A stretch of 64,000 nucleotides of DNA from an uncultured Planctomycetia bacterium. GTDB taxonomy: Bacteria; Omnitrophota; Gorgyraeia; Tantalellales; Tantalellaceae. Every line of letters starts with the position of its first letter. The stretch's first letter is position 1. The position numbers were made by a program, and so were the translations under genes. This document shows, one piece after another, positions 1 through 64,000 of this stretch. The stretch covers positions 118,539 through 182,538 of the forward strand of contig CAZNEE010000003.1 in the NCBI GenBank assembly GCA_964572255.1. Direction: 5' to 3'. The notes beneath the pieces are model-generated. The model was not told the origin of the DNA. It searched no databases and saw only the letters and a program-made list of their open reading frames with translations.

Positions 1-3000
1 ATCAAATTCGCGGCTTTGAGTTCCCTGCCTAACAGGAATTTTTCCCCCATCAGCTTCGCCATTTTTACCAGAAAAATATGCATTCTCTCATCCATATCCT
101 CAACTTTTTCTTTGGCGTCCTCATCTACAAGGCCATTGGCCAGATCGTTGATTTCTCCGTTTTTATATGTCCCCGCCAAAACCGCGTTTATTATCTTCGT
201 ATTCCATTCTTTGGAGAGCCAATACTCGAACGCCTTCTTGCAATTCTCAGCTATCAGCAGGAACCACAGGCCTGAAAGAAAAACAAAAGTGCTTAATAAG
301 GCCGGAACCGCGGTCAATGCCCCCGGTATCATAAAAGAAGCCGCTAAGGAGATCACAAGACCCACAACGCCTATAATGAGCGATCTCTCCGACCACCTGT
401 AATAAGTCCCTATAGTTATGCCTTCCTCATATTGATCATATCTTTTTATTATCTCCTTTGCGTCGGCAGGAGAAAGACCGATCCCTGAATCCAAAAATCT
501 CAAAAACATCTTATTCTTGAATTTTGTCTGGTCATTACTGCTCGCAAATATTTTCTGTAACTTCCCGAGAATAAGAGGATTATTCCTTGAATCCTTGAGC
601 ATGTTCAGGAACACACTGAGAGCTTTCAAGGTTTCTTCGCCGGCCTGCTCATTCTTTTCAATATCCTGAATTATGAATTTTATGGCCTCCGGGATGGAAT
701 CCGGATTTTCCCTTCTCAGATCTTCTCTCACGCCCGGATCGAACCTGTTCACGGCGGTATTTGCGATCCTTATTATTGATACCAGCTGCTTCATTTTCTC
801 GGGATTAATTGACGACTGCATACGGATGAGCATCTCATCTTCCTCGACTTTTCTGCAAAATTCCCTGTAAGTGCCGTAATTGAAAAGCAGCATCCTGACA
901 TCTTTCTTTATCTCTTTCGGAAGACTGATATCAGTAGCTTCCAGCATTCTTACCGCAAAAGTGTTCACCCCGAATACTGACCAGACAACTTCTTGTTGTA
1001 ATTTATTAAGTTTCCTGCGGGGTGTTTTCAGTAATTTAGCGATCTCTTTACAAACGCGCTCAAATTGTTCGTCTATAGGAAGCCCCTCAGCGCCTATTTC
1101 TTTGATCAACGCTCTCATCGCTCCCTTTATATGCCATACTTCCCCTTTTTGGGCAGGATATTTTTTCTTAAGCGCGGCTCTGATCTCCAGAAAATCATTC
1201 CTGTGACTTCCCATTCTCGGGCCAAGGCCCAGATGATGCACAAAGATCGCAAGTTTTAAGGTAAGTATGTCCTCGTTCTGGAATTCTTTTTCTTCGGCCA
1301 TCCTTCTTGCCATTTTTTCGGCAAGTTCGGCTTCGAGCAGAACATGCGGATACAGGTCCACTAGCCCGTGACTGTTATATAGTTCCTCTATCTTGTTTAT
1401 TATCCCTTTTCTCACGCCCGAGGGGGCCGCGGGAGCGCTTTTTCTGAGAACACGAGTGTGATCTATGCGTATCTTATCGGTAATATCCTTGTATATCCCC
1501 CTGCTTTCTTCCGTCAGAAGCGTTTTCTGATCAAAAATATTCGCAAACCTTCTTATCCCCAATCTCCCGCCTTTTACCCCGAGGTCCCCGTTCCTAAAAA
1601 CATAAAGGTTGGTTTCTTCCCGCCCGGATATGGCAAATTCCATCTTTCTTAAATTTCCGTAATCCTCGCGCATCTCATGATTTAGATCTTCGTATTCCCA
1701 TTCTCTCAACGAATATCTTGTTTCCATGTCACGGCTTATTTCCCATTCGAACTTCTTTATGGAAGACATGTTCTTATTCAAAAACAACTGCGCCAGATCT
1801 CTTACTTCATCAAGGTTTACACGCGAAACACATGTATATATTTCAACATTTTTATCCTTGCAGTGTTTTTTGACCAGGTCCAGCGCCCGCTCCAGCTTCT
1901 CAGACTTTTTCTGTACCTTGAAAGACACCTTATTCACATATTTGGTCATTTTTGAACTGATTATGTTCCATTTATCCCCCACCTCATCAATATTTTCTAT
2001 AAATCCGGCGAACGAAACAACTACTGTCATTTTCTTACTTGCGTGTCCGAGAAGCTCCTTCAGGGCATCCATCTTTTTCTCATCATCGAGCAATCCTCTT
2101 GATATATCGAAAATGAAATTTACCCTGCTTACGCCTTTTTCGGCCAATAGATCAACCATTTTTATTTCGCTTGCCGGGTCTTCCCTTATACTTGAAAGAT
2201 CAAAATACACGCTGGGCGGCAGCAATCCGGTTCCTTCGGCTTCATAAAAATTTCTTTTTATTTCACCGCATATAGTCCCGAATTTTTCATGCTTCTCACG
2301 AAGAACGTTTATGTTGGAAAATATTCTTTGGATATCATCGAGTTTGAACTTTTTATAATCACCTTTTCTGTAGAACGGCCAGATCCCGCTCATGGCTACA
2401 GGGCCGACTTTTTCCACGCTTTTGGAATCGGTAAAATATTTCGCATGGCCATGCCTTTTCGGAAAAAAGTAAACCGTCGCTCTTTTTTCCTTATTAACCG
2501 TAACGATCTTATCGACAGTGTATCCGTTGTCTCTAAAGATCTCTTCAACGTCATAGCATCTGGTACTCAACAAATTAATATCACCGGTATTATCAACGCG
2601 CCCGTTGACAGCGAAAACGGCAATAGGATTCTCTGTGTCCGGATATCCTTTTACCGTAAATATTACATCATCTCCGTCACGCTCAGTACATAACGGTTCC
2701 AGTTCGTACTTTTTAATAGGAAGCGGATCGTCCAGTTTAAACAGGTGAAAATGCAGATTCTTGGTATTATCGGCAGCCAACTCGTTCGTCCAGGATAGTG
2801 TTTCCCCGGATAAATTCCTTAATATCTCAAACGCGTCACGGTAATGTTCCCTTTCAAATGAGTTCTGCGGGATATTCTCCTGTGTTTCAACCTCTACTTG
2901 CGAGAAAAAGATCCCGTCCTCTTCCAATTTGAAATGATAGCCTCCCCTGTCCCTCTGTTCGGGTGTTTCACTTGTGTTCCTTCTGCGCGCAGGAGTATAT

Positions 3001-6000
3001 TGCTTGGTCAGAAATGTATCGCTGATGTTTTCGCTTTCCCAACGATGTTCCCTGAGTTCCGCTTTTTTGCCCTTTTTGCGCACCTTTTTGCTTATTTTTC
3101 CCCTTAGATCCTGCAGGTCCTTTGCCAAACTTGCAAAATCCCCCTGTTTTATGACTTTCACCTCTGTTTTGAGTCGATTTCTTTTTATCAAACGGGCTAA
3201 AGTATAAAAACCCGGCATCAGGAAAAACATGCCCCAGAATTCTTTTTTAAATAATTCATGGAGTATGATCTTGCTTAGATCTTTTTCGCGGACGATATTC
3301 CTGATAGCGTCATGATACTCAATACTTCCGTCATGCTGTCTTTCAGCTATTGCAGTAATTAAAATCTCATCGCCGGAGAAAGCTTCATCTCCGGGCGTGG
3401 GTGGCACATACCCCCTCAAGGCCATTCTGGCCAATTTTCCCAGGCCTAAAAATCTGCCGGCCGAAACAGCAAAAAAAGCTCCCAAAACGGCGAATCCCGT
3501 CCAAATGCCATAATACAGAACATGTGCTTCCACCATCAATCCTATAAGTATACCGACCAGTGCGCCCGCAAAACTGACCGCGCTCAGCATGGCCATGATC
3601 TTACCCCACAATGAAGCGCTTTCAACGGTGAACGGATGGGCCGGCGGGATCTCCGGAGGATCTTTCTGCCTCTGCGTTTCCATGAATTTTATGTCTTCTG
3701 GAAGAAATTCACTGCAATGACGGGCATAAGCAGCTAAAGATAATAATTGTCCGTCCTTTTCCGATATCAATTTTGCTAAAGCCTCCAAGGCCCTTCTGTC
3801 TTCAATACCTTCTTCGTAATATTTTTTCTCAAGAAACTTGAATGAATCCTCAAAGGATTCAAAAGGTCTTCCTTCATGGAACAAATTCATCTTATCGACA
3901 TTGTTGCCGTTTTCAAAGACATCGGCCGTAAAAAGTATCGTTAACAATAAACCTAACTCTTCGGGAGTAATGGGCAACTTGCCCCTGGAATCATCTTTTG
4001 ACGCGAAAAACTCTGAAGGAAATTGATGGTACTTTATTAAAAGTTCGACTTCCAAAGGCATTTTAACGCCAAGAGACTTTATGTCTTCTGCTGAACGTGT
4101 CCCATGGTCATAAAAATCTCTTGCTACATTTTTCTCCTCACTGGTTAATGCGCCGCCTTTTTTATTCTCAACGAATCTGTAGAAATCACTTATTGAAAAA
4201 AATGCTCTTCTGCCTTCCTTTGAAAGTTTTTTGCCGATATACCTTTTAACGTCATTGACTACCGCTGGGTCGAGAACTTTTCCGTCATGAACTTCCCCGG
4301 CAGCCATTAATATTTCTATCAACCGATCAGACAATCCTATTCTTCTGGCGATCAGCTCCGCCATTCTTGAAGCACGGGCAACATGTTCCATATGAAAATC
4401 TGTCTCTTCCGTTTGGATCGACTCTAAGCATAACTCTAACCGTTGTTCACGGTTCATTTGCATGATATCGTACTTTCCTTTAGCAAAAACAAGAAGTGAT
4501 AGAAACCTGTCTCTTCCCTGAAAGGACCTGATTATGAACTGACCATCTATATTCATCATGGCATCTGCACCGTTATCAAAAATGATCGCATCGGTAATGC
4601 CCATCTTTTCCAATCTTTGCTGCGCTTCTTTGAATGTTATGCCGATCCGGTTCGACTTGCCTTCAACGATTATCGAAACAAGATTTCCATCTTTGTCTAT
4701 AGCGCAAATATTATGGGGGTTTATGCCTCTTTTCAGGCCTATGGTAAGTTCGTTATTATCTTTATCAAGAAAGTAAACGCCGTATTTTACTTCACTTGCC
4801 GCTTCTGCTTTAATATAATGTTTTTCCTCCCGTAAATTCTCATCCAGCTGCTTTATCTGATCATCTGTCAGAGGGGCCTCTCTTTCTTCAAGTTTTAAAG
4901 TAATGAGTTTTTCTTCTATCGCCGGCACAATAAGATCTTTTATTACTTTCCCTGTTTCATCATAGAAATGGCTTACTCCGAAACTGATCTTCCCGTCAGG
5001 TATAAACGGAAAATCAAGATAATGCCTTACGTCATAATCGTGTTCGTAATGCTCGGCTAAATCGTACGGCCGGCCATTCTTAAGGATCCCGATACCGGAA
5101 TTAGTTGATACAACTTCACCTGTTATATCTTTTCCGGTACTCTCTTCTATGATCCTTTCACCTCCAGTAAACCTGACTTCTTCTATGCTGATATGTCCGT
5201 CTTTCCATATTACCAGTGACGGATATACCCGGCTATTACCGCTATAGATCAGCTCTTTTTCAGCTTCAACAGCATGAAGTCTTCCGTCAACATAAGAAGC
5301 GAGATGCGCATTCGCAAGAATGTTACCGTTGCCGGTAAACCCGATTATCTCGAAATTAGGATAGTCTTTTCTGAATTCCTCAAGATGTCTCTCGATATCC
5401 CATACATCTTTCCTGGCATTTTCATAATCCGGAGCTATATCATCAACATCTTGTACCTCTCCGCCCTCTAACTGATATTTAAAATGCATCGTGGCTTTAT
5501 CTCTTAACATTCCCCAGCTTCTTGCCATATTTTTCTGAAAAACCGGATAAGCTCTGGCTTCTGAAGGATCATATTTAGCCACTGCCATACGTGTTTCAGG
5601 GCCGCGTTCACTGGTAAAATCAACAAGCGCAACCGGTAAATGTACTTTCTCGTAAGCTTCATCGGTTATCTCTAATATTTGACCGTACTCATGCAGAGTT
5701 GAGTCTGTTAAAGCACTAACGGCTTCATCCGTCATATATTCACTAATGTTGATGCCGGATCTTTCAAGATCATCTCTTATAAAGGAAAAAGAATCCTTAG
5801 GAGATTCTTTTTCCTTTTCTTCCTCAGCTTTCAGCCTCCTCACTTCAACTCTTCTTAAATAATCCGATCCCATCTCTATTGAATCAACAGCCGTAAAATA
5901 TATATACATTCTTTTTAATAATTTTCTTATTTCAAAATCTCTCTCGTGACCATAACCAAACACCGTCTCATCTATCACATCAAAAGCTTTCTTCTTGTCC

Positions 6001-9000
6001 CTAAAAACGCTTTGCTTAACAGGCTTTTTGTCTTTATCTTGAATGGTAAATTCATCCAAAAGGATCTTTATCTCGGCTGGGACAACTATATTATTACTTG
6101 CAAATATCTGGAGGGTGTTATCCGTCGGTTTTTCAAGCGCAGCCATCTCGGGGCTACCATAAGAGCTTCCGATCGCATGAGCGATAATAAATTTATGGAA
6201 GATATTTTGGAAGTGTTCAAGGTCATCCTGGTTTTCATCTTCCCTTCCAAGCGGCCATATAATATCGAACATCCTGATAAGTCTGGTTATATGGGTTCTG
6301 TTAAGTTCATGGGGAATGATCTCCAAAAGCTCACTGTCATTAATATCCATGATGTTCCGACGCGGTTGTGTCCCCGGTTTCCCTCTCCCCGGCTCACTCA
6401 TATCAACAAATGAAAGACCGCTAAGCAGGGATAACAATAAAAGCGTCCTGGAAGTGCCGCCCGGCAGCATGGCAGCTTTATCGATCGATTTTTCTTTGAC
6501 CTCGTAATATTCCGGATCCGTGAGCCATGACAGCATCCAATTTATCACTTCCGAATTATTTCTCGGATTAACGCCTTCAAATATGGCTATTCTGATAAGC
6601 AAGGATCTGTACTGCTGGGGATATGAGACTCCGATAAGTTCCATCTTGAATGCCTCAAGAAGTTTTCCGTCGGAAGAAGTGAAATTAGCGAGCATTTTAA
6701 AATTACTGTAATGAGGTGATCTGCGGTTGTACGACGCGGCGCAATGCTCGAAATATTCTTTTAAGCCGGAGAAGCCCTTTTGTTCCGCGATATATTTGCG
6801 GTACTCGTTCTGGATCGAATACGCCTCATATTCATTCTGCATCTTCCGCGCAATGAACTTTTTGAAGTCTTCACGAAGTTTTTTGCTTTCATCGGTTTTC
6901 TGTAAAAATTCCGACATCTTTATACCGGCGATTTTTTCGCCCATTTCGATCTCTGCCTGAGCACGTTTGTTCTGATGCGGAAGCATATGAACTATTTCAT
7001 GCACGATGGCCGACTCGATCTCAGGATCTGAATATTCGCCGACGAATGCGGCATTGATCCGAACTATATCACCCCTATTTTCGTCGGTCTGCAGTATATA
7101 GGGCTTAGAGGGGTCATTAACGACTTCCAAACGGGATTTTTTAAACTCATATAATAGTTTGAGAATTTCCTTTGTATGTTTGGAAAAAGTCCAGCCGTCT
7201 TTCTCGATATGATTTATGGCATTACCGGTAAGTTTTAATATCCTCCCTTCAATAGGTGACGGTCCGGCCGGTTCAGCTTCTTTAATTTGTTTTTCGGAAG
7301 TTTTCTTGATTTTTTGCGAAATATCTATTTTTTTATCTTCCGAGCTTTCTTTTGATATCTCGGCAGACGGTTTTACCGGTTCTTGTGATATCGGTCTTTT
7401 CGCAAAATAAAATACCAAAGTTGCGATGATGCTGATCAAAACGAACGCAACCGCCATGACAGCTATTGATATTTTTCCGCTTTCACCGGATCTTTTCTGC
7501 GAAACGTCATAATATTCAGGGTCTGATAACCACTCGAACAGCCAGTTTCCGAAAACTGCCGGATCACTCTTGCCTTCAAGAGCAGCCGCAAAATAAACCG
7601 GTTTTCGCGTCCCGGGTGCGATCGCTTGCTCGAATAGATCTATTTTATATCCCTCAGGTAAAGTCCCCCCCGGATATACTATTGAAAGAAGATTGGCATA
7701 ACCTTCCTTGAAGCCCGGATCATTTGTTTTCGATCCGAGATATTTTAAATACCCTTTTAGATCGGAATAACCTTTCGCCTTTGCCTGTTCGTATCTGTAC
7801 CTGTTCTGTATGCTGTAAGCTTCAAATTCATTATGAGTAGCTACTGCTGCCGCTATTTTTATGCTTGTTGAGATCCTTTTGGTGAATCCGTCAATATTTC
7901 CCGAAAGAACAGCCTTAAAATACCCCAGAAAATTCCGTATGACCCCTAATACCCCTTTATTCCTATGTTTATCAAATGCCTTCTGCCTCTTGACCTGCAC
8001 CTTAAGAAAGTGTACCATCTCATGTAAAAGTATCGCTTCAATATCCTCTTCGGGTATATCCCGCAAAAGAACCGGATTTACTCTTAATTCCCTGTTTTTT
8101 GCCACCGCTTCTGAATGAGCTTCAAAAAGCGCATTTTTTATAGTAGTTTTGCCCGGACTTAAGAACGGATCTTTGATGAAATCCTTAACCAGTTCAAGGA
8201 GTTCCTGGCGGTGTTCAAAATCAGGAAGCCAGCCATCATGTTCAATATGGCCGGCAATATTCCGGGCTGACTGGACAATAACCTCCTGCACATGTTCAGG
8301 AGGGGATCTCTTGGCGCGGTAGATCATATAGATCGCGCCTGTTATTAATATTATAATACCTATATAGAGGACTGCCGGATTGGTAAAGTAAGTTGAGATA
8401 TCACTTTTAACAAAAGGAAAGGCAAATACGCCTAATGCCCCGGCATCAGATGGCCCCGCTCTTTTATCAGGTCCTTCCCCTTCGGGCCCCTGCTCCTTTT
8501 CTTCATCTTCTTTTACCCCCGTCATCGGCGTCACTTTGGACATTTTTTTATTCAGGATGCTGTTGAAAAGTTCCTCCCCTAATATCCTGTTCATTCTTAT
8601 CAGCGCTTTTCCGGTAACTATCTTATTGAGCTCTTCATTTGACTCATCAGTGTTGGATAGTTTAAGGTCTTTAAGCATTTCAGCAACGGTTTCGGCGTCG
8701 GTAAATTCAACTTCAGTCTTGAGTTTGGGGACCAGTCCCTGTATAACGCCGGGTACGATCAAAACTCCGTGCTTTTTGTAAAGGTAAATACTGAATATTA
8801 TCGTCTTATCAAAGCGCGCGTGGTCGCCGCAAATGCTGACATCCAGATCCCTGGCTTTTGCCGCTTTGACTATTTTCTCCAGAATTTTCAGCATTTCATT
8901 GTCAAAATGGCTGTCCTTAAGATCGTGTCTCGGCAGCTTCTTCACATCGGAAGTGAGGTCATTAGAGCCTATACTTAAAAAACTCAGGCTTACGAATTTT

Positions 9001-12000
9001 TGATCCAGGATGGCATCCAGATCTTTGATCACTTCTTCCGTTTCGACCATTATCCCCACGGGCATCCCGTTGAGAACTTCTTTTTCGATCGCGGAATACT
9101 TCTTAACTATCTCCTCTTTTACTTCGTCGATCAGCTTGCCCAAAAATTTCATGTCATCAACGGTCTTGATCATGGGGATCATCATTTTTAAGTTTTTATA
9201 TCTTGACTGAGCATAAGCGACAAAAATGGCCATTATTTGTATTTTTAAAACTTCTCTCCCCTCCGGTTCTTTATAGTAACCAAACCCATAAACCCCGGGA
9301 ATGTCAGGTAATGCAATACATTTTTTATCATGCTCCTTATCAAAGGTCCTTATAGCAACCTCTTTATCTGCGACATTGGCAACGCTAAGATATACCTCCC
9401 TTTGTCTTTCAAATTCCAGAAATGCTTTTCTATTAAATGCATATTCCGTTCTGACAAGAGCCACCCCATTAGCTCCGAAATCATTATAAAGCTCTTCAAC
9501 AATATCAGCTGCACCCGGCCTCAAATAACCGTTATCATTTTTTCTTGCATGAGCGGGTAAAATAATGTTTCCGTAAATGGACACCTCAACGCCGTCTCGC
9601 GTCTTAGCCACTGTTCTCTTTTTGCGGAGTTCACGTTCCTTTTCGACATAATAATCCTTCATCGTCTGGCTGGTGATAACCTCGCTCACCATATCCCAAC
9701 CTTTTTTTGTCCTTGGATTCCCCGCCAAAAATTTAGCTTGTTCCGTCTTTGTCATGCTCACACTGCTGATAGCCGCAGGTTCCCCTGTTGCGCAAAAATC
9801 ATCAAAGATCACCTCGGGCAGATCCACAAGCAGCATCGCGCCCGCCGCCGTGGCTAAAATAGCGACATGCTCCCGCATTGACCCGTGGCAGCTGACAAAA
9901 TATTTTATCCCGTACCTCTGCGTCATCTTCCTGAGTATGATCTCATCCCGGACCATGTCCCTGGAAACAACAACGATCTCCCTGTCTTCCTCCCTGGCCT
10001 GTTCGACTATTTCCCTTAAACCTTCTATGGCTACATCTTCTATATCAAGCTCGACAGAGAGTTTATTCACGACCCTTTCCGCTAAAGCCGCTTCATCCCT
10101 TCTTCTCTGGCCCTCAGCTATGGGATACTTCTCGCTGAGCCATTCCCAGATAGCGAAACGCGCGGTATAATTATGTTCTTCCATTTTTTTCTTGGCGGAT
10201 TCTATCGCTTCCGCCGCCAGTTTGACCTCATTTATATGCCCGAAGACATCATTTTCCCGCGCTACGGAAAAACAATTCACGAGTTTCTGCTGTTCCGTGC
10301 TTATATCCTCATCGGACACTCTATACCCCTCAGCCAAAGTTATTAATATCCTTGCGAAGATATTCCTTATACTAGTGCCCTTGTCATGTCCGATGGATAA
10401 GCCCTTAAACACATCATAAGTCCGCTTCATCTGGTAAGTAACGCCGGGGTTGCCTTTTTCAAGTTCAAAATTCAACCCTGAGATCAGGCTAAGCAGGTTT
10501 TTATCCTGATCCGTATTAACGAGGCCGACTGCCTTCCTTATCTTCTCCTGGAACTGATATTTTAAGGGTTTAAGTATACTATCTAAATGTATGCGTTCCC
10601 GGTCAATATTCTCTTCATTTATCTCGTACTCTTCGGGCATGATACTTTCATCGAAATGCAATTCTCCTTCCCGGACCGTTTCATAATTAAAGATAACCGC
10701 GTTCCAAACACCGCCCGGTATGCCGTTTGAATTGCATCTTTCAAACGGTTCAAGATGATAGACCGAAGTCAGGGACAGGGCCTCTTTGTATGATCTTTTT
10801 GTCCTTTCCAGGTCAACGATCTCGAAAGATTGCAGTAATCTTTTACGCTTATTTTCCGACAGCACCTCTCTCGTCTCCGCGTTCTGCTGCAGGTGATAAA
10901 CGGAGATCGCCACATCATCGTATACCATGCCTCTTAAGTGTTCATAGTAGATGTTAAGTTTTTTAAGCTTTTCGAGTATGTAATTTTCACAGCCTGTCCT
11001 GTTCTGCGTCGTTACGATTATCCGCGTGTAAGATTCGCCGTTTATCTCCACATCGTTGACAACAGTGAAATAAGGTTCCTTTTTCTTGGCTTCTTCTTTA
11101 CTCGTCTTTGCATCTTCAAGCGTGATCTGTATCAGTGACCATATCGTAAAAAATTCATCATACAATCTCTCTTTATGCCTTATGGTCTCCCCGTCATCAA
11201 AAAGCGATTTCTCTATACACGCATCGATAAATTCAGGCGAAACAGGCGTTACGTCCTTGTAAGTCTCCCCGTACTCTTTGGCTATATCGTGTATGTACGT
11301 TCCAAGAAGTGCATATTCGCCTCTCGCTCTTAGTTTGATAAGTTTTTTTACATCTTCCGCGCTGGTCGGCTCTTCCAGAATGACTTCTTCTTCGGCTACG
11401 TCCCCTTGATCTTCTTCCGCAAACTGTTCGCTCTCTTTTTCTTCCGGGATGGCCGGTTCTTCAAAAACGGACGGTTTTTCCTCATCCGGCGCGGCAGCAT
11501 CAACTTTTTCCTTTTGCGTGAATTTTTCTTTAACTTCCCCGATCACATCCGAAGCCGCATCCGCTACTTTCTTGAGAAAACCTTCATGCGCGCTGTTCTT
11601 CTCGATAAGTTTCACTTCACCTTCACTGACAACATAGATATTCCCGTCAAAATCAACCCTGCAGGTCTTGCCGCTTTCATCCGCCTCAGCCTTCGACCGC
11701 CCGAGATACAGCCTGAAGATCTCCGGATCGATGCGGTCATATTCAACTGCCGTGAGCCTTTCTTTGGGGATGCTGTTGTACGCCGCTTCATAATTATCAG
11801 CCCAGTAATCAACTACGGAATTAAGGTCTTTACCTTCAAGAGCGCATTTTCCCAAAGCATAGACTATGAGTTCTTCCAGCGCCGTAAAATCTCCCGTATC
11901 AAGATAAGCCTCGAGAGCAAGATCGTACTCCCCGGCTTTTACGAGTTCCCTGTAGGGGCCCGTCTTTTTCGTAAGAATGGCAACATACGGACGTATGTTA

Positions 12001-13412
12001 TCGCCGGAAAACTTCGGCATCAGAACAAGATAAGAAAGGCCTTTCTCTTTCATGAGGTCCGTGAGCCCTTCCGAGTGGTGTCCTCCGGAAATAAGCGCAG
12101 CAACACGTTTCCTCTCACGGCGCATCGAAGCTACGGTATTTGCGAGCATAGCGCTATTACGTTTTTCGGCCAACTCGTAGAACTTTAAGGCCTTTTTCGC
12201 TTCTTCGAGGATGGTTTCGGAAAGACCGTCAACCTTTATTTTTCCGATCATTTCGCGAAGATCCTCTGCCTCGCAATCTGTAAGCTGTATTTGGAAAAGG
12301 CTCTTCAAAAGCTCGATAAAATTTGTCGCCTCGTATAATTCTCTTTCCTCTTTACCGGTGAAAAGTTCGCTGAATACTTTCTCTTCCAGCTGATCAAGCT
12401 CATTTTGAAGGCCCGTTACATCAAGACTATGATATTTCCTTGTATAATCCACAAAGCGTAAAAGCTCTTTATATTCGCCGCAATCTACGCCTCTTTTTTG
12501 CGCAAAATCCACAAGCCAGCCGTGATAAACAGCCTGATCGATCCTGCCCTTTTCAAAATAAAGGGATTTAATGGCTATTTGTTCCAGGTCTTCCTTGACG
12601 GCGGATTTTGAAATGCGGTTTATTAAAAGCGTTCTTTCATCTGTAGCTTTTGAAAAATCGACCTCTTTCTCCAGATATACCGAATCGATGAACGCTTTTA
12701 TATTTGGATAACTTTCGGTGGGGATCCCTTTTTCCTTACAAAGCTTCTCAAGAAAATCCCAGTAAACATCAAAACTTATTTTTCCTTTTCGGTGGAGGCG
12801 CGATTTAAACACCATTCGGCTGAGTTCGCCGGAATATGTCTTGTCCTCTTTTTCCTTTAAAGCGGCGAGCAGTTTGTTCAAAGAAACAAGAGATCCGCGG
12901 TTTTTCCGGAATATTTCTCTGAAAACCTTAAGGTTCTCCTGATATAAACTGTTATCCTCGACTCCGTAAAGAGCAATATCTTCATCCTGTGTTGCAGTAA
13001 AAAACTCACCTGCCGATATTTTCCCTTCTTTCATCAGGTAATCTGCGGTCTCCTCCCTCAGTTTTTCATCGGGAAGAGTTTTAAGCAGCGATGTATCGAT
13101 ATACCCCGAAGCGCCTTCAACGGCAACAACGCGGACATCGTATTCGCTCATGAGGTTCTTTAAGATCTCCACTATGGAGTACTGCGCGGAAAGCGATGAG
13201 TGGCAATCCTGGATATTGATGATCGTCTCGTTCTTGCCGAGCAGGCCTTTTTTTTCGATATCGGCAAGATTTTTGGGGATATTAAAATTTTTGTTTATTT
13301 TTGGGTAGGAAGAGATATCACCGGCAGCCCATACGATCTGCTGGTGAAAAAAGATGAGGGCAACTATGGTTGCCGTGACCTTAAGAAATATATTATATCG
13401 TCTTATCCCCAT
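1..13412 (-). CDS. Giant multidomain membrane protein, 3'-truncated by the window edge (>=4470 aa in window). It has an N-terminal signal anchor and a domain paralogous to the 7013-aa neighbour. It contains a PEP-utilizing-enzyme module, two HExxH zincin-like modules and an HD domain.
   Basis: The gene is missing from the supplied ORF track because no stop codon lies inside the window. I translated the minus strand by hand from the ATG at 13412-13410, which is the first ATG after an in-frame TAA at 13418-13416. The translation begins MGIRRYNIFLKVTATIVALIFFHQQIVWAAGDISSYPKINKNFNIPKNLADIEKKGLLGKNETIINIQDCHSSLSAQYSIVEIL. This aligns residue-by-residue with residues 34-130 of the 7013-aa ORF (MADWRRRHVFFIKCVSVLVIIFFLHQQIGW...IIQIQDAHASLSAQYSIADLL). 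Internal landmark codons at 9887, 8024, 7001 and 4289 are all in frame with 13412. No minus-strand ORF >=60 aa is reported in this frame anywhere in 1-13412, which fits one uninterrupted frame leaving the window at position 1. The plus-strand ORFs here are short, S/L/P-rich antisense artefacts. Confidence 0.65.
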   Translation of the reverse strand, partial: MGIRRYNIFLKVTATIVALIFFHQQIVWAAGDISSYPKINKNFNIPKNLADIEKKGLLGKNETIINIQDCHSSLSAQYSIVEILKNLMSEYDVRVVAVEGASGYIDTSLLKTLPDEKLREETADYLMKEGKISAGEFFTATQDEDIALYGVEDNSLYQENLKVFREIFRKNRGSLVSLNKLLAALKEKEDKTYSGELSRMVFKSRLHRKGKISFDVYWDFLEKLCKEKGIPTESYPNIKAFIDSVYLEKEVDFSKATDERTLLINRISKSAVKEDLEQIAIKSLYFEKGRIDQAVYHGWLVDFAQKRGVDCGEYKELLRFVDYTRKYHSLDVTGLQNELDQLEEKVFSELFTGKEERELYEATNFIELLKSLFQIQLTDCEAEDLREMIGKIKVDGLSETILEEAKKALKFYELAEKRNSAMLANTVASMRRERKRVAALISGGHHSEGLTDLMKEKGLSYLVLMPKFSGDNIRPYVAILTKKTGPYRELVKAGEYDLALEAYLDTGDFTALEELIVYALGKCALEGKDLNSVVDYWADNYEAAYNSIPKERLTAVEYDRIDPEIFRLYLGRSKAEADESGKTCRVDFDGNIYVVSEGEVKLIEKNSAHEGFLKKVADAASDVIGEVKEKFTQKEKVDAAAPDEEKPSVFEEPAIPEEKESEQFAEEDQGDVAEEEVILEEPTSAEDVKKLIKLRARGEYALLGTYIHDIAKEYGETYKDVTPVSPEFIDACIEKSLFDDGETIRHKERLYDEFFTIWSLIQITLEDAKTSKEEAKKKEPYFTVVNDVEINGESYTRIIVTTQNRTGCENYILEKLKKLNIYYEHLRGMVYDDVAISVYHLQQNAETREVLSENKRKRLLQSFEIVDLERTKRSYKEALSLTSVYHLEPFERCNSNGIPGGVWNAVIFNYETVREGELHFDESIMPEEYEINEENIDRERIHLDSILKPLKYQFQEKIRKAVGLVNTDQDKNLLSLISGLNFELEKGNPGVTYQMKRTYDVFKGLSIGHDKGTSIRNIFARILITLAEGYRVSDEDISTEQQKLVNCFSVARENDVFGHINEVKLAAEAIESAKKKMEEHNYTARFAIWEWLSEKYPIAEGQRRRDEAALAERVVNKLSVELDIEDVAIEGLREIVEQAREEDREIVVVSRDMVRDEIILRKMTQRYGIKYFVSCHGSMREHVAILATAAGAMLLVDLPEVIFDDFCATGEPAAISSVSMTKTEQAKFLAGNPRTKKGWDMVSEVITSQTMKDYYVEKERELRKKRTVAKTRDGVEVSIYGNIILPAHARKNDNGYLRPGAADIVEELYNDFGANGVALVRTEYAFNRKAFLEFERQREVYLSVANVADKEVAIRTFDKEHDKKCIALPDIPGVYGFGYYKEPEGREVLKIQIMAIFVAYAQSRYKNLKMMIPMIKTVDDMKFLGKLIDEVKEEIVKKYSAIEKEVLNGMPVGIMVETEEVIKDLDAILDQKFVSLSFLSIGSNDLTSDVKKLPRHDLKDSHFDNEMLKILEKIVKAAKARDLDVSICGDHARFDKTIIFSIYLYKKHGVLIVPGVIQGLVPKLKTEVEFTDAETVAEMLKDLKLSNTDESNEELNKIVTGKALIRMNRILGEELFNSILNKKMSKVTPMTGVKEDEEKEQGPEGEGPDKRAGPSDAGALGVFAFPFVKSDISTYFTNPAVLYIGIIILITGAIYMIYRAKRSPPEHVQEVIVQSARNIAGHIEHDGWLPDFEHRQELLELVKDFIKDPFLSPGKTTIKNALFEAHSEAVAKNRELRVNPVLLRDIPEEDIEAILLHEMVHFLKVQVKRQKAFDKHRNKGVLGVIRNFLGYFKAVLSGNIDGFTKRISTSIKIAAAVATHNEFEAYSIQNRYRYEQAKAKGYSDLKGYLKYLGSKTNDPGFKEGYANLLSIVYPGGTLPEGYKIDLFEQAIAPGTRKPVYFAAALEGKSDPAVFGNWLFEWLSDPEYYDVSQKRSGESGKISIAVMAVAFVLISIIATLVFYFAKRPISQEPVKPSAEISKESSEDKKIDISQKIKKTSEKQIKEAEPAGPSPIEGRILKLTGNAINHIEKDGWTFSKHTKEILKLLYEFKKSRLEVVNDPSKPYILQTDENRGDIVRINAAFVGEYSDPEIESAIVHEIVHMLPHQNKRAQAEIEMGEKIAGIKMSEFLQKTDESKKLREDFKKFIARKMQNEYEAYSIQNEYRKYIAEQKGFSGLKEYFEHCAASYNRRSPHYSNFKMLANFTSSDGKLLEAFKMELIGVSYPQQYRSLLIRIAIFEGVNPRNNSEVINWMLSWLTDPEYYEVKEKSIDKAAMLPGGTSRTLLLLSLLSGLSFVDMSEPGRGKPGTQPRRNIMDINDSELLEIIPHELNRTHITRLIRMFDIIWPLGREDENQDDLEHFQNIFHKFIIAHAIGSSYGSPEMAALEKPTDNTLQIFASNNIVVPAEIKILLDEFTIQDKDKKPVKQSVFRDKKKAFDVIDETVFGYGHERDFEIRKLLKRMYIYFTAVDSIEMGSDYLRRVEVRRLKAEEEKEKESPKDSFSFIRDDLERSGINISEYMTDEAVSALTDSTLHEYGQILEITDEAYEKVHLPVALVDFTSERGPETRMAVAKYDPSEARAYPVFQKNMARSWGMLRDKATMHFKYQLEGGEVQDVDDIAPDYENARKDVWDIERHLEEFRKDYPNFEIIGFTGNGNILANAHLASYVDGRLHAVEAEKELIYSGNSRVYPSLVIWKDGHISIEEVRFTGGERIIEESTGKDITGEVVSTNSGIGILKNGRPYDLAEHYEHDYDVRHYLDFPFIPDGKISFGVSHFYDETGKVIKDLIVPAIEEKLITLKLEEREAPLTDDQIKQLDENLREEKHYIKAEAASEVKYGVYFLDKDNNELTIGLKRGINPHNICAIDKDGNLVSIIVEGKSNRIGITFKEAQQRLEKMGITDAIIFDNGADAMMNIDGQFIIRSFQGRDRFLSLLVFAKGKYDIMQMNREQRLELCLESIQTEETDFHMEHVARASRMAELIARRIGLSDRLIEILMAAGEVHDGKVLDPAVVNDVKRYIGKKLSKEGRRAFFSISDFYRFVENKKGGALTSEEKNVARDFYDHGTRSAEDIKSLGVKMPLEVELLIKYHQFPSEFFASKDDSRGKLPITPEELGLLLTILFTADVFENGNNVDKMNLFHEGRPFESFEDSFKFLEKKYYEEGIEDRRALEALAKLISEKDGQLLSLAAYARHCSEFLPEDIKFMETQRQKDPPEIPPAHPFTVESASLWGKIMAMLSAVSFAGALVGILIGLMVEAHVLYYGIWTGFAVLGAFFAVSAGRFLGLGKLARMALRGYVPPTPGDEAFSGDEILITAIAERQHDGSIEYHDAIRNIVREKDLSKIILHELFKKEFWGMFFLMPGFYTLARLIKRNRLKTEVKVIKQGDFASLAKDLQDLRGKISKKVRKKGKKAELREHRWESENISDTFLTKQYTPARRRNTSETPEQRDRGGYHFKLEEDGIFFSQVEVETQENIPQNSFEREHYRDAFEILRNLSGETLSWTNELAADNTKNLHFHLFKLDDPLPIKKYELEPLCTERDGDDVIFTVKGYPDTENPIAVFAVNGRVDNTGDINLLSTRCYDVEEIFRDNGYTVDKIVTVNKEKRATVYFFPKRHGHAKYFTDSKSVEKVGPVAMSGIWPFYRKGDYKKFKLDDIQRIFSNINVLREKHEKFGTICGEIKRNFYEAEGTGLLPPSVYFDLSSIREDPASEIKMVDLLAEKGVSRVNFIFDISRGLLDDEKKMDALKELLGHASKKMTVVVSFAGFIENIDEVGDKWNIISSKMTKYVNKVSFKVQKKSEKLERALDLVKKHCKDKNVEIYTCVSRVNLDEVRDLAQLFLNKNMSSIKKFEWEISRDMETRYSLREWEYEDLNHEMREDYGNLRKMEFAISGREETNLYVFRNGDLGVKGGRLGIRRFANIFDQKTLLTEESRGIYKDITDKIRIDHTRVLRKSAPAAPSGVRKGIINKIEELYNSHGLVDLYPHVLLEAELAEKMARRMAEEKEFQNEDILTLKLAIFVHHLGLGPRMGSHRNDFLEIRAALKKKYPAQKGEVWHIKGAMRALIKEIGAEGLPIDEQFERVCKEIAKLLKTPRRKLNKLQQEVVWSVFGVNTFAVRMLEATDISLPKEIKKDVRMLLFNYGTYREFCRKVEEDEMLIRMQSSINPEKMKQLVSIIRIANTAVNRFDPGVREDLRRENPDSIPEAIKFIIQDIEKNEQAGEETLKALSVFLNMLKDSRNNPLILGKLQKIFASSNDQTKFKNKMFLRFLDSGIGLSPADAKEIIKRYDQYEEGITIGTYYRWSERSLIIGVVGLVISLAASFMIPGALTAVPALLSTFVFLSGLWFLLIAENCKKAFEYWLSKEWNTKIINAVLAGTYKNGEINDLANGLVDEDAKEKVEDMDERMHIFLVKMAKLMGEKFLLGRELKAANL
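4000..4420 (-). other. HD-domain (metal-dependent phosphohydrolase) within the 1-13412 giant gene.
   Basis: I verified the translation against DNA at 4201-4400. It reads HMEHVARASRMAELIARRIGLSDRLIEILMAAGEVHDGKVLDPAVVNDVKRYIGKK. This fits the HD-domain pattern H..V...A..IA..lGl......l..AallHDiGK. The HD codons are at 4289-4284 and in frame. Confidence 0.45.
6500..7470 (-). other. TM-anchored HExxH zincin-like module B, a tandem paralog of module A.
   Basis: In order, the module has the TM helix ISIAVMAVAFVLISIIATLVFYFA, then HIEKDGW, then DPEIESAIVHEIVHMLPHQNK with the HExxH codons at 7001-6987 and in frame, then QNEYEAYSIQNEYRKYIAEQKGF, then WLTDPEYYEV. It has the same order and spacing as module A about 930 bp upstream. 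Confidence 0.5.
7480..8400 (-). other. TM-anchored HExxH zincin-like module A (putative metallopeptidase).
   Basis: In order, the module has the TM helix AVLYIGIIILITGAIYMIYRA, then HIEHDGW, then RDIPEEDIEAILLHEMVHFLKVQV with the HExxH codons at 8024-8010 and in frame, then HNEFEAYSIQNRYRYEQAKAKGY, then WLSDPEYYDV. Confidence 0.5.
8750..10000 (-). other. PEP-utilizing-enzyme module (phosphohistidine swivel domain plus PEP-binding TIM barrel, similar to Enzyme I / PEP synthase / PPDK) inside the 1-13412 giant gene.
   Basis: I translated it by hand and re-verified against the DNA at 8815-9672. EIVVVSRDMVRDEIILRKMTQRYGIKYFVSCHGSMREHVAILATAAGAMLLVDLPEV matches the swivel consensus ..GGRTSHAAIIARELGIPAVVG. 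The His codon is at 9887-9885. GVALVRTEYAF matches GVGLYRTEFLF. VAIRTFDKEHDKK matches VIVRTMDIGGDK. NLKMMIPMIKTVDDM matches KLRIMFPMIISVEEV. VGIMVETEEV matches IGVMVETPAA. SFLSIGSNDLTSD matches FFSIGTNDLTQY. VSICGDHA matches GMCGELAGD. The Cys codon is at ~8825. Confidence 0.6.
11600..13412 (-). other. N-terminal signal anchor plus the ~560-aa domain paralogous to 33000-34760.
   Basis: See above. I verified the translation against DNA at 13201-13412. Confidence 0.55.
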
Positions 13413-13555
13413 AACTTATTGTTATCCCCATAACATTTATGTACTTTTTAAAGTTATTAGCTAATTCAAAGTGTAAAAGTCCCTTCATGTTTTTCTTACT
13501 TACAGAAAGACATTAAAGAGCTAACAAGCTTTTTATTTATTTAATGACTAATAAT

Positions 13556-13583
13556 ATGTTAACACAATAAAAAGATTTGTCAA
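13556..13583 (-). promoter_or_regulatory. Weak candidate promoter for the 1-13412 gene: TTGACA (13583-13578), a 16-nt spacer, then TAACAT (13561-13556).
   Basis: It lies in an AT-rich spacer ~145 nt upstream of the ATG at 13412. The -10 is poor and no SD precedes the ATG. Confidence 0.2.
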
Positions 13584-13687
13584 TTTGAATATCTAACTAT
13601 TTTGATTCTTAATTATTCGGCTTTATTTTGGGATAATTTTGAAATTTGTTAACAATACTACCTTTTTCAACAATTACATAATCGTCC

Positions 13688-13732
13688 AAAAAAAATAGAA
13701 CGGCCCTGCAGTGTATTCCACGGCAGGGCCGT
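13688..13732 (-). terminator. Putative intrinsic terminator of the 7013-aa gene: a 10-bp GC-rich stem (13700-13709 pairing with 13723-13732), a 13-nt loop, then tcta plus U8 on the minus strand (A8 at 13688-13695 on the plus strand).
   Basis: The plus strand reads aaCGGCCCTGCagtgtattccacgGCAGGGCCGt preceded by aaaaaaaa. It lies ~85 nt downstream of the stop and is the last of three consecutive stem-loops (13763-13797, 13735-13759, 13700-13732). Confidence 0.45.
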
Positions 13733-13816
13733 CTGAGATGCAGGAAGGTTTTGCATCTCAATTCACGTCGCAAAGATTGAGGGGAAGCGGCGTGAACTCT
13801 ATAAGATTTTTATTTA

Positions 13817-16800
13817 TTATAGCCTGATGATCACCTCCTCGTATCTCTTCATTTCTTCCATCAAGTTCTCGAAGTTGATAGGTTTAATAGGTTCAAATAT
13901 GAGCCAGTTCTTATACCCCTCTTTTGGATTTACCTCGCCCAGGCTTTCTGATATAACTCCTTTATTCGCAATGATTTCCAATATAGCTACAAGTCTTTGC
14001 GAAACCACGCCCTCACCTACCATCTGGACAAAAGTGGGCGCCCTGTCAGCCTGAATGATCCTCTCATCCGCGTCCGTTTTTACAAGATTCGCGATATCGC
14101 CTATGGCTAGCGCATCAGGATTTTCTACGATATCGAGTTCGGGGAATGTGCTCCGGGCTAATTCAAGCGTCCTTTCGAGGGTAAGATCTTCCTGTGTAAT
14201 TAAACGTATGTTCCCCCTGTCCAACACGTCGACTAATCCTGTTTCCTCAAGCATCATATCGAGATTCTTTTCCGTTATATTGGGGTCAAGCACCCTTACC
14301 TGTATGAATCTGGACGCTTTTTCCTTGTCAAGCCCCATTGATCTTATCGTGTCAGCGATAAGCCGCATCTCGCCGACATTTCTTGCGATCTCGCTGATAT
14401 ACCTCGGCTCGCCCTCGACCAGGCCTGTTGCGGCATATGCCTTTGTCCGGTCTGTAGTCCTTATCCTTGCGTAAATATCCTTATGCCTTATATCTATCGT
14501 GAGCCGGTAAATACTTTGCTCGCTTAATTCCATGCTCTTTATGATCTCGATGCCGCCGATGGACAGCTGGTGTACCAGGTCTCTCAATTCAAGCCCGGAC
14601 ATGGAAGGAACTAACCCTCTTATCGCGCCGACATTCATGCTCAATATCAGTTCTTCCTTTTGCCCCGTAAGGGTCTTTATCTTTGCGTCTATTTCATCTT
14701 TCTCTTCCTGGGTCCTCCGTATCATGCTCCTGACCTGCTGTAATCTGAGTATTTCGCGGTTGATTTTATCCAGCTTCTTCATGGATTTGGAAGTGAAAAC
14801 ATCCGCGCGAAGTTTGTTGGCCGTTCCTATAATAAGCTCGGTTGCCTCTTTCCTATTGTATCCGGCAATAGGGGTATCGATAAGAACGACCGCGTCTATT
14901 CCCTCATCTTTCGCTGCTTTACTAAGTTCTTCGATCATGGTTTCAGTTTTACCGGGCATTACTTCTACAACGCGTATAGAAGGATCGCTGCGTTCTATCC
15001 TTTCAATAACGACCTCATCTACTGTTCCTTTTAGAATCCCGACCACAATATCGGGTTTGGGCGCTGCTTTTCCCTGGAAGATTTCTCCAATCATTGTGAT
15101 CACTTGATATGCCAGAATTATTAAACTGGAAGCAATAACTGTTGCGCCCATCTCGGTAGGGCTGATAAACGGTAACGCTCTTGCTATAAAAGATTGGATC
15201 GCTATATTCAAAGGATAATATGCATTGAATATTATCGCCGTGCTTGCGAGCAAAAAGCCTATGCCGAAAACGGTCATAAGCATTACAATGTTACCTCTGC
15301 CGCTTATTCCCCTTGGTGCGGGCGGGACTTCCGGCGGTATTGCCGGTATGACCCTGGCAAGAAGAGGTCTTATTTGTCCTTCGATTATCGACTCTCCGAG
15401 GGAAGCCGAGATCTCAAGACTTTTTTCATCATCGGTCCTCCTGGCTACATTACGTATTGTCATGTCCCTGGGATCATCCGTGTGATATGCCACATAATCG
15501 CTTTCATTCCTGCCTATGTATTCTATCCTGAACGGTTTGCCCCGCAAAGGATCGCCGAAATATTCCCTTTCGCTCTTGCGGAAATGAAATTTTACGTTAT
15601 CCTTCGCAAAGAAAACAGATTCCAGAATATTGCCCGGAAAATCGACAATTTCCATGCCTGCGGCAGCGCGCCTTCTATTCAGCTCGAGTTTATCGTCCTG
15701 GGTAACATACCTGTATTCGACTTCCTCTTTTCCTTCAGCGTCATATACCACTACCTGGTCAAGCACCCAGTCCGTTATTACCGGTTCCTGTAGTGACGCG
15801 GTATGATCGTAAATATCGGTAAGGACATAAACCCATTCCTGTCTCTTCTGGTCCTCAGAAATGCCAGCAAGCTCTTCCTGTCCTGTTTCCACCTGGTAAA
15901 CACCTTCATATTCTATTATTATGTAAAGGTCTTTTTTGCCGATAGCTTTTTTAACCCTGTAAGTAAAATATTTTCCTTCCTGCGGATTGCAGAATAATAT
16001 TCTTCTTCCGTCCTTCGCGTATTCGGAGATCTTCCCGTCCGGTTCGATGATCCTTTTTATCTCGCGCGTATCTTCATAACGCTCGGTTATCGTGCCGTCT
16101 TCCGCGACCTGGTAAACCGGAGCCGGTTCAGCTTCTTGAGGAAGTTCCGGTTCTTCAGGCTCTTTCGGCCTGCCTCTGCCGAACAAGAACATACCTCCAT
16201 AGATTATTCCGACAAATATTGCCAATGTCAGTAATATATAAAAAGAATTGATATTGCCCGCGGAATTTGACAGAAAACCCGGCGGGCTGAAACCTTCGCC
16301 CTGTGTCAACCCGAACAAAAATACCGGCGCAATACCGAATAAAGGTTTAACAGGCGGTTTTACCACCGGGGGCACCACAACCGGCGGCGCAATAATTTCT
16401 TCCGCAAGACTTGCCCTCGGTACGATGCGCGGTACGCCTATACGGACCTGCCCTGAAGTGGCCTTTATAAAATTACGGTTTACCCTTATAACGAATCTCT
16501 TGGCTCTGGCCGGATTGAACGCGCTGCCAATAGGCTTTTCGGGTTTTATCCTTAAAGTGTTCAATTTCTCAAGAAGTTCTCCTTCCACTATTTCAAATTT
16601 GGATTCTTCGCCTCCGCTATAACCGGGCATCTCAATAATGGTCTGCGGCCTGTTCTCGTCATCGTAAGCCACGATCATTATGGTATGCCCCGCCAAATTT
16701 TCCCTATAGGCTTCCGGAATGAAAAATTCAAAAACGAATTCCCTGCCCCTCATGTCCACGGGTTCTTTCAGCTCGAATTCAAGTTCCGCAAGGTTTTCTC

Positions 16801-19800
16801 CCTGAACAAGATCAACATCGAATGTTATCGTACCGTCTTCATTTATTTCATAATCGGTCCCCCCGGGTTTTCTCGAAACGCGTATGCTGCTGTTCTCCTC
16901 ATCAATCTTTATTACATCATCGGGATCGATGCCGAATAATTTATAATATTCATCAAGCATCCCCAACCGGGCGAACATCTGCTGCAGGTGATCGGTGAAA
17001 TACTCGAAATCCCATCTTTCTCCTTCTCTTTGATATCTCTGCCTCAGAAACTCCGTATATAGGACTAATAGCTCAAAAGATCTCTGCGCCTCTGTAATTC
17101 TGTCTTCTCTAACGCTCTTTTCATATTCATCTACAAGCTGGACCATCATGGTTCCCCTCAGGTCCTTGACTCCTTCTCTCTCGTCTTTGAACAGGTCTTC
17201 TTTCTGTTTAGGCGTAAGATTTATATTTCCTTCGATATAATTTCTGATCGTGGGCTCGAGAACAAGCGCTCTTGCCTTTTCGGCACGGGCTGCTTGAACA
17301 TTGGACAAAACACTTAACCCGATGATCGACATGAAAGGCAATATAAAAAGAAGTCCTAAAATCACGCCCTGGTATTTTGTCCACAACCATAATTGCTGGA
17401 TCCTTTTCTTCAGCGTCCTTATTTCGCCAAGCGCGAATTTGACTATAGCCGCCCGCCCGCGTGTCCAGAAAAACTCACCTGCATAACGCGGCACAAAAGA
17501 TCTTTGTATGTCCTGTATGGAGGCCGGGGCTATATTGTTCCAATAATGGATCATCGCCGGAGAAAGTGCCCCGAACTTAAGCGCGTGTTTCGGCCTTCTC
17601 CCCACAATAAAAGCGTATTGCCTCTTTCCGACATACCTGACCAAGAGATCAACGCCCTTTAATGCCATGAGAATGCCTGAAAAGACCAACCCCGTGATCA
17701 GTACCCAGTGAGGCATCCATCCCCCGATATACAAGATGCCGGTAGTTAAGAATGAAAGGACGCCTACTACGCCGACTCCGGGACTTATATGTATCGCACC
17801 CAATGCGTCGCGGCGTATGCTTTCCACTTCCTCCAGTATCTCACCAAGCGCGCGCTGGAACCTTTCAATGTCTCTCCTCTCAGGATTTAAAAGAGATAGT
17901 CTAAGTTCACGATATGCGCCAAACGCGTAGCTCTTTTCCCTTATTTGATCGACTATCTCGTCCGGTTCAGTATCGGCTTCAAGTAATTCCCTTATCCGGC
18001 TTCTTACATCCGCCAGTTCCGCTTCATACGGGCTCAAAAGAGCGATTATCTCTTCCGGTTCGGCATAATCCGCAACATGTACATCTCCGATCCCTTTTAA
18101 TTTGCGGAATTGCTTGTCTTCTATCCTCTTTCTGAGCGCTTCCGCTGTCGCTTCTTCATCCATAATAGCCCGGGTAGCCGCCGTTATGATGACCATCAAT
18201 GTCAATGTAACTGGAGGCGTTAAGAAAAAGATGCCGCCGACCATTGTCGTTGGAAAATATCCAAACAGGACATTTAAAAACTCGCGCGTGGCATGCCCCA
18301 AAACGGATATCAAAATACCCGCAGGGCCCGCACCCGGTAGAAACGTGCTTTCCGCGGCAAGGGTAGCGAGAAAATATATAACGGGAACGCCTAACATGAT
18401 AGCGGTAAGAGTGCCGGCAAAAGTTGTTGAAGATAAATACGCCATGTGCTGAAATTTTCTCCAGCCCATGGTTTTTATGGGATCTACTTGCCATTGTTCG
18501 TTCCTCTCAAGGCCCGCGCGCGTGCGCAAAGTATATAAAGCTTTACCAAATTTATAGAAAAGTACGCCGAATATAAGAAATCCGGCAATTGACAAACCTA
18601 TACCGATAATCGATCCAAACCCCCCGAAAGCAAGCATGAGGTTCCTTGAACCGATAAGAGACCATACCGATCCCAGTCCTATATGCTGGCCGAAAAACAT
18701 CCAGAACGCCGGCCCGAAAGAAACTATCGACCAGAACGCCTGGAGAGTTATCCATCTTATGCGCTGTTTTAACCATCCCGGGCCGAGTGCCGGCAGGAGA
18801 TCCTCAAGCACCTGCGTGAATGATCCCACGAGTCTGGTCGCTTTTAATCTGTATAAAGCCAATCTGCTCCCAAGCTCGGCATCCTCTATCTGGTTCATGG
18901 CGTCCCATGCACCCGAGACCTGATACTGCGTGAGATGTTCTCTTAAAGCGGCGGAAGGTGTTTTGATCTCTTTATCGGGGCTTATCATCAATCCGAGACG
19001 CCTGAAAAATCTGCGCGCCATGGACATGGATCCTATCGATTCCTCACGTTTTGTCTCTTCAGATTGTATGGCTTCCCTTAAAGGCCTTAGAAGTTCCTGT
19101 AAATTCGCCCTTACTGAAAGAGGCACTTCCTCTAAAACTTTTCCCGTTTCATCCACTACGGGCTTTGTGTAGGCGAGCGTCTCCCATAAAAAGCCGTTTC
19201 CCGTACCGCCGAGGAATAAGAACCCCGCAACGGTCTGGCCGACCTGGACTGTCGCATGCCAGAAGAGATAGTCCAGATATGACAGTATTGACCACTTCGG
19301 GCTATAGAGCGGCACAAGACGAAGTTCCGTCTGGATAACAGCGGGAACATTTCTCAGGCGGAATTCACTGTTTATAAATTCTTCCGAGGGCAATATTTGC
19401 CCGCCGACAATTTCCGGCGGATAAGTCTTAAGGAACGCCCATGTCATGTAGATAACACGGTTTCTCGCAAGATCTTCATCACTTTGCCCTGCCTGCCTGG
19501 CAATGTAGTCCCGCATTTCATCCTGATCCCTGTCAAGCAGATCTATAATGCCGGCATCATCTGTCTCGAGCTGTTCTTTTAGCGAATTCACCGCTTTGGT
19601 GTATTCAGTTTCAAGTTCCTTTCTTTGCGGTTCGTAAGATATGAGCCAGCGGTCCTCATCCTCTTCGTTAACAATGCCGCTGATCTGTTCATTAACGGTC
19701 CTCTCGCGCATCGCCCAGACAGCGGTCTTCGCCCTGAATAAAAGGCGCGTGAAACGGTCTTCTTCATCGGCAAGTTCCAGATAATCCGGATCCGGCTCGC

Positions 19801-22800
19801 CCCTTTCGGCGTAAAAGAGCTGTATCGCCTTAACGGCCTCAGCGTTCATGGGAGGTTTCATCCTCGGTTTTCTCTGGAATTTAAGGTAGTTGATTCCGAA
19901 ATCCGATACCGGAACTATGTTGACATTGCCTCTGTAATCGGAAAGAGTGCCTTCGGGTGGCACCTCGCCTCTTTCGGCCATCAGATCCAATATGTATTTT
20001 CTTGCGGGTGAGATAAGCTTGATATTCTCTCCGCCGAGAACATACCTTATCTCATCCAATCCCCCCTGGATGCCGGTCGTAAGCTCATATTTCTTGTCGC
20101 GTCTTTTTTCATCCTTTTCATATTCCTCAAGAAGCATGACCGCCTGATCCTCTTCCATGCCTCTTGCTTCGCCGTATGCTTTTACTTCATCTAATATCTT
20201 TCCGACATCTATCGTTTCATCCGCGCGAAAAGCGTCTATTCTTGCTTCATCAAAAGCTATAAAACCCCTCTCTACCAATCCCCTTAAGACGCTTAAAAGG
20301 TTTCTCCTTGAAATATTCACCCTTAGGTAATCGTCATCGTCCATTACCGGGAATATATCGATCGGGCGTTCATAAACCTCTCTTGCGCTTTCCACCATTC
20401 TTACAAAATTAGCTCCGGCGCCTTTGCCGAATGTGGTATCCATGATGACATATTTGGGGAGAAGTTCTTCTCCGTATGTACTTATCATATACCTGACATC
20501 GTCCAGGCTTAAGTTGGCCATGACGTCTTCATGTGTATATCTTACAGCCGCCTCCATGTCATCAAATTCTTCCGGAGTGTAATTTGCCGCCAGGCGTTCA
20601 TCGCTTTTGATGATGTCTATCAGGCCCTGCCTGTCCTCCCTGTTGGCGATCGTTATAACTTCGAGTATAGGATACTCAAGGCGCAGACGGTTTAACGGCC
20701 ACTTGCTAGGTTCCACTTTTCCCCAGGAACGCATCCATCCCTTGAGGCCCGAGTATTCATTTGATATGCTTTCGATCATATCCTGAGAGACTAAACTGAC
20801 CACTTCGGGATCTTCAGGGTCATACCCGGTAAAGACACCTTTTTGAGTAAGGCGTTCGACGGATTCATTTTGCCTGCGTATGAATTCTTCTTCGCCCAAT
20901 ATTTCGGAAAGAGCTTCAAATGAGACTCTCGCGGATACAAAACGGGCAATGTCTCTGTCGATCACTCCCTCGTTCTTGGCTCTTTTACGGAAACTGTTAG
21001 CGAAAAGTACTACCTTCTCTATCATAACGGTGACCATGTAACCCATCATCGCGGCGGTAATGGTCGTAAGCACTGATATAACAGCGTTAAGATCAGGGGT
21101 TTCAGGTATCGATATCACTCTGGTAAGCATTATCCTTAAAAAATATGAAAGGAGGCCGAACAGAATAAGCGATACAAAAGCGCCTTTCAGGCGAAAACCG
21201 TGCCTTTCTACCCCTCTTGCGGTGCTTGACCTGGCGGGCCCTACACCGCCGTAACCTTTAGCCTGCCTGACAACCTGCTTAACGCGCCATTCCCTGCTCC
21301 CCGCATCTCTCTCAACAGCAAAATCCAAAGGTTTCCCCTCGCGATACAACGAGTCGATGCTCTCGATCCGTTCTCTAAGCCGCGCGGCGAAAGTGGGCAG
21401 GTTCGTCAAAGGTACCTGGTGCACCGGAGTAAAACCGAACCTTGAATGATACTCGCGCGGACCATTATAAGGAACGTCTTCGGGAACAGGTCTTTGCGCA
21501 CCGGGCAGAACTTCGGTAAACTTGTTATACTCATTATCCCTGTATATGGTGGTAAACTCTTTTCCTTTTAAATAAAAAGTGGGGAGATTCCTTTGCACAT
21601 CACCTTTGGGCGTGTGGAATCTTGAATAAAGAATATAATCTCCCGTATTGTTCTTTCTTAAAAATTCTATCCATTCGCGCGTATATCTCATGTAATCGTA
21701 CAGGTTTATCTCCATGGTCTCCCGGGCAATGATATCAGCGGGAGCCGCGTACCTGGGCTGGGTGGTAAATGTAAGCATCTTCTTCCATTCTTCGCCCGTA
21801 AAGCCATCCGCACCTTCGTCGATCAGTTTTTCCAGTTCCGAAATGATCTCATTAAGCTCGGGCTGGAGAATATCCATCGCCTCCGCTTGCCTTGCCAATT
21901 TATCCTTTTTGCTTCTTACAATATCCCTTATAAGTCTTGAAGCAGTAAATATCCCGTAAAGCAGAAGGATAGCACCGGCCGCCCATACGCTCCAGCCATA
22001 TCCTGTAGCCAGGCCGGTTTCAAGTGCATTCCTCATGTTTATGGATAAAAATCCTATGCCGGCAAGAAATGCCGGAATGCTCGTCCAGTTCATGAGCGCC
22101 GCGGGTTTCACTTTTTTCCCTACTCTATCGTAATAAATGGGTTCAAGTGCACCGTGCGCCTGCCAGAAAGTATCCGTGATGCGATCGACTATTCCCTCGA
22201 TCCTGTCTTCCGCGGCGTTAAAATCATATCTTAAGGGGGCCGTATTAATGAGATCCGCGGCTATATTGATATCCGTCAAAACGGGTAAAAGCCCCGGGGT
22301 TTCCTGTAAGGCCGAGATATTGGAGTCTGCAAGCCTTATCTGTTCGTCTATCAAACTTTTGTCCGGATAATCTTCAGGCAGGATATCGCTCTCGAGTTTA
22401 AGCGCGCCTCTGTGAAGCATGAGAGCGTGTTCTATTAAATTGCGGGCTTCTTCGGAAAATTCATATTCCATGACGCCTTCGGGCCCGGCACGCCTCCTGA
22501 GTGTATATTTTATCCAGTCCCTCGTATTCGGCCATACACCCGTTGTGTTCTCCACGTAATAGTTGTTGAGGCCGTCCACCTCATACAATTCATGTGCGAA
22601 CCTTGCCGCGAGGAAAAGATCCTCCCCGTTCTCTATGCCGCTCTCCAGGCCCAGCCGGCGCAATCTTTCAAATTCGTTCCTTGTGATGTGTATGGACTTC
22701 GTGCTTATGCCTATGTGAGTTGTCTGGCCGGTTATGAAAACATCCTGCGGCACCTCATAAATAAAAACATCGAATGTATTCAGCATCTCCAATAAGCGTC

Positions 22801-25800
22801 CGTCTGACAATGCTTCTATATCCCTGTAATTTTCTAAAGCCCCGGTTATTGCCTCTTTTTCTTCGGGGGTTATCTGCGTGAATTTGCCTTCATCGCGCAG
22901 TCCGCTTATTTGCCTGTTTATCTCTTCATGCCTTCCCAAAAGGTCTTCCGAGACCAAAGCCTGCGGCACTTCCCGCGAGATCAAAACCTGCGGCTCTTCC
23001 CGTTCGGCAAGCTCCGCTTCTTCGATCTGGTCAGGCGCTTCCGCTTCTTCTTTTTTGGCGGGGCGTAATTTAGCCAAGAGTATCGCTATGCCCAGGAACA
23101 GGATAAAGAACGCGCCGGTTATTTTTCCTCCGGTCACAAGAAACCTTACAAGGCGGGAGCCCTGGATATTCTTCTCCATCTGGCTTACGACTTTCTCTAT
23201 CCTTTCGCCGCGCGCGATCCTTATCTGCGCTTTTATCTCACCTTCTACTTCTTCGTCGGAATATCCCAGTCTTAACTTTTTGCCTGTCAGATCTCCGACG
23301 AATTTTGTGAAACGATAAAATCTTTCCGTATCAGTCCATCGTTCTGACCCCGGAACAGTTTTTAAATATTTCTTAACGCTGCCCCTTCCGGCGATATCAT
23401 TGAAATCATTTCTGAAACTTACATTGTCAAAATCCTCTATGCCATGTCCGCCGCTCCAGTAAATAAGCGTCCCCAAAACTTCCCTTCCTTCAGCTGTAGT
23501 TAAATTTATATCATCGGGAGTTATAGGCCTTTTCGGCGATGAATACATCTCTATATATCTTTCGATGGCTATGTCTTTGAGCCCGGCTGCCTCTCGCAGG
23601 ATCCTGTTCCGCGCGCGGACCGAATACTCTGAAAGATTCTTCTTCCACCCTAAAACCGTGCTGAATTCATCTTTGGTCATGGACGGGACCTCGGCATCCT
23701 CGCCGAACATCAGATCTCTCAGCGCGCCGCCCATGAAATCCTCAAACGGAATTCTTGCTCCTATATCCTGCGGCTTCACGTCTCCTGAATCCGGATCTAC
23801 CTGCACATCCTCCCTTATGCCTGATATTTCCGCTTCAGTTTCATAAGTGATCCAGTATCCCGCAGGAGCTACTTCGTCTATAAGTGTGTTCGTCTCAAAG
23901 ACCCTCGGCTGGCCGTTGATCTGGCCGTACCCAAAGCGGCGCGTATATATTTCTTTTCCTTCTTCATCGCTTAAAACTCTCTCTTTCACCCTTGCAGTGT
24001 AGCCATAGTATTGCGTTCGTTCGAGAGATCCATCCGCCCTCGTAATGGTGATCAGCCTGCCGATCTTCCTTCCGGGAAACGGCCTGTCTTCATATTCATA
24101 CCTGATATCGCCCGTTTCGGTCGGCTCGGTCAGGTCCTTGGCTGTTACCAAAAATATTTTTCGTCCTGTAAGAGGGTCTGTTATCTCTTCGCCTTCAAAA
24201 GCGGCGATAACATTCTTTTGCGAAGTATCCACGGTCCCGTCCGGATTTATCACAACGCCAGCCACCTGCTGTTCTATTCTGTTAAAATTATCCGCCGGGG
24301 TCATGATGGTTTGCCCGGCCAGATCAGGATCTTCTCCGACCTTCTCGAGAAGCTCCGCATCATCAACATACTGCAAATAGGCAGAATTGCCTTCTATTCC
24401 GATCCTTGCTATTATCTCTCCTTTCACGACCCGGTCTTCAAACTTGCCGAACCAGACCTCGCGCATATCCGTTGCCTCATGCTGCACATACACTCTGTTT
24501 GGGTCGGCTTCATCAACAGTATAAAAAATGCGGCCTATTACCGGATCGTTCATGTCATATACGGTTTTGGTCAAAGCGCCGCGCGCGTCATAAACTTCCA
24601 GGATATCCAAAGTGCCTCCCGTCTCGAGACTTTCATGTCCGCGTGATATGGTAAGTTCCGTGTAACCGGAAAATGTTATGTCATTCGCCTCGCTTATACT
24701 TACGCCTTCACCTTCCGCGAAGCCTTCCGGATTTGTGATAGAAACAAGAAGATGCCTGGGCTCACGGACCGTTCTCTTGAGGGGCGAATATATGCCGATC
24801 TCCGTAATCGTCTTGCCGTCTTCCGCATATGTATATGAGATGCCGGGCCTGTCAAGTATGTTCTGTTCCCTGAATTCAGTGAAGGGAAGCTCAAGCTCTT
24901 CTAATGCATCGCCTATTCTTATCCCTTTTACCGAACCCGGTACATCCAGGGGCTTGTGATCCTTGTAAAGACGTCCTTTAAAAAGAATGTCCCCTCCGCG
25001 GACCACCTCGATAATGTCTTCGCCTTCGGCGACAACGCCCACTTGCTGCTCCTCCGTCTTGTTTCCCTCGAATATATAGACCAGATTCGTGCCTTCAGGA
25101 TTGATGTAAGTGAGATTGCGCGCACCGTCGGGATTGAACACGATAAACTCTGTCTCCTCCAGGACCTTTTCGCCCTCTACAATAACAAAGCTTCTCACAC
25201 CGACAAGCCGTGACCCTTCCGGAACCGGACGTTCTCCTACAGGCATCTCGGCCGTGCCCTCGATACTGACGGATTCGGTGGACTCTCTCACTCTTTCATA
25301 TCCTGTAACAGATAACTCTACTTCGTCAAAATCAAGTTCGCCTAAAAACGGGGATTCGAATGAGACCAGAAGGTCCCGCTGGATGCCCGGCTTAGCAGGA
25401 GCCTCATATGAAACTTTCACTATGCGCTTGGCGTCGGGGGATTTTTCAACGACAGCGATACTTCCCGCCGGGATGCTGTAGCCTTCGACCTCTATATCCT
25501 CCGGGATATCAAGCGTGTACAGAATATTGACCGCTTCCGCCGTGAGCAGCGTATCTTCCGCGCTCAGCATAAGCGTGCCTACATCAACAGAGGCCGCTCC
25601 GAGCTCATCTCCGTAAGTCACCGATATTTTCCCCCTGAATCTTAAAGGCTCGATGATTCTGCCTCTTTCGTCCGTTCTTGCGGCTATTTCTTCAACAGAC
25701 TCCTCTCCGAGGCCGGGGGCTACGCTGTAAACTTTAACGACCCTGCCGGTACTATCCTGCACTGTCACATAGGTATTGATATGATTCCCCGTCGCGTTAT

Positions 25801-28800
25801 CGTACACATTCTCGATAATACGCGTTATCACTTCCCCTTTTTTATCAATAAGGCCTCTCTGGATATTTACCGTACTTGTGACGTCGGTGGGCTCTCCGTT
25901 CTCATAAACGATCTTTTGATATTTCATCCTTTCGGCCCGCAGGTCGGTAGGCTCGGGTAACAATATCTCCTCCTGGATGTTATCATCCTTATCGAATGAG
26001 GTCATTTTGGAAACATTACTGGTATTACCTTCGTATTCTATTTCCTGAGTTGATCCGTCCTCTCTTACAACAAGAGATACTCTTCCGATATTTTTTCCGG
26101 GAAGGATCACGTTATCATATACGTATCTAATATTGCCTGCTTCATCCGCTTCGGCTAAATTTTTTGCATTTACCACGAATCTTTTTGCACCTGTTTCCGT
26201 ATCCGTCTCTTCCTCTCCTTCAAATGTCGCCGTAATTTTGATCTCTTCCTTGTCCACAGTCCCGTCCGGATTAATAGTAACTCCTGTAACCTGCCGCACC
26301 AGATGATCAAGATCGTCCGCCATGGCAATTATTGTCTGGCCTGCCAGATCGGGGTCTTCCCCCGCTCTTCTAAGAGCTTCGGCATCATCAACGTAATCGA
26401 CATAAGCCAGATCGCCTTCTATGCCTACAGTTGCTACCAGCTCTCCTTTTTCGATAGTCCCGTGCCAGACCTCTCTTAAGCCGGTCTTTTCATGTTCCAC
26501 GTATACCCTGTCCGGGGCGGTTTCCGTGTAAACAACGCGGCCCCTTTCGGGATTATCTGTATCGTATACGGTCTTATCCAAAGCTCCCGTACCGTCAAAA
26601 AACTCCAATATGTCCACCACCGTTCCATCGTCGGTTATTTCATGTCCGCGGGAGATGGCCAGCTCCGTATAGCCTGATATTTTTATGTTCCTGGGATCAT
26701 CCAGATCCATCCCTTCGCCCTCGGCAAAACCGTCGGGATTTGAAATGGTCATAATGGGATACCTCGGCCGGCCTTCTTTTCTGTCTAACGGTGAATATAT
26801 GCCGACGCTCTTAACGGTCCTGCCGTCTTCCGCGTAAGTATATACGGCAACTGTCCCGTCGACTACGTCCAGGTCGGGATAACTTACGGAAGGAAGTTCC
26901 ACATCTTCAAGGCCTTCGGCAGTTTCCACGCCTTTTACCACGCCTGTCGCGGGTATGGGCACCTGCCGCATCAGTAGTTTTCCTTTAAAGGAAACGTCTC
27001 CTTGAGCAATTACCTCGATAACATTATCGCCCTCACCTATGATCGCTACCTGCTGTTTTTCGAACTGGTCGCCTTCCATTATATAAACCCTACTTGAGCC
27101 TTCCGGATTTACATACGTGATATTGCGCGTGTTGTCGGGGTTCAAAACCATGAATTCCATTTCTTTGGGCACTTTTCTGCCCGCATCATCGATCGTAAAG
27201 GTGCGAATTCCCCTTAAGCGGGAACCGTTTATCATTGTGCGTTCGCCCACAGCAAGCTGGGCCTTACCTTCGACCGCAACATCTTCCATGAATTCTCTTA
27301 CCGTCCGGTATCCTTTAAGCTGTAATGTTTTTTCATTAAAATCAAGCTCGCCTAAAAATGAAGATTCAAACGATGTGATGAAAGGCCTTCTTATCCCCGG
27401 CCTGGCTGGCCCCAAGAAAGTAACTTTAACGATCCTCCTGCCATCAGGTGACTTCTCAATATTAGCAACACTCCCTTCCGGGATAAGATATCCTTCAGCA
27501 TTAGCGGCCTTCTCGATATTTATTGTGGAAAGGACATTCACGGCCCCGCCGGTAAGTTCGACATCGGTCTGTGTCAATTCGACAGCTCCGCTTTCTATGG
27601 ACTCCGCTTCGATCCTTCCCGGGAAATTAACGGCTATCCGGCCCTTGAACTGATTTGCGATGACGATATTGCCTCTCTCATCGATCATCCCGGGGGTTTC
27701 TTCGATCTCCTGGGCCCGAAAATCAGGTTCGATCGTGTATGTCTTTATTATCTCGCCTTCGGAATCTTCCATCGTTATATAGGTTTTGGTAAGCCGTGTT
27801 TCATTGGTCGCCATGTTCACGTCATATATACGCTCTATCGTACGTACAAGTTCCTCCGGCAGGCCGTATTGAACTTCTATTGAACTCATTGATCCGGTGG
27901 GGTTACCATCGATCAATATAACCTTCTTATATTTAAAACGTTTTGCTTTAACGTCATCTTCCGTATGCTCTGCTGTTATCCTCACCTCCTGCACCCTGCC
28001 GTCGGGAAGTGTAGACCTCTTGATGATCGTGCCTTTATTATCCTGTATTTTTGTCTCGAATAGTTTCCCGGACTCGCTGTAATGCTCTTCTATTGTTGCC
28101 CCTATGTAATAAGGCGCATCCTCTTTCGGAGTGGTATATACGGGAATAAAAACCAGATTATCCCTTCCGTCGCGTGACTTGGCCGAACGGTTGATGCCTG
28201 TTCTCTGGCGGAATATGTTCCATATGGTCCTGTTCAGGAGATAATCCGCGGGTTTTCCGTCCCTGCGGAATTTTTTGTCGCTGGCATTCTCCCAGTCTTT
28301 CGACCTGAAAAGTTCATGAATGACATCCTCGATCGTAGCGCCTTCTTCCACCATGGCGTTGACCCTTTCAAGCTGCCGGAATTTCTCGCCCAACGGATGC
28401 CCGATAATACTTATGGCCATCGACTGGATCATCATCTCTCTTTCGGCCTCGCCGAGTTCTTTTAAGGGTCTGCCTTCAAGCCCCTCGACAGGAGATGAAT
28501 GGGCATCTATCTGCCTAATAAGCCTGTCGGAGATCTTCTGCTCTAAGGGAGTCCCTTCATAATACGTGGTGAACGTTTCCTCTCCCGGCTGGAACACTTT
28601 CAGGTTTCGATCCCTGTATTCATCCCCTCCGGGGAGATCTTTCACGGCCTCATTAACATCGTCCTGGATCGGGCCTCCTTCATAAGCTGAGTCCACAAGC
28701 GAAGCTCCCGCTCCGACTATGCCTACCGGTGATGGAACCATGAATAATATATGCTTAGCGACTATTCTCACTCCGTCCCAAAAATCCTCGGAATCGGGTT

Positions 28801-31800
28801 CATTGGGAAGGAACACTATAGGAACATCCCCCTGATCGGTTATGCCTCTTGTTATATGGCTGAAGATAGCGGCTTGCCCCTCTTCTATATGGGCTTTATA
28901 TTTCACTCCGGCCGTAAACCCGTTCGGATAGAACGTGAAGAACATGCCCCTTGTTCCCTTGGTATCACCGACGTATAAAGTAAGCCCTCCTGGGAGCAAG
29001 GAATCCAGCTGCGCGTCTGGTAGAAGTTTGGATTTCAAAACCATCTGTTTCAGGTCAAAATCTTTATTGCTGTAAGGTATCGGGTTTTCTTTTGAGCCGA
29101 GCACCATAGCCCTTCCGCTCGGACCGGCAAGCCTCAAAGACCTCATTATGTCATTAAAACGGAATTCTTCCCTTAGCTCGCTTCTGATATTTATAAGCTC
29201 ATGTATGATGGGGACCATGTCCCCCATCTCTGATTCGAAAAGAGGCAGGACCTTTGTATTCAACTGCTCGAGAACCGTTTCCTTTACGAATCTATCGACC
29301 TCTCTCTGCATGCGCATGAGGACTGTTACGGATTCTTCGGCATTTGCGAGGATCTCCCTGTCCGCTATCCTTGCTGTTCTCACGCCGCGGACTAGCGCTC
29401 TGTAAGCATCCAGGAACTTTCCTTCATCCGCCGCGGCTTTATACTTATCCATGTCATCCTGCGCCATGCCGAGAGCCATAAGTTCACCGGCAGCCTGGTC
29501 CATGGCTTCGGCAAGCATCTGATGCGCTTTGAGATGATCTCCGTTATCCATGTACGCTATACCGCGCTGGTACGAATACGCTGACATGTGATCAAAAGTG
29601 CGGATATTCGCGGGGAAAAAATTCTGTCCGCCTATTTTTTCCTCTTCTCCGGCCGCTCTCTTGTGGACCCAGATCACCTCCGGTTTTCTGACTATATAAA
29701 TATTGTTCGTCTCATTATCCCTGATCGCCTTGATCTTGCCTTCTTCTATCATCTTAACAACATCATCGCCGGTTATAAGTTTCCCTTCCGCATCTACGAG
29801 CTCTCCCGCTTCGTTCAGTTTGACCGCTTCAACTCCTCTTGAAAAAAGCCGGGGCACATTACTGTAAAGCTGCCATCTTACTTTACCTTTTTCGGTCTTA
29901 ACGGTAAGATCGAACATGTCCTCGGCTTTCGGGACAATAATGAGCCTGTTGCCCGACTCAAGGTACATCAGCGGCGTAAGGACTACATCCCCGGGGACTT
30001 CGGAGCTTTCCAGTCCTCCGACAAAGGCCTGGTGTATGCGCTCTGAAGGCATGTACCCGTGCCAAAGTTCTTCCTCGGTTACAGGCTCAAGTGTTACCGG
30101 AGGTCCTTCTTTTGCCGGTCTTATTTTGATCCTTCCCCCAAAAGCTTCCTCTAAACGCTCCGCTTCCTCAAGCTTAGCTTCGACATCTTCGGTCTCCGCG
30201 GCTTTCTCCTCCTCTTCGCCTTTAATGGCTACCTGCACACCCATGGTCGAGGGCTTGATGTTATGAACGTATGCATTCGGAGCGGTACAGCCGATCGACC
30301 CCATCGTAATAGCGGCTAAAATGGCAAAGATCGCAAAACCTCTCATGATGCCGCGCATGTTCGGCGTGAATAATCTTTCCCTCAGCTCGATTTTAAGCTC
30401 GGGGAATTCGCCTGCGAAAAGTCCGATCAATCTGTCCTCGAGACCTCTGAGCACTTCCTCCGTCTCGCGGGCTTTGGCGTCGATCCTCCTATATTCATCG
30501 GGCATTTTTTTATAACCGAGGTATTCTTTCTGAAACTCCATGAAGGTGAGATCAATCAGGTTTTCCGTCATCAAGCCCGAAATAACAGCAACTTCGTCCG
30601 CGATTCTTTCGAATCTCTCTATGTTATCGATATATATGCGCTCACCCCTTCTTTCCGGGTCGGGCGAGCTCAAAAAAGCGTTCACGATAAAGTCCAGCAT
30701 TATATCGTCCGACAGATATCCCTCCATGCGCGCTTTGATCTCCTGCTCCCTTTCAGCTATACCGTCAGCGCCTGGTATGAAAAGCCTGTCAAAAGCAGCT
30801 TCCAGCTGGATCTTTATTTGTTCGATATCTTTCGGAAGGGGCGGAGCTTTTTCCCTGGCTATTATTACTTCGAGAGCGAAATCCAGAATATCCAGCTTCT
30901 TCCCGATAAGTAATTCCAGATTATCCACCCTGTAATCCCTGGCTATCCAATACGCCAGGTTCCCCTGCACCAGATCGACCAATTTTTCTGTCTTCTCCTT
31001 TAAGGTGGGCTCTTTCGCTTCGCTTCTCGCCAGCTCCAGCCATTCGTCATACATCTCTATCACGGAAAAATAAAAATGCTCCTGCGAAGTGATATTCCCG
31101 CGGATCTTCCTGTTCAGCCCCGCCGCCTCTACCTGGGCGATCTCGAGTTCGTCGCGCGCCATCTGCACCCTTACGTCATCTTCCCTCCCCGCGGCTTCGA
31201 GGGCTTTGATCACCCTGTTTTCCGCCTCCACAACTCTTCTATTGGCTTCAACGCGCTCGTCCATCAGGGGATCCATTTTGGCAACAGCGATGCGCCACCT
31301 CTCGCTTGCCACTTCAAGCGGCGCCGTGACTCCGGGCTCCACTTCTTCGGCAAGTTCCGCGACCTCTACTTCCTCCTCGGTGAGCTCAGCGATCTCTATC
31401 CCTTCTTCCTCTTCAATGGGCTCGGCTACCTCCACTTCCTCTTCGGCGATTTCCTCGATCTCTTTTTCTTCGGCAATTTCAGCGACTTCGGCGGCTTTGA
31501 TCTCATCGAGTCTCGATCTGGCCATCTTTATAGCCCCCGCCGTCTGGGTTGCCAGATCTATATGAAGATTTCTCTTCATTCTTGCCTGTACTAATTTCGC
31601 GTCTACATCAGCTCGCATCTTGAAAGTTTCCGCTCTGGCTAAAAGTTCGGCGGCTTCATTTACCGCATCCTCATTTATTACTTCCGGAGTGAGTTTTTCT
31701 CTGGCGGAACGCGCCAGACTGATGGCTTCGTTATAAAGTTCTGTCGCCTGGTCGGCCAGTCCCCTGGGATATCTGGCTTCAATCACTCTTTCCGCGGCTT

Positions 31801-34800
31801 CTTCTTCTATTTCCGCCCTTCTTTCCATTGCCAATTCTCTTTCAATAGCTTCTCTTTCTCTTGTAGCGTAATCTGTCACTCTGTCCTCGGAGCTCCTTAG
31901 AAGTTCCGTAAAAAGCTCATCGCTTAGTTCGAAATTCCTGACCGTTACGGGAATGAGCAGCTCACGGGGATATTCCCGTCCGGGAAAAGCCATTTCAAAC
32001 TCTTCGGCGCTCACTCTGTTAAATTCTATTATGGCGTCCCTTTTCTCTATCATCTTATCCAGCTGCGCGACGCTTTTTGCGAGCAGGGACCTTCCCTCAC
32101 CCTCATAAATATTGGGTCCAATATCCCAGATCCTCTTCACTCTTTCCTTAAGGTCATCAACGGATATTGCGTCCGATGCCAGGATCCTCTTGATGTATGC
32201 CGGTGCCTCATCGCCGGTTTCGATGCCCAGGTTTTCCAAGACCTGTTCTTTTGTCGCGGCCAGCTCGATCCGCTCTTCCGGGCTCAAGGGTATAACAGCT
32301 TTTTTGCCGGCCTCCTCCAGGATATCAAGAACTCCGGATTCTATATCCTCTTTTATCTCGGTGTACCTTTCTTCCGACATTGTTAAGTTCTGTAGGTTTT
32401 CCATCAGGACCAAGCCAAGCGGATATTCTCTCCCGGGAAGAGCTCCGAGGAATAAATTCTGCATCTTTGAATTGAACGCGGTCATGTCTTCTCTTCTCTC
32501 GGCTATCAAGTCAAGTTGTTCCGCGCTTCTGGCCAAAAGCGACCTTCCCTCTGCTTTTTCGTATATCTTAAAACCAAGATCGGATATCTTATCAACGCGC
32601 GCCTTTAGATCATCAACTGTCACCCCGCTGTCAGCGATTATCGCCGTTACATACTGCGCGGCGCCTTCTCCTGTTTCAATGCCGAGCGCCTGAAAAACAG
32701 CTTCCTTGCTTTCCGCGCTCTGGACAAGCCCCCATGACGCAGGCCTCAATACATCCGCGGGAGATATCATCCTTTCCCGTCTTGCGAGGACTATATCCCT
32801 CTGCCCTCTCGAAGCCGAATGAAATTCTCCCATTCTGTCCATCGCGAAAATCCTTAGTTCATCCCCTACCTTATCGACAATAGCGACTTCATTTCCTATC
32901 GGGTATATTTCGACCCTGTCCCTCCAGAAAGCTTCAAAATCATCGGGATGGATCTTGCCTTTCATCTCTTCGGGGCCTCTTTCCTCAAGAAGAGCGAAAT
33001 ATCTTTCCCTATACGAGGCGGCCCAATCCCTTAAGGCCTCGTATGCCTCCTTGGTAGTCATGTCATTCTCTAAAACAGCTCTTCCCATCGCATAAAAAAG
33101 AATGGCCTTAATGGTCTCGAGCTTGTTCTCCTTATCCTGGAAATACGCCTCTATCGCCAACTGGTACCTCCCGGTCTCAAGGAGCTCTTCGTAAGGTTTT
33201 TTCTTGTTGGTAAGAATCGCTACGTAGGGCCTTTCCTTGCCCGCTTCGAACTTGGGCACGATAACAAGATACGAAAGCCCTTTGTCGCGTATAAGCTTGT
33301 TGAGGCCTTCCGTGTGGTAACCCCCGGTTATGAGCGCTGCCACGTGTTTGCCTTCGGTTCTCATTCGCTTGATAGTGTTCTCCAGTATCGCGCTGTTTCT
33401 GGCCTCGGCGTCGTAATAAAACTTCATGGCTTTATTGCGTCCGCCGACTATCCTCGCCAGGTCGTACCCTCCCATTATCGGGACGCCGTACTTCATGCAT
33501 TTTGAGCTTATGAACCCGGCGAGAAATTGCGGCCTAATATCCCCATATTCTTCTTTAAGAGCCTCAAATTCTTCATTCGTAAGTTCCATGCTGTATAAGT
33601 TCTTCAAAAGGTGCGCGAACCGGATCATATCGAACATCTCCCGTTCATCGTTATTGCGGTAGAGTTTTTCTCTTATTTCACCTTCAAACTCTTCCACCTC
33701 TCGATGCAGTTCGATAAGCTGGACCGATTCGTAAATATTTATATAACGGGTGAAATTTATAAGGTTTGAATATCCCGCCGACGGTATGCCGTATTCTTCG
33801 GCCAGATCTATCAAGTAAGAATGGAACTCACCCTGCGAGATCTTGTTCTCCCTGAAATCGAGCGACTTGATCACGAGTTCTTCAAGCTCATCTTTTCCCA
33901 TCTCCTTGCTCAAAGCATCCATGAGCTTGCGCCGCTCGTAATTGGCTCTTGCGAAATTTATATCTTTCTCCAGTTCTATCGCCGTTAAAAGCTTTGATAA
34001 TTCCCTGTACCGGGAAGTATCCAGGTTATGTATATTCGCGAGTTCTTCCGCAAAATGCCAATGGTCTACAAAACTCAGCCTGCCTTCTTTATGCAGTCTC
34101 GAGTTCTTGTTGAATTTCCTTAAATTTTCGGAAGATATCTTTTCATCGAGAAGCGCCAGCTGATCTATCAGCTGCTCTATGCCTTCAACCTGGTAAGCTC
34201 TTTCTTTCGCTACTTTCTGGAAACTTTCCAGGTTTTTCTGATACAAGGACTCATCCTCAATACCGTAAAGAAGGACATCCGCCTCATCATGGGTGACCGT
34301 AAAAAACTCACCCGCGCTTAATTTTCCCTCCTTCATGAGGAACTCGGCGGCTTCATCCCGCACTTTCTTATCGGGGAATGTCCGCAGTATCGATGTATCA
34401 ACAAAACCTCTTGAACCTTCGATCGCTATAAGGTCCAGATCATATTTACTGACGAGAGTATCCAATAGATCGGCTATAGAATATTGGGCTGATAAGGAAG
34501 CATGAGCGTCCTGTATCTGGATGATGAGGTCCTTATCCTTGACAACCCCGGTTTCCTGTACTTCGGCAATGTCATAAGGAACTTTTATTCCCCGGGGAGT
34601 CACCCCTTCCGCCTCAGGCAGGACATCGGCTGCTTTTCCATGAGACCAAACGGGGCTTCCATCCTGAGTCCAGCCTATTTGCTGATGCAGGAAGAAAATA
34701 ATGACAAGAACACTTACGCATTTAATAAAAAAAACATGGCGTCTTCTCCAATCTGCCATGCCTGATGTATATATACTATCACTATCCTTTTCAATATTAT

Positions 34801-34858
34801 TAGAAAAGGCTATAGAAAGAAAATAACTCAAGTTGGTCTTTGAATTAAACCACTTCAT
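13817..34858 (-). CDS. Giant membrane protein of 7013 aa. It has a signal anchor, an N-terminal domain shared with the downstream giant gene, internal tandem duplications and many TM blocks.
   Basis: ORF track. The ATG at 34858 is preceded by a Shine-Dalgarno-like GGAAGGTGAGGG, and an in-frame TGA lies 2 codons upstream. The TAA stop is at 13817-13819 (..EEVIIRL*). Translation shows a hydrophobic anchor (CVSVLVIIFFL), a ~560-aa domain homologous to the start of the 1-13412 gene, two ~157-aa GIETGEG units, an acidic EIAEE/EVEVAE stretch, two ~670-aa tandem modules, at least 6 hydrophobic blocks including a multi-TM block, and PPVVVPPVVKPPVKP-type Pro-rich linkers. Confidence 0.85.
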   Translation of the reverse strand: MKWFNSKTNLSYFLSIAFSNNIEKDSDSIYTSGMADWRRRHVFFIKCVSVLVIIFFLHQQIGWTQDGSPVWSHGKAADVLPEAEGVTPRGIKVPYDIAEVQETGVVKDKDLIIQIQDAHASLSAQYSIADLLDTLVSKYDLDLIAIEGSRGFVDTSILRTFPDKKVRDEAAEFLMKEGKLSAGEFFTVTHDEADVLLYGIEDESLYQKNLESFQKVAKERAYQVEGIEQLIDQLALLDEKISSENLRKFNKNSRLHKEGRLSFVDHWHFAEELANIHNLDTSRYRELSKLLTAIELEKDINFARANYERRKLMDALSKEMGKDELEELVIKSLDFRENKISQGEFHSYLIDLAEEYGIPSAGYSNLINFTRYINIYESVQLIELHREVEEFEGEIREKLYRNNDEREMFDMIRFAHLLKNLYSMELTNEEFEALKEEYGDIRPQFLAGFISSKCMKYGVPIMGGYDLARIVGGRNKAMKFYYDAEARNSAILENTIKRMRTEGKHVAALITGGYHTEGLNKLIRDKGLSYLVIVPKFEAGKERPYVAILTNKKKPYEELLETGRYQLAIEAYFQDKENKLETIKAILFYAMGRAVLENDMTTKEAYEALRDWAASYRERYFALLEERGPEEMKGKIHPDDFEAFWRDRVEIYPIGNEVAIVDKVGDELRIFAMDRMGEFHSASRGQRDIVLARRERMISPADVLRPASWGLVQSAESKEAVFQALGIETGEGAAQYVTAIIADSGVTVDDLKARVDKISDLGFKIYEKAEGRSLLARSAEQLDLIAERREDMTAFNSKMQNLFLGALPGREYPLGLVLMENLQNLTMSEERYTEIKEDIESGVLDILEEAGKKAVIPLSPEERIELAATKEQVLENLGIETGDEAPAYIKRILASDAISVDDLKERVKRIWDIGPNIYEGEGRSLLAKSVAQLDKMIEKRDAIIEFNRVSAEEFEMAFPGREYPRELLIPVTVRNFELSDELFTELLRSSEDRVTDYATREREAIERELAMERRAEIEEEAAERVIEARYPRGLADQATELYNEAISLARSAREKLTPEVINEDAVNEAAELLARAETFKMRADVDAKLVQARMKRNLHIDLATQTAGAIKMARSRLDEIKAAEVAEIAEEKEIEEIAEEEVEVAEPIEEEEGIEIAELTEEEVEVAELAEEVEPGVTAPLEVASERWRIAVAKMDPLMDERVEANRRVVEAENRVIKALEAAGREDDVRVQMARDELEIAQVEAAGLNRKIRGNITSQEHFYFSVIEMYDEWLELARSEAKEPTLKEKTEKLVDLVQGNLAYWIARDYRVDNLELLIGKKLDILDFALEVIIAREKAPPLPKDIEQIKIQLEAAFDRLFIPGADGIAEREQEIKARMEGYLSDDIMLDFIVNAFLSSPDPERRGERIYIDNIERFERIADEVAVISGLMTENLIDLTFMEFQKEYLGYKKMPDEYRRIDAKARETEEVLRGLEDRLIGLFAGEFPELKIELRERLFTPNMRGIMRGFAIFAILAAITMGSIGCTAPNAYVHNIKPSTMGVQVAIKGEEEEKAAETEDVEAKLEEAERLEEAFGGRIKIRPAKEGPPVTLEPVTEEELWHGYMPSERIHQAFVGGLESSEVPGDVVLTPLMYLESGNRLIIVPKAEDMFDLTVKTEKGKVRWQLYSNVPRLFSRGVEAVKLNEAGELVDAEGKLITGDDVVKMIEEGKIKAIRDNETNNIYIVRKPEVIWVHKRAAGEEEKIGGQNFFPANIRTFDHMSAYSYQRGIAYMDNGDHLKAHQMLAEAMDQAAGELMALGMAQDDMDKYKAAADEGKFLDAYRALVRGVRTARIADREILANAEESVTVLMRMQREVDRFVKETVLEQLNTKVLPLFESEMGDMVPIIHELINIRSELREEFRFNDIMRSLRLAGPSGRAMVLGSKENPIPYSNKDFDLKQMVLKSKLLPDAQLDSLLPGGLTLYVGDTKGTRGMFFTFYPNGFTAGVKYKAHIEEGQAAIFSHITRGITDQGDVPIVFLPNEPDSEDFWDGVRIVAKHILFMVPSPVGIVGAGASLVDSAYEGGPIQDDVNEAVKDLPGGDEYRDRNLKVFQPGEETFTTYYEGTPLEQKISDRLIRQIDAHSSPVEGLEGRPLKELGEAEREMMIQSMAISIIGHPLGEKFRQLERVNAMVEEGATIEDVIHELFRSKDWENASDKKFRRDGKPADYLLNRTIWNIFRQRTGINRSAKSRDGRDNLVFIPVYTTPKEDAPYYIGATIEEHYSESGKLFETKIQDNKGTIIKRSTLPDGRVQEVRITAEHTEDDVKAKRFKYKKVILIDGNPTGSMSSIEVQYGLPEELVRTIERIYDVNMATNETRLTKTYITMEDSEGEIIKTYTIEPDFRAQEIEETPGMIDERGNIVIANQFKGRIAVNFPGRIEAESIESGAVELTQTDVELTGGAVNVLSTINIEKAANAEGYLIPEGSVANIEKSPDGRRIVKVTFLGPARPGIRRPFITSFESSFLGELDFNEKTLQLKGYRTVREFMEDVAVEGKAQLAVGERTMINGSRLRGIRTFTIDDAGRKVPKEMEFMVLNPDNTRNITYVNPEGSSRVYIMEGDQFEKQQVAIIGEGDNVIEVIAQGDVSFKGKLLMRQVPIPATGVVKGVETAEGLEDVELPSVSYPDLDVVDGTVAVYTYAEDGRTVKSVGIYSPLDRKEGRPRYPIMTISNPDGFAEGEGMDLDDPRNIKISGYTELAISRGHEITDDGTVVDILEFFDGTGALDKTVYDTDNPERGRVVYTETAPDRVYVEHEKTGLREVWHGTIEKGELVATVGIEGDLAYVDYVDDAEALRRAGEDPDLAGQTIIAMADDLDHLVRQVTGVTINPDGTVDKEEIKITATFEGEEETDTETGAKRFVVNAKNLAEADEAGNIRYVYDNVILPGKNIGRVSLVVREDGSTQEIEYEGNTSNVSKMTSFDKDDNIQEEILLPEPTDLRAERMKYQKIVYENGEPTDVTSTVNIQRGLIDKKGEVITRIIENVYDNATGNHINTYVTVQDSTGRVVKVYSVAPGLGEESVEEIAARTDERGRIIEPLRFRGKISVTYGDELGAASVDVGTLMLSAEDTLLTAEAVNILYTLDIPEDIEVEGYSIPAGSIAVVEKSPDAKRIVKVSYEAPAKPGIQRDLLVSFESPFLGELDFDEVELSVTGYERVRESTESVSIEGTAEMPVGERPVPEGSRLVGVRSFVIVEGEKVLEETEFIVFNPDGARNLTYINPEGTNLVYIFEGNKTEEQQVGVVAEGEDIIEVVRGGDILFKGRLYKDHKPLDVPGSVKGIRIGDALEELELPFTEFREQNILDRPGISYTYAEDGKTITEIGIYSPLKRTVREPRHLLVSITNPEGFAEGEGVSISEANDITFSGYTELTISRGHESLETGGTLDILEVYDARGALTKTVYDMNDPVIGRIFYTVDEADPNRVYVQHEATDMREVWFGKFEDRVVKGEIIARIGIEGNSAYLQYVDDAELLEKVGEDPDLAGQTIMTPADNFNRIEQQVAGVVINPDGTVDTSQKNVIAAFEGEEITDPLTGRKIFLVTAKDLTEPTETGDIRYEYEDRPFPGRKIGRLITITRADGSLERTQYYGYTARVKERVLSDEEGKEIYTRRFGYGQINGQPRVFETNTLIDEVAPAGYWITYETEAEISGIREDVQVDPDSGDVKPQDIGARIPFEDFMGGALRDLMFGEDAEVPSMTKDEFSTVLGWKKNLSEYSVRARNRILREAAGLKDIAIERYIEMYSSPKRPITPDDINLTTAEGREVLGTLIYWSGGHGIEDFDNVSFRNDFNDIAGRGSVKKYLKTVPGSERWTDTERFYRFTKFVGDLTGKKLRLGYSDEEVEGEIKAQIRIARGERIEKVVSQMEKNIQGSRLVRFLVTGGKITGAFFILFLGIAILLAKLRPAKKEEAEAPDQIEEAELAEREEPQVLISREVPQALVSEDLLGRHEEINRQISGLRDEGKFTQITPEEKEAITGALENYRDIEALSDGRLLEMLNTFDVFIYEVPQDVFITGQTTHIGISTKSIHITRNEFERLRRLGLESGIENGEDLFLAARFAHELYEVDGLNNYYVENTTGVWPNTRDWIKYTLRRRAGPEGVMEYEFSEEARNLIEHALMLHRGALKLESDILPEDYPDKSLIDEQIRLADSNISALQETPGLLPVLTDINIAADLINTAPLRYDFNAAEDRIEGIVDRITDTFWQAHGALEPIYYDRVGKKVKPAALMNWTSIPAFLAGIGFLSINMRNALETGLATGYGWSVWAAGAILLLYGIFTASRLIRDIVRSKKDKLARQAEAMDILQPELNEIISELEKLIDEGADGFTGEEWKKMLTFTTQPRYAAPADIIARETMEINLYDYMRYTREWIEFLRKNNTGDYILYSRFHTPKGDVQRNLPTFYLKGKEFTTIYRDNEYNKFTEVLPGAQRPVPEDVPYNGPREYHSRFGFTPVHQVPLTNLPTFAARLRERIESIDSLYREGKPLDFAVERDAGSREWRVKQVVRQAKGYGGVGPARSSTARGVERHGFRLKGAFVSLILFGLLSYFLRIMLTRVISIPETPDLNAVISVLTTITAAMMGYMVTVMIEKVVLFANSFRKRAKNEGVIDRDIARFVSARVSFEALSEILGEEEFIRRQNESVERLTQKGVFTGYDPEDPEVVSLVSQDMIESISNEYSGLKGWMRSWGKVEPSKWPLNRLRLEYPILEVITIANREDRQGLIDIIKSDERLAANYTPEEFDDMEAAVRYTHEDVMANLSLDDVRYMISTYGEELLPKYVIMDTTFGKGAGANFVRMVESAREVYERPIDIFPVMDDDDYLRVNISRRNLLSVLRGLVERGFIAFDEARIDAFRADETIDVGKILDEVKAYGEARGMEEDQAVMLLEEYEKDEKRRDKKYELTTGIQGGLDEIRYVLGGENIKLISPARKYILDLMAERGEVPPEGTLSDYRGNVNIVPVSDFGINYLKFQRKPRMKPPMNAEAVKAIQLFYAERGEPDPDYLELADEEDRFTRLLFRAKTAVWAMRERTVNEQISGIVNEEDEDRWLISYEPQRKELETEYTKAVNSLKEQLETDDAGIIDLLDRDQDEMRDYIARQAGQSDEDLARNRVIYMTWAFLKTYPPEIVGGQILPSEEFINSEFRLRNVPAVIQTELRLVPLYSPKWSILSYLDYLFWHATVQVGQTVAGFLFLGGTGNGFLWETLAYTKPVVDETGKVLEEVPLSVRANLQELLRPLREAIQSEETKREESIGSMSMARRFFRRLGLMISPDKEIKTPSAALREHLTQYQVSGAWDAMNQIEDAELGSRLALYRLKATRLVGSFTQVLEDLLPALGPGWLKQRIRWITLQAFWSIVSFGPAFWMFFGQHIGLGSVWSLIGSRNLMLAFGGFGSIIGIGLSIAGFLIFGVLFYKFGKALYTLRTRAGLERNEQWQVDPIKTMGWRKFQHMAYLSSTTFAGTLTAIMLGVPVIYFLATLAAESTFLPGAGPAGILISVLGHATREFLNVLFGYFPTTMVGGIFFLTPPVTLTLMVIITAATRAIMDEEATAEALRKRIEDKQFRKLKGIGDVHVADYAEPEEIIALLSPYEAELADVRSRIRELLEADTEPDEIVDQIREKSYAFGAYRELRLSLLNPERRDIERFQRALGEILEEVESIRRDALGAIHISPGVGVVGVLSFLTTGILYIGGWMPHWVLITGLVFSGILMALKGVDLLVRYVGKRQYAFIVGRRPKHALKFGALSPAMIHYWNNIAPASIQDIQRSFVPRYAGEFFWTRGRAAIVKFALGEIRTLKKRIQQLWLWTKYQGVILGLLFILPFMSIIGLSVLSNVQAARAEKARALVLEPTIRNYIEGNINLTPKQKEDLFKDEREGVKDLRGTMMVQLVDEYEKSVREDRITEAQRSFELLVLYTEFLRQRYQREGERWDFEYFTDHLQQMFARLGMLDEYYKLFGIDPDDVIKIDEENSSIRVSRKPGGTDYEINEDGTITFDVDLVQGENLAELEFELKEPVDMRGREFVFEFFIPEAYRENLAGHTIMIVAYDDENRPQTIIEMPGYSGGEESKFEIVEGELLEKLNTLRIKPEKPIGSAFNPARAKRFVIRVNRNFIKATSGQVRIGVPRIVPRASLAEEIIAPPVVVPPVVKPPVKPLFGIAPVFLFGLTQGEGFSPPGFLSNSAGNINSFYILLTLAIFVGIIYGGMFLFGRGRPKEPEEPELPQEAEPAPVYQVAEDGTITERYEDTREIKRIIEPDGKISEYAKDGRRILFCNPQEGKYFTYRVKKAIGKKDLYIIIEYEGVYQVETGQEELAGISEDQKRQEWVYVLTDIYDHTASLQEPVITDWVLDQVVVYDAEGKEEVEYRYVTQDDKLELNRRRAAAGMEIVDFPGNILESVFFAKDNVKFHFRKSEREYFGDPLRGKPFRIEYIGRNESDYVAYHTDDPRDMTIRNVARRTDDEKSLEISASLGESIIEGQIRPLLARVIPAIPPEVPPAPRGISGRGNIVMLMTVFGIGFLLASTAIIFNAYYPLNIAIQSFIARALPFISPTEMGATVIASSLIILAYQVITMIGEIFQGKAAPKPDIVVGILKGTVDEVVIERIERSDPSIRVVEVMPGKTETMIEELSKAAKDEGIDAVVLIDTPIAGYNRKEATELIIGTANKLRADVFTSKSMKKLDKINREILRLQQVRSMIRRTQEEKDEIDAKIKTLTGQKEELILSMNVGAIRGLVPSMSGLELRDLVHQLSIGGIEIIKSMELSEQSIYRLTIDIRHKDIYARIRTTDRTKAYAATGLVEGEPRYISEIARNVGEMRLIADTIRSMGLDKEKASRFIQVRVLDPNITEKNLDMMLEETGLVDVLDRGNIRLITQEDLTLERTLELARSTFPELDIVENPDALAIGDIANLVKTDADERIIQADRAPTFVQMVGEGVVSQRLVAILEIIANKGVISESLGEVNPKEGYKNWLIFEPIKPINFENLMEEMKRYEEVIIRL
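17150..18100 (-). other. Multi-TM block of the 7013-aa ORF.
   Basis: The translation contains WITLQAFWSIVSFGPAFWMFFGQHIGLGSVWSLIGSRNLMLAFGGFGSIIGIGLSIAGFLIFGVLFY, then LTAIMLGVPVIYFLATLAAE, then GILISVLGHATREFLNVLFGYFPTTMVGGIFFLTPPVTLTLMVIITAA. That is at least 6 consecutive hydrophobic helices. Confidence 0.55.
23780..27790 (-). repeat. Ancient in-frame tandem duplication of a ~670-aa module (two copies, ~2,005-bp period, ~50% protein identity) inside the 7013-aa ORF.
   Basis: Copy 1 reads TYITMEDSEGEIIKTY...KVTFLGPARPGIRRPFITSFESSFLGELDFNE...GIYSPLDRKEGRPRYPIMTISNPDGFAEGEGMD...AYVDYVDDAEALRRAGEDPDLAGQTIIAMADD...GVTINPDGTVDKEEI. Copy 2 reads TYVTVQDSTGRVVKVY...KVSYEAPAKPGIQRDLLVSFESPFLGELDFDE...GIYSPLKRTVREPRHLLVSITNPEGFAEGEGVS...AYLQYVDDAELLEKVGEDPDLAGQTIMTPADN...GVVINPDGTVDTSQK. 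Mirror antisense ORFs at 27117-27653 and 25110-25481 have homologous sequence with matching motifs about 2,010 bp apart. Confidence 0.75.
31330..31500 (-). repeat. Acidic low-complexity coding stretch (EIAEEKEIEEIAEEEVEVAEPIEEEEGIEIAELTEEEVEVAELAEEVEP).
   Basis: Residues ~1122-1176 of the 7013-aa ORF. The plus strand is rich in ttcctc/ctcttc. Confidence 0.7.
32190..32760 (-). repeat. Two tandem ~157-aa units (~470-bp period) in the 7013-aa ORF: QALGIETGEGAAQYVTAIIADSGVTVDDLKARV...EGRSLLARS and ENLGIETGDEAPAYIKRILASDAISVDDLKERV...EGRSLLAKS.
   Basis: GIETG falls at residues 726-730 and 879-883. The antisense ORF 32112-32693 shows the mirrored SPVSMP motif twice, ~470 bp apart. Confidence 0.6.
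33000..34760 (-). other. N-terminal ~560-aa domain of the 7013-aa ORF, paralogous to 11600-13412. It may be Tiki/TraB/ChaN-superfamily-like, with two G/D-x-x-H motifs.
   Basis: The shared block runs from ..FFLHQQIGW through IQIQDAHASLSAQYSIADLL (coding at ~34516) to HVAALITGGYHTEGLNKLIRDKGLSYLVIVPKF (coding at ~33325). The other gene has IINIQDCHSSLSAQYSIVEIL and RVAALISGGHHSEGLTDLMKEKGLSYLVLMPKF. The superfamily assignment rests only on the paired xxH motifs and is tentative. Confidence 0.5.
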
Positions 34859-34870
34859 CCCTCACCTTCC
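34859..34870 (-). promoter_or_regulatory. Shine-Dalgarno site (GGAAGGTGAGGG, core AGGTGA 3 nt before the ATG) for the 7013-aa gene.
   Basis: The plus strand reads ccctcaccttcc immediately 3' of cat (34856-34858). Confidence 0.45.
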
Positions 34871-34928
34871 TGCACCATTAAAATAGGATAAAATTATATC
34901 TAACTTTACTTTATTTTACCCTACTTTA

Positions 34929-34956
34929 AGTATAGCACATAAAGAGCTGCTGTCAA
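34929..34956 (-). promoter_or_regulatory. Sigma70-like promoter for the 7013-aa gene. The -35 is TTGACA (34956-34951), the spacer is 16 nt, and the -10 is TATACT (34934-34929) with an upstream TGn.
   Basis: Minus-strand sequence ...tctcTTGACAgcagctctttatgTGcTATACTtaaag... lies ~70 nt upstream of the ATG at 34858. Confidence 0.4.
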
Positions 34957-35099
34957 GAGAACTAGCAAACTTTTTAAAGATTTTTATTAAGTGGTGAAAG
35001 CTTACTTTTCCCTCTTAACTTAAAAATATAAAATATTATAAATAAAAGACTTACAGGTGGAATCGAAAACGGTAAGATGTTATTTTTTAAAAAGATCAA

Positions 35100-35140
35100 A
35101 TAAAAAACAGGCTACTCTCTCGAGCAGCCTGTTTTTTGCT
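35100..35140 (-). terminator. Putative bidirectional intrinsic terminator after the >=9569-aa gene. A hairpin at 35108-35131 is flanked by an A6 run at 35102-35107 and a T6 run at 35132-35137.
   Basis: The plus strand reads taaaaaaCAGGCTactctctcgAGCAGCCTGttttttg. An imperfect ~12-bp stem is followed by a U-tract when read on either strand. It is the last of four stem-loops downstream of the TAA at 35262. Confidence 0.45.
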
Positions 35141-35256
35141 GGAAGCCAGCAGGTGTGGTAGTGGCTTCCTTTAGCTAGTATTGCATTTCCTGGTGCGGGG
35201 TTTTTCGCCCCGCACCAGTGCTGGAAGCTGGTAGGTGTCTGGCAGCTTCCATAAAA
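35139..35256. repeat. Cluster of three GC-rich hairpins directly 3' of the >=9569-aa gene stop. Two are copies of one ~30-nt hairpin element: ctGGAAGCCAgcaggtgtggtagTGGCTTCC at 35139-35170 and ctGGAAGCTGgtaggtgtctggCAGCTTCC at 35221-35250. They flank CTGGTGCGGGGtttttcgCCCCGCACCAG at 35190-35218.
   Basis: I read the inverted repeats directly. The two 8-bp stems are perfect and the central stem is 11 bp. Confidence 0.55.
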
Positions 35257-35261
35257 ATCCG

Positions 35262-38200
35262 TTAGAGAGCAATAGCTGTCTTCGTGATCGAATTAACAAA
35301 TCTCATTATGTTGTCCATGATATCGATCGCGCTTATCGGCATTAAATTGAATTTACCTCCGAGCATACTTCTGATCAGATCCATATCCTTACATGCCAGC
35401 GCAAGACCGGCCGGCATTTCATTTACCCTGTCCTTGGTGGCCATCCTTACCATAACGCTCATAATAGGCATTGCCGCTAATAGAGCATCCTTCCCTTTCA
35501 TGTTTTCATCATCGGTATTCGCTATCAGCATATTAAAAAGCTCTGATGCTTTTGTCACCTTATTACTATGGTCACGAATTGCTTCCAAGTCCTCTGTGTT
35601 CTCGGCAACGGCAATCGCTACGTAAGCCGCATCTGAATCGAATCTAAGGTCAGGGCGTACTTTCATCTCTTCAATACGCTCGTTAACTACTTCAACTATG
35701 GTTAAGCCTTCCTCAAACTCGACTATCTCGACTTCAGTGACCGGTATTCCCGTATCGGCAATAATGCCTTCAACCTTGCTTGTCATGCCTTTATCAACCA
35801 CTATAATGGGTCTAATAAGTTCTATTCCATATGCCTGTTTAGCCACATGTCTGATCATGTCTTCGTTAAACAGACGATCGCCCCTGGCATCAAACGCCGG
35901 GACCACGGTCTTCTCGAAAAGCCCTGCTTTATTAAAGAGTTCTGCAAGCGCAATTATCAGCTCTACGGGACTAGTTGCTGTTTCTATCTTACTTCGGAAC
36001 TTATCTATTTCTATTCTTCCGTCTTCAATGGCCTCCATGATCTCAGGTCTGGTCAGTGCCATGGCTATTCCGTCAATAAATTCGCGCGGCAAGCCCGTAT
36101 CGGAAACTATCTGCGGTATAAGTGTTGCAAGACCGGCTGGTGAAATGATCTCAGGCATTTCCATCGGAGCCCTTTCTATTATCTTCTCTATAGCCGGCAG
36201 GTGTCTTTCAAGCTCAGCCTTCTTTGTAGCGAGTATTACCGCTTGTCTATCCTGCATAAGACTTGAAAGTTCATTAAGCTCGTCGATTGATAATGACTGA
36301 ACGGCTTTATCTATAACTATATCAGTTGTTTCATGGAACATGAAACCAGCTTCAGTATATCTGGTTCCCTGTACTAATACCTTAGCCAACATATCAAGAT
36401 CGCCCGACTCGATCTGCCTTCTTATCCCGTTATTTAATATAAGAAGCTTACTGTTCAGGGCCTTCCTTGCACCGTTCCTTAAAGTAACCGCAAGTGAACC
36501 TTTCACATCATCATATTTTGATGTAATAGTATCTGTCGTAAAGAGCGCTTCGTTTATCCCGCCCGCTCTGGGTACTACACCTGTCTTGAGCCCAATAAAC
36601 ATATCAACAAGATCCCTGTCAAATATTTCGGGAACAATGTCTCTTCCGACCTCTTCAAGAAGTTCTCTTTGTGCTTGCCGTAAAGTAATGATTCTTCCCT
36701 TTAAGTTGTCCGGCAATCTCTCAATGAATCTGTCATCGACACTGACAGATTCAGCCCCAATATATCCAAGTCTTGTTATTCCGCGTTTAATATCGTCGCT
36801 TAGTTCTTTACCCTGCTGCACTGCGGTGCCCAAAAACTGCTGCGCAAAGAACGCATGTCCGACCGGCTTTACGCCCACTTTAATTCTTTCAGAAACAAAC
36901 TGTGCGCCCTTTGAGAGAACCGGAAGAACTGCTGCAGTTCCTAATGCGATAAGGGCGACTAACGCAACATTCAATCCGGCAGCCAGTGCTGTTAAGCTTA
37001 ACACGGAAATCGCGCTAAATACCATGAGTCCTCCGACTTGAGCGAATCCTGCTTCAGTCGGCGGAACTTCGGCTACTGCCTCTTCAGCCGGTTCACGTTC
37101 TAATTTTTCTATTGCACTTTCCACTCTTGCCAATTGCTGTCTGATATCACCGGCTTCGGTCATGATGCTCTCCTGTAAATTTCGCAGATCCTGTTCAGTT
37201 TTCTCCGGAAGCGCATTTAATTCTTCCACTAATTCATCTCGATTGCTTTGCATTTTTTCAATCTTTGGCTTTTCAGTTTCTAAAGAAGTTTTTAATGCTC
37301 CCAGCCTATCAATCTGGTCTTGTGGTACTGCCATGTTATTTCTGGCGTAGTGCTCCATTGCACCCTGCAGCTGATTAAATTCTGCTACATTAGCGTTATA
37401 AGATCTTGTCGCAAAATCAAGTGTAACTTGAATGTTTTGTATTTGTGTCCTTAGTGCTGCTTCGGCTTCTTTGGCCTTATTCATTAATGCGTTCTGCTGA
37501 TCTTTAAATTTATTTTCCAATCTTTGGATCTCATTCTGCAGTTCTTGACGTTTAGCTTCTAGCGATTCAATGTCGCCTTCAGGAGCCTTCCGTTTGGCGA
37601 TGGATATTTCAACAAGTTTATTTAAAGCAAAATTTCTTACATTTTCAGACTTCTTGGTATCTTCGTACACTTCTGTAAAGAAATCTTCATTCTCGCTTAA
37701 ATAATTCACGCCCAGCTCTGTTGCTTTTATGGCTTCCATAGCCTTTGCATGCATTGCTCCGGATAATTTTCTGTCTGAAAGCAGGCTTACAATAGCCTCT
37801 TCATTCCCGAGCTCGGCAAGTTCGATCTTCAACCCTCTGGCCTTTGTTGCCTGCACTGACGGGATATTAAATGCAGCAGAGAACCAATCAGCAACGGATG
37901 ATGTAGTCAGACTCTTACCGGCTTTCTTACTTAAAATACCGCTCATCAGCGCAGCGCCGGCCGGAACTATTATTGTCCACGGTGATACGGCAAAAACCGT
38001 AAGGCCGGCGAGGGAAAGCAATCCTTTACCGGCGATCATCGCGCCGATGCTCAGCGCCATTTTCGGTGTCATTTGTGCAATATAACCGAAAAGACGGCTA
38101 ATTGTCTTAAGTCCCCTTATTTGAGCCAGGCTCTGGGAGAACCTTTCAACTCTACCGGTCCTGGCATAAATATCACTTAAGGCAAGTTTGGCTTCCTGAA

Positions 38201-41200
38201 TAAGATCGTCCCTGTCAAGGCCCTCTAACGCAATGTTATAATCGCGCTCGGCATGCCATAACTGGCCTTTATCTTTATGCGCCATAGCTTTGGCAAGTGA
38301 ACCTAAGGCTGTTGCTGGGCTTATGGCTCTTCCTACAATATCGCCTGTCATAACGTCGTCGAAATCTTCCACAAATTCCTTCAGCTTATCCCGTCCGGCT
38401 GCTATTTCGGCTAATCTGTCAAGCGCTTCGGCTCTCGCCTTTGATGCCGCATTCTTATTAAGAAGCACGTCTGTGTATCTATCTACGCCCGCAACGCCTT
38501 CAAGATAAGAAGGCACGCTGTTCTGTAATCTCATTGTCAGGTTGATGATCTTTTCTCTATTCTCGCGGCTTATGTCTCTGCCAATAGAGGATATTCCTCT
38601 CTTTATAGCGCCGGGTGAGCCAATTAAAAGATCAAATAACGCAGCCAGGAAACCGTCTCTTACCGGCCTTACCGTATAATCAGTTACAAGTTCTTCCTCG
38701 GTTAATTTGTCAAGGAATGAGCTTGCGTTATATCTGTTCCCGTCCTCATCTACCGCAGTACCAATATGGACATTTCCGCTCTTCACATCCAGATTGATAC
38801 CAGCTTTCCCGGCTATATAATTTACAAATTCATCTCTTCCGCTTAATACAAGAGATTCCCCGGCGGTAGCGCTTCTTAATATTTTTACTCCGCTATCTGA
38901 AGCCCCAAAATCTCTTGTAGAAGCGAAAACAAAATCGCTGCCTTCGATACTTAAAACGCCGTGCTCTCTGCCTGCAATGCCGGAAATGGCTTTATCTATA
39001 CCTGTATTACCAGTTTCGCCGAGAAAGCTCAGTATTCCTATATCCTCATCGTTCAGAAGCATTATCGTGGGTTTAGTGATGTCAGCCGCGCCGCTGAATA
39101 TAACTATCGCTACTTTATTCTCAAGAGCGGCCGTTTGCGCAATTTCTTCAAGTGAAGTATCTTCTCCCTTAAGTAACTCATTTAAGGATATTATACGGTT
39201 ACTTAATACACTATTGTCATCGTCCGGCGCGCCAAAGAAAATAAGTTTCTTTTGTTCTTTAGCAGCCGCAATATCGCCTTTTGCCATCGCAATATTAAGT
39301 ACATCCGTGATCTGGCTGGTTTGGTTAATGCCGCTTGCCATATAGCCGTTTTCAGTAGTCGGCATTGTAACGCCTTCAACTCTCTGTTCCGATCTGGCAG
39401 CGTCAACTCTACTGCTGAGAAGCTCTTCCGCCACAGAAGCATCCATAACCTGCCTTGCCTGTCCGGCAATTGTTTGTGAAACGCGTACCATCTTAGCTCC
39501 GAAGAGTCTCTCACGAAGTGCCGCCAGACCTGTAGCTTTTTCCGGCGCCCTTAGATCTGTCTGACTGCTTACAACAGTTATAGCTGCCGGAACGATACCG
39601 AGTGCCTCGTTCAAAGAGCTGATCTCCTGCATAGCAGTATTTATCTCCTGTGAGTAATAATTCTCTCTTACAAAGTCAAGAGTCTTAAGTTCATTAAGGG
39701 CCATTGCCATGCTGTTCAATAGTTCGACCTTTTGTAGTTGAAGTTCCCGTACTTGTTCTTCAGCTCCGGCTTCCTGAGCGGTCATGATGTCAGCATCAAT
39801 CCTGGCGATATTTTCTCTTAATTCTCTTATGTTGGCGCTGTGGAATTCTATGCCTGAATTACGCCTTGCGGCTTCCTCTCTCTTTGAGTCAAGCATGTCT
39901 TTCACGGTTTCACTTGTAACTTCAACATTGGATAATTTATCCTTCGCGATATTGGCTTGCTGTCTTGCCGCGCTAGCCTGTTTACTCCATGCTACTGCAT
40001 CTCCTCTATTTGTCGCAAGCGTGGCTTCATGGAAGAACTCTTTTCTTATATCATTTATCTGATGATCCATACTTTCCCTTGCCATTATGGAAGTTATTAC
40101 TCCGGCAAGATTTGATCTGAATTCGTCGCTATTGATCTCGACCACCGTACCGTCTTCCATTAGCCTCAATCTGTCTATAAAATCTGCTTCGAACGGAGTG
40201 CCTATCTCATTTTCAAGCATTCTTGCCGCTTCTTCATTGGTCATACTTGTTTCAGATATATTCGCGGCAAGTTCCACGACATTTGCAGGCGCTTCTATGC
40301 TGTTTATAAGCTCGATGATCTCCTTGGATTTCGCGTACTGCACGTCTCTTATTTCATTTAATAGATCAAACTTAAGGTCGCCGCTTCTTCCGTTAGCAGT
40401 GATCTGTTGAATAAATTCATCCTCTTTCATCTGCTGGACAAGATCAAGTACTTCATCAAATTCATATGACTCTTCAATTCCTTTTTCTACCATATTATTG
40501 AACGCTCTGAGCCCGCCGGTAAGTTTAGCGGCTATTCTTCCATGGGTAAGATTCCAGATAATTCCCTTGGATTTGGCTCTTTCAATAGCGCTATCCCACA
40601 TATTCTTTATCGAGAAAGGACTATTGGCGTCAAGCGTTACATATATCTCCGTATCACCTTTTTTACCTTCCCTGCCGGTACGGCCCCTCAACTGCTGCTC
40701 GACCCTCTGGGAAGTATTAAGGCCGAGAGCTATGACCTGCATACCGTGTCTTGCGCCAAGAGTGTGTATGGCATAATCCGTACCGCGTCCGGATATTGCC
40801 GTAGCGACAGTTACCATGCCGGCCTGGCTTGCACGCGCTTCTATCTCTTCCTTATTATTCTGCTGCTTGGCGCTATAAAGCTGCATTTTCTTGGAAAGAT
40901 CAAATGTGCCTTCATATTCCACTCCGTAAACATCTTTCCATCTTTCCAGAATTGCATTTTCGATGCGGCTTCTGGCTTCTTCATTCTTGAAGAGTTCCTG
41001 TTCAATGAATTCTGACAGCTGCACGCTATCAACCGCGAGAAGCATCTGCCTGTTATGAACAATAGCATCAACGATTTTGTTCTCCACCTTATTAAGCATT
41101 GCCTCCTGATCAGAGAACATCAATTTAGGCATATCGATCCTCTTGCGCGCGGCATGTGCGGGCACTATCTGTGTGCTGAATTTATAAAGATCTCTCAAAG

Positions 41201-44200
41201 CTTTTGCTTCCACTCCTCTACCGGTTGTACCTGTCATGCCGACAACATCATGGAATACCCTGCCGAAAAGGTTTTTAGTGTTTATTTCTGAAGATGACTT
41301 GCCTTCCGCTTTAACTATCACTTTTTTGCCTGCCGCCAATTCTTTAGCTTCAATAAGCTGCTGTATACTCGCTTTATCGGTACCGTGCAAACGTTGTCCT
41401 GTTGACTGGACACCTATCATCTTCTGTATAAGAACGGCGTCACCTCCGATAACCGTATAATCAACGCCTTCTCTGTACGCACGCGTGGCTGTAATAGCAT
41501 CCTGCATAAGCCTGACATAACTCTCCCCGCGGTGCATCCTTTCAACTATTGCTTCTTCATTATCCGCATTGTTAGTAATGAACTCTATTTCTTCCATTAT
41601 ATCTTTTCTGATAGAGCTGACCGCGTTATTTATATCGGCTTCAGTATATGGGGTATTTGATCTATTTAGCTGTTCCATCAACATGCTGCGGAAAAATCCC
41701 TTACCAAGCTGTTTCTGCATGAGCCTTAAGGCATCAAGGCGTTTCTCCCCGTAAATAGTAGCACTATTGTGGGCAACATCAACAGCGGCTATAATATCAC
41801 CCATTTTTCTTGTACCTGTTGGAGGCTTGGGTTTCTGGGCTTCTTCAACAAGTTCTGACACATCATAATCCGCTTCCACACTCGCAAGATGGGCCGCTAT
41901 GATCCTTGCCGATGATTCAACATCCATTTGGTCCCTTCCTTCAACCTGTATGAATGAGGTAAGCGCCTGATCTATCAGGATGCTATCGATCTCGTCAACT
42001 ACCAAAGACATGTTCTGCAGATCTGAAAGATCCTTACGTATCATGCGCTTATCACTCTCTATCTCTGACGTGTTAAAGTCCCTGTCGACATCAAACGCGA
42101 GTGTATCTATGGCAACAAATACAACATCCTTATCATACTCGTTACTCTTCTCGTCCTGGGATAGTTCTCTGGATATTCTACCGACACTTAAACCGGCTCT
42201 TTCGAGCACATTCTTAGTAGCCCTGTAGTTCCTCTCGGAAAGTATATCCTGCGTATCAACATAAATGGTACCTTTGCCGTCAAGAGCTTTGATGTAACAA
42301 TCCATAAGTCCAACGATAGATTTACCTTCGCCGGTCAACAGTTCCGCTATTGTCCTGGCGCCTTTCCTTGTCATCGCCGAAACTGTGGCTACCTGTTCTT
42401 TGTAAGGAATGAACACGCCTGTAGCCAGGGTAAGAAGCAGTGATGAAAGCGCGATCCTGTGCGCCCTATCAAAACCGGCAGTATCAAGTTTGTTATATTC
42501 CGCTAATTTGCCCTCAAGCTCTCTCTGGTAATATTCGATATCCGCAAGAGTTTTTGCTTCCTGCACTCTCTTCTTAAGCTCTTCTATCTGCCTTTCAAGT
42601 TTAATGACCTCCTGATGCTTGCTTGTCATCTCGTTAAGCATGCCGAAAAGCTGTTCTTTTCCTAATGATGTCGCGGCAAGGTCCACAACAGTGAGTCTTA
42701 CAAAACCATCTTTATCTTGCTTGGGTCTTCCGTACTCATACCGCCAGATCTCATTCATATCGCTTAAAAGGTCTATTGTATATCCTTCATCCAGCCTTCT
42801 TGCTATCTCAAAAGTATCGACAACATTCCTTGCCATGCCGGAAGCGCCTTTTGCTATCGTAACTACCATCTGTTTTAACAGTAATGAAGTTTTTCCTTCT
42901 TCGAGTTTCTTCATCTGTGCTTCCACTGTTTCACGGGCAGTGATTACAGAAGACCTCATGGTGGAAGCCAGAATGTTCAACGCGCCGGCAACAGTGCCTT
43001 CGGAAGTCATGGCCTCTCTTATATGGCCGGCAGCATCTTTTTCAAGCATGGTGATCAGATCATAATATTTGCCGGCAAACTCCGTCCGAAGCTCCGGCGC
43101 CAAGTCAAGTGTCGCCTTTTGTATCATATTCACAGCTTTAGCAAGACCATGTTCGCTTGTTATTACTTCAAGGAAAATATCGATCGTCCCGAATACATTC
43201 ACTATTGCTTCTCTGTTCTTCTCTATATGTGAAAGGATGTTTATGTAAAGTTCTTCTTTTCTCATTTCATTGATCGTGCTTTCGATTCTTTCGGTGGTTA
43301 TTTCGCCTCTTGCTATAGCGATCGCTAGATTCTTAGCAGCCATTGAAGAGGTCTGAGCATCATCTGACCTTAGGTCATTTAAGACGCTCGGATCTATGCC
43401 TAACTGAGTTGCCAGACTGTCGAGCACAGCTTCATAAGCAATGCCTGTGCCGGGGACGATAGTCTCGCTAAGCTTTATAATGGCGGTCTTAAGCATATCT
43501 ACCTGTCCCTTTATAGTGGCAGGCGCTGCCTCAGTGGAAACTCCCGCCGCAATGGCAAAAACTACAAGATCCTGCGATGCTTGATCAAGTTTGTTCTCGG
43601 CAATTAATCCATTTATCCTTTCTATCAAAGCGTTTTGGAAACTATCCGTCCCTATATCCTCTCTCGTACTTTCAATTAGAATATCACTTATCTCGCGGCT
43701 AAAGACACCTTGCATGAAAGTCTCCGCCACTCCGGCTCTTAATTGAAATTCTTCTACAGCCTTATCTCTTGCGCCGTCAATATTGTTCTCAAGTTTGTTT
43801 ATGTATTCACGTACAACAGGCGAATTGACCAGCCCTTCATATCTGGCAACATATTGTTTGATCTCCTCAAGATAATCACTGAACAACGCTTCTTTCTGAC
43901 TTTCTCTATATCTAGCGAAAAGATCTATAAAGTTTTCCTTATTCTGCAGGTTGTTAAGCGCTTCCTGTTTTTGAATAGCTGTAAGTTTTTCGTTTGTTAA
44001 TATCTTATTCATATTTGAAGCTATTCTTCTTGCCTTAGCGCCTGCGGTTTCTATTCCCACCCATCCAAGCACATGAGTGAAGATATTCCTGCTGATGAGC
44101 CCTTTTCTGTCGAGATTTTTGATATTTTCCAGCATCTGCTCGTGGATCTGCCCTAACTCCTCAATATCTTCAAGCTTGCTCGCCTGATTCTGGTAATCCA

Positions 44201-47200
44201 TAAGGTTCTCATATGCCGTCCACATTGCGTCCATGTTTCTCATTTTTCTGTCTATCTGCCTTAAACCTCGGCTGGTCGGAGCGTTCTTATCTGAGAACGG
44301 AGTGAATGCGGATTCTACTTCTGCCACTTCAATACCTAAGGCCGCTTTCAGGCGTCCCCGGAAAACACCAAAATTCCTGTCAACACTGTCAATGAGGTTC
44401 TCTCGCCTTCCACCTGCACCTTCAGATATGGCGCTATATATATCAGCCCTTGAAGACGTTGCCCAATGTTTAATAAAACTCCAAGCGCGTGCAAATCCTT
44501 TTTTGCCCTCACTCAGTTTAGCCGCTACTCTCACTGATACAGTGCCAGGTATGCGAGCGGTTAACCTTGATCCGAACTCATGTCCGCGAACAACTATATT
44601 GTCACCGTTCAAAAGCTCGGTTATTCCTTTGAGATACTTCACGGTAGTAGGACTCAATCCGTCCATCTTGCCCATAGCGCCTCTAAAAAGAACATCTCCG
44701 AACTTGCCGATCTCTGTACTGCGCCTTTGAGCGACATCCACCATTGCGTCATATTCTCGTTGTGTAAGCTGGAGCGCTCCGGTTCTTTCCGCATTCGCAA
44801 GACCCAACGTTTCTAATACCTCCTGGGTTCTGGCCATCTCTTCGCCTTCAAAGCTCTTAGCGTCAGACATCCTGTCACGTAAAGCTTCTGCCAATCTCTG
44901 ATCGAGAGGCACTTTAGCCAGCATCGCAGCACTTAATGCATCATCAACTGTGGCTTGCTTTACAAACTGACCGGTGATAGCGTCATGGAATCTGCCCGTA
45001 GCATCGTTATATCTATATCCGGTAAGCTCGGCTATACGTAGTTTATTGGAAAGCCTTACAACTTCGGCTGCACTTATGAAATCCCCTTTCTTCCTTGTGC
45101 CTTTCGCAAGTGCTTCGTGGTCATGCCATCTCTGTGTAGCTTCATTGAACCTTATGCCCTTACTGTCAAGTAATGCTATATTATCTTCTGTAAGCTGACT
45201 TATTCCTTCTATTTCAACAAACTCTACTGGCGCTATCTCAAGCTCCATTGTTTCGGCTCTTTCTTCGAGCTCTTTTGCTCTCCCTTCAAGAACTTTTATC
45301 TCATTCTCAAGGTCCCTTCTTTCGGCAAGCTGTGCCTCTGTTGCTCTTTCTCCCAGTTCTCTTATCCTTGCTTCAAGGGCTCTTAGATCTTTTACTTTCG
45401 CCACAGCTGTTCTTCTTGCTAGCCTCGCCTCATTTATAATATTATCAACTTCTGTTCTTATCTCCCTTGCTTGAACCGCATCAGAAACAGCCCCGATATC
45501 TTCTGTCCTGAACTCTATGCCCAGTAATTTCGCCGCGGCGCTAAGCTGACCGGCAGTGATCTGCCCGGAAATGATACTCTTGGTAAGTGTGGTAAGTATG
45601 TAATCATAACTGGCGCCTGCGGCTATACCGGTTGTCCTGTGAACTATAGCCTGCCAAAGTTCACGCGTATTATGTGCACCCACCTTATTAGTTGCGCTCT
45701 TGTAATTATTCAGTCCCTCCGTTTCTATCAAAGCTTCCATAACACGCGTATTTTCTGAAGCCATAAGAACTACAAGACCCTTCACTACTTCCATAAAACT
45801 GTCGATACTGTCAGCAGTCATGCCTGGATTAAGCGCTCTAAATACATTACTGAAGTGCGTAAATTCTTCTTTTGTATCCATCCTGCGTATAGCCAATCTC
45901 ACGCCTGCTGTCGCTTCTCTTCCTCCGATATCTCTTAAGAGATGATCGAACTGCGCCTGTGTAGTACATCCCGCAACCGCCGCGAAATTAATGACCCGGC
46001 CGGCATCTTTACCTCCTACAAGACCTTCTTCTCCTCTTGGTGTCATCAGGCATTCTACTATGTGATCAGCGACAAGACTGTCCTGCATGGCGACATTCAC
46101 AACTTCCGCGCTTACGCCCTTTGCGCTTAACGCCTCGTACATGGTCTCTATGCTTCCGGATTTAAAGATCGCGGCGTCAACGACAGTATCGACCTGGGCC
46201 GAAAATTCACTCATATTTATAACGCCCGCATGCGAAACGAAAAGATCCGCCAATGCGCCGATAGTTGCAACCCCGGCGGCACCCTGTTTGGAAAGTTTCT
46301 CAGTCCTATTTACAAGTGAATTGATCTGACCCGTGGCTATTCCAAACTTCTGGCCGATCTCTCTTATCTTTGCGGTATTCTGCCCGTCTGCTTTGAGCTG
46401 GCTTCCAATGATCATATTCTCCATCGCTCTCATGGAGGTGCAATCAAGCTCGGAGGACTGTTCCGCTACAGCTCTTCTAAAATGAGTCTTTCCTTCGGTT
46501 GTCATCGCATCAAAAGCACCGATAACTTCCGTGTTAATACCTAATTTTTCAAGGAATTGGTTGCCCTTGACACTGCCGATAAGTTCCGCTACACACGTGG
46601 CAACAAATACCCTTGAATCCATCAGGTTGGATTTGACATCAATGCCGCTGGTCAATATAGAAGCGTTAAGCATCATATTGTTCGTCATTCTGCTTATATT
46701 ATTGGAAGTTATGGCTCCGGTAGATATGCCGCTGGTTATCGAACTTGCTATTGAGGATCCCCATCCATTACTGATAAGGAAGGTATTGGCATCCGCTATG
46801 CTCATTTTGCCTGTTGCAATGCCCGTCGTTGCAAGATCGAGCGCGGCTATAGCCTCTATCCCGGAGAAATCGATCTGTCCGCTCTCTGTCATGCTTATCT
46901 CGGCAAAACGGTTATTATTAAGAAGATCCGCCATTCTGGTGCCGACATTATCTCCGCGTTTAGCGGCTTCCTGAGCGGCAGTACTTGTCTGGTTGAAGAG
47001 CTTGGTCAGCACTTTCATATTGTCGGTAGCTTTTGCTGAGGCTACGCTATTAAGTAAACTGCCGAGTTTATTCTGCTGGCCCTGGGTTAATTTTCGCACA
47101 CCATCTGTACTGGCCAAGTTGACAAGGAAAATAAGCTGCTGCGCATCTCCTTCGGATACACCGAAGTCTCTGGATACCTGCGCGGCGCTTGAACCGCTTA

Positions 47201-50200
47201 CTTGAGCATTTAATTGATTGAGGTTCTTCTGGGCAGTATTCATCCTCATGCTGTGTACAGGCATGCCGCCTGAGGCGACATCGAACATTTCAACGAAAAA
47301 TTCCGCGTATTCATCAGGCATCCACGCAAAGAGCGTTTTCCCTATGATAACTTCCTTGATGCCTTCCTCATATACGCCCTTGATCATTTTGTCCCAAATC
47401 ATGTTAACGCCTCTTCCTATGGCGCTGCCAATAGCGCGAAGGCCGCTCCAAAAGGCAACACCTGGTCCCTTGCCGAAGAGAGAACCAACTATGCCGCTTC
47501 CTATGGCTCTGCCCAAATTGGCAAGAGGTTTAAATACGGTCTTTAAAACTCCACCCAAGAAAGAGCCGAATGCGTGTATGACTACAGGCCCGGCAAAATG
47601 GAACACTCCTATAAATGCCCATCCCATAGGCGTGCTTAAATGCTGCACAAGGCCCATAAGCGGCCCGGAGGTTGTTGACATCTGAAGCAGCATGCCTTGG
47701 ATGCCTCTTAATATGCCTTCACGCTTAGCCATGATCTGCGTCATGCTGGCGTCACCAAAGAACGGTTTAAAGAGAAGCGCGCCGGCATGTAAGCCGAACT
47801 GCATGCCTATGCCCATGGTCACAAATGTTGAAGCGGCACCTGCAATAGTGAGAGAAGCCACCACTCTTGTAGCAAATGCCTGGGCACCTCTCCTGGCACC
47901 TACTCTATATATGTTAAGGAACAGTCCCCTGCCGAAGCCACCCATTCTTTTAGCTACAAACTTAAAACCCGATCTTACTGCAAAATAAACCCTCTTCGCA
48001 ATATTGCCTACGGCAAGCCGGAAACCGGCCCTAACGGCTGTTTGTTTAAGAATATTGCTTGCTATCCTTGTAGCCACGGTATTAAGTGCTCTACTTGCAG
48101 GCCCTACCAACCCGAACATGACCATCGCGTCGATGAGAACATTTGCCAGATCGTTAACCGTTATGTTGAAAATCACTTTTTGGCTAAGATATTCATTTAA
48201 CGCCTTCTCTGTCTTATATTTTTCTCCGGCAATAGCTGCCGTTAACACTAAACCAAATCCTGCTAAAGCGGCTATCCCTATACTTGCACTGCAAGTAAGA
48301 CTTAAAAAGCTTACAGTAGCGACAGTGGCAGCGCTGACACTCGCTCCTGCCGCTGCAGCAGCGCCTCCTACACCTAATAATGTCGGTATGGAAACAGCAA
48401 ACCCAACGATAAGTATAATAGCAGCTACTACATATCCGGCTTTTACCCAAAATCCGCCTTCCTGCCAATTCTTTATAAGTTGTTTAAATCCGAAATTCTC
48501 GGCAAAATATTTAGCCGCTGTGTCTGACACGCTTATAGTGGATTTATTCACAAGACCATTCTGCAGGCTTGCGTTAAAGGTCTGCGTTATAGTGCTGAAA
48601 TCGACTCTTGCTGTCCATAATCCACCGGTACCCACGTTGCCAAAGACTTGATGAACCCATGTACAGCCCCAATCACCGCTGACGTTCACATTATTCGTGC
48701 CGTCTACAGATCCTATTCGTTTACCGGTTGCGTCAACAATATTGCCCGCGGCGTCTACTGTGCCTTCAAATCCTTTAGCGCTATGGGTAAGACCCCTTTC
48801 AAGATGGCGGTGAGATATGCTTTCGAGATGCATGGCGTTGTCAAAAACAAGTGTCGTTATCTCGCCGTTCTTTGAGTCCGTAAGATTATGTCCTTCTCCC
48901 GTCACCATATCTGCCACTGTTGCTGCGGCATAACCAGTGGCTATTATTAAAAATACAGGACCGATTACAGGAATAATGCTTAAAGCTACTATGCCTACCC
49001 CTGCGGTAATTCGTCCGAAGATACCCTTCTTGTCGGCCTCAACAAGCGCATATACATACTTGATCTCACCATCTGCATTGGTCAGCTTTGCCCTTGCTTC
49101 AACCTGGCCTATATTGTCCTTATTGGGACTATGGAGCGTCATAGAACAATCATAGATCTCAACATGCGCAATCGCTGAACCCGTTGCCTTAGCCATCTCG
49201 GAAGCTTTTTTTGCAACAACCCGATCGACCTGTACTTTTTGGTCATTATTAAGATTTCCGTAAGAGATCTTCCCGCTCACAGAAAAACTTGCCTGGGAAG
49301 CATCAAATATAGCAGAGGTGCTTTTCCCTTCCTTTTCAACGGTTCTTCCCGGAGTGAACTGAACAGTAAAACTTTCAAACGCGTCCAAATTATCGCCGCA
49401 AGCCTTGGTTAGCTGTTTTATATTGCAAGCTTCTACGCCCAGGGATTCAGCCATAGCCACAACCGCCTGAGCGCCCTTCATTCCGCCTTCTGTAACCACC
49501 ATTGTGCATGTAGCTGAAAAGAGTTGCGTCGCGAGTCTATCTCCCCTCTGCATAGCTATTTTATTTAATACAACACTAACATTTACCTTAACGCCCTCTA
49601 CCGTTACATCACCCTTAACAGCTACTGTCCATTGACTCAGTCTTCGGGTATCATCTTCGCCGTCACGGGTCATGTAATCACCAACAGACACTGTTTTGCC
49701 GGAATCATAATTTTTACTTAATTCCAATGTATGGAAAGTAACCCCATCCTTTCCCACTCTCATAAAACCAAGATCAATTTCGGCGATACTATTGCCGTCT
49801 CCGTATAGAGCCATTATCTGGGAAAGTCTCTCACCTTTTATATCGAGTTTAAACTTAAGATCAGATCCTTCGATGCTGCCTATAAAATCACTTGCTCTAA
49901 GATCCGGGACTTCCGCAAGAATCTCGCCAAGGCCCGAACCTCTGAGCATATTAGTAAATTCATTTCCAGCAACTCGGCTGAAACACCAGGATTGTGCATA
50001 TTCGTCGAAACTAAGGCTATCACCGCAATTTTTTAAGCCCGAATATGCCGTCTGACCTAAACGGTCTTCTTTCCCGGTTACAACATAATACGCGTTCTTC
50101 TCTTTAAGATATATGCACGACATTTTCCTGCCGCCTGCAGCGGCTGTCACGAGATTGTCCAGCACAATGTTACAATCTTGATAATCTTCTTCTCCTAAAA

Positions 50201-53200
50201 GTTTAACCGCATAATCGATCTTGGTTATACCCAGAAGTCCTTCCAGGGCAAACTGTTCGTCAGTTGTCAGCTCATCCACTCCATCAAGTTCAGCACTGGC
50301 GGCTTTCATGATCTTGATGCTCTCTATCTTGAGATCGCCTTCCTTCTGACTGCTGGCAATAACATCTTTTATGCTGGTAAGAGTAACCCTGCCGCTCGGA
50401 AGGTATTTAGTTATACTTTCGATCTCTTCCCCTCTTCCTATTTCAGTAGCAGCGTCAAGAACCGTAAGGTCCTCGCCTTCTCCTTTTAAAGCTGTGGTAA
50501 ATATGATGGATGATTCCTGATCCTTCTGATAAAGTATCATTCTGCCCTTTAACGGTTCACCGGTTTCCTGGTCTATTTGATACACAACAGCGATGCGTCC
50601 GCCACCAGAAAGCTCTGCAGATTTACCCGGGATCTGTACGAATAGCGGTATCTGGCCTACTTTATAACCGTTTGAATCTGCCTGATAAAAAGCGCTCTTT
50701 TCTGTAATGCCGAATGCACCGAGTACCGCTTCAGCAAACTTTCCATCTCCATATGCCAGCTCTTTCTTGTTGGCAATGGATATACTTTCCTCAAGGATAT
50801 TTTCCATCTTAACCGTTTCCGTTTTGCCTTCAACTTTGGTCGTCATGGAATACTCTTCATGATGTTTACTTGAATATTCAAGCCTTAATTCAGTGAATAC
50901 TGCCTTCGCTTTGTATCCTTCGGTGAATGACCCATCTTTCTCATCAAAAAGCGCATCACATTTTGCGATCGCAAGAATGGTCGCGACAAGGCTCATCGGC
51001 CTGCCATTATCTATATTGTATTTGGCCCTTGTAGCGTTATTTGCCCGGAAAATATCCACAACATCATACCCGTTTATTTTATTTAATCTGCCGCTTATCA
51101 TCTCGCTGAAAAATTTACTGTCAACGCTCCCGTCAGCATTGAACCCTTCATCCATCGATGCCATGAGCATAAGCGTGCCGAATGTGCTTAGTTCTTCCGT
51201 ATCAAATTCACCGGTAAATTTTTCTTGCGTGAGTGAACCCGCAATGATTTTATTCATAGCCGTCTTGAATTCAGCTGCTGTCTGCGGCCCTCCTTTATCT
51301 TTATCCGCGAGAGCTTCCATCCTTGAGAGGAACTGCTTCTTGTCCCCAGAAGAAATGATCCCCATGAATATCTGAAAATTGCTGATCTCAACGACTTCTG
51401 CTTTCTCGCCCAAAGCTTCATTAACAGCATTCACGGCTCCTTGCACCTTACCGATATCATCTTTGGTAACTTTAGCGGTATCAATGCCTTTAAGGAAACC
51501 GCTCATCGCGTCTCCCTCCATTCCGGAGAGCATCATAAATACCTGGAATGTATCCGCTTCAATATTTGCGACCTTGGCACCCTGGATCACCTTGTTTACT
51601 TTTTCATCGGTAACTGTACCAAGCCTTGCATTGCTTATTGTAGTTTCGCGTAGTTCATCATCCATGCCGGCAAGGGCCATGAATATCTGGAAGCCGTTAT
51701 CCTCGAGATTCATGTCTATTCCTTTTATATTGTTGGCCCCGTTAATTACATCTTTTACATCCCTTCCGCCCACCTTATTGTTTTTCATGTTATCAAGTGT
51801 AGCCCCGCGTTTCTCCCCGTCCATTGTTGCAAGCGCCATGAATACCTGAAAAGCGCTGGTCTTTATATTCTCCTTACCGGCTTTAGCCACGACCAGATCA
51901 ACATCCTCTTTCTTAATACTGTAAGCGTTATCGACAAGATCATCACGGCCTTCTTTGCCCATGCCTGCCAACGCCATGAATACCTGGAAGTCGCCGACAT
52001 CCGTTCCCGCTCCTTTTAATCCCCAGGCAACTTTCGATACTTTCTCTTTTGTGACCTCGCCGGCTCTTATATCAGCCAGGACCTCGCCTCTCTGTTTACT
52101 GTCCATGCCGGCAAGCGCCATAAGTACCTGGAAGCCTCCGGGTGTTTTGACCCCGGCATCCGTAGCCTTACCGATCACATCATTTACGTCTTTCGCGGTA
52201 ATAAGCCCCTTCGTTATATCGTTCAACGCGCCTTCGCGCTGTTCATCACCCATGCCTGCAAGCGCCATAAAGATCCCAAAACCGTCCTTTTCAAAAGTCA
52301 TGTCAAGTTTCAGCTCTTCCCCGGCAAACTTGATCACATCGCCGATGTCCTTACTGGTTATCTTTGCGCCTAAAGCGCTGGAAAGTATATTACCCCTCGA
52401 TTCATCTCCCATGCCGGCGAGAGCCATGAATACCTGGAAGCCGTTATCTTCAAGATTCATGTCTATCTTCGCGCCTTTAGCGCCATTGATCACGGCCTTT
52501 ACCGCATCCGCAGAGCTTATTCTCTTGCCGTTTACAATAGTATCTTTACCCATGCCGGCCAAAGTCTCTGTCCTTGTTTTGTCATCCATACCTGCAAGCG
52601 AGAGAAATACCTGAAATCTGTCAGCTTTTACATTAGCTCCCTCGGCTTTGGCCATAGCAAAATCGACATTATCCTTTGTTACCTTGCCGTCTCTGGTGTT
52701 AGCCCATGTAAGGCTTCTTGTATCATCATCCATGCCGGCGATAGCCATAAGCGTCTGAAACTCATTTATTTCCACTTCCGCTCCCGCGGCCGCCTTTATA
52801 ACCGAATCATATACATACCCCACCCTTGAAGAGAAAATATTATCAATGACTTTCGTGCGCGTTTCATCATTCATGCCTGCAAGCGCCATGAATACCTGAA
52901 ATTCACCGACTTCAATATTTCTCATTTTAGCTTCGAACATCACAGTATCTATTTGTTCTCCCTTTACTTTTGCCGCGCCTGCTAATACTTGAGCTCTTCC
53001 TTTATCATCCATGCCCGCAAGCGCCATGAATGCCTGGAAACCTCCCACTTCCATGCCTATCTCTTTAGCAGCATCGACAATCTTAGAGATATCTCCTTCA
53101 AATACCTTCCCGGCTTTGATATTGCCTATCATAGTGGCTCTGGCACCGGCATCCATGCCGGCCAACGCCATGAATACCCCGAAGCCATTAACTTCAACCT

Positions 53201-56200
53201 TGGCTTTCTCGGCGCCTTTCAGCACGTCATTTACCATATCGGTCTTAACTTCGCCTCGATTAATACTATTAAGAATTTTGCTTCTTGCAGTATCATCCAT
53301 GCCCACAAGCGCCATGAAGATTCCGAACCCGTTCGCTTCCATATTCATATCAAGACCGGCTTTATTGGCACCGTTTATCACCTGGTTTATCTGCACATCG
53401 GTCACCTTGCCGGATTCTATGACACTTAACATGTCGGAACGCGCTTCCGCACTCATACCGGAAAGCGCCATGAATACCTGGAAGTCGCCAACCGTTACAC
53501 CGACCTTTTCTGCCCCGCTTATAACAGTACTTATATTTTCTTTAGTTATGCCCAATTGCCCGGTATCTGCCTTAAAAACGAAATCGAACCTTGCCTTTTC
53601 ATCCATACCTGCAAGCGCCATGAATACTCCGAAATCATCAGCAATCACTCCGACTTTAGCTGCAGCCCCTTGAATCATCTCGACATAAATGCCCATTTTT
53701 GAAGTGCCTCTTCCGATCACCTCGCCGTCTATCACTATATCCTTCGCGGGTTCTAACTTGCTGATCTTACTCAAAAGATCTCCCCTGGCTTTGTCATCCA
53801 TGCCTATTATTGCCGTAAATGCTTGGAACCCGCTGATATCCAGTTTTGCGTCGCTGGTTCCCTTGAGTATGACCCCGATATCCGCCGCGGTTACCTTGCC
53901 GGCCTTAACATTGGCCAAAGTACCCGCGCGATCTTTATCGCTCATGTTGGAGAGCCATGAAACGATCTGTATATCCGAAACACCTTCACCGGTAATTCCT
54001 TCAACGCTGTCTCTTATGGGACTGATGAACTCGCTTCCTACCACGCCGAGGTTTCCGCTGTAGAATTTGCCTTCATTTTCTCCCTTACCTATTAATACGG
54101 TTCTGGGATTATAAAGCGCATCCAGCCCCCCCATGAAAGTCCAAACAGCATTGCCCGCACTGTCGGTAAGCACTGTGGAATCCACTGCGCCTGCCTGATT
54201 GGCCAGCGTTTTAGCTAATGCCGTCTCTTCAGCGCTTAGATCATCTGCATAAGTAACTTTGGCCTGGCTTACTATCGCCCTGAAAGTGTCGCCCATGTGA
54301 TCCACTGTGGTTACCTGTCTATCAAACCCGAAATTGACCAGGTGCTTGCCTTCGCCTTCTCCGCTGTAAATATCATTGGATGCGATATCATGGATCCCTC
54401 CTGCGGGAAGTTCGCTGAATCTTGCTCTTCCGCCTACAAAATGCACAACACCTGACTGTACATTCATCTTCTTCAGCCATCCCTCAACCATCGCTTTGTC
54501 ATTGCCAAGCAAACCTTTCAGGTCTATATTGGTTTCCCGCATCAAAGTCTGCACATTAAATCCGTTGAGGGTGAGTTTGCCCATCTTATTGTTATTTATT
54601 TCAAATGCGAACTTTTTGTCTCCCACATTTAGCTCAATGGATTGCGTCGTCAAAACCTGACCTAAAGAGCTGATGCCCCAGATCTTTGTCGTGGATTTCC
54701 CGACCACTTGCCCATCTATCTTTATGTCTTGCGGAGGCGTTTCTATTGCTGCACCACCAGCCAGTTTAAGGCTTCTTCCGCCGTCCTGGACGGTGAGTTT
54801 ATATTCTGTGCCTTTGACATTAATGGCAAATTGCTGTTTTCCGCCCAATAGATTTTCTTCGGTAAAGAGGACTTCTCCGTTCACCACATTTATAGTCACA
54901 TTTATAGTCACACTTTCACCGGGAATATGACCGGGAAGTATAACTTTTATTGACGCTATTGCCGGGCCGGAATCTGTAAATACCGGAGTCGTCCTTCCGC
55001 CTTCAATACCCGAAAGGTTCTTAAAGACTACGGCGCGTCCCGTGACAGCATGACGCACTTTTGTTCCGTCCGGGAAGATCGGCGTGCCTGCTTCATCAAA
55101 ATCTACCGTCACACTATCCTGATCGACTATATAACCTCCCGCTCCAGTTCCTCTCATGAAAGTAATATTATTTCCAGTTAGTACCAGGCTGTTCCCTATG
55201 AACCAGGCATGCCCGTTTTCTCCGATAGTAACGCCGTAAAATCCGCCCGCGGCCAAGCTGACTGTCAAATTCTGGGAAAGTTTTCCTCTTGGCAGTCCTG
55301 CACCCGCAGCGCCCTCCCCGGACATATTTATTGCCTGATCGGATGGGGTATGTAACAGATCTCTATCTGAAGCTGTGATCCTTCCAATAGCCGAGCTCAT
55401 TCCATATTCATCTATTTGTATGCCCCAGATCTCCGCATCAACATTCGCAATGCCCCCGCCGGCCGCGTCAAAAGTGGTTCTGGTCTTATAAGCCGCTCTA
55501 TCCGCCACAAGCTGTGTTACATTCCCTGAAACTGTGAATTTCATGCCGTTAATAGTAACGATCGAGCCGTCTCTTAATTCATCGCCCATCTGGTCCTTAA
55601 GGCTCTTAAATACAGAGTAAAGCAGTGCTCCGGATATTGCTTCATCAAAGGTGAGCGATATATCAACAACGTCTTTTACCGCGAAACTCTCGATCTCGCC
55701 TCTTAAAGCCGTAACTGCCGCCTGGAGTGCGCTCACTTCAGCTTCCGGCATCCTCTCCACGACGCCGCCGATTAACTCCCAATCATCAAAAGCAGCTGCC
55801 AGTTCCGTAGCCGCTTCTGATACATATTTACCTTGCGCACTGTACTCAGAAATTCTGGCCGAAAACTTCGCTGCTATTTCACCAAACTCTTTATTGATGC
55901 CGATAAAAGTTTTCTGTCCGAGTTCTGTCTTGGCAAGAGCATCCATGCCGAACAGCTCAACCATATTACTCATGAAATCCAGCCTGTATTGGTCTCGGTC
56001 AAATCCGGAAATACGCTCACCGGTTTTTGCGTCAAATGTTGCCACTTGATCACCTTCGGGTTCAAAATAAGAACTTAAGAAAGCTGTTTCTATGACATTA
56101 ATGCCTTGTAATTTTTCCGATTCAAATTGAAGGCTATTAGCCTTTGCGAAATTAGCCTCAAGGTTCTGCCCGAAAGCCAAAACGGCAACGCCTATCATCT

Positions 56201-59200
56201 GCAATGCATCCGGCTGGTCTTTGAACGCATTCATGAACCCGGTTTTCTTACCGATTGACGATGAGACCAGGCCGAGCCATCCGCCCAGCATCCTGAACTT
56301 GCCGTCATCATTGAAACCGCCGACCGAGATCAAATTAAGGAATGAATCGATGAACTTGCTGTCCGCCATTATGATCTCGAGTGCGTTCCTTGCGGTAATA
56401 TTCTTAAAATCTATGTTCTTGCCGACATATTCGTAGCTGGTCTTTATCTCCAGCATGGTGAACTCATTAAGGCCAGCAGCGCCGGCTTTATTAAGCAATT
56501 TGATATGCGCGCCTGAGAGAGCCGCGAATACATCGCCTGCCCCTTTAAGGCCTCTTAAATTATCAGATAGATACATCATGGAGCCCGCGATCATTGTCGC
56601 CATATCTCCGACTTTAAACTCACCTATGTGGCCTTTGAGTTTACCAAAATCCATGTCCATCAATGCTTCGACCGCGCCTACATATTTCAGCGCCACCATC
56701 CTTGTCATCACACCTTTGGCAATAGCCAAACTGAGGCCCGCTTCGGTCTTTTGCACGGCATTCTGGAAACTCGACTCTATCATCGCCAAAAGTCCACTGG
56801 ATATCTCTTCGCCGTTGGATAAGCCGGCTAAAATGGAATTGTTTACGCTTACAAGATTGGAATTAAGACCTCGCTGCGTATCGAAATAACCTTCGAGAAC
56901 TGAAGCGAATTGATCTTTTGTAAGGCCGCTCTTTCCTGCAATCTGCAGGATATTCCAGTTATTCGCCATGAGATTGTCCATCGTAGATATAGCCTTTTCA
57001 GCAACCTTACCGGTAAAAGAATTATTATTCTTTGCCTGCAGGATAGACTGTACTACATTGTTCCCGGCATTCTTTATAATGCCTTGTGCGGTTTTGATCA
57101 ATGCGACATTCCTGGGATCAGCCCTGACAATGTCTTCGGCAACGTCACCGATCTGATTATATATACCCAAAGCTAATTCGGTATTGCCTTCAGTTGCGTT
57201 CAACGCCTGAGCGAATAACGCCTGTGATAAATATTTGCCGAGCGCGTCCGCTCTTTCCGCGCCGGTCATCTCAATAGTCCCGCCTAATAGAGCCTGAACA
57301 TCTCTTTCTGTAGACAGCAATGCATTTGTGATTAATGTTGCGACCCAGCCGCCAAGAGCATCGACCTGCTGACCAAACCACTGTGCTGCCTGTGTAGAAA
57401 CCATTTCTAACCCTTTTTCTATAAGACCGGCAAACTTCATCCCCCATTCACCAAGGTTTCTCAGAAACATCGCGGCCTTGACTTCCGTAGGCGCCGCCTT
57501 TAATCTCAATTCTGTCCTGTATTGCTCGATCGTCTGGCCCGTTCTTGCAAGATGTTCTTCAACTCTGCGCTCTGCTATCGCTTCCATGATCTTCGGAGCT
57601 GAAAGTATAGTGGCAAACGCGCCGGCAAACTTGCCTGACCATATATCAAGCATTCTCTGGAAAGCTGTCTTCTCGGAAGATTCCTTATATGCCGCTTCGT
57701 GCCACTCTTCATCCTCGCCAAGTGAAAAATCGGCAAACAGTTCATACATCCGTTTAGTAATATACCTTTCCAAGCCCACTTTTGCGGCGGCAGTAAGAAG
57801 CATCAGAAACGGCGTTGCCGCTTTAGGTGCCATCGCAGCCATTTCAGGCCGATCGGGTTCACTTAATAATTGTCTCGTCTGGTCCGCCTGTGTTACAAAT
57901 GTGGTTACAAATGTGCCCCATACCAGGCTCCAAACGGCTATCTGCTCGTCATTCAAGCCCCAATCTTCGCCAAGGGTGGAGATTATTGACGTACCGATCT
58001 TGCTTAATGCATAAGCTGTTGCCCCGACTGTGAATTGTGTCGTGCCATATACCCCGAAATACTGACCTCCGGCAGATTGTATTGCTTGCCCTCCGGAACT
58101 TGCCAGAAGTTTATCTGTTGCAGTTTCAGGTGGCTTCGGGGAGTCTCCTAGCGCAGTCTCCAAAGCCGAAAGTATTGACTGGAACCCCAGACTGAAGGCG
58201 ACCATGCCTAACGCCTCATAGAAATCCTGTGCGCTTATTCCCAGGAATCCTTCTCTATCACTCATATCCTCGGCTTCACGTAAGAGCCACCTGCCGAGAG
58301 ATATGAAGGCAAGCCCTACTATGACCCTGAAAAGAACTTTTGCTGTTGTTGAAGTTATGGTGAAAAATTTCTCGATCGCCGCTAACTTGTCGGTGAACCA
58401 GCCGCCGATCCAGGAGAGGAGTATAGAGTTAAGTATTCCCTGGTACCACAATCTGAAGGCGGTGGCGTGGTCCATGCCGAACCAGGCGGTATTTATCTCC
58501 ATCCTTACAAGCTCGACTGCGGCGGTCACCATGGCTGTCGCCCAAAGGGCTGCCAGAGCTGTTGTCGCGGCACCCGCAGTATATATAACAAGTACTACTT
58601 CTATGACTGTAAGAAGTATCTGGATGAACTGCATGAAGCCTTTTCCGGTCACCCATTCCTTCTCCCAGAGGGTCTTGATGTCTTTCCTTAAGAGCACGCC
58701 CGTTATGCCGTAGAAGAAGAACTCTCTTTCCAGGCTCTTGGATTTGGCCGTCATCTTCCGGCTTACTCTCTGCTTGGAATATGTATATACGGTCTGGCTT
58801 AATGTATCGCCGAAGGCGTTGTATTCAATGTCTGACAATACCCGCAAAGTCTTGATCTTGTCGCCAAGCGCCTTGGTAGGATTCTGGCTAATATACGAAT
58901 ATATTGAACCAAACAAACCATAAGTACTCTCCGCCAGCCCGGCATAATATTCTGCAAGTTCCGAAAGGTTGCTATATCCCCTGTTTTCCCATTTATCCAC
59001 TTTTTCATAAGTAATGCTGTATGTGGTGTACCCTTTTACGCGGCCGAACATGTCATATTGATAATCATAGGCCCATGTTATCTGACCCCATTCATCGATG
59101 GTCGTTTGTTTTTCAAGCCTTCCGAACTCATCGTACTTGCTGTATTCAATTTCGACCGTTTCTTCGGTATCGGTCTCGACTTTGCCGCTTTCCTTGACGG

Positions 59201-62200
59201 TTTCCTCTTTTGTTATGGTGGTCGTTTCCCTGATAATAGCATTACCGAAGGCATCATAAAGAATGGTCTTCGTCCTGATGGTCTCTGTTATGAACTTGAT
59301 CTCGCCGTCATCGCCTCTTTCGATGCGGGTGGATGTTATGAGGCTTTCGATCGGTCGGTTATTCTGGTCATACGCGACAACCTGGGCGATCTCTATCTCT
59401 GACGTCACGGAATCGCCTATCGTATATGAGAACCAGCTTACGGGGTTATTGCTCTCATCATATAATGTGCTCTTCTGGACAGTGGTATTTGTGCTCCTTC
59501 TGGCAAGCGGGATCTTTACATTCCCGATCTCCATGCCCAGAGGATCAAAGCCTACATCCCTTGAAACTTCTACAAAATCCTGTTTATTGCCGTTCGTATC
59601 ATAAACAATGTCCGAAACCTTGGCAATGGAAGTAAGCCCCGTTATTCCCGCCAGCTCTTCTTCCCCGGCCCACTGCTCCGTCCAAAGCATGTCTTCGCTC
59701 ATATCCGTGTAGCTCTTGATATTGCCGCTCTTATCATCGTATACAGTGCTCAACCTTTCGGTGTAAGAGCCCGTTAAGTACCTGTCATCCTCCGGTATCT
59801 GGGCTTTTACAAGATCCGGAAGATCTTCTATATTAGAAGGGGTCACGGTTATATCTTTGTTCACGGTGATGTTAGTCTGCTTATAACCTATATTGTGATC
59901 GGATGAATCATATGCCATGTCCTCCATTATAAGGACATCTTTTGTGGGCACCCATTCATAATAATAAGACGAGCTGCTGCCTTCCGCGGATTTGATGCGT
60001 CTGATATATTCACTATGAGGTCCATCGGGACCACCATAAAATACCAGGTCACCCTGCTGTTGATATCCCTGAACTCTTGACATGACATCGTAAGAGACAT
60101 TAATGCGTTCTTCCTGAGCATAGCGGATCATTTCATTGTTCGCATCAATACCGGGCAGGTTCTCGGGATAATCATCATCTCCAAAATCCAGCCCGATCCA
60201 TCCGTCCTCATGCCTCACAGTGGTATGAGCATCCGCCCACTGGGATTCCTTCTCATCTTTAGTGTAAGTTTCCCACCCTGTCATCCTTCCAAATTCGTCA
60301 AACACAACATCTCTTTGTATGTATGTCTCCTGCCGCCAGGTCGGATATTCAACCAGCCACTCGCTGCCTCCATGCAGGTTAACGGCATTGTCATTTAAAT
60401 GATGTTCATTTACCGCATTGCTATAGGTAAGCGGTCCGATCGTATCTTCGGCCCAGAAAAGAAGCGCAGGCTGAAATCCATCAGTAACAGGATCAATATC
60501 AGCGATGAATTTGTTTTCGTAGAAATGTCCGAACTTGGTCGTGATCTTCCGGAAACTGGCCCACTCATTAAGAGAATCGTATTCTATATCGCTGTGGTTA
60601 GGTGTGATGCCAAGAATACCGCCAACCGTAGTAACAGTTATGAAATCATCATACCGCTCGACCCGATCCCTGGTCGGACTGTACCTTTCAAGATCTTTTG
60701 TCTCCGTAACGGTGTAGCCAGCAAGCCTGCCAAGATCGTCTACCCTGCCGTCCTGTTCGCTGGTCACTGTAACGTATTCACGATCATTGCCCGTAAGCAT
60801 CATATCCATAAGGCCGATAGTTGTGACAAAGTTCCCGTTTTTATAGCTGTATGAAGACATGTCCACCATCTGGCCGAGGCTGTCGTACACCAAGCCTTCC
60901 AGTCTAGTGTATTCTTCATTGAGTATACCGGTAATGATCGCCATCCTAAGGCCGATATCAAATCCCGGCAGTGTTATATCATCGGAGCTTCCCTGACGCG
61001 TTAATGTGCCGTTTGTCATTAAATTACCGAAGGAATCGTAAGAGGCCATGCGTGAATATTGTGTTTGCAAGTCAGTTAATGGTGCAATAATATCAATATC
61101 GTCAAGCGGAGGAGGAAGGGGCAAAGTGATAATATAAGTTAAATTTTCCTTCTTTGTTACGTCTGTTCTTAAAGCCCGGCCTGAAGGTGCGATAACATTT
61201 GTCTGTTGTAAATATGTACCTCCATAATTCATCGGCACGCCTTGTGAATCTTGACGGGAATGATCTGAATCTATTCCCCTCTTCCACTGATCTAAAGTAA
61301 CAGTTTTAAATCCGCTGTCATTTTCAATTACACTATAAAACTGTACATCAATAACGCTGGCATCCCATATCCCATTATATAAATGGGTGCCGTAAGCATA
61401 AGCGCCGGACTCAAACCATTGTTTTAAACGCTCCAGCTCGGCATCATCGGTCAGATCATATTCTGTAAGAAGATAATAATCTAACGGCCTGTTTGTCTCC
61501 ATTTGGAAGATCTTCTGGCCGTTTTCGTCATAAACAATATAGCTGCTGTAATTTTCGCCCCTTACCGGAATATCCACTATGACCAAGGTCTTTGTAGGAT
61601 CAGCTTGCGCGCCGGACCATTTTTGTATATTTGCAAGGGAAGACAAATTAACGCTTCCGTCAAAGTTAGTTTCACACACTCCTGTAACAATATCAGTTGT
61701 ATCGCTGACCTCAACATTGTAATTAACGTAGCCGGAGTTCTCCGTAAGTGTATTTGTCGTGCTTTCCCAGTTTCTTTGGGCCGTGCCCGCAAGAGCGGTA
61801 TCCACCAGCTGGCTTGCTATTTCGGCATTGGTAAATACCCCTGAACTTGCAATGATCACGGGGTCGCCTGTACGAAGGTCGGTAAGCTCCCCCCTGGCGC
61901 CGGTCTGCCTTATCGATATGGAACGGACATCGCCGAAAGAGTCGATGCGCTGGAGCATCATGGCAGATCGATCATCGTAGCCTATATGCGAAAGACTTAT
62001 CTCCTTATCATAAAAATATTCATCTGTCGTATTGGCCTGATCCGTGAATACATCGTGCAGGACCCCGTCACCGGAAGAGTTCTGATAAACGATGCCGCCT
62101 TTATTATTAACCGTTACAGGATTCCAGATGTTCCCCGAGGGTTCAAAAGTCTTATCGGCATATACCACATGTGATGTCTCTCCATTAGGAAGTTCAATAG

Positions 62201-64000
62201 CCTTGGTAAGTCTTAATCGAACATCACCGCCGGTTCCGGCAAGAATATATGCGCTGTACTCCTGGCCAAAAAGATTTATTACACCGAAATTATCAGGGTC
62301 ATAATCATAGTTCCATCCCCATGTTCCGCCGTAGCCAAAGGGATCCGGCCAAAATACATTTACCCCGTAATACACTGCATTACTGAAATCGACCGTTACA
62401 ACTTCTGTTCCGTAAGTGAACACCCATCTTGGGTAATCGTTGCTGCCGTAAGTCTGAAAATCGACCTGATACGTGCTTGGAAAGAATCCAAAAATACTGT
62501 CTTCATCATAAAACGTATGCAGTTGAAGTCTTTCATAATCATCGGGGTAATCAGAGATATACTCGATCTCGCCGGTTATTATGTCATTATCGCTTGAATC
62601 TTTTACTCCTATGACATTTCCGTCATCATCGAAATCAAATTCATAACCTTGCGCGGAAAATTCAACCAGTTTCGCGAATTCAAGCTCGATGTTATGGGCG
62701 TTCTCAAGTATCACGACATCGCCCGTACTGTTTTCGGTAATTATGGGGTCGGTATTAAATGTTATTGATCTGCCTGTCCCCCAATCTACCTCTATTTCAA
62801 CAGAGGAGGTATAAAAATTATCATCCTCGTATGTATTGCGTTCAAGGATCCTTGCATCGTGCCTTATCCCGCCTCCGCCTCCCGCAACTACAAAATTACT
62901 TCCGGTAGCAGGCCTGTCCACCTGATAACGAAGCATATCGGGACCGTTGCCTTTAAAATCTTCTCCCGGATCCGAATCATCGTTGAAGTTATAATACATT
63001 CTTAAGTCCTCTTCGCCGAAATCAACGCCATTCTCAAATTCATCCTCAGCCCTGCCTCCCGGGATAAAACCGGAGTCGCTGGTATAGAAAGCAACCTCGC
63101 CTAAAATACCTTCAAACGCCTGACCGCCTTCAAATCCGCCGCCCACGCTATCCTGGTCCTGTCCGAATACAAGCGTACCGCCGTTATTGATCAAAGCCCC
63201 TGTTTTAAATCTGCCTCCGTATTCCTTTATACCATCCACGTAAACTTCCAGATTATCCCAATCCGGAACCGTAGTGTTCCACCACCTTACCATTACGTGG
63301 TGCCATTGGCCGTCATTGACATCCACGCCCGTATCTCTTGAATCATTATCAATATGGATCCTCAAGTTATTACTATTATAGATCAGAAATTCATTGGTAT
63401 GGCCCGGTACAGCATAAGAGATTATGCCGTCACTACTGTCAGTGGTCTTGATCCAGAACGAACAGTCTAAGTTCCTTATGCCATTTTCTCCAGGCGTCGG
63501 CGGGGATGAATCGAAGAAGCAATCAACTGAACCGTCTGAAATAGCATAGCTGTCCACAGTCCCGTTAAACCCGAATCCTTTTTCAGGTACGCGCGCTCCT
63601 CCCCATGTCACCAAGGTAGGATAGCCATACTTTGTCAGCAGATAATGGCCCTGAAGAGCGGGATTATCTCCTTGATATTCCCTGCCGGCGGAATACGGAT
63701 CCCATCTCCAGGTGTTCAGGTAGTCGGTAAACTCTTTAAAAGTCGCGTTAGCTTCCTCGGGACCTGAAACATAGAAAACATAGTCCTGGCCTGAAAGCTC
63801 GTCAGTGATCGTGTATCTGAAATTACCTTTATATTTACCGCTTGTTATATTCTTTATCTTGGCGGTCGCCAGTGAAGTGCCGTCATTGGCGATGAACTCA
63901 TAAGGCACTCCCGTCATCCTGTCCAAGTCAGTATTAGTAGATGTAGGATAGATGATGCGGTTACCGTGCACATCATATAGTGTGGTTAAAAAAGCGCCTG
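35262..64000 (-). CDS. Giant protein of at least 9569 aa with a probably partial 5' end. Order of parts: pentraxin/LamG-like lectin domain, YD/RHS-like repeats, TM region, beta-rich adhesin-like region, ~18 tandem 50-aa repeats, hydrophobic Gly/Ala-rich blocks, coiled coils, embedded SecA-like ATPase, C-terminal TM region.
   Basis: ORF track gives 9569 aa from a GTG at 63971-63969. I translated 63972-64000 on the minus strand (..[18 protein letters not shown]..) and found no stop. The frame is therefore open to the window edge, and the real start is probably beyond 64000. The TAA stop is at 35262-35264. Confidence 0.85.
   Translation of the reverse strand, partial: [9578 protein letters not shown]
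40300..42660 (-). other. SecA-like preprotein-translocase ATPase module (NBD1, PPXD-like insert, NBD2, helical scaffold) embedded in the >=9569-aa ORF.
   Basis: Motif-level matches to canonical SecA. Walker A is ELLTGEGKS (coding at ~42325-42340), against [29 protein letters not shown] matches ITYGTNNEYGFDYLRDN. Walker B is [19 protein letters not shown], against [59 protein letters not shown] matches [45 protein letters not shown] matches [18 protein letters not shown] matches [40 protein letters not shown] (coding at ~40660-40720) matches [28 protein letters not shown]. Confidence 0.75.
47200..48700 (-). other. Gly/Ala-rich hydrophobic multi-helix block of the >=9569-aa ORF.
   Basis: The translation reads [71 protein letters not shown] and [30 protein letters not shown] and [26 protein letters not shown]. 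The antisense ORF 48004-48651 is A/V/L-rich as expected. Confidence 0.5.
51100..53930 (-). repeat. Coding tandem repeat array: about 18 imperfect units of ~48-52 aa (DNA period ~150 bp), consensus [43 protein letters not shown].
   Basis: The plus strand shows a recurring core, catgccggcaagcgccatgaatacctggaa, at ~51500, 51661, 51830, 51960, 52130, 52250, 52420, 52590, 52730, 52875, 53010, 53150, 53300, 53455, 53610 and 53800. In the protein, [45 protein letters not shown] and so on continue to [13 protein letters not shown]. Antisense plus-strand ORFs at 51379-54063 show the mirror repeat MPASAMNTWKP. Confidence 0.85.
58300..58720 (-). other. First TM cluster of the >=9569-aa ORF, immediately after the YD-repeat region.
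   Basis: The translation reads [44 protein letters not shown], then [14 protein letters not shown], then [19 protein letters not shown]. Confidence 0.55.
58800..62600 (-). other. YD/RHS-like repeat region, a putative beta-shell.
   Basis: Many YDxxG(N/R) repeats fall between residues ~450 and 1720: [72 protein letters not shown]. A DPLGM motif ([13 protein letters not shown]) also occurs mid-region. Confidence 0.5.
63070..63620 (-). other. Pentraxin / Laminin-G (ConA-like lectin) domain at the N-terminus of the >=9569-aa ORF.
   Basis: Residues ~120-300 read [127 protein letters not shown]. The GQDQDSxGGGF..F.G.lgEV core matches the pentraxin/LamG_3 signature; human CRP and SAP have LGQEQDSFGGNF..SFVGEIGD. 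The GQWHHV residues are coded at 63311-63294. Confidence 0.55.

Follow-up and report, generated by a model that had tools for sequence, protein, structure and literature searches.

Three adjacent giant genes on an Omnitrophota contig: probably one SecA-type giant and two members of a large head-tail family

The stretch of DNA analysed here (64,000 nucleotides, hereafter the window) is filled on its minus strand by three genuine, adjacent and co-directional giant genes, G1, G2 and G3, much as the original prediction had described them. We consider it probable that these genes, paralogous in kind, are nevertheless independent of each other on a stretch of Omnitrophota chromosome: G3 would be of the published SecA type, and a second family, very large and marked by a conserved head, a shuffled body and, in complete members, a tail, would include G1 and G2, the products being membrane-anchored enzymes. 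The ORF scan gives stop-free minus-strand frames of 4,471 aa (G1, 3-13415), 7,013 aa (G2, 13820-34861) and 9,578 aa (G3, 35265-63998); on the plus strand no frame of the window exceeds 284 aa. The GC of codon positions is ordered pos1 > pos3 > pos2 throughout the three genes, whose overall GC is 0.42, 0.48 and 0.46 (range 0.42-0.50). Both window edges cut a giant ORF. G1 (3..13412, minus strand; start region read, coding periodicity present) starts at the ATG 13412-13410, reaches at least 4,470 aa and loses its C-terminus at the window start; G3 (35262..63998, minus strand) reaches at least 9,578 aa and has its N-terminus beyond the window end. G2 (13817..34858, minus strand) is complete at 7,013 aa. 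Its ATG at 34858 has an SD-like AGGTGA 4 nt upstream, and the exact protein is on record in NCBI, JGI, ENA and Logan, with a longest contig of 261 kb. Rfam and tRNA scans found neither Rfam families nor tRNAs in the window.

The 79 listed loci (of 169 confirmed) and the 52 protein matches related to the window come almost all from Candidatus Omnitrophota or Omnitrophica, the remaining ones being ENA bins labelled 'Planctomycetia'; relatives among genome contigs show at most 54% identity. On these matches the locus is assigned to the Omnitrophota. A hydropathy scan alone (Kyte-Doolittle >= 1.8) gives 6, 15 and 9 TM-like segments for G1, G2 and G3, plus the N-terminal segment of G1 at 1.6; this agrees with the many TM blocks foreseen, and by these segments the proteins are read as membrane-associated. 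The internal tandem repeats that had been announced stand at the protein level (690 aa in G2, about 300 aa in G1, about 48 aa in G3) and not at the nucleotide level, where Tandem Repeats Finder detected no meaningful repeat in the window. The tiled Pfam search proposed beforehand, run on 27 overlapping 1,000-aa tiles at E <= 0.01, confirmed embedded enzyme domains (SecA_DEAD at E 1e-34, PEP-utilizers_C at 7e-30, a SprT-like zincin at 5e-9), added NAGPA and pentaxin/LamG, and left out the HD domain that had been named with them. To call these modules whole housekeeping enzymes was an overstatement: only the SecA motor domains and two thirds of an enzyme-I-like protein are present, both far below the NCBIfam equivalog cut-offs.

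Giant TM-rich proteins with a SecA_DEAD domain are a known kind, common in Omnitrophota, and the view that such genes are rare and largely uncharacterised has to be given up. Giant TM-rich proteins have been published for 94% of complete Omnitrophota genomes, with a median of two per genome, and the SecA_DEAD architecture stands among the recognised clusters. West-Roberts et al. 2023 (bioRxiv 10.1101/2023.11.21.568195) described giants with numerous TM regions and with divergent SecA DEAD domains in which the scaffold/wing is missing and which stand behind TM anchors; the domain is read as a self-export module. Nielsen & Lui 2026 (bioRxiv 10.64898/2026.06.07.730766) reported a PF07517 architecture cluster of 20 proteins, and TM helices or a signal peptide in 94% of long proteins. 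By its sequence G3 is a member of these giants embedding a divergent SecA DEAD-box ATPase. Its motor (aa ~7126-7790; 40629..42623, minus strand; PF07517 E 1e-34, PF21090 E 2e-13, PDB SecA E 2e-34) lies about 7,100 residues into the protein between flanking TM segments, and consists of NBD1 and NBD2 with the motifs GEGKS, DEID, GRGTD and RGRTGREG; Walker A (GEGKS), DEID and the arginine-finger motifs are intact. No Pfam match to SecA scaffold/wing (SecA_SW) or SecA_PP_bind was found in G3. Compared with the SecA translocase itself, G3 aligns to NBD1/NBD2 with their motifs but scores 4-5 times below equivalog cut-offs (189 bits against 862 for NF006630). The idea that the locus brings its own translocation module finds support for G3, in line with the published reading, and this motor would help to pass across the membrane those segments of the protein that lie outside the cytoplasm.

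The rest of G3 holds a pentaxin/LamG domain, a concanavalin-like lectin (aa 173-306; 63081..63482, minus strand; PF00354 E 3e-15, PF13385 E 4e-11), and an array in which a repeat of about 48 aa, without Pfam match, occurs at least 16 times (aa ~3456-4255; 51234..53633, minus strand; phmmer on tiles; consensus ..FQVFMALAGMDDxxR..GKVTxxDV..). Searched against metagenome contigs, aa 1-400 of G3 give only distant LamG matches.

The window shares with the published giants their phylum, very long ORFs, many TM segments, embedded enzyme domains, protein-level repeats without nucleotide tandems, much Pfam-dark sequence, and secretion and pilus genes near related loci. The divergent SecA DEAD motor without scaffold/wing is common to G3 only and absent from G1 and G2, and where other giants carry an N-terminal C39 or S8 peptidase, G1 and G2 carry a TIKI-like head. 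The published length cut-offs are at least 30,000 aa (West-Roberts 2023) and at least 10,000 aa (Nielsen & Lui); G2 at 7,013 aa and G1 at 4,470 aa or more are below both, and so is G3 as far as seen here, at 9,578 aa or more, G1 and G3 both being cut. The Archaeovorin markers (GT, GH, methyltransferase, NUDIX), dockerin and TSP3 gave no Pfam match in the window proteins.

G1 and G2 share an N-terminal domain, as had been noticed: the G1 head module (aa 5-604; 11604..13403, minus strand) is paralogous to that of G2 (aa 40-691), with 36-39% identity over about 650 aa and phmmer E-values of 1e-50 to 1e-64. In all 79 related loci listed (of 169 confirmed) this head of about 600 aa opens the protein, in ORFs that nearly always exceed 3,900 aa and run to the locus end. 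It is matched by 9,892 cluster representatives, i.e. about 10,000 clusters at 50% identity, of which the best 150 all match at their N-terminus. Family members keep the motif F[LF]HQQI[GV]W. An AF2 model (pLDDT 88.8) predicts a TIKI/TraB/erythromycin-esterase-like alpha/beta core, with a central parallel sheet as in Ere, ChaN, TraB and RRSP, split by a helical insert of about 300 aa; the fold is common to the MARTX effector protease RRSP and to the type III effector HopBA1. Counting residues from window position 34744, the head invariants are D79, H81, E109, E146, E163, R271, R449, N456 and GG-H477-G480. D79-x-H81, E109 and H477 of GGxH, invariant in 44-51 sequences, recall the 2His/2Glu catalytic motif (PMC6254334) with Asp in place of the first Glu, and the His-to-Glu spacing of 28 is that of Bcr135 (H85/E113) and RRSP (H3902/E3930), whose positions are given in the same source. 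Motif order, spacing and fold-level matches suggest that these residues may be equivalent to the TIKI set. Because the Asp-x-His...(28 residues)...Glu...His set is invariant, the model suggests an active hydrolase, protease or esterase, at the outer face of the inner membrane. The head differs from the TIKI/TraB-PrgY-GumN/ChaN/Ere superfamily by the Asp for Glu, by the inserted helical bundle, and by its place at the beginning of proteins reaching about 8,000 aa. Pfam models of the TIKI clan (TraB_PrgY_gumN, Cofac_haem_bdg, Erythro_esteras) gave no match on G1 and G2 at E <= 5; PF04187 matched 4 of 54 head-family members, at best with E 0.007 and under the gathering score, a weak ChaN/Tiki signal.

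At the other end of the complete proteins stands the tail. Among 184 family proteins (the 150 best search matches and 34 others) it was found in 33, always within the C-terminal ~280 residues and, in all strong matches but one, at most 9 residues from the protein end; it also closes giant ORFs in 6 loci. In G2 it covers aa 6724-7013 (13823..14692, minus strand; ending ..YEEVIIRL), and consists of a helical linker followed by a Rossmann-like alpha/beta domain. Such a fold is too generic to point to a function; an assignment as HAD phosphatase was rejected, since Z was weak and strand 1 lacks the DxD nucleophile motif. Likewise the C-terminus of G3 was rejected as a divergent tail (HMM E 1.4, hhalign probability 0.2%), and G3 shares no detectable segment with the 184 head-family proteins or the 79 related loci. 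A common architecture can hence be kept for G1 and G2, in the form of the head(-tail) family, and not for all three proteins. Term searches found no mention of this family in the texts of West-Roberts 2023 or Nielsen & Lui 2026, neither of which mentions TIKI, erythromycin esterase, efflux, AcrB or TraB; RND is not mentioned in West-Roberts 2023.

Complete members of the family range from 1,021 to 7,013 aa, the smallest being essentially head and tail (P0022, 1,021 aa). Between these ends lie mosaic bodies of about 0.1 to 6 thousand residues, made up of TM segments and shuffled modules and for the most part beyond annotation; shared modules occur at different positions in different paralogues. 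In the window they comprise, next to much dark sequence, two SprT-like zincins, a NAGPA-like glycosidase, an enzyme-I-like PEP module and a duplicated 690-aa unit. The latter belongs to G2, whose N-terminal anchor and head (aa ~36-690; 32789..34744, minus strand; anchor aa 44-62 with RRR before) precede a body of about 6,000 aa for which Pfam and PDB sequence searches detected no homology to anything annotated. The two copies (aa 2263-2958 and 2934-3633; 23963..28075, minus strand) are 47% identical over 690 aa, with phmmer E down to 6e-82, and have no Pfam or PDB match. Further on lies a TM-rich block (aa ~5417-5851; 17309..18613, minus strand) of about 7 hydrophobic segments, with homologous blocks in two related loci and one family protein (L010, L054, P0065). 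An 'effector' role for the G2 body would be a guess.

G1 begins with a hydrophobic segment (aa 9-27; 13335..13391, minus strand; hydropathy 1.61), with RR before and the conserved HQQIxW motif after it, read from the sequence as a signal peptide or, alternatively, as a signal anchor. The head is followed by a PTS-enzyme-I-like module (aa ~1150-1605; 8601..9968, minus strand; PF02896 E 7e-30, 104.7 bits against a 22.8-bit cut-off), made of a phospho-His-like segment (..SMREHVAILA..) and a PEP-binding TIM barrel whose PEP-utilizers_C Pfam core spans aa 1310-1537 (8805-9488). It matches the enzyme I C-domain of the PDB at E 1e-15 and keeps RTEY, RTFD, SNDLT and CGD, i.e. the catalytic Cys and Arg motifs. 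TIGR01417 is covered at profile positions 175-508 only, with 94 bits against a 342-bit equivalog cut-off, and PF00391 was not detected in G1 despite the His-containing ..REHVAILA..; by sequence, then, a complete enzyme I is absent and the module corresponds to the C-terminal two thirds only. Next come two SprT-like zincin units, a duplication of about 300 aa (29% identity, phmmer 1e-12 to 1e-22): unit 1 (aa 1698-2013; 7377..8324, minus strand; PF10263 E 5e-9) has HEMVH at aa 1798 and then a TM segment at aa 1984-2002, unit 2 (aa 2044-2347; 6375..7286, minus strand) has HEIVH at aa 2139. A NAGPA-like phosphodiester glycosidase segment follows (aa 2890-2965; 4521..4748, minus strand; PF09992 E 8e-9, 36.3 bits against a 25-bit cut-off). 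The HD assignment was dropped: the domain scores 17.6 bits, under the 22-bit cut-off (E 0.0047), and aa 3043-3260 show neither an HD dyad or H..HD..D motif nor a PDB match. The PDB sequence search of the NAGPA/HD region as a whole gave no match.

Taken as independent membrane-anchored proteins, the three products would be inserted in the cytoplasmic membrane, G1 and G2 with an N-terminal signal or anchor bearing HQQIxW, then the hydrolase head, the shuffled body and the C-terminal alpha/beta tail. By analogy with the N-terminal C39/S8 peptidases of other giants, the head may be a shared module for processing or maturation, and enzyme modules might be displayed or released at the cell surface for interaction with the envelope of a host or prey, a role that the literature proposes for Omnitrophota giants. 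Envelope-related genes near related loci (an RND efflux operon, a T2SS-E ATPase, lipid-A genes) speak for this picture. The proteins look like paralogous, independently transcribed, modular entities and not like subunits of one complex, so that the single envelope-spanning machine proposed at first is not indicated.

Another reading, rather unlikely in our opinion, would make of G1 and G2 effector-delivery polyproteins in the manner of polymorphic toxins or MARTX: a chassis of head and tail would see to export, processing or anchoring, the shuffled body would be cargo, and the TIKI-like head or the zincins would cut this cargo free for delivery to the host or prey cell, either at its surface or inside it. 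The conserved ends around a mosaic interior whose modules shift position between paralogues, the minimal head-and-tail members and the fold shared with RRSP and HopBA1 go in this direction, as do the processing peptidases proposed for other Omnitrophota giants (West-Roberts 2023) and the episymbiotic or predatory lifestyle published for these bacteria. MARTX toxins are indeed alike in being very large, with conserved termini, a mosaic interior and a TIKI-fold protease domain. However, the tiled Pfam search detected no RTX/MARTX repeats, no cysteine protease domain (CPD) and no toxin domains, immunity genes and type I secretion genes were not detected either, and the many internal TM segments argue for proteins staying in the membrane of the producer. 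The conserved neighbours in related loci are an RND efflux operon, a T2SS-E ATPase, lipid-A genes and T2SS/T4P parts; an RND pump with T2SS/T4P parts is not type I secretion. In a variant that we hold to be equally doubtful, the G1/G2 chassis of TIKI-fold hydrolase head and tail would export, process and present or release interchangeable modules to a host or prey, a membrane-anchored MARTX-like logic encoded in tandem, individually promoted arrays, often directly downstream of a tripartite RND pump.

It is quite improbable, in turn, that the proteins are membrane-tethered but largely cytoplasmic multi-enzyme scaffolds, in which the N-terminal segment would be a mere tether and the head, the PEP module and the SecA-like ATPase would act on intracellular substrates. 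The PEP-binding and ATPase modules, with catalytic motifs intact, need cytoplasmic PEP and ATP; hydropathy finds no TM segment between the G1 head and the PEP module; and erythromycin esterases are cytoplasmic enzymes. On the other hand domains of the TIKI, TraB/PrgY and ChaN types usually sit outside the cytoplasm on a membrane tether, and the RR or RRR before the hydrophobic segment, with net-negative sequence after it, predicts an N-in orientation and a head outside. The lectin-like LamG and NAGPA-like glycosidase modules also fit an extracellular role, and Nielsen & Lui 2026 withdrew such a cytoplasmic reading for their largest protein after topology prediction. The PEP module of G1 nevertheless stands awkwardly with membrane-anchored enzymes facing outward. 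If the head is outside by the positive-inside rule and no TM segment follows before the PEP module, this module should be outside too; as PEP is unavailable there, the error must lie in the topology reading or in the activity assumed for the module. A role as energy coupler thus conflicts with the simplest predicted topology, from N-in anchor to module outside.

The gene boundaries are real. The spacers, expected to be of about 400 bp, measure 404 bp between G2 and G1 (13413..13816, minus strand; GC 0.31) and 403 bp between G3 and G2 (34859..35261, minus strand; GC 0.37), are AT-rich relative to the genes, and hold 5-15 stops in every frame. Folding gives in both three hairpins and then a U-run. 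In the G2-G1 spacer (MFE -53.7 kcal/mol, z -7.8) the terminator region covers ~13688-13800, with a main stem at 13730-13702 and a T-run; in the G3-G2 spacer (MFE -65.8 kcal/mol, z -7.7) a 16-bp stem at 35137-35102 is flanked by A and T runs. Each spacer also carries a promoter-like site of extended -10 type, TTGACA-16-TG-TAnnnT: TTGACA-16-TG-TAACAT at 13583-13556 (10/12) and TTGACA-16-TG-TATACT at 34956-34929 (11/12). The count of such sites per spacer is not above that of shuffled sequence; they are supported because they recur in related loci. The survey for syntenic giant genes, suggested at the outset, found at least 22 related loci where a second giant ORF on the same strand ends 200-600 bp upstream, and a TTGACA-16/17-TG-TAnnnT site in 16 of 22 of their spacers. 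The hairpins and promoter-like sites of the original prediction are thereby retained, and it is very probable that each gene is transcribed from a sigma-70-type promoter of its own and closed by a terminator of its own. A comparable layout is offered by Giant1-5 of Apilactobacillus kunkeei (PMC12863079), five consecutive genes for surface proteins of 3,000-8,000 aa: tandem co-directional giant genes, similar size and a small genome are alike, whereas the organism is one of the Firmicutes, its proteins are extracellular surface proteins and not polytopic membrane proteins, and homology between the two would not be expected.

It is accordingly very improbable that the three ORFs are one larger gene, or fewer genes, split by local assembly errors. 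West-Roberts et al. 2023 documented one such case, an assembly artefact being the sole mention of adjacent giant genes in that text and in Nielsen & Lui 2026, and head ORFs are split by frameshift in three related MAG loci (L024, L038, L056). Here the stops present in every frame of the AT-rich spacers rule against a frameshifted single gene, and so do their terminators and promoters; moreover G1 and G2 begin with the module that is N-terminal in 79 of 79 listed loci, G2 ends with one that is C-terminal wherever found, and its exact sequence stands in four sources. A chimeric or collapsed-repeat assembly, making of the array no real genomic arrangement, is extremely unlikely: the contig does come from a metagenome and the GC of the genes is somewhat unequal (0.42, 0.48, 0.46), but the window has no nucleotide repeat able to mislead an assembler, its strand, GC skew and codon pattern are uniform, and at least 22 independent assemblies show the layout of a head after a giant again, with similar spacers.

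Giant proteins are the signature feature of Omnitrophota, ubiquitous ultra-small episymbiotic or predatory bacteria. Since published surveys work with Pfam and with lower length limits of 10,000-30,000 aa, a class of proteins of 1,000-8,000 aa, far larger in number and recognisable by its conserved head and tail, escapes them. These two ends can serve as markers to tell true gene boundaries from assembly breaks, to count paralogues per genome and to follow the shuffling of bodies. The head is compact (about 600 aa), confidently foldable and enzyme-like, with an obvious set of catalytic residues; it is therefore expressible and testable, unlike the giants. Should it turn out to be a processing protease, this would be directly relevant to the question raised by West-Roberts et al., whether the giants act whole or as cleaved products.

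The three consecutive giant genes G1, G2 and G3 all lie on the minus strand: G1 is a stop-free frame of 4,471 aa (window 3-13415) that runs off the window start, G2 is complete (13820-34861, ATG at 34858; a 7,013-aa ORF), and G3 is a stop-free frame of 9,578 aa (35265-63998) open at the window end. On the plus strand of the window no frame exceeds 284 aa. GC skew is negative throughout, and codon-position GC keeps the same order (position 1 > position 3 > position 2) in each 3-kb block of all three ORFs. Stop-free frames, uniform skew and constant codon-position GC together point to real coding sequence rather than chance open frames, and the three giant co-directional genes of the original prediction are thus borne out as intact genes with real boundaries. 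Right at the G1 start codon lies the direct repeat GTTATGGGGATAA, in two copies (13400-13437); reading from the ATG of the first copy, a stop is reached 12 codons on. Ahead of the G1 ATG there is no Shine-Dalgarno-like sequence; G2 has AGGTGA.

The homology between G1 and G2 is confined to their first ~650 aa, i.e. to an N-terminal module that we call the head. This shared region matched 169 loci of species-representative genomes and 52 proteins; the 79 loci listed of these 169, like the named protein matches, are almost all from Candidatus Omnitrophota, the main other label being 'Planctomycetia' bins of ENA. The array is of Omnitrophota origin, and the exact G2 sequence is recorded in NCBI, JGI, ENA and Logan; the longest contig carrying it measures 261 kb. 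In 79/79 related loci the head starts at most 104 codons after an upstream stop, and the ORF almost always goes on to the locus end, exceeding 3,900 aa where the flank permits. Searched with a head profile, 1.84 billion cluster representatives yielded 9,892 proteins at E <= 1e-3 (6,798 at E <= 1e-30); throughout the best 150 of the 9,892 the match is N-terminal, with lengths up to 7,834 aa, many being cut by contig ends. Seemingly short head-family ORFs of 971-2,084 aa (L024:12859-14511, L038:15553-21591, L056:6353-11800) go on in a different frame, which overlaps the apparent stop. The probable cause is an indel error or a frameshift in the MAG assembly, so that family lengths are underestimated in public annotation.

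Past the head the homology collapses: individual segments of the G1 and G2 bodies occur in few loci or proteins, in varying position and order, so that the bodies are mosaics built from shuffled modules. At the other end, the last ~290 aa of G2, its tail, are homologous to the C-termini of giant ORFs in 6 loci and to 33 of 184 family proteins; in all 33 the match lies within the C-terminal ~280 residues. With one exception, the strong matches end at most 9 residues from the C-terminus, the weaker, partial ones 74-221 residues before it. Proteins complete from head to tail measure between 1,021 aa (P0022) and the 7,013 aa of G2. P0022, from a 50-kb contig of Candidatus Omnitrophota, has the head at aa ~1-700, the tail at aa 789-1021 and little else, which suggests a functional core of head and tail into which the body is inserted as cargo. 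Conserved ends around a shuffled interior would also fit a MARTX-like delivery of cargo; this reading is unlikely, the toxin, repeat, CPD and type I secretion signals being all absent. The architecture proposed to be common to the three proteins stands for the head of G1 and G2 and fails for G3, which has no segment in common with these 184 family proteins or the 79 related loci and whose C-terminus is not tail-like. G1 and G2 are a family of their own; G3 is a SecA_DEAD-type giant merely adjoining two head-family genes.

The AlphaFold2 model of the head, built on a 54-sequence alignment (pLDDT 88.8, pTM 0.84), has as fold relatives Bcr135/Bcr136 (2rad, 2qgm), HopBA1 (5t09), EreC (6xcq), a TraB-family protein (8bqs_DQ) and ChaN (2g5g); an inserted helical bundle of ~300 aa separates the fold into two halves. 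Among the invariant residues (numbered on the G2 head, from window 34744), D79-x-H81 follows the first strand, E109 follows the second strand and H477 sits within GGxHxxG; E146, E163, R271, R449 and N456 are invariant too. The His-to-Glu spacing is 28 in the head, as in Bcr135 (H85/E113) and RRSP (H3902/E3930), whose H/E pairs belong to the TIKI superfamily's '2His/2Glu' catalytic set (PMC6254334). The head residues would be equivalent to this set, except that the first Glu is replaced by Asp. The hydrophobic segment preceding the head bears RR/RRR on its N-side and a conserved HQQIxW on its C-side; by the positive-inside rule these arginines would place the head in the periplasm. TIKI, TraB/PrgY and ChaN domains, too, typically face the periplasm.

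A Pfam scan of 27 overlapping 1,000-aa tiles over G1-G3 found in G1 a PEP-utilizers_C domain (E 7e-30), a NAGPA domain (E 8e-9) and a SprT-like zincin (E 5e-9), the latter inside a duplicated ~300-aa unit with HExxH in both copies; in G3 it found a pentaxin/LamG domain (E 3e-15) and SecA_DEAD (E 1e-34) with P-loop_SecA. The embedded SecA-like, PEP-utilizing and zincin enzymes were thus recovered; the predicted HD domain was not, its Pfam match in G1 being sub-threshold, the HD dyad absent and a PDB match absent too. Neither did the enzymes prove to be whole housekeeping proteins, but only domain-level modules. In the PEP module the enzyme-I motifs are preserved and a His-containing segment is present, but only positions 175-508 of the enzyme I profile are covered. 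The G3 motor, which retains intact ATPase motifs (GEGKS, DEID, GRGTD, RGRTGREG), scores 189 bits against an equivalog cut-off of 862. No preprotein-binding or scaffold/wing match was found in this motor, in agreement with the divergent SecA DEAD domains without scaffold/wing described in Omnitrophota (West-Roberts et al. 2023), for which export of the giant itself was the suggested use.

No Pfam match whatsoever was obtained for the G2 tiles, nor any PDB sequence match for the ~6,300 aa of the G2 body. This body contains a ~690-aa unit in tandem duplicate (window 23963-28075, aa 2263-3633; 47% identity), itself devoid of Pfam and PDB matches. In G3 a repeat of 46-59 aa occurs at least 16 times in tandem (window 51234-53633, aa ~3456-4255; consensus ..GFQVFMALAGMDDxxRxxxLxxIxxGKVTxxDVxxVIxGA..), again with no Pfam match. 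The internal tandem repeats announced earlier are thus real at the protein level; at the nucleotide level Tandem Repeats Finder detected none, the G3 array included, and Nielsen & Lui (2026) likewise reported protein repeats without nucleotide tandems.

From these elements we propose that the proteins enter the inner membrane through an N-terminal signal and internal TM segments, and that the G3 motor may aid the translocation of G3 itself. The lectin-like, glycosidase-like and zincin modules could act on envelope or host-surface polymers, a role proposed in the literature for Omnitrophota giants. The head may be an active hydrolase with a function shared throughout the family; by analogy with the C39 or S8 peptidases found at giant-protein N-termini (West-Roberts et al. 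2023), the most economical guess would be maturation or processing of the polyprotein. One conflict arises: G1 has no TM segment before aa 1681, so that, if the head is outside, its PEP-utilising module would be outside too. Similarly implausible localisations were predicted for embedded domains by West-Roberts et al. (2023), and a 'multi-enzyme' giant was predicted to be secreted and membrane-anchored (Nielsen & Lui 2026). A cytoplasmic scaffold would better suit the PEP and ATP modules; it is nevertheless quite improbable, as both the charge distribution of the anchor and the extracellular-type modules contradict it.

The two spacers, of 404 bp (G2/G1) and 403 bp (G3/G2), are poorer in GC (0.31 and 0.37, respectively) than the genes (0.42-0.50) and hold 5-15 stop codons per frame in all frames. 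Both open with three hairpins followed by a U-run (MFE -53.7 and -65.8 kcal/mol; z = -7.8 and -7.7 against dinucleotide shuffles). Besides, a promoter-like TTGACA-16-TG-TAnnnT site lies in the G2/G1 spacer at 13583-13556 (10/12 matches) and in the G3/G2 spacer at 34956-34929 (11/12). The count of such sites per spacer is not above that of shuffled sequence; they are credible because the same site recurs in the spacers of related loci. The terminator 3' of G3 (35102-35137) is a perfect 16-bp stem with A6 on one flank and T6 on the other; it would act in both orientations, and the plus strand encodes nothing there.

Such arrays are found again among the related loci: in at least 22 of them another same-strand giant ORF, running off the locus, lies 200-600 bp upstream of the head gene, and several of these ORFs terminate with the tail. 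TTGACA-16/17-TG-TAnnnT with at least 10/12 matches is present in 16 of these 22 spacers, about half of which start with strongly structured RNA. Given the spacer terminators and promoters and this recurrence, genes that are adjacent but separately transcribed, as predicted, would be the best reading of the sequence. The sole mention of adjacent giant genes in West-Roberts et al. (2023) and Nielsen & Lui (2026) is as an assembly artefact; here, one gene split through assembly error is very improbable and a chimeric assembly extremely so, both being contradicted by the spacers, by the invariable N-terminal head and C-terminal tail and by the recurrence in independent assemblies.

In 14 loci (L003, L005, L008, L009, L018, L026, L035, L038, L043, L046, L065, L069, L072 and L073) the first head gene is immediately preceded by a co-directional OEP-MFP-RND-RND efflux operon, e.g. 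L018:97-9628, made up of a TolC-like OEP, an HlyD-type MFP and two AcrB-like RND pumps. RND identity across these loci is 45-72%, so the head/efflux synteny spans divergent genomes. Two kinds of genes were seen 3' of tail-terminated giants (L014:9653-11821, L028:16429-20743), a T2SS-E/MshE-type ATPase fused to a response-regulator receiver, and lipid-A genes (a KdtA-LpxK fusion and an LpxL-like acyltransferase); T2SS/pilus and glycoside-hydrolase genes were reported as neighbours of giants by Nielsen & Lui (2026).

That Omnitrophota are marked by giant genes has already been published (West-Roberts et al. 2023; Nielsen & Lui 2026). The proteins described reach 85,804 aa and contain numerous TM regions (West-Roberts et al. 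2023). One or more proteins of >=10 k aa are encoded in 94% of complete genomes (median 2 per genome); 'multi-enzyme' and 'tandem-repeat' architectures are described, as is a SecA_DEAD architecture cluster (Nielsen & Lui 2026). This prevalence makes the description "rare and largely uncharacterised" outdated, and the array as originally described adds a new case to a kind already known. In our limited check, made by term searches of the full texts, neither paper mentions TIKI, erythromycin esterase, TraB, efflux or AcrB (RND was looked up in West-Roberts et al. 2023 only). The added value lies in the head-body-tail family, its TIKI-fold head, and the tandem arrays with their RND linkage; recurrent arrays and spacer promoters indicate that giant genes in tandem, each under its own promoter, occur regularly in these genomes.

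Follow-up and report, generated by a model that had tools for sequence, protein, structure and literature searches.

Enzyme I of the PTS (EI; PtsI) is a soluble protein of ~575 aa that requires dimerisation and combines a helical subdomain, a His domain, a linker helix and a PEP-binding barrel; the known job of the helical subdomain of its EIN part is the docking of HPr, and Cys502 serves as the proton donor to the pyruvate enolate. EI-Ntr (PtsP), a component of the regulatory nitrogen PTS, carries a GAF sensor domain N-terminal to its Enzyme I part, and its partner NPr is a separate protein. In the multiphosphoryl transfer proteins, which are soluble, consist of ~800 aa and are encoded in sugar-PTS operons, a single chain unites EI, HPr and EIIA. 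In PPDK, PEP synthase and rifampicin phosphotransferase, the phospho-His phosphorylates a nucleotide or small molecule bound by another domain.

The giant membrane proteins of Omnitrophota are multi-thousand-residue polypeptides with several TM helices and few domains that can be recognised, and the giant gene or genes encode a divergent SecA_DEAD domain (West-Roberts 2023; Seymour 2023). Domains of metabolic enzymes, among them pyruvate phosphate dikinase, have been reported from these proteins (West-Roberts et al. 2023, bioRxiv 10.1101/2023.11.21.568195); in the same "Archaeovorin" paper, both PPDK and PPDK_N (the ATP-grasp half) are named, and an interconversion of pyruvate and PEP is proposed. 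Here we analyse a window (the whole stretch of 64,000 nucleotides) in which one giant protein, ORF-C, contains a unit of the EI type. Since domains of the PPDK type had been described in such giants by 2023, this unit is a variant on a known theme, and an earlier reading of the same DNA, made from the sequence only, overstated the case in calling a phosphotransfer module in an envelope megaprotein unexpected.

Results

Three giant ORFs lie in tandem on the - strand, ORF-C being the third (Table 1). An open-frame scan shows the frame of ORF-C to be uninterrupted from 13415 to 3 (4,471 codons), with an ATG at 13412 that is counted as residue 1 throughout. The translation underlying the sequence-only reading was thus right, and all the motifs that it quoted are present where it placed them: SCHGSMREH at aa 1174-1182 (9867-9893), GVALVRTEY at 1316, VAIRTFD at 1352, HDKK at 1361, MMIPMIK at 1410, VGIMVETEE at 1452, LSIGSNDLT at 1479 and ICGDHA at 1527 (8817-8834). 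The Pfam matches on the whole of ORF-C are PEP-utilizers_C, NAGPA and SprT-like; ORF-A carries SecA_DEAD (115 bits), P-loop_SecA and Laminin_G_3, and ORF-B yields zero Pfam matches over its entire length. A hydropathy scan of ORF-C detects 5-7 TM-like segments, in agreement with the earlier placement of the module in a giant membrane protein. The locus therefore combines the hallmarks of the Omnitrophota giant membrane proteins, namely multi-thousand-residue ORFs, several TM-like segments, few recognisable domains and SecA_DEAD.

Table 1. Features of the window and of ORF-C (all on the - strand; residues numbered as in ORF-C)
Feature	Residues	Positions	Strand	Basis or remark
ORF-A	>9,578 aa	35265-63998	-	
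ORF-B	7,013 aa	13820-34858	-	
ORF-C, giant protein	>4,470 aa	3..13412	-	open frame; C-terminus past window start
Signal-peptide-like or anchor segment, N-terminal, after MGIRRYN	8-26	13335..13391	-	hydropathy
Conserved cassette, ~950 aa: upstream domain plus EI-like unit	~670-1630	8523..11405	-	phmmer, alignment, blastp
Upstream conserved domain(s)	700-1030	10323..11315	-	conserved in family alignment
EIN-like alpha-helical subdomain	1032-1140	9993..10319	-	hhalign, TIGR01417, AF2 helices
Swivel (mobile) His domain	1145-1232	9717..9980	-	alignments, hhalign, AF2
His1176 codon (SCH), not catalytic	1176	9885..9887	-	variable column
His1182 codon, predicted phospho-acceptor (E. coli EI His189)	1182	9867..9869	-	alignment
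Long linker helix, His domain to barrel	1236-1262	9627..9707	-	AF2, hhalign
PEP-binding TIM barrel (EIC-like)	1280-1600	8613..9575	-	PF02896
Remaining catalytic set		8928..9452	-	mapped to E. coli EI numbering; codon positions checked
Remodelled beta3-alpha3 loop, DKEHDKKCIALPDIPGVYGFGYYKEPEG	1358-1385	9258..9341	-	alignments
Cys1528 codon (EI Cys502)	1528	8829..8831	-	invariant in 85 EIs and 12/12 family members
Hydrophobic segment(s) right after cassette, then RAKRSPP	1660-1698	8319..8435	-	hydropathy scan

Multiple comparisons converge on the identification of aa ~1032-1600 (~8613-10319, - strand) as a whole divergent EI homologue with an EIN-like helical subdomain, a swivel His domain, a linker and a PEP-binding barrel. 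The span of 8750-10000 given by the sequence-only reading lies within this unit but falls short of it, and shorter still of the cassette (~8523-11405) to which the unit belongs. The predicted TIM barrel is borne out by Pfam PF02896 (PEP-utilizers_C), which matches aa 1309-1536 (8805-9488) with 102.7 bits (E 2.7e-29), far above the gathering score of 22.8 bits, and the excised segment with 109 bits; every PDB sequence match is to an EI C-terminal domain (E about 1e-15). The non-barrel part of the family profile aligns with columns 42-293 of an EI profile (hhalign probability 97.3%, E 2.3e-11), and for both AlphaFold models, one of which was made without any EI sequence, the closest fold is that of full-length EI. 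Among the NCBIfam models, EI scores 101 bits on ORF-C against 50 for PpsA and 31 for PPDK. The TIGR01417 scores (94.2-101 bits) are below the equivalog-domain cut-off of 341.7, and identity to ordinary EIs is ~24%; the module is a distant EI homologue, not an equivalog. A PPDK/PEP synthase type was considered and rejected in favour of Enzyme I because the respective models score lower, PPDK_N (PF01326, ATP-grasp) has no Pfam match anywhere in ORF-C, the helical subdomain appears to be of the EI type, and EI provides the best fold.

With respect to the helical subdomain, the family aligns with EI columns 42-~145 in hhalign, the alignment to TIGR01417 extends back to profile position 83, and helices are found at aa 1032-1140 in both AF2 models. 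This region, which includes an AER...DIEDV motif, would be the counterpart of Enzyme I's HPr-binding subdomain. The earlier reading had asked whether an ATP-grasp or HPr-binding domain is missing: the former has no match in ORF-C, whereas a putative subdomain of the latter type is recognised by hhalign, albeit with no PF05524 HMM match in ORF-C. The swivel His domain likewise stands on profile-profile comparison, multiple alignment and structure prediction (an alpha/beta fold at aa 1145-1232 in the family-only AF2 model), but PF00391 (mobile domain) has no ORF-C match even at the most permissive E-value; among the relatives, 4 of 12 give weak, sub-threshold matches (best E 0.0026; 16.4 bits in P0102 versus a gathering score of 23.1). 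The linker is represented by helix 537-563 of model m051dd099aaa0 and aligns with the EI linker region in hhalign.

The catalytic apparatus is largely intact. Both MAFFT and hhalign align His1182 with His189 of EI, a His that is invariant in the alignment of 85 EIs, and all 12 family members have His1182. His1176 was ruled out as the phospho-acceptor: its column across the 12 family members reads H,H,H,K,H,N,R,Y,V,N,E,S, whereas His1182 is the residue that aligns with His189. Hence the motif string singled out earlier contains the catalytic His, although the exact residue had not been pinned down. The surrounding motif is divergent, with GSMREH in place of the EI pattern GGxTSH (GGRTSH in E. 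coli), such that Thr-Ser before the catalytic His becomes Arg-Glu. Substitution of the His or the Cys, which would have marked a relic, is not seen: both are retained and invariant in the family. The further equivalents are R1321 (R296), R1355 (R332), K1363 (K340), E1457 (E431), N1484/D1485 (N454/D455) and R1495 (R465), along with D1358 and M1455; all nine of these residues are invariant in 12/12 family members. The Cys and Arg positions claimed previously are accordingly present as the equivalents of C502, R296, R332 and R465, with the exception of R358, which is invariant in the 85 EIs but aligns with F/G in ORF-C and so is lost. In EI, Arg358 is reported to contact the phosphoryl group of PEP and, on the beta3-alpha3 loop, to lie in the dimer interface (PMC5537066). 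The corresponding loop in ORF-C is remodelled, with the family-specific invariants K1359, C1365, F1377, Y1379 and Y1380 (F-x-Y-Y).

An exhaustive phmmer search detected the cassette in 11 other large proteins (cluster representatives P0102-P0112), with 32-42% identity to ORF-C in the multiple alignment. In blastp against these relatives, aa ~654-1697 of ORF-C are covered, and the cassette is the stretch common to all 11; beyond it, ORF-C shares only its N-terminal domain and aa 2543-2976, each with few relatives. Conservation among these giant proteins is otherwise poor and peaks in the cassette; two of the relatives were traceable, to separate Candidatus Omnitrophota MAG contigs. Given the intact catalytic residues and the recurrence of the cassette in related giant proteins, the EI-like unit is a genuine, conserved and probably active phosphoryl-transfer unit, not a chance motif match. 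The upstream portion of the cassette (aa 700-1030) is modelled by AF2 as helices and beta-alpha-beta units (pLDDT about 55-88) and includes the family motif C-x-S-N-G-I-P-G-G; it has no Pfam match and no PDB sequence match, and is possibly a regulatory or sensor domain.

A Pfam-significant PTS-HPr domain is located directly behind the module in the cassette relatives P0102 and P0103 and in a more distant giant protein, P0118. This arrangement lends real support to the phosphorelay role proposed in the sequence-only reading, while nothing was found in support of its other suggestion, energy coupling. In P0111, an HPr behind the module is weak and under the Pfam threshold. Pfam and a custom HPr HMM detect no HPr in ORF-A, ORF-B or ORF-C as present in the window, and no HPr, EIIA or EIIB is detectable over the 21,000 aa of the three ORFs; the literature searched yielded no mention of HPr or PTS in Omnitrophota giant proteins.

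As for membrane topology, a single TM helix stands out at aa 1660-1698. It may form the second half of a hairpin like that of the orthologues: in P0102, P0104, P0105, P0106 and P0112, the cassette is likewise succeeded by hydrophobic stretches, which we read as helix pairs. The N-terminal hydropathy peak at aa 8-26 is weak (1.61), and the homologous N-termini of ORF-B and P0150 begin like that of ORF-C. On account of the signal-like N-terminus, the lack of TM segments before aa ~1660 and the positive charges after the TM segment, a naive topology would place the module outside the cytoplasm, where no PEP source is known.

Discussion

The explanation that we favour, and hold to be reasonably probable, is that aa ~1032-1600 constitute a divergent, catalytically competent Enzyme I that would operate in the cytoplasm as the PEP-driven input of a His phosphorelay. 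By homology with EI, PEP and Mg2+ would bind the TIM barrel via R1321, R1355, K1363, E1457, N1484, D1485 and R1495, the swivel domain would bring His1182 in line to be phosphorylated, and pyruvate would be released once protonated by Cys1528. The phospho-His domain would then swing off and phosphorylate a protein acceptor bound to the helical subdomain. For three to four of the related giants, this acceptor could be the HPr domain fused right behind the module; since no HPr is detectable in ORF-C, its acceptor might be an HPr from another locus, the C-terminal part beyond the window, or some further domain of the megaprotein. Several observations speak against this interpretation: the missing PF00391 and PF05524 matches in ORF-C and the TIGR01417 score far under the cut-off, the replacement of Arg358 in a remodelled loop and of Thr-Ser by Arg-Glu before the catalytic His, the absence of HPr, EIIA and EIIB from the window ORFs, the extracytoplasmic location under a naive topology, and the tethering to the membrane of a cassette whose EI must dimerise.

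Some of the same observations are compatible with a PEP/pyruvate sensor without onward transfer, in which PEP binding or autophosphorylation would alter conformation or dimerisation and so regulate neighbouring domains of the megaprotein. Such a sensor would fit the lack of HPr or any other PTS domain in the three window ORFs, the restriction of fused HPr to 3 of the 11 orthologues (2 above the Pfam cut-off) and the more distant P0118, the remodelled yet conserved dimer-interface/PEP loop, and the extra conserved domain preceding the module. However, the EIN-like helical subdomain appears to be kept and conserved, the relatives with fused HPr argue for transfer as the ancestral role, and the C-terminus of ORF-C and the remaining genome lie beyond the sequence at hand; we consider a pure sensor unlikely.

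Dikinase-like behaviour, with phospho-His1182 donating to a nucleotide or small molecule bound in another domain, would imply local ATP or substrate phosphorylation and thus the energy coupling mentioned above. This is improbable in view of the lack of a PPDK_N or ATP-grasp match in ORF-C, the apparently EI-type helical subdomain inserted in the His domain, the two- to three-fold higher scores of EI models compared with PpsA and PPDK models, and the HPr fusions of the relatives. A still smaller chance attaches to a degenerate structural relic, that is, an ancestral EI captured by the giant gene and now serving as a non-catalytic scaffold. Although the score far under the EI equivalog cut-off, the loss of R358, the non-canonical counterpart of the TSH motif and the lack of a partner in the window are in line with decay, 12 sequences that are 32-42% identical share ten invariant catalytic positions amid variable flanking positions, and the cassette is better conserved than the rest of these giant proteins. 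Finally, the joining of a normal ptsI to the giant ORF by chimeric assembly or frameshift is a negligible prospect: no supporting evidence was found, the frame is open without break for 13.4 kb, the embedded arrangement, with upstream domain and downstream TM segments, recurs in 11 other cluster representatives (two traceable to separate MAG contigs), and the module shares only ~24% identity with ordinary EIs.

Among known systems, PtsI (E. coli P08839, Thermoanaerobacter tengcongensis EIC; PDB 2hwg, 2wqd, 2bg5, 6vu0) is the closest sequence, profile and fold match of the ORF-C unit, which has the same domain order and keeps the catalytic His, Cys, Arg, Lys, Glu, Asn and Asp. The unit differs from PtsI in its low identity, the lack of PF00391 and PF05524 matches, the loss of R358, REH for TSH, several insertions, and in being embedded in a membrane protein of >4,470 aa. 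Like the "Archaeovorin" giants, ORF-C is a multi-TM protein with SecA_DEAD nearby and an enzyme domain of PEP/pyruvate metabolism, and its two traceable relatives come from Omnitrophota MAGs; unlike their PPDK domains, its unit is of the EI type, has no PPDK_N and is HPr-linked in relatives. The linkage of EI and HPr in one polypeptide is shared by P0102, P0103 and P0118 with the multiphosphoryl transfer proteins, from which ORF-C differs in having no detectable HPr in the part present. In P0097 and P0098, which combine PF00358, PF00381 and EI domains, EI is listed last, in a list that is only roughly ordered, whereas in P0102, P0103 and P0118 HPr follows EI.

A functional parallel may be PtsP, represented among the matches by P0026, P0048 and P0069 with GAF and EI domains. 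As in PtsP, the EI core of ORF-C is preceded by an extra conserved domain, and its role is likely to be regulatory rather than sugar transport, although the upstream domain is not GAF and belongs to no Pfam family, and the polypeptide is giant and membrane-anchored. The EI unit, together with the preceding conserved domain of ~330 aa, would then function as a regulatory phosphorelay input that reports the availability of PEP, following the same logic as PtsP.

A divergent Enzyme I in a giant open reading frame

The module studied here lies in ORF-C, one of three tandem giant open reading frames (Table), and is a whole, divergent Enzyme I (EI) of the sugar phosphotransferase system (PTS) rather than only a His motif followed by a barrel. 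The sequence-only reading had described a swivel His domain and a PEP-binding TIM barrel; each motif that it quoted is found in place in the ORF-C translation, and its interpretation as a phosphotransfer module is supported by a match to PEP-utilizers_C (PF02896; E 2.7e-29, 102.7 bits) far above the gathering score of 22.8, so that the resemblance is more than a chance one. The excised segment scores 109 bits against the same profile, and the related HpcH_HpaI barrel family gives a weaker, overlapping match. To that reading we add that the module is EI-type, that its catalytic residue is His1182, that Arg358 of EI is lost, that a helical subdomain is included, and that the module is part of a cassette of ~950 aa.

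Multiple lines of evidence bear on the EI assignment. All nine PDB sequence matches are PTS Enzyme I (about 1e-15), and among the NCBIfam profiles EI (TIGR01417, aligned over profile positions 83-509 in full ORF-C) scores 101 bits, PEP synthase 50 bits and PPDK 31 bits, each far under its equivalog cut-off, so that under curated thresholds the module is not an EI equivalog. The mobile-domain family PF00391 and the EI N-terminal family PF05524 have no match in ORF-C even at the loosest Pfam setting. Profile comparison of alignment A4, which holds only the family-specific part (aa 885-1300) and leaves out the barrel, with alignment A5 of 30 ordinary EIs gave a probability of 97.3% (E 2.3e-11, 224 columns); the EI columns involved (42-293) extend from the helical subdomain that binds HPr through the His domain to the linker. 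The first of two AlphaFold2 models (aa 985-1640, pLDDT 74.5) has phosphorylated full-length EI, 2hwg_A, as its top Foldseek match (E 2.6e-22, 664 columns), although its input alignment of 85 EIs could itself have imposed the EI fold. Identity as a PPDK or PEP synthase is rejected in view of the lower scores, the EI-type helical insert and the absence of a PPDK_N ATP-grasp domain throughout ORF-C in the Pfam search. The conserved upstream domain (~330 aa) is modeled as helices and beta-alpha-beta units; Pfam and PDB sequence searches gave no match for it, and the fold searches, dominated by the EI part, gave none that was usable. The module is best filed as a divergent, membrane-tethered EI variant, recurring as a cassette in giant proteins that are related to the giants of Omnitrophota.

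Features of the three giant open reading frames and the ORF-B/ORF-C spacer (residues numbered from the ATG of ORF-C unless stated)
Feature	Window position	Strand	Residues	Remarks
ORF-A	35265-63998	-		>9,578 aa, continues past window end
SecA_DEAD + P-loop_SecA in ORF-A			about 7,126-7,750 of ORF-A	SecA_DEAD 115 bits (Pfam)
ORF-B	13820-34858	-		7,013 aa
ORF-B/ORF-C spacer	13416-13819			~400 bp, AT-rich
Hairpin + T-run	about 13690-13735	-		GC-rich, just 3' of ORF-B stop
Promoter-like element	13583-13556			TTGACA-16-TAACAT with TG extension
ORF-C	3-13412	-		>4,470 aa, ATG at 13412, continues past window start
N-terminal module	11604-13403		4-603	counterpart in ORF-B aa 39-690
Upstream domain			700-1030
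TIGR01417 alignment			1068-1536
Module of the sequence-only reading			~1138-1555
PF02896 match			1309-1536
Tandem metalloprotease-like units	~6990-8315		~1700-2140
SprT-like match			1765-1809	31.5 bits (Pfam)
Segment around NAGPA	4485-5786		2543-2976	~430 aa
NAGPA domain	4524-4748		2889-2963	34.3 bits

The catalytic center and the loss of Arg358

For residue mapping, an E. coli EI sequence, which gives H189, R296, R332, K340, E431, N454, D455, R465 and C502 as published, was joined to an alignment of 85 EIs and ORF-C. The ORF-C equivalents are His1182, Arg1321, Arg1355, Lys1363, Glu1457, Asn1484, Asp1485, Arg1495 and Cys1528, and all nine fall in columns that are invariant or near-invariant among EIs. 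The catalytic His does lie within the string offered by the sequence-only reading as its His motif, as the second His rather than that of 'SCH' (His1176): His1182, in the context 'GSMREH-VAILATAAGAMLLV', is aligned to the corresponding EI segment of 21 residues. Position 1176 varies across the family (H, H, H, K, H, N, R, Y, V, N, E, S), and 'SCH' is therefore rejected as the phospho-acceptor. In the alignment of 12 sequences, His1182 and all the listed barrel residues are invariant.

Two departures from ordinary EIs are seen around this center. The Thr-Ser that precedes the EI catalytic His is replaced by Arg-Glu in ORF-C, and Arg358, invariant in 85 of 85 EIs, has no counterpart. This residue is located on the beta3-alpha3 loop, which is the dimer interface, and touches the PEP phosphoryl group (PMC5537066). 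The loop that lacks it is strongly conserved within the family, with invariant K1359, C1365, F1377, Y1379 and Y1380, which points to a loop that has been rebuilt rather than one that has decayed.

A recurrent cassette, in some relatives followed by HPr

When 1.84 billion cluster representatives were searched exhaustively by HMMER with aa 700-1660 as the query (in frame numbering, which is the ATG numbering plus 1), 12 proteins scored at E < 1e-30, 11 of which (P0102-P0112) align over nearly the entire query at 32-42% identity (alignment A3). Seven of these 11 relatives have lengths of 1,700-7,326 aa; truncation may account for the shorter ones, and P0104 occupies most of a short, 8.6-kb contig. 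When the whole of ORF-C was compared by blastp, aa ~654-1697 was the sole region common to all 11; the one other pair of shared stretches, the N-terminal domain and aa 2543-2976, occurs in just a few of them. PF00391 is matched weakly in four of the 12 family members (best E 0.0026). Word-indexed protein searches with the module alone, with aa 700-1300 or with A3 retrieved only ordinary EIs at ≤32% identity, or nothing; genome and metagenome scans with the single ORF-C protein, and a metagenome scan with A4, retrieved no relatives. The genome scan with A4 yielded two loci, both in MAGs labeled 'Candidatus Omnitrophota bacterium', that correspond by length and position to the genes of P0102 (L001) and P0104 (L002); the neighboring genes at L002 have no Pfam matches. 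Four other giants (P0138, P0143, P0150 and P0175) also have an embedded PEP-binding barrel, preceded in each, as judged by eye, by a His-domain-like motif.

In some relatives a further PTS domain follows the module. PTS-HPr (PF00381, cut-off 23) comes directly after it in P0102 (47.8 bits, motif 'GIHMRA') and P0103 (47.5 bits, 'GLHARP'), and P0111 has a weak, interrupted HPr-like domain (18 bits). The more distant P0118 (4,189 aa) combines canonical PF00391 (36.5 bits), PF02896 (144.8 bits) and PF00381 (27.7 bits) and, like ORF-C, carries a NAGPA domain. In ORF-C itself, the barrel is followed by a short acidic/glycine linker and a hydrophobic segment, with no HPr. Pfam detected no PTS domain in ORF-A, ORF-B or ORF-C, and a custom HPr HMM, built from E. 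coli and B. subtilis HPr sequences and the HPr-like domains of P0102, P0103 and P0111, found nothing significant in the three (no match better than E 0.68).

Several further features of the relatives were recorded. The Omnitrophota relative P0102 (locus L001, JBDRIH010000020.1) contains a pair of EI-like modules, at aa 2966-3417 and at aa 3578-4529; the second has a more canonical 'ALTSHWAIV' and only 22% identity to ORF-C. By eye, the C-termini of P0102-P0107, P0109-P0112 and P0143 look alike, ending in '...YER(Y)V..VL..A' or '...IRTAA/LSSAA'.

Membrane topology

The placement of the cassette relative to the membrane depends on which signals are followed, and hydropathy and the positive-inside rule conflict. 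ORF-C starts with 'MGIRRYN' and a weakly hydrophobic, signal-peptide-like stretch (aa 8-26), and by hydropathy the next TM-like segment appears only at aa ~1660-1698, followed by 'RAKRSPP'; read naively from sequence, aa 30-1660, including the EI module, would lie outside the cytoplasm, in surroundings not expected to contain PEP. Several orthologues, in contrast, have hydrophobic stretches after the cassette, and in some cases also before it, that we interpret as paired TM helices. In P0102, P0104, P0109 and P0111 these are bordered on the outside by sequence rich in Arg and Lys, an arrangement suggestive of hairpins that keep the cassette on the cytoplasmic side; the signals in P0106 are mixed. 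The chemistry of the enzyme, the HPr fusions and the flanks seen in orthologues lead us to infer that a cytoplasmic location is the more likely.

The giant gene cluster

The three reading frames match the published description of Omnitrophota giant proteins, which are rich in TM helices, carry divergent SecA DEAD domains and have few domains that can be recognized (Seymour 2023; West-Roberts 2023, bioRxiv 10.1101/2023.11.21.568195). ORF-A has only two recognizable regions in Pfam, a Laminin_G_3/Pentaxin domain near its visible N-terminus and the SecA_DEAD and P-loop_SecA pair, a type of region reported as a hallmark of these giants (West-Roberts 2023); ORF-B has zero Pfam matches at E ≤ 0.01 across its length. 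The N-terminal ~600 aa of ORF-B and ORF-C are 36% identical (blastp E 3e-118) and sit behind a signal-peptide-like start in both; pieces of this module also occur in P0102, P0143 and P0150. Because the module is common to adjacent giant genes, ORF-B and ORF-C are partial paralogues.

Downstream of the cassette, ORF-C has two tandem units in which a putative Zn-metalloprotease comes after a TM helix. The metalloprotease of the first unit is SprT-like, with 'HEMVH'; that of the second, with 'HEIVH' near aa 2139, was spotted by eye only. A similar 'W(L/M)..WL(S/T)DPEYY' motif closes both units. The segment surrounding the NAGPA (phosphodiester glycosidase) domain shares 29% identity with aa 3951-4408 of P0111. 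In other parts of ORF-C, apparent HD-like and HIT-like motifs were seen by eye alone and have no significant PDB sequence match, hence they are not claimed.

The spacer between ORF-B and ORF-C contains a hairpin and T-run (ggccctgc...gcagggcc tttttttt), read by eye at a place where the scan made no call, and a promoter-like element, which together suggest that ORF-C is transcribed on its own. The motif 'ttatggggataa' is present twice around the ORF-C start codon. GC content across the window is 40-51%, and GC skew on the plus strand is negative throughout (cumulative -5.1 over 64 kb), all three genes being on the minus strand.

Proposed mechanism and implications

The homology, the domain architecture, the invariant residues and the recurrence alongside HPr are observed; a mechanism can be drawn from the homology with EI, and from this we infer an activity, an acceptor and a role. 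PEP and Mg2+ would be bound by the barrel, and His1182 of the swivel domain would take the phosphoryl group, with Cys1528 protonating the enolate so that pyruvate is released. The His domain would then rotate away and deliver the phosphoryl group to an acceptor bound at the helical subdomain. In some relatives this acceptor would be the fused HPr, whereas candidates for ORF-C are an HPr encoded elsewhere, the C-terminus beyond the window or another domain of the megaprotein. PtsP is an EI with a GAF domain, and the upstream domain of the cassette may, by analogy, act as that GAF domain does, in which case the cassette would inform the remainder of the protein of how much PEP is available.

A bolder proposal is that the EI-like cassette serves some of the giant proteins as a recurrent input for control or power: whether the megaprotein is active, assembled or exported would be gated by a PEP-charged His relay, running from EI to HPr or to an acceptor within the protein, in line with the PEP supply of the cell or its prey. 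In its extreme version the naive topology would be right, and the module would lie outside the cytoplasm of the producer and work at or inside the prey. Taken jointly, we consider these two versions improbable. Were the extreme version true, PEP would be reached only after contact with the host or prey, and a PTS enzyme would serve as a predation effector or sensor.

With respect to previous work, the giants termed 'Archaeovorins' frequently contain pyruvate phosphate dikinase domains, and PPDK_N is among the 20 commonest domains listed (West-Roberts 2023); thus, PEP/pyruvate-enzyme domains in such giants are not new. The literature that we searched has no mention of HPr, Enzyme I or the PTS in Omnitrophota giant proteins. 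For the PTS field, the family represents a divergent EI lineage without Arg358, with its dimer-interface loop rebuilt, that is membrane-tethered in a multi-enzyme polypeptide and sometimes has its own HPr.

Omnitrophota giant proteins are described as poorly conserved and of unknown function (Seymour 2023; West-Roberts 2023). Against this background the cassette is a clear exception, with ~950 residues kept in at least 12 protein clusters and the catalytic center of a well-understood enzyme invariant in all 12. It also sharpens the question of topology for the 'metabolic' domains of giants: EI needs PEP and is therefore a natural marker for the cytoplasmic side. The cassette offers a rare foothold, open to direct biochemical testing, in megaproteins that are otherwise opaque, with PEP-dependent His phosphorylation as a handle on part of their function.

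Follow-up and report, generated by a model that had tools for sequence, protein, structure and literature searches.

Tandem M48-like gluzincin modules, membrane-anchored and probably catalytic, in a giant protein of an Omnitrophota bacterium

We take the M48 family of zinc peptidases to include BepA, HtpX, LoiP and YcaL of E. coli as well as the eukaryotic Ste24/ZMPSTE24 and Oma1. For BepA, Glu-201 has been documented as the third ligand of the zinc (PMC8423444). The minigluzincins are portrayed in PMC6925264, in a passage citing Lopez-Pelegrin 2013, as soluble proteins of about 100-110 aa with His as the third zinc ligand. A further relative, M56 BlaR1/MecR1, is a membrane gluzincin that cleaves itself and its repressor (PMC6925264), and the SprT/WLM domains have been described as minigluzincin-like (PMC4559962). 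For the giant proteins of Omnitrophota, built-in C39 and S8 peptidases have been invoked as the cleaving enzymes (bioRxiv 10.1101/2023.11.21.568195; 10.64898/2026.06.07.730766), and neither of these two preprints mentions an M48-like or zincin module. The locus described here touches the question of whether giant Omnitrophota proteins are single working polypeptides or are cut into parts, and by what.

The window, by which we mean the whole 64,000-nucleotide stretch that was analysed, holds three giant ORFs with 21,063 aa altogether. One of them, g1, is a single open minus-strand frame (3..13415, with an ATG start at 13412), and its neighbours are proteins of 7,013 aa and >9,578 aa. Pfam matches in g1 comprise PEP-utilizers_C (aa 1309-1536), SprT-like (aa 1765-1809) and NAGPA (aa 2889-2963). 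No + strand ORF of at least 100 aa was found in 6500-8400. The features of g1 and its two modules are as follows.

3..13412, minus strand: giant ORF g1, host of both modules, an open frame with >4470 aa visible and its C-terminus beyond the window start
8319..8381, minus strand: TM helix before module 1, NPAVLYIGIIILITGAIYMIY, aa 1679-1699, mean Kyte-Doolittle hydropathy (KD) 1.8
7485..8318, minus strand: module 1, soluble M48-like gluzincin domain, aa 1700-1977 (HMM and BLASTP paralogy, AlphaFold model, family alignment)
8229..8249, minus strand: HIEHDGW, closing the N-terminal helix of module 1, aa 1723
8010..8024, minus strand: HEMVH within LLHEMVHFL, active-site helix of module 1, aa 1798-1802; predicted zinc ligands H1798 and H1802, predicted general base E1799
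7803..7832, minus strand: NEFEAYSIQN, on the long 'glutamate helix' of module 1, aa 1862; E1863 (nt 7827-7829) predicted third zinc ligand
7503..7523, minus strand: DPEYYDV (in SDPEYYDV), end of the family-specific WxxxWLxDPxYY of module 1 (translation, family alignment)
7401..7469, minus strand: TM helix between the modules, aa 1983-2005, KD 2.53
7281..7400, minus strand: charged, low-complexity linker from the TM helix to module 2, aa 2006-2045 (from translation)
6480..7280, minus strand: module 2, soluble M48-like gluzincin domain, aa 2046-2312 (HMM and BLASTP paralogy)
7191..7211, minus strand: HIEKDGW of module 2, aa 2069
6987..7001, minus strand: HEIVH within IVHEIVHML, module 2, aa 2139-2143; predicted zinc ligands H2139 and H2143, predicted general base E2140
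6807..6836, minus strand: NEYEAYSIQN, module 2, aa 2194; E2195 (nt 6831-6833) predicted third zinc ligand
6498..6518, minus strand: DPEYYEV (in TDPEYYEV), C-terminal motif of module 2 (translation)
6402..6452, minus strand: weaker hydrophobic stretch after module 2, SRTLLLLSLLSGLSFVD, aa 2322-2338, KD only 1.25

The initial annotation had read this part of the giant gene as two paralogous modules, each with one TM helix, and had listed the motifs HIE(H/K)DGW, both HExxH, NE(F/Y)EAYSIQN and (S/T)DPEYY(D/E)V; all of these are present exactly as listed. Modules 1 and 2 have 28% identity across 285 aligned residues, and with a BLASTP E of 2e-27 the similarity is therefore paralogy and not chance. 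The equivalent motifs lie 996-1038 bp apart (332-346 aa) instead of the ~930 bp first given. Because no DNA-level repeat was found between the modules, we consider the duplication to be ancient, and the tree agrees with this, placing module 2 beside the copies in P0001 and module 1 beside P0002; the closest relative of module 2 is the second copy in P0001, at 35.7% identity. Each module is anchored by the hydrophobic helix ahead of it, and in most homologues a hydrophobic segment likewise occurs within ~80 aa upstream of the module. The stretch at aa 2322-2338 may be a third membrane segment. The charge flanks of the TM helices in the window are ambiguous for topology. We also considered whether ILHELFKKEF near aa 3385, past the next TM pair, marks a degenerate third copy, and rejected this, as the two-module HMM was silent there; the same HMM gave no significant match on the two other giant ORFs of the window.

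The AlphaFold model of module 1 (pLDDT 87.4, pTM 0.88) contains H37-49, E58-60, E66-69, E76-80, H90-102, which carries HExxH, and a long H142-181, which carries the third-ligand Glu. Along the module, an N-terminal helix ending in HIExDGW is followed by a backing helix, a three-stranded sheet and the HExxH active-site helix, then by a helical insert of ~55 residues, the long NExEA 'glutamate helix' and a family-specific helical C-terminal subdomain of ~90-100 aa that carries WxLSWLxDPxYY. An HExxH helix (HEMVH/HEIVH) that comes after a small beta-sheet with a backing helix is the arrangement of a zincin, and a downstream helical Glu (E1863/E2195), present in 27/29 copies and aligned with BepA Glu-201, points to a gluzincin. 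Foldseek against PDB and BFVD gave no significant whole-domain match; selecase, the sole peptidase among the top rows, reached only a TM of 0.45, normalised to the target.

When the full set of 1.84 billion (1.84e9) protein representatives was scanned with HMMER, no more than 25 related clusters emerged. This exhaustive scan was the sole source of relatives: in word-indexed homology searches, neither module 1 nor the 27-sequence alignment retrieved any. Locus searches in GTDB genomes and JGI metagenomes yielded none either; PHROGs gave sub-threshold noise only and PADLOC nothing. No Pfam model covers the module. On the evidence of profiles and alignments, the two modules belong to a very rare, previously undescribed family of M48/minigluzincin-type gluzincins. 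At its N-terminus, g1 has a conserved 'head' domain; this domain has no functional tie to the module, which is carried by 0/118 further head-domain proteins.

The family profile consists of 27 sequences, and conservation was counted across 29 aligned domain copies. All four residues of the H-E-H-E tetrad (H-E-H from HExxH, with the first of the two Glu in NExEA) are kept in 23/29 copies. Taken separately, H-E-H is kept in about 25/29 copies, whereas the E-x-E-A columns have the first E, at the third-ligand column, in 27/29, the second E in 24/29 and the A in 26/29. At the Asp position of the M48 E-x-x-A-D motif, both window modules have Tyr, and the position is variable across the family. Of the 24 copies aligned at the Trp column of HIExDGW, 16 keep this residue; the remaining 5/29 copies have a gap there. 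W1958 is kept in 28/29 copies and W1962 in 27/29.

The core of these modules resembles that of two known groups. A PDB profile search (27-sequence profile, 177,635 sequences) matched projannalysin 4jix (E 1.8e-6) and selecase 4qhf (E 5e-6), and more weakly BepA, HtpX and another M48 protein. HHalign against an E. coli BepA/LoiP/YcaL profile gave a probability of 89.6% (E 1.9e-6), and against HtpX 71% (E 3.7e-5), so that the catalytic core is detectably homologous to bona fide M48 enzymes. HEMVH is aligned with BepA HEISH (H136-E137-xx-H140) and with HtpX H139-H143, and in the extended alignment NEFEAYS stands opposite BepA NE201QEADR. These results bear out the gluzincin-like pattern seen in the initial annotation, and the alignment with N-E201-Q-E-A supports its suggestion that the NE(F/Y)EA Glu could be the third zinc ligand. 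Its two grounds for refutation did not materialise: the profile searches (PDB, HHalign and Pfam SprT-like on module 1) put the region in a peptidase fold, and HExxH plus E, whose conservation in homologues it had wished to see checked, is kept as counted above. Its proposal of a new zincin clade that could not be placed stands in part: the family is distinct and has no Pfam model, but it can be placed, with the M48 family and the minigluzincins as its closest relatives by sequence profile.

The family has in common with M48 the strand and 'xSDxExExxLxHExxH' active-site helix, membrane association, a helical insert between the two metal-binding helices and a third-ligand Glu ~60-80 residues downstream in an N/R-E-x-E/H-A motif (NEFEA in the window, NEQEA in BepA, QEAEA in LoiP, KESEA in YcaL and REFHA in HtpX). 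It differs in that the ExxAD Asp is not conserved, the BepA His-switch/plug has no counterpart in the alignment, and the family has its own HIExDGW N-terminal helix, its own C-terminal subdomain and tandem copies within proteins of 4,000-7,800 aa. Neither window module matches Pfam Peptidase_M48 (PF01435) at E<=1, and the gathering threshold was not reached; over the HExxH region, 9/27 members match SprT-like and 5/27 Peptidase_M48, the latter weakly (best E 0.0019). The minigluzincins (projannalysin 4jix, selecase 4qhf, proabylysin 4jiu) are the best profile matches among solved structures. This match spans the backing helix, the sheet and the HExxH helix, and the homology of the N-terminal half is significant. 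However, the window modules are ~270 aa, TM-anchored rather than stand-alone, and have a conserved Glu at the third-ligand position; the family alignment contains no conserved His after HExxH. M56 resembles the modules in its membrane-embedded gluzincin core, in the helical insert that separates HExxH from the ExxxD metal motif, and in its autoproteolysis (PMC6925264), but Pfam M56 (PF05569) matches are weak (2/27 members, E 0.0043), and Pfam revealed no penicillin-binding sensor domain in g1.

We suggest, with a probability of roughly 0.6, that each module is a membrane-tethered gluzincin-type zinc metalloendopeptidase domain, kin to M48 and the minigluzincins; the conserved tetrad implies that the modules are probably catalytically active. 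Zinc would be bound by H1798/H1802 and E1863 in module 1 and by H2139/H2143 and E2195 in module 2, with E1799 and E2140 as the general bases. Because M48 and M56 enzymes all act on membrane-associated polypeptides, we infer by analogy a role in megaprotein processing or quality control. The modules would, like those enzymes, cut extended polypeptide segments near the membrane, and the outcome might be maturation into smaller enzymes or the removal of stalled or misinserted copies. It is thus plausible that they are candidates for cutting or policing megaproteins at the membrane.

The fold might instead be kept for another purpose. As pseudo-proteases, the modules would bind or chaperone a polypeptide in the former substrate groove, or act as a scaffold, without hydrolysis, and BepA indeed has a protease-independent chaperone-like activity via its edge strand (PMC8423444). 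The tetrad is incomplete in 6/29 copies, in P0005 only by a conservative Glu-to-Asp at the third-ligand column. Among the six is the sole copy of P0002, a related Omnitrophota protein, in which QNMVR stands in place of HExxH; catalysis is therefore not needed for the fold to persist. P0002 also has other blocks in common with g1, and it is the protein with which module 1 groups in the tree. Moreover, the non-catalytic W1958, W1962 and Y1873 are among the most conserved residues of the family. However, all four catalytic residues are present in both window modules and in the other intact copies despite ~20-30% overall identity, a pattern that indicates selection on catalysis, and the degenerate copies mostly sit beside intact ones in tandem arrays (P0001, P0003). 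We regard loss of catalysis in the window modules as unlikely.

A second possibility is that the modules are active zinc hydrolases whose substrates are external, such as prey or host envelope proteins or peptidoglycan peptides, and not the megaprotein. This would fit the predatory or host-dependent lifestyle proposed for Omnitrophota, whose giant proteins have been proposed to attack prey cell walls (bioRxiv 10.1101/2023.11.21.568195). In six homologues (P0004, P0006, P0010, P0015, P0018, P0019), Arg-Arg is found N-terminal of the preceding hydrophobic segment, an orientation in which the module would be outside the cytoplasm. In the window, however, the TM flanks give no sign of an outside location, and the rest of g1 consists of cytoplasm-type enzymes, such as the PtsI-like PEP-utilising domain. 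Those M48/M56 relatives that have been characterised all act on membrane-associated proteins of the cell itself (PMC7950410, PMC6925264). External substrates therefore seem to us rather improbable.

Within the preferred reading, that of membrane-tethered zinc proteases, a bolder version is that the two modules act as 'maturases' built into a bacterial polyprotein. Because a single TM helix lies between them, they would be on opposite faces of the cytoplasmic membrane and would cut the >4,470-aa protein in its juxtamembrane linkers, and perhaps its 7,013-aa and >9,578-aa neighbours likewise. If so, individual enzymes would be released on each side of the membrane, and cellular megaproteins would undergo polyprotein processing by zinc proteases, analogous to that of viral polyproteins. 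We offer this as speculation with rather low odds of being correct.

A role like that of the SprT/Wss1/Spartan-type proteases, which repair DNA-protein crosslinks, is very improbable. SprT-like (PF10263) is the only above-threshold Pfam family on module 1 (26.5-26.9 bits against a cut-off of 25.6), and HHalign against E. coli SprT gave a probability of 48%. But of the 108 profile positions only 40-79 are matched, which are the strand and HExxH helix common to minigluzincin-like zincins, and module 2 scores 13.4 bits. SprT-type enzymes have a third His, often a zinc ribbon, and DNA-protein crosslinks as substrates, features with no equivalent in the window modules: H1817 occurs in module 1 only, there is no Cys cluster, the domain is membrane-anchored, and the conserved downstream ligand is predicted to be the Glu aligned with BepA E201. 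SprT membership was thus rejected. A chance HExxH and Glu pattern in a helical domain unrelated to peptidases, with which the Foldseek result would agree, is effectively refuted on sequence grounds, because the three giant ORFs contain just two HExxH, both at homologous positions, where chance would give 0.29, the motif is kept in most copies, and both the PDB-wide profile search and the profile-profile comparison gave significant minigluzincin/M48 matches.

The module is a third candidate cutter beside C39 and S8, one that is membrane-anchored, of M48 type and probably catalytic. Like the C39 and S8 domains, which are proposed to cut their host proteins into smaller products, it would be a protease built into giant membrane-associated proteins, whereas the catalytic classes are unrelated (Cys and Ser in the former). 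E1799/E2140 and E1863/E2195 are defined residues for mutation in this candidate protease. For protease classification, the family is very rare and lacks a Pfam model; in it, a minigluzincin-like core is combined with a Glu ligand of M48 type, and the C-terminal subdomain is new. The 1,140-aa homologue P0022 is surrounded by housekeeping genes, a context uninformative on function. The named family members are from Candidatus Omnitrophota MAGs. Many of the members have a length of 3,700-7,800 aa, and tandem copies of the domain are present in, e.g., P0001 and P0003.

The minus strand of the window carries three giant open frames in succession, g1, g2 and g3.

Features of the giant open frames (window positions)
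3..13412, minus strand: g1, more than 4,470 aa visible, C-terminus past the window edge
~11670-13400, minus strand: conserved N-terminal 'head' domain, g1 aa 5-580
~8808-9489, minus strand: PEP-utilising (PTS enzyme I-like) domain, g1 aa 1309-1536, in a PtsI-like region from aa 1068 (Pfam/TIGRFAM)
5601-6392, minus strand: block directly downstream of module 2, g1 aa 2342-2605 (sequence comparison)
4526-4750, minus strand: NAGPA phosphodiester glycosidase domain, g1 aa 2889-2963 (E 3.5e-8)
13817..34858, minus strand: g2, 7,013 aa, directly upstream of g1
35265..63998, minus strand: g3, more than 9,578 aa visible, N-terminus past the window edge

Modules 1 and 2 (aa 1700-1977 and 2046-2312) occupy aa ~1670-2320 of g1. 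The motif pairs listed in the initial annotation (HIEHDGW/HIEKDGW, LLHEMVHFL/IVHEIVHML, NEFEAYSIQN/NEYEAYSIQN and SDPEYYDV/TDPEYYEV) are all in place, and a strongly hydrophobic helix lies ahead of each module (aa 1679-1699 and aa 1983-2005), as expected from the TM anchors it proposed. Its spacing of ~930 bp was too short, equivalent motifs being 996-1038 bp apart. The suspected paralogy was borne out by 28% identity over 285 residues (BLASTP E 2e-27); there is no DNA-level repeat, and the modules are two ancient paralogous copies. The opposite strand has no competing ORF in this region. No other HExxH occurs in the 21,063 aa of g1, g2 and g3, for which the chance expectation is 0.29.

Relatives of the modules are very rare. 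Word-indexed homology searches returned none, and an exhaustive HMMER search with a two-module profile against 1.84 billion cluster representatives yielded just 25 proteins with E<=1e-3 (here P0001, P0002, etc.). Many of them are giant (7,834, 5,154, 4,063, 4,042, 3,981 and 3,720 aa), and the module occurs in tandem in P0001 (four copies) and P0003 (two copies). The tree puts module 1 in a group with P0002 and module 2 in one with P0001 copies. Among the clusters with a named source, P0002, P0004 and P0018 are Candidatus Omnitrophota MAGs and P0013 is the unclassified 'bacterium F11', while two JGI entries have product names alone; the named relatives of the N-terminal domains of P0022 and P0013 are mostly Elusimicrobiota. 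Together with the blocks that g1 has in common with the Omnitrophota protein P0038 and the SecA_DEAD domain of g3, these sources make Omnitrophota the most probable origin of the window, whose own genome was not recovered from the genome and metagenome collections searched.

The gluzincin-like character noted at first was supported by profile comparison. A 27-sequence family profile, A2, searched against 177,635 distinct PDB sequences, matched the minigluzincins projannalysin (E 1.8e-6) and selecase (E 5e-6) and, more weakly, BepA, proabylysin, HtpX and another M48 protein. With HHalign, A2 matched a small E. coli M48 profile (BepA, LoiP, YcaL) with a probability of 89.6% (E 1.9e-6), compared to 71% for HtpX and 48% for SprT. 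In the alignment with BepA, HEMVH lies opposite H136-E-I-S-H140. The glutamate that had been proposed as a third zinc ligand is predicted to be one, because NEFEAYS is aligned to N-E201-Q-E-A-D-R and Glu-201 is the third zinc ligand of BepA (PMC8423444). Posterior support for this pairing is good over the helix and the 'G(Y/F)' turn after it. The E-x-(E/H)-A pattern is common to LoiP, YcaL and HtpX, where the Glu is E222. Pfam gave one marginal above-threshold match, to SprT-like (26.5-26.9 bits; cut-off 25.6), in module 1 only and confined to the strand and HExxH helix; the match is explained by SprT/WLM enzymes having been described as minigluzincin-like in their own right (PMC4559962). The modules are membrane-anchored domains that share homology with the catalytic cores of M48 and the minigluzincins. 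The initial annotation could place them in no known family and suggested a new clade. The first part did not stand, since relatives were found, but the family is distinct, and Pfam, NCBIfam, PHROG and PADLOC have no model for it. We regard it as a new and very rare family in the M48/minigluzincin group of gluzincins, with an N-terminal HIExDGW helix and a C-terminal helical subdomain of its own, and it typically adjoins TM helices in giant multi-enzyme proteins.

Conservation of HExxH in homologues was found in an alignment of 29 domain copies (first His 25/29, Glu 26/29, second His 26/29), as was that of NExEA (first Glu 27/29, second Glu 24/29, Ala 26/29). The Q and R of HExxHxxxxQxxR, Y1873 and both Trp of WxLSWLxDPxYY are also near-invariant. 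Of the 29 copies, 23 retain all four residues of the H-E-H-E tetrad, both window modules among them. That the tetrad has been kept at only 19-29% overall identity to module 1 indicates selection on catalysis. The module may instead serve as a pseudo-protease or in binding, considering that the site is degenerate or substituted in six copies: the fourth of P0001 (REAYR), the first of P0003, P0002 (QNMVR), P0021 (HAMSH), P0023 (KQAIH) and P0005, altered by Glu to Asp. However, this is less likely for the window modules, whose sites are intact.

AlphaFold gave a pLDDT of 70 with the two window sequences alone and 87.4 (pTM 0.88) with the family alignment; the sheet region of module 1 was poorly predicted (pLDDT about 55-64). 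The predicted order of elements (helix, backing helix, three strands, HExxH helix, two inserted helices, a 40-residue NExEA helix, then five or six helices up to WxLSWLxDPxYY) is the one that a gluzincin carrying an additional C-terminal subdomain should have. Foldseek against PDB and BFVD found no significant whole-domain match; its non-significant top rows include selecase and several phage 'metallopeptidase', SprT and M48 models.

As active gluzincins, the modules would bind zinc through H1798/H1802/E1863 and H2139/H2143/E2195 and would cleave peptide bonds, E1799/E2140 acting as the general base. HtpX, Ste24, Oma1 and BepA target membrane-associated or translocating polypeptides, and BlaR1/MecR1 cleave themselves (PMC6925264, PMC8423444). 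By analogy, the modules may cleave stretches of extended polypeptide next to the membrane, the most obvious candidates being the charged linkers of g1 itself.

In most homologues a hydrophobic segment lies no more than ~80 aa upstream of the module, and in six an Arg-Arg ahead of it would place the module outside the cytoplasm. The charges flanking the window TM helices are ambiguous, and it is rather unlikely that the modules face outward and act on prey or envelope substrates. Because a single TM helix separates them, modules 1 and 2 could face opposite sides of the membrane. Tat-signal-like motifs, canonical (S/T)RRxF(L/I)K leading into a hydrophobic stretch, lie deep in giant homologues (P0001 aa 928, P0002 aa 731, P0006 aa 1355, P0018 aa 1902), directly ahead of the module in P0006 and P0018, and are absent from g1, g2 and g3. 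Such an internal signal would be sensible only after upstream cleavage or internal initiation. An SprT-type function and a chance origin of the motifs are effectively excluded.

The giant proteins of Omnitrophota are the subject of two preprints, which report C39, S8 and other peptidases in them; neither describes a zincin or M48-like module (bioRxiv 10.1101/2023.11.21.568195; 10.64898/2026.06.07.730766). The modules would be of greater interest if they do process the megaproteins. In g3, SecA_DEAD and P-loop_SecA lie near the C-terminal quarter, the former reported as typical of Omnitrophota giant genes (bioRxiv 10.1101/2023.11.21.568195), and a pentaxin/Laminin-G domain lies near its visible start; g2 had no Pfam match at E<=1e-3.

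The head domain of g1, with invariant motifs IQDxH..AQ and GGxH and weak Pfam matches to ChaN/Tiki (PF04187) and TraB, has 129 homologues, mostly Elusimicrobiota and Omnitrophota proteins of 700-2,000 aa whose C-terminal enzyme domains vary widely (DUF89, NUDIX, NAGPA, HEAT, kinases). The M48-like module is absent from all 118 other head-domain homologues. The block behind module 2, which is assigned to no family, is 43.6% identical to one in the Omnitrophota proteins P0002, P0036 and P0038, and g1 and P0038 (6,978 aa) have several blocks in common in a different order, a sign of domain shuffling between giant proteins. The PEP-utilising, PTS enzyme I-like domain (PEP-utilizers_C E 2.7e-29; TIGR01417 E 6e-27, far below the equivalog cut-off) is part of a membrane protein of giant size and comes shortly before the first TM helix and module 1. 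The translation of g1 at aa ~3000-4300 also shows several HD-like histidine/aspartate motifs.

Follow-up and report, generated by a model that had tools for sequence, protein, structure and literature searches.

The Giant Protein That Carries the Repeat

The question raised by this locus is what a long and regular series of similar segments of about 48 residues represents in the middle of one giant bacterial protein, and what it may do there. The window (the whole stretch of 64,000 nucleotides analysed) contains a stop-free frame of 9,578 codons on the minus strand (35265..63998, stop codon at 35262-35264), denoted here as ORF A, which belongs to a row of giant genes. This frame is still open at the right edge of the window, where its 5' end is missing, so the gene must be longer than 9,578 codons; protein residue numbers are therefore counted from window base 63998. 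Pfam recognized in ORF A pentaxin/LamG and SecA domains alone. The first, a concanavalin-like lectin domain, lies at residues ~173-306 (63081..63482, minus strand), and the second, a divergent SecA motor identified by Pfam and NCBIfam (SecA_DEAD plus P-loop_SecA), spans residues ~7126-7744 (40767..42623, minus strand), with E-values of 4e-33 for PF07517 and 9e-15 for PF21090. The NCBIfam SecA models also match, but far below their own cut-offs, and the identity to canonical SecA is 25-32%. A crude Kyte-Doolittle analysis indicated three transmembrane (TM) clusters, all on the minus strand: residues ~1786-1906 (58281..58643) and ~4992-5397 (47808..49025), both with an uncertain number of helices, and residues ~8651-9032 (36903..38048). 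The repeat array is placed between two of these clusters, and YD-like repeats are also present in the protein.

The LamG/pentaxin domain, the three TM clusters and the divergent SecA ATPase are known hallmarks of Omnitrophota giant proteins. The closest known system is that of the SecA-domain giant proteins of this phylum, which correspond to the "PF07517 group" of Nielsen & Lui 2026 (bioRxiv 10.64898/2026.06.07.730766), and which share with ORF A a length of thousands of residues, several TM clusters and a divergent SecA_DEAD/P-loop region. In contrast to the Dockerin-type giant proteins, which carry Dockerin/TSP3 repeats, ORF A has no dockerin according to Pfam, which likewise did not detect in it the Archaeovorin enzyme set (glycosyltransferase, methyltransferase, NUDIX and similar). 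According to West-Roberts et al. 2023 (bioRxiv 10.1101/2023.11.21.568195), HEAT and similar helical repeats outnumber all other domains in Omnitrophota giant proteins. TPR repeats are frequent in them as well. A term search of these two reports returned no mention of the repeat described here.

Definition of the Array and Its Units

A motif scan of ORF A for F[QG..]xF.ALAGM cores returned 17 occurrences, spaced 46-65 aa apart, and an HMM built from these cores added one degenerate N-terminal unit (DIQIVSWLSNMSDKDR...). Together with the AF2 models described below, this defines an array of 18 tandem three-helix units at 51231..53978 on the minus strand (residues 3341-4256), with unit lengths from 46 to 65 aa (mode 48) and the consensus xFQVFMALAGMDDxxRxxxLxxIxxGKVTxxDVxxVIxGAxxAGVxV. 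The earlier note, which had counted about 18 units at 51100-53930, was essentially right on this point.

From the N-terminus, and always on the minus strand, the array starts with the HMM-detected degenerate unit u00 (49 aa, SDIQIVSWLSNMSDKDR..., 53832..53978), followed by u01 (65 aa, 53637..53831), which bears an insertion between the second and third predicted helices (H2 and H3), u02 (50 aa, 53487..53636) and u03 (52 aa, 53331..53486). The next four units make up the shorter of the two AF2 models, which opens with u04 (48 aa, 53187..53330) and includes u05 (48 aa, 53043..53186), u06 (46 aa, 52905..53042) and u07 (47 aa, 52764..52904). The eight-unit model opens with u08 (48 aa, 52620..52763) and contains u09 (59 aa, 52443..52619), whose insertion forms a small beta hairpin in the model, u10 (53 aa, 52284..52442), u11 (49 aa, 52137..52283), u12 (48 aa, 51993..52136), u13 (46 aa, 51855..51992), u14 (53 aa, 51696..51854) and u15 (48 aa, 51552..51695). 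Two divergent units close the series, u16 (57 aa, 51381..51551) and the C-terminal u17 (50 aa, NFQIFMGIISSGDKK..., 51231..51380). Past the array, two tentative variant or capping units (STFGTLMLMASMDEGFNADGS... and MSLVATILAIAKCDALFDEKDGS..., 50799..51230, minus strand) were recognized by eye; they are kept in orthologues, and the unit HMM gave no significant match to them.

That the array is a chance pattern is ruled out by shuffling and by an independent match in a public protein: the back-translated core pattern occurs seven times in the window and the two-unit gapped pattern five times, while neither was found in the shuffles (100 dinucleotide-preserving shuffles for the core pattern), and the window-derived HMM matches 19 stretches of one public protein (E 2.7e-140).

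Age of the Array and Integrity of the Assembly

The units have diverged strongly. Pairwise protein identity between them averages 34% (range 15-52%), and pairwise DNA identity reaches at most 61%, with a mean of 48% that is the same for adjacent units. TRF detected no DNA-level tandem repeat across the array, which bears out the earlier statement that the units diverge at the DNA level; no higher-order period was found among them, and the longest similar DNA stretch measures 66 nt at 89%. A DNA-level tandem repeat, recently expanded and prone to recombination, was discarded as an explanation on the TRF result, the mean DNA identity and the missing higher-order period. The identities and the blank TRF result point to an old, diverged array whose collapse during assembly is unlikely. 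The most divergent units are the terminal ones, as in capped solenoids.

These data bear on the possibility that the array is a collapsed, expanded or chimeric assembly product, its copy number or even the ORF being unreal. Assemblies are known to break up at giant repetitive genes, as stated in the published work on Omnitrophota giant proteins, and one related public MAG presents a 100-N scaffold gap and a frame change within its own array. In the window, however, the frame runs uninterrupted through all 18 units and 28.7 kb overall, a comparable array exists in an orthologue, and the low identity of the units, the shortness of their similar stretches and the absence of a higher-order period should allow reads to map uniquely. 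An assembly artefact is thus barely credible. Given the low DNA identity and the absence of a higher-order period, the array leaves homologous recombination and the mis-assembly of reads with almost nothing to act on, and its earlier description as a hotspot of recombination and collapse finds no support for the array itself; it can be retained only loosely, at the family level, in the sense that relatives differ in the number and length of their units and that the MAG just mentioned has a gap and a frame change inside its array.

Relatives of the Array

A profile search with the repeat against 1.84 billion proteins yielded only about five relatives. Three of them carry a name; all three are fragmentary giant proteins of Omnitrophota, annotated as Candidatus Omnitrophota or Ca. 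Aadella gelida. Among SecA-domain giant proteins, the repeat is restricted to a handful. One relative, an orthologue colinear over ~1,800 aa, has at least 17 units, each of 54 aa. The alignment to the Omnitrophota protein P0001 that includes the array, at ~30% identity, starts in the region that precedes the array (residues 2715-3340; 53979..55856, minus strand), which by eye has a beta-rich look. The relatives differ in their repeats: 18 units of ~48 aa here, at least 17 of 54 aa in the orthologue and 5-6 of 55 aa elsewhere. Variation of this kind in copy number and unit length is expected of a length-setting module.

Conserved Positions Within the Unit

The conservation profile was derived from 48 units of five proteins. 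In the core, the most frequent residues are F2 (89%), Q3 (83%), F5 (85%), M6 (77%), A7 (83%), L8 (89%), A9 (79%), M11 (81%) and R16 (90%). The earlier description of a strict core followed by GKVT therefore stands for the core, at 77-90% per position, and fails for the GKVT turn, which about half of the units lack. Besides the first helix (H1), conservation affects hydrophobic positions with an i, i+3/4, i+7 spacing (19, 20 and 23 in H2; 33, 36, 37 and 40 in H3) and the helix-cap-like positions D12/D13, R16 and T29, while all others vary strongly (entropy ~3 bits). This confinement to core and cap-like positions suggests a structural repeat pattern and no conserved ligand site in each unit. 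Nonetheless, H1, Q3 and R16 are kept at the identity level in proteins that are otherwise very divergent, more strictly than generic core packing would need, and could reflect a recognition motif.

This profile is relevant to another reading, in which the array would bind multivalently, each unit being a small binding module of three helices in the manner of GA, protein-A or peptidoglycan-binding domains. It would agree with the presence of the LamG/pentaxin lectin domain in the same ORF, with the conservation of the polar Q3 and R16 at 83-90%, and with the roles in attachment and cell-wall processing proposed for Omnitrophota giant proteins. The variability outside the core and cap positions, however, leaves no conserved binding face, Pfam found no GA, FIVAR, PG_binding or similar model at E<=10, and the high inter-unit pTM of the models suggests one rigid body rather than separate modules, so that we regard a binding array as rather unlikely. 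A natural comparison is Ebh of S. aureus, a membrane-anchored giant surface protein in which many tandem three-helix FIVAR-GA modules form a long rod. The array resembles it in consisting of many small tandem three-helix modules within a membrane-anchored giant bacterial protein, but there is no sequence similarity in Pfam or PDB profiles, and the organism and envelope type differ. Assignment to GA/FIVAR modules was rejected, Pfam being blank and the sole GA-type match in the PDB profile search, the albumin-binding protein 2n35, having E=1.

Comparison with Known Repeat Families

The suspicion raised earlier that the repeat is novel and non-standard was reinforced by every search performed. 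Pfam returned noise alone for the array at E<=10, with no Arm, HEAT, TPR, mTERF or related model; NCBIfam gave zero matches; the best hit of the PDB sequence profile search had E 0.23; and Foldseek, run with both AF2 models against PDB and BFVD, produced nothing with E<0.1 (best E 0.13-0.7, TM <0.3). The ~48-residue three-helix unit is a real new repeat family.

ARM repeats are the closest in layout. They also consist of a tandem unit of ~42-48 aa with one short and two longer helices, and form a continuous stacked solenoid acting as a scaffold, as is predicted for the array. Nevertheless, the likeness between the three-helix ARM unit of ~42 aa and the three helices per 46-53 aa seen here is one of layout alone, since the consensus is unrelated and H1 is, unlike in ARM, fully hydrophobic and almost invariant. 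Classification as ARM was discarded because of the missing Pfam match at E<=10 and of the lack of Foldseek similarity to PDB ARM structures, nor did the array prove superposable, as a superhelix, on solved ARM proteins. HEAT, TPR and Sel1 repeats are alpha-solenoid scaffolds too, but they are built of two antiparallel helices per 34-47 aa, in contrast to three per 48 aa, and this difference, together with the absent profile match, excluded them. The top non-significant Foldseek matches were designed helical-repeat proteins and mTERF4, of the solenoid class. The mTERF, DHR and RPB proteins do form solenoids from units of two or three short helices, but their matches remained non-significant (E 0.13-0.7, TM 0.08-0.2, rmsd 13-24 A), and the mTERF unit comprises ~30 aa versus ~48 aa in the array. 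EF-hand or dockerin calcium-binding repeats were discarded as well, as the consensus lacks a DxDxDG-type 12-residue loop and Pfam was blank. It might still be argued that the array is a very diverged ARM, HEAT, mTERF, PUF or similar repeat missed by sequence and Foldseek searches. This is quite improbable: the PDB is rich in ARM and HEAT structures, and yet neither the 189-aa nor the 404-aa model gave a PDB match with E<0.1 or TM>0.21, while a fully hydrophobic, near-invariant H1 is foreign to both families.

Predicted Structure and Proposed Role

Modelling of a few consecutive units, which had also been suggested earlier, was carried out with AF2 for four (189 aa; pLDDT 89, pTM 0.79) and eight units (404 aa; pLDDT 84.5, pTM 0.70, no segment under pLDDT 50). 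Both models show three helices in each unit, of 8-9, 12 and 13 residues in the four-unit model, H1 extending to 13 residues in a few units. These scores derive from shallow input alignments, with 10 and 4 rows, respectively, made largely of paralogous units, and AF2 can be over-confident when helical repeats are idealised. A high pTM maintained across many units favors a fixed packing between them over a beads-on-a-string arrangement, which fits the solenoid or rod-like spacer anticipated in the earlier note, a predicted shape and a predicted function alike.

All these observations can be integrated in a model in which the 18 units probably constitute an undescribed alpha-helical repeat, stacked as a rigid alpha-solenoid that would serve as a spacer or scaffold, with possible docking of partners. 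In this model, H1 would be the nearly all-hydrophobic, near-invariant FQVFMALAG segment, H2 would begin at D-D-x-x-R, and H3 at the (G)KVT-x-x-D turn, followed by an extended phi-x-phi-x-phi linker. The units would pile into a single continuous rigid solenoid, the H1 helices lining up as a hydrophobic spine in its interior and the other two helices exposing a variable acidic outer face. The array would thereby set the distance and orientation between the adjoining parts of the giant protein, and its surface may dock partners.

The nature of H1 could suggest a different role, with its motifs acting as iterated SecA-engaged signal-like elements, or as interfacial or re-entrant membrane elements, of a translocation or membrane-association track. 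The identity of H1 is kept in all relatives, the array has so far been found only in the type of giant protein bearing SecA-like domains and TM clusters, and export of the giant protein by its own SecA domains has been proposed in the published work on Omnitrophota giant proteins. Against this, H1 comprises in most units just 8-9 residues and is followed by acidic ones, unlike signal peptides, a Kyte-Doolittle scan of residues 3341-4256 found no segment of TM-strength hydrophobicity, and AF2 places H1 with high confidence inside a folded soluble repeat. Such a track is accordingly very improbable, and transmembrane or re-entrant helix repeats, requiring at least ~19 hydrophobic residues, were rejected, as H1 has 8-13 and nothing passes the threshold. 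A related version, in which H1 (FQVFMALAGM, with an R five residues on) would go beyond core packing and form an export track gripped step by step by the protein's own SecA-like motor or by a dedicated secretion system, or else a hydrophobic spine or groove carrying lipids or other hydrophobic cargo between the episymbiont and its host, is a long shot; if true, either would represent a new mechanism based on a new fold within giant proteins.

Significance of the Repeat Family

Omnitrophota giant proteins consist largely of unannotated sequence, a kind of "dark matter". By itself, the array interpreted as a rigid solenoid reveals no new mechanism. It does provide a new family, defined by a 48-position HMM and a three-helix model of high confidence and without counterparts in Pfam, NCBIfam and PDB. 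The family gives an annotation to ~900 residues here and to similar stretches in the few relatives known, and it marks one sub-lineage of SecA-domain giant proteins. The module is compact and highly regular and could be expressed and solved. Moreover, the differences in unit length (48 vs. 54 aa) and copy number (from 5 to at least 18 units) offer a handle on whether the module fixes a physical distance within the envelope of these ultra-small episymbionts.

The Giant Open Reading Frame Hosting the Array

The entire 64-kb window is taken up by three giant ORFs in succession, all on the minus strand, of which ORF A and ORF C run off its edges. ORF A, which holds the repeat array, is a single stop-free frame of 9,578 codons (35265..63998, minus strand, with its stop at 35262-35264; residues are numbered from base 63998) and, since this frame runs on uninterrupted to the window's right-hand edge, the gene is longer than that (>9,578 aa). 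It is followed by ORF B (13817..34858, minus strand, 7,013 aa), which gave zero Pfam matches at E ≤ 0.001, and by ORF C (3..13415, minus strand, >4,471 aa), which continues beyond the left edge and in which PEP-utilizers_C, NAGPA (a phosphodiester glycosidase domain) and SprT-like domains were identified. Further copies of the repeat were looked for in ORFs B and C, and none was found.

ORF A contains a Pentaxin/LamG lectin domain (residues 173-306), hydrophobic clusters at residues ~1786-1906, 4992-5397 and 8651-9032, located by a crude method that leaves the number of helices per cluster ambiguous, and a divergent SecA motor domain (residues ~7126-7744), a search with which returned canonical SecA proteins only and was of no aid to taxonomy. 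In addition, inspection by eye and a regular expression revealed eight YD-x-x-G-[NRQ] motifs in residues 1-1660 (window ~59019-63998), one of them at the extreme window edge. Pfam did not report RHS_repeat for this region at E ≤ 0.01; the motifs suggest an RHS/YD-like beta-helical region, which may correspond to the "antiparallel beta-helix tubule" that has been reported in giant proteins of Omnitrophota. In West-Roberts et al. (2023, bioRxiv 10.1101/2023.11.21.568195) and Nielsen & Lui (2026, bioRxiv 10.64898/2026.06.07.730766), such proteins are described as rich in transmembrane regions and as containing a divergent SecA DEAD domain that may export the protein itself, and helical repeats, HEAT among them, are counted among their commonest domains. 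ORF A resembles them in presenting the same architecture, with transmembrane clusters and a divergent SecA domain, and a term search of these two papers yielded no mention of the array repeat.

Delimitation of the Array

A motif scan identified 17 cores of the form F-[QG]-x-F-M-A-L-A-G-M, spaced by 46-65 residues, and an HMM built from these 17 units recovered all of them plus one degenerate unit immediately upstream (SDIQIVSWLSNMSDKDR...), which is in register with the other units, as well as with an orthologue's first unit. The array is thus made of 18 units, u00 (N-terminal) to u17 (C-terminal), spanning ORF A residues 3341-4256 (window 51231..53978), very near to the "about 18" units at 51100-53930 proposed in an earlier note from the sequence alone. 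The back-translated core pattern occurs seven times in the window vs. none in 100 dinucleotide-preserving shuffles, and a gapped two-unit pattern five times vs. none. Non-circular evidence came from an independent public protein, in which the window-derived profile found 19 stretches (E 2.7e-140). In composition, the array is acidic (pI 4.9), Cys-free and almost Pro-free, and its Met content is 5.7% vs. 3.0% for the whole protein.

Several features of the surrounding sequence were recorded. Immediately after the array, at 50799-51230 (ORF A residues ~4257-4400), there are two variant units (…LMLMASMDEGFNADGSVDSKFF… and …ATILAIAKCDALFDEKDGSF…) that the unit HMM does not reach; they are conserved in the Omnitrophota protein P0001, occur about four times in a second Omnitrophota protein, P0002, and may represent a capping element or a second repeat type. 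Cysteine is absent over 3,570 residues of ORF A (776-4346, window ~50961-61673), array included, and 9 of its 20 cysteines are grouped at residues 4347-4951, immediately before the second transmembrane cluster. GC skew is negative across the whole window, and its strongest value (-0.28, vs. about -0.15 elsewhere), found at 52001-54000, coincides with the array and presumably reflects how rich the repeat is, on its coding strand, in Gly/Ala/Asp/Lys codons. Finally, plus-strand ORFs of 124-220 aa lie antisense to the array across 50.9-54.1 kb (for instance, 51955-52614 and 53011-53673); these are shadow ORFs, and bear a pseudo-repeat of their own, MPA(S/N)AMNTWKP, the mirror image of FQVFMALAGM.

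Age of the Array

The units are strongly diverged. Their pairwise identity averages 34% in protein (15-52%) and 48% in DNA (maximum 61%), the same codon is used at only 44% of identical residues, and no repeat was reported here by Tandem Repeats Finder, even at a score of 30. Neighbouring units do not resemble each other more than units far apart do, the most divergent being the terminal u00, u01, u16 and u17, and the identity within the array (33%) is barely above that shared with units from other species (27-30%). The longest run of similar DNA covers 66 nt at 89% (51654-51719 vs. 52401-52466); despite it, higher-order super-repeats or a recent block duplication were rejected, as identity-by-offset gave no higher-order period. 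The array is ancient and has been maintained by protein-level selection; it did not arise from a recent expansion, and the earlier remark that such arrays are prone to recombination and assembly collapse is therefore inapplicable to this locus. That the array might be an artefact of assembly is barely credible, given that the units are diverged in DNA, the 28.7-kb frame is intact and an orthologous array exists.

Predicted Structure and Conservation Pattern

Non-overlapping four-unit blocks from the window and three relatives, aligned in register, served as input for an AlphaFold2 model of units u04-u07, which reached a mean pLDDT of 89.0 and a pTM of 0.79. Three helices per unit were predicted: H1, of 8-9 residues (FQVFMALAG); H2, of about 12 residues, starting at D-D-x-x-R; and H3, of about 13 residues, starting after the (G)KVT turn. 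The same helix pattern appeared in a model of u08-u15 (404 aa; pLDDT 84.5, pTM 0.70) built on four alignment rows only, in which the u09 insertion forms a small hairpin; a longer first helix was modelled in units preceded by an insertion of the MNLEDN type (tail of u09, u10 and u14). The high pTM over four and eight units implies that the packing between units would be fixed, giving a continuous solenoid and not beads on a string, in keeping with the solenoid or rod-like shape initially suspected; array shape, rise per unit and burial are inferred.

Conservation was analyzed in 48 units from five proteins. It is concentrated in H1 (F2 89%, Q3 83%, F5 85%, M6 77%, A7 83%, L8 89%, A9 79%, G10 69% and M11 81%) and includes R16 (90%), V28, hydrophobic residues spaced i, i+3/4, i+7 in H2 (19, 20, 23) and H3 (33, 36, 37, 40), and a linker alternating as phi-x-phi-x-phi (43, 45, 47), with an entropy of about 3 bits at every other unit position. 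H2 and H3 are each amphipathic, helix N-caps would be expected at the positions of D12/D13 and T29, and H1 is probably buried, as it has hydrophobic residues on all its sides. This pattern is that of a structural repeat, and no conserved polar surface site was evident among the 48 units. Mainly because conservation of H1, Q3 and R16 at the level of identity is striking, their reading as a functional motif is retained, with low probability. It is very improbable that H1 acts as an iterated export or membrane element, since its length is insufficient, acidic residues follow it and the model places it within a soluble fold.

Searches for a Known Family and Distribution of Relatives

The novelty of the repeat family, considered probable in the earlier note, was borne out by the absence of matches in Pfam, NCBIfam and PDB profiles. 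An hmmscan of the array against Pfam at E ≤ 10 produced scattered noise only, without Arm, HEAT, TPR, Sel1, GA, FIVAR, EF-hand or dockerin; NCBIfam gave no match to the array-bearing half of ORF A; and the best hit of a profile search of all PDB sequences had an E of 0.23. With Foldseek, the best PDB hit of the four-unit model was the designed helical repeat DHR5 (E 0.71; TM-score up to 0.21 on the query and 0.28 on short targets) and that of the eight-unit model was the designed repeat RPB_PLP1 (E 0.13; TM-score up to 0.24), with mTERF4 at E 0.62, while the four-unit model reached at best E 0.33 in BFVD. Word-indexed protein searches with the whole array or the 48-unit family alignment found no matches, and are uninformative because they also missed the relatives detected by exhaustive search.

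This exhaustive profile search, covering 1.84 billion representative proteins, yielded seven matches at E ≤ 1e-3, of which five, with one member per cluster, are credible. P0001, a 2,076-aa fragment from the Omnitrophota MAG GCA_050053675.1, has 19 stretches with 17 clear units, mostly of 54 aa, and aligns colinearly, with ~30% identity, to residues 2715-4534 of ORF A. P0002 (Omnitrophota, 1,872-aa fragment) carries 5-6 units of 55 aa followed by variant units and a TM cluster; P0003 (Ca. Aadella gelida, 3,878-aa fragment) has two units at its truncated N-terminus, followed by a TM cluster plus a SecA domain; and P0006, a short read-derived fragment of 154 aa, gave three partial matches to the H1-H2 portion. 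P0004 (5,152 aa, GCA_964430735.1), with at least eight divergent units, has only the array in common with ORF A. At its locus (L004, contig CAYSFB010000005.1), a 100-N scaffold gap at 9871-9970 lies inside the array and the frame changes across it, so the deposited protein covers only the C-terminal portion of a gene that is at least ~8,500 aa long and has at least 3,361 further codons upstream; the opposite-strand genes that a gene caller placed over this upstream part are shadow ORFs.

The two remaining matches, P0005 (a Bacillus "triple tyrosine motif" protein) and P0007, were rejected as non-homologous, both being weak and confined to the H2-H3 half of the unit. P0007 (SRR6201999_2262489, read-derived) contains ten identical 57-aa repeats with GTTIANVKAGKADMDAVNLAQLKAAGLNVDT, which match that half at E 6e-4; the likeness is probably convergent, and we take these repeats to resemble trimeric-autotransporter neck motifs.

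At the DNA level, the core pattern had no matches in 185,579 representative genomes and two single matches in JGI metagenome contigs (L001 and L002), which were attributed to chance (unit HMM E 0.04 for L001, none for L002). The gapped two-unit pattern hit 62 loci in genome contigs, nearly all of them one unrelated enterobacterial gene, and the sole true relative from these scans of genomes and JGI metagenome contigs was the Aadella gelida contig. As judged from these profile and pattern searches, the repeat family is real, rare and so far limited to Omnitrophota-type giant proteins.

Proposed Role

On the combined evidence, the array would most likely act as a rigid spacer or scaffold of alpha-solenoid type, lying between two parts of the giant protein that are embedded in the membrane, and the differing unit numbers and unit lengths in the relatives would fit a length-setting module. 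Charge and cysteine patterns around the array are not decisive as to whether it lies on the cytoplasmic or the extracytoplasmic side. Alternatively, the units could work as multivalent binding modules, which we consider unlikely in view of their variable surfaces and apparently rigid stacking. The present findings on the array give no sign of a new mechanism; they add a new repeat family to the known helical tandem-repeat scaffolds of giant bacterial proteins, one that is an attractive structural target and is useful for annotating the dark matter in the giant genes of Omnitrophota.
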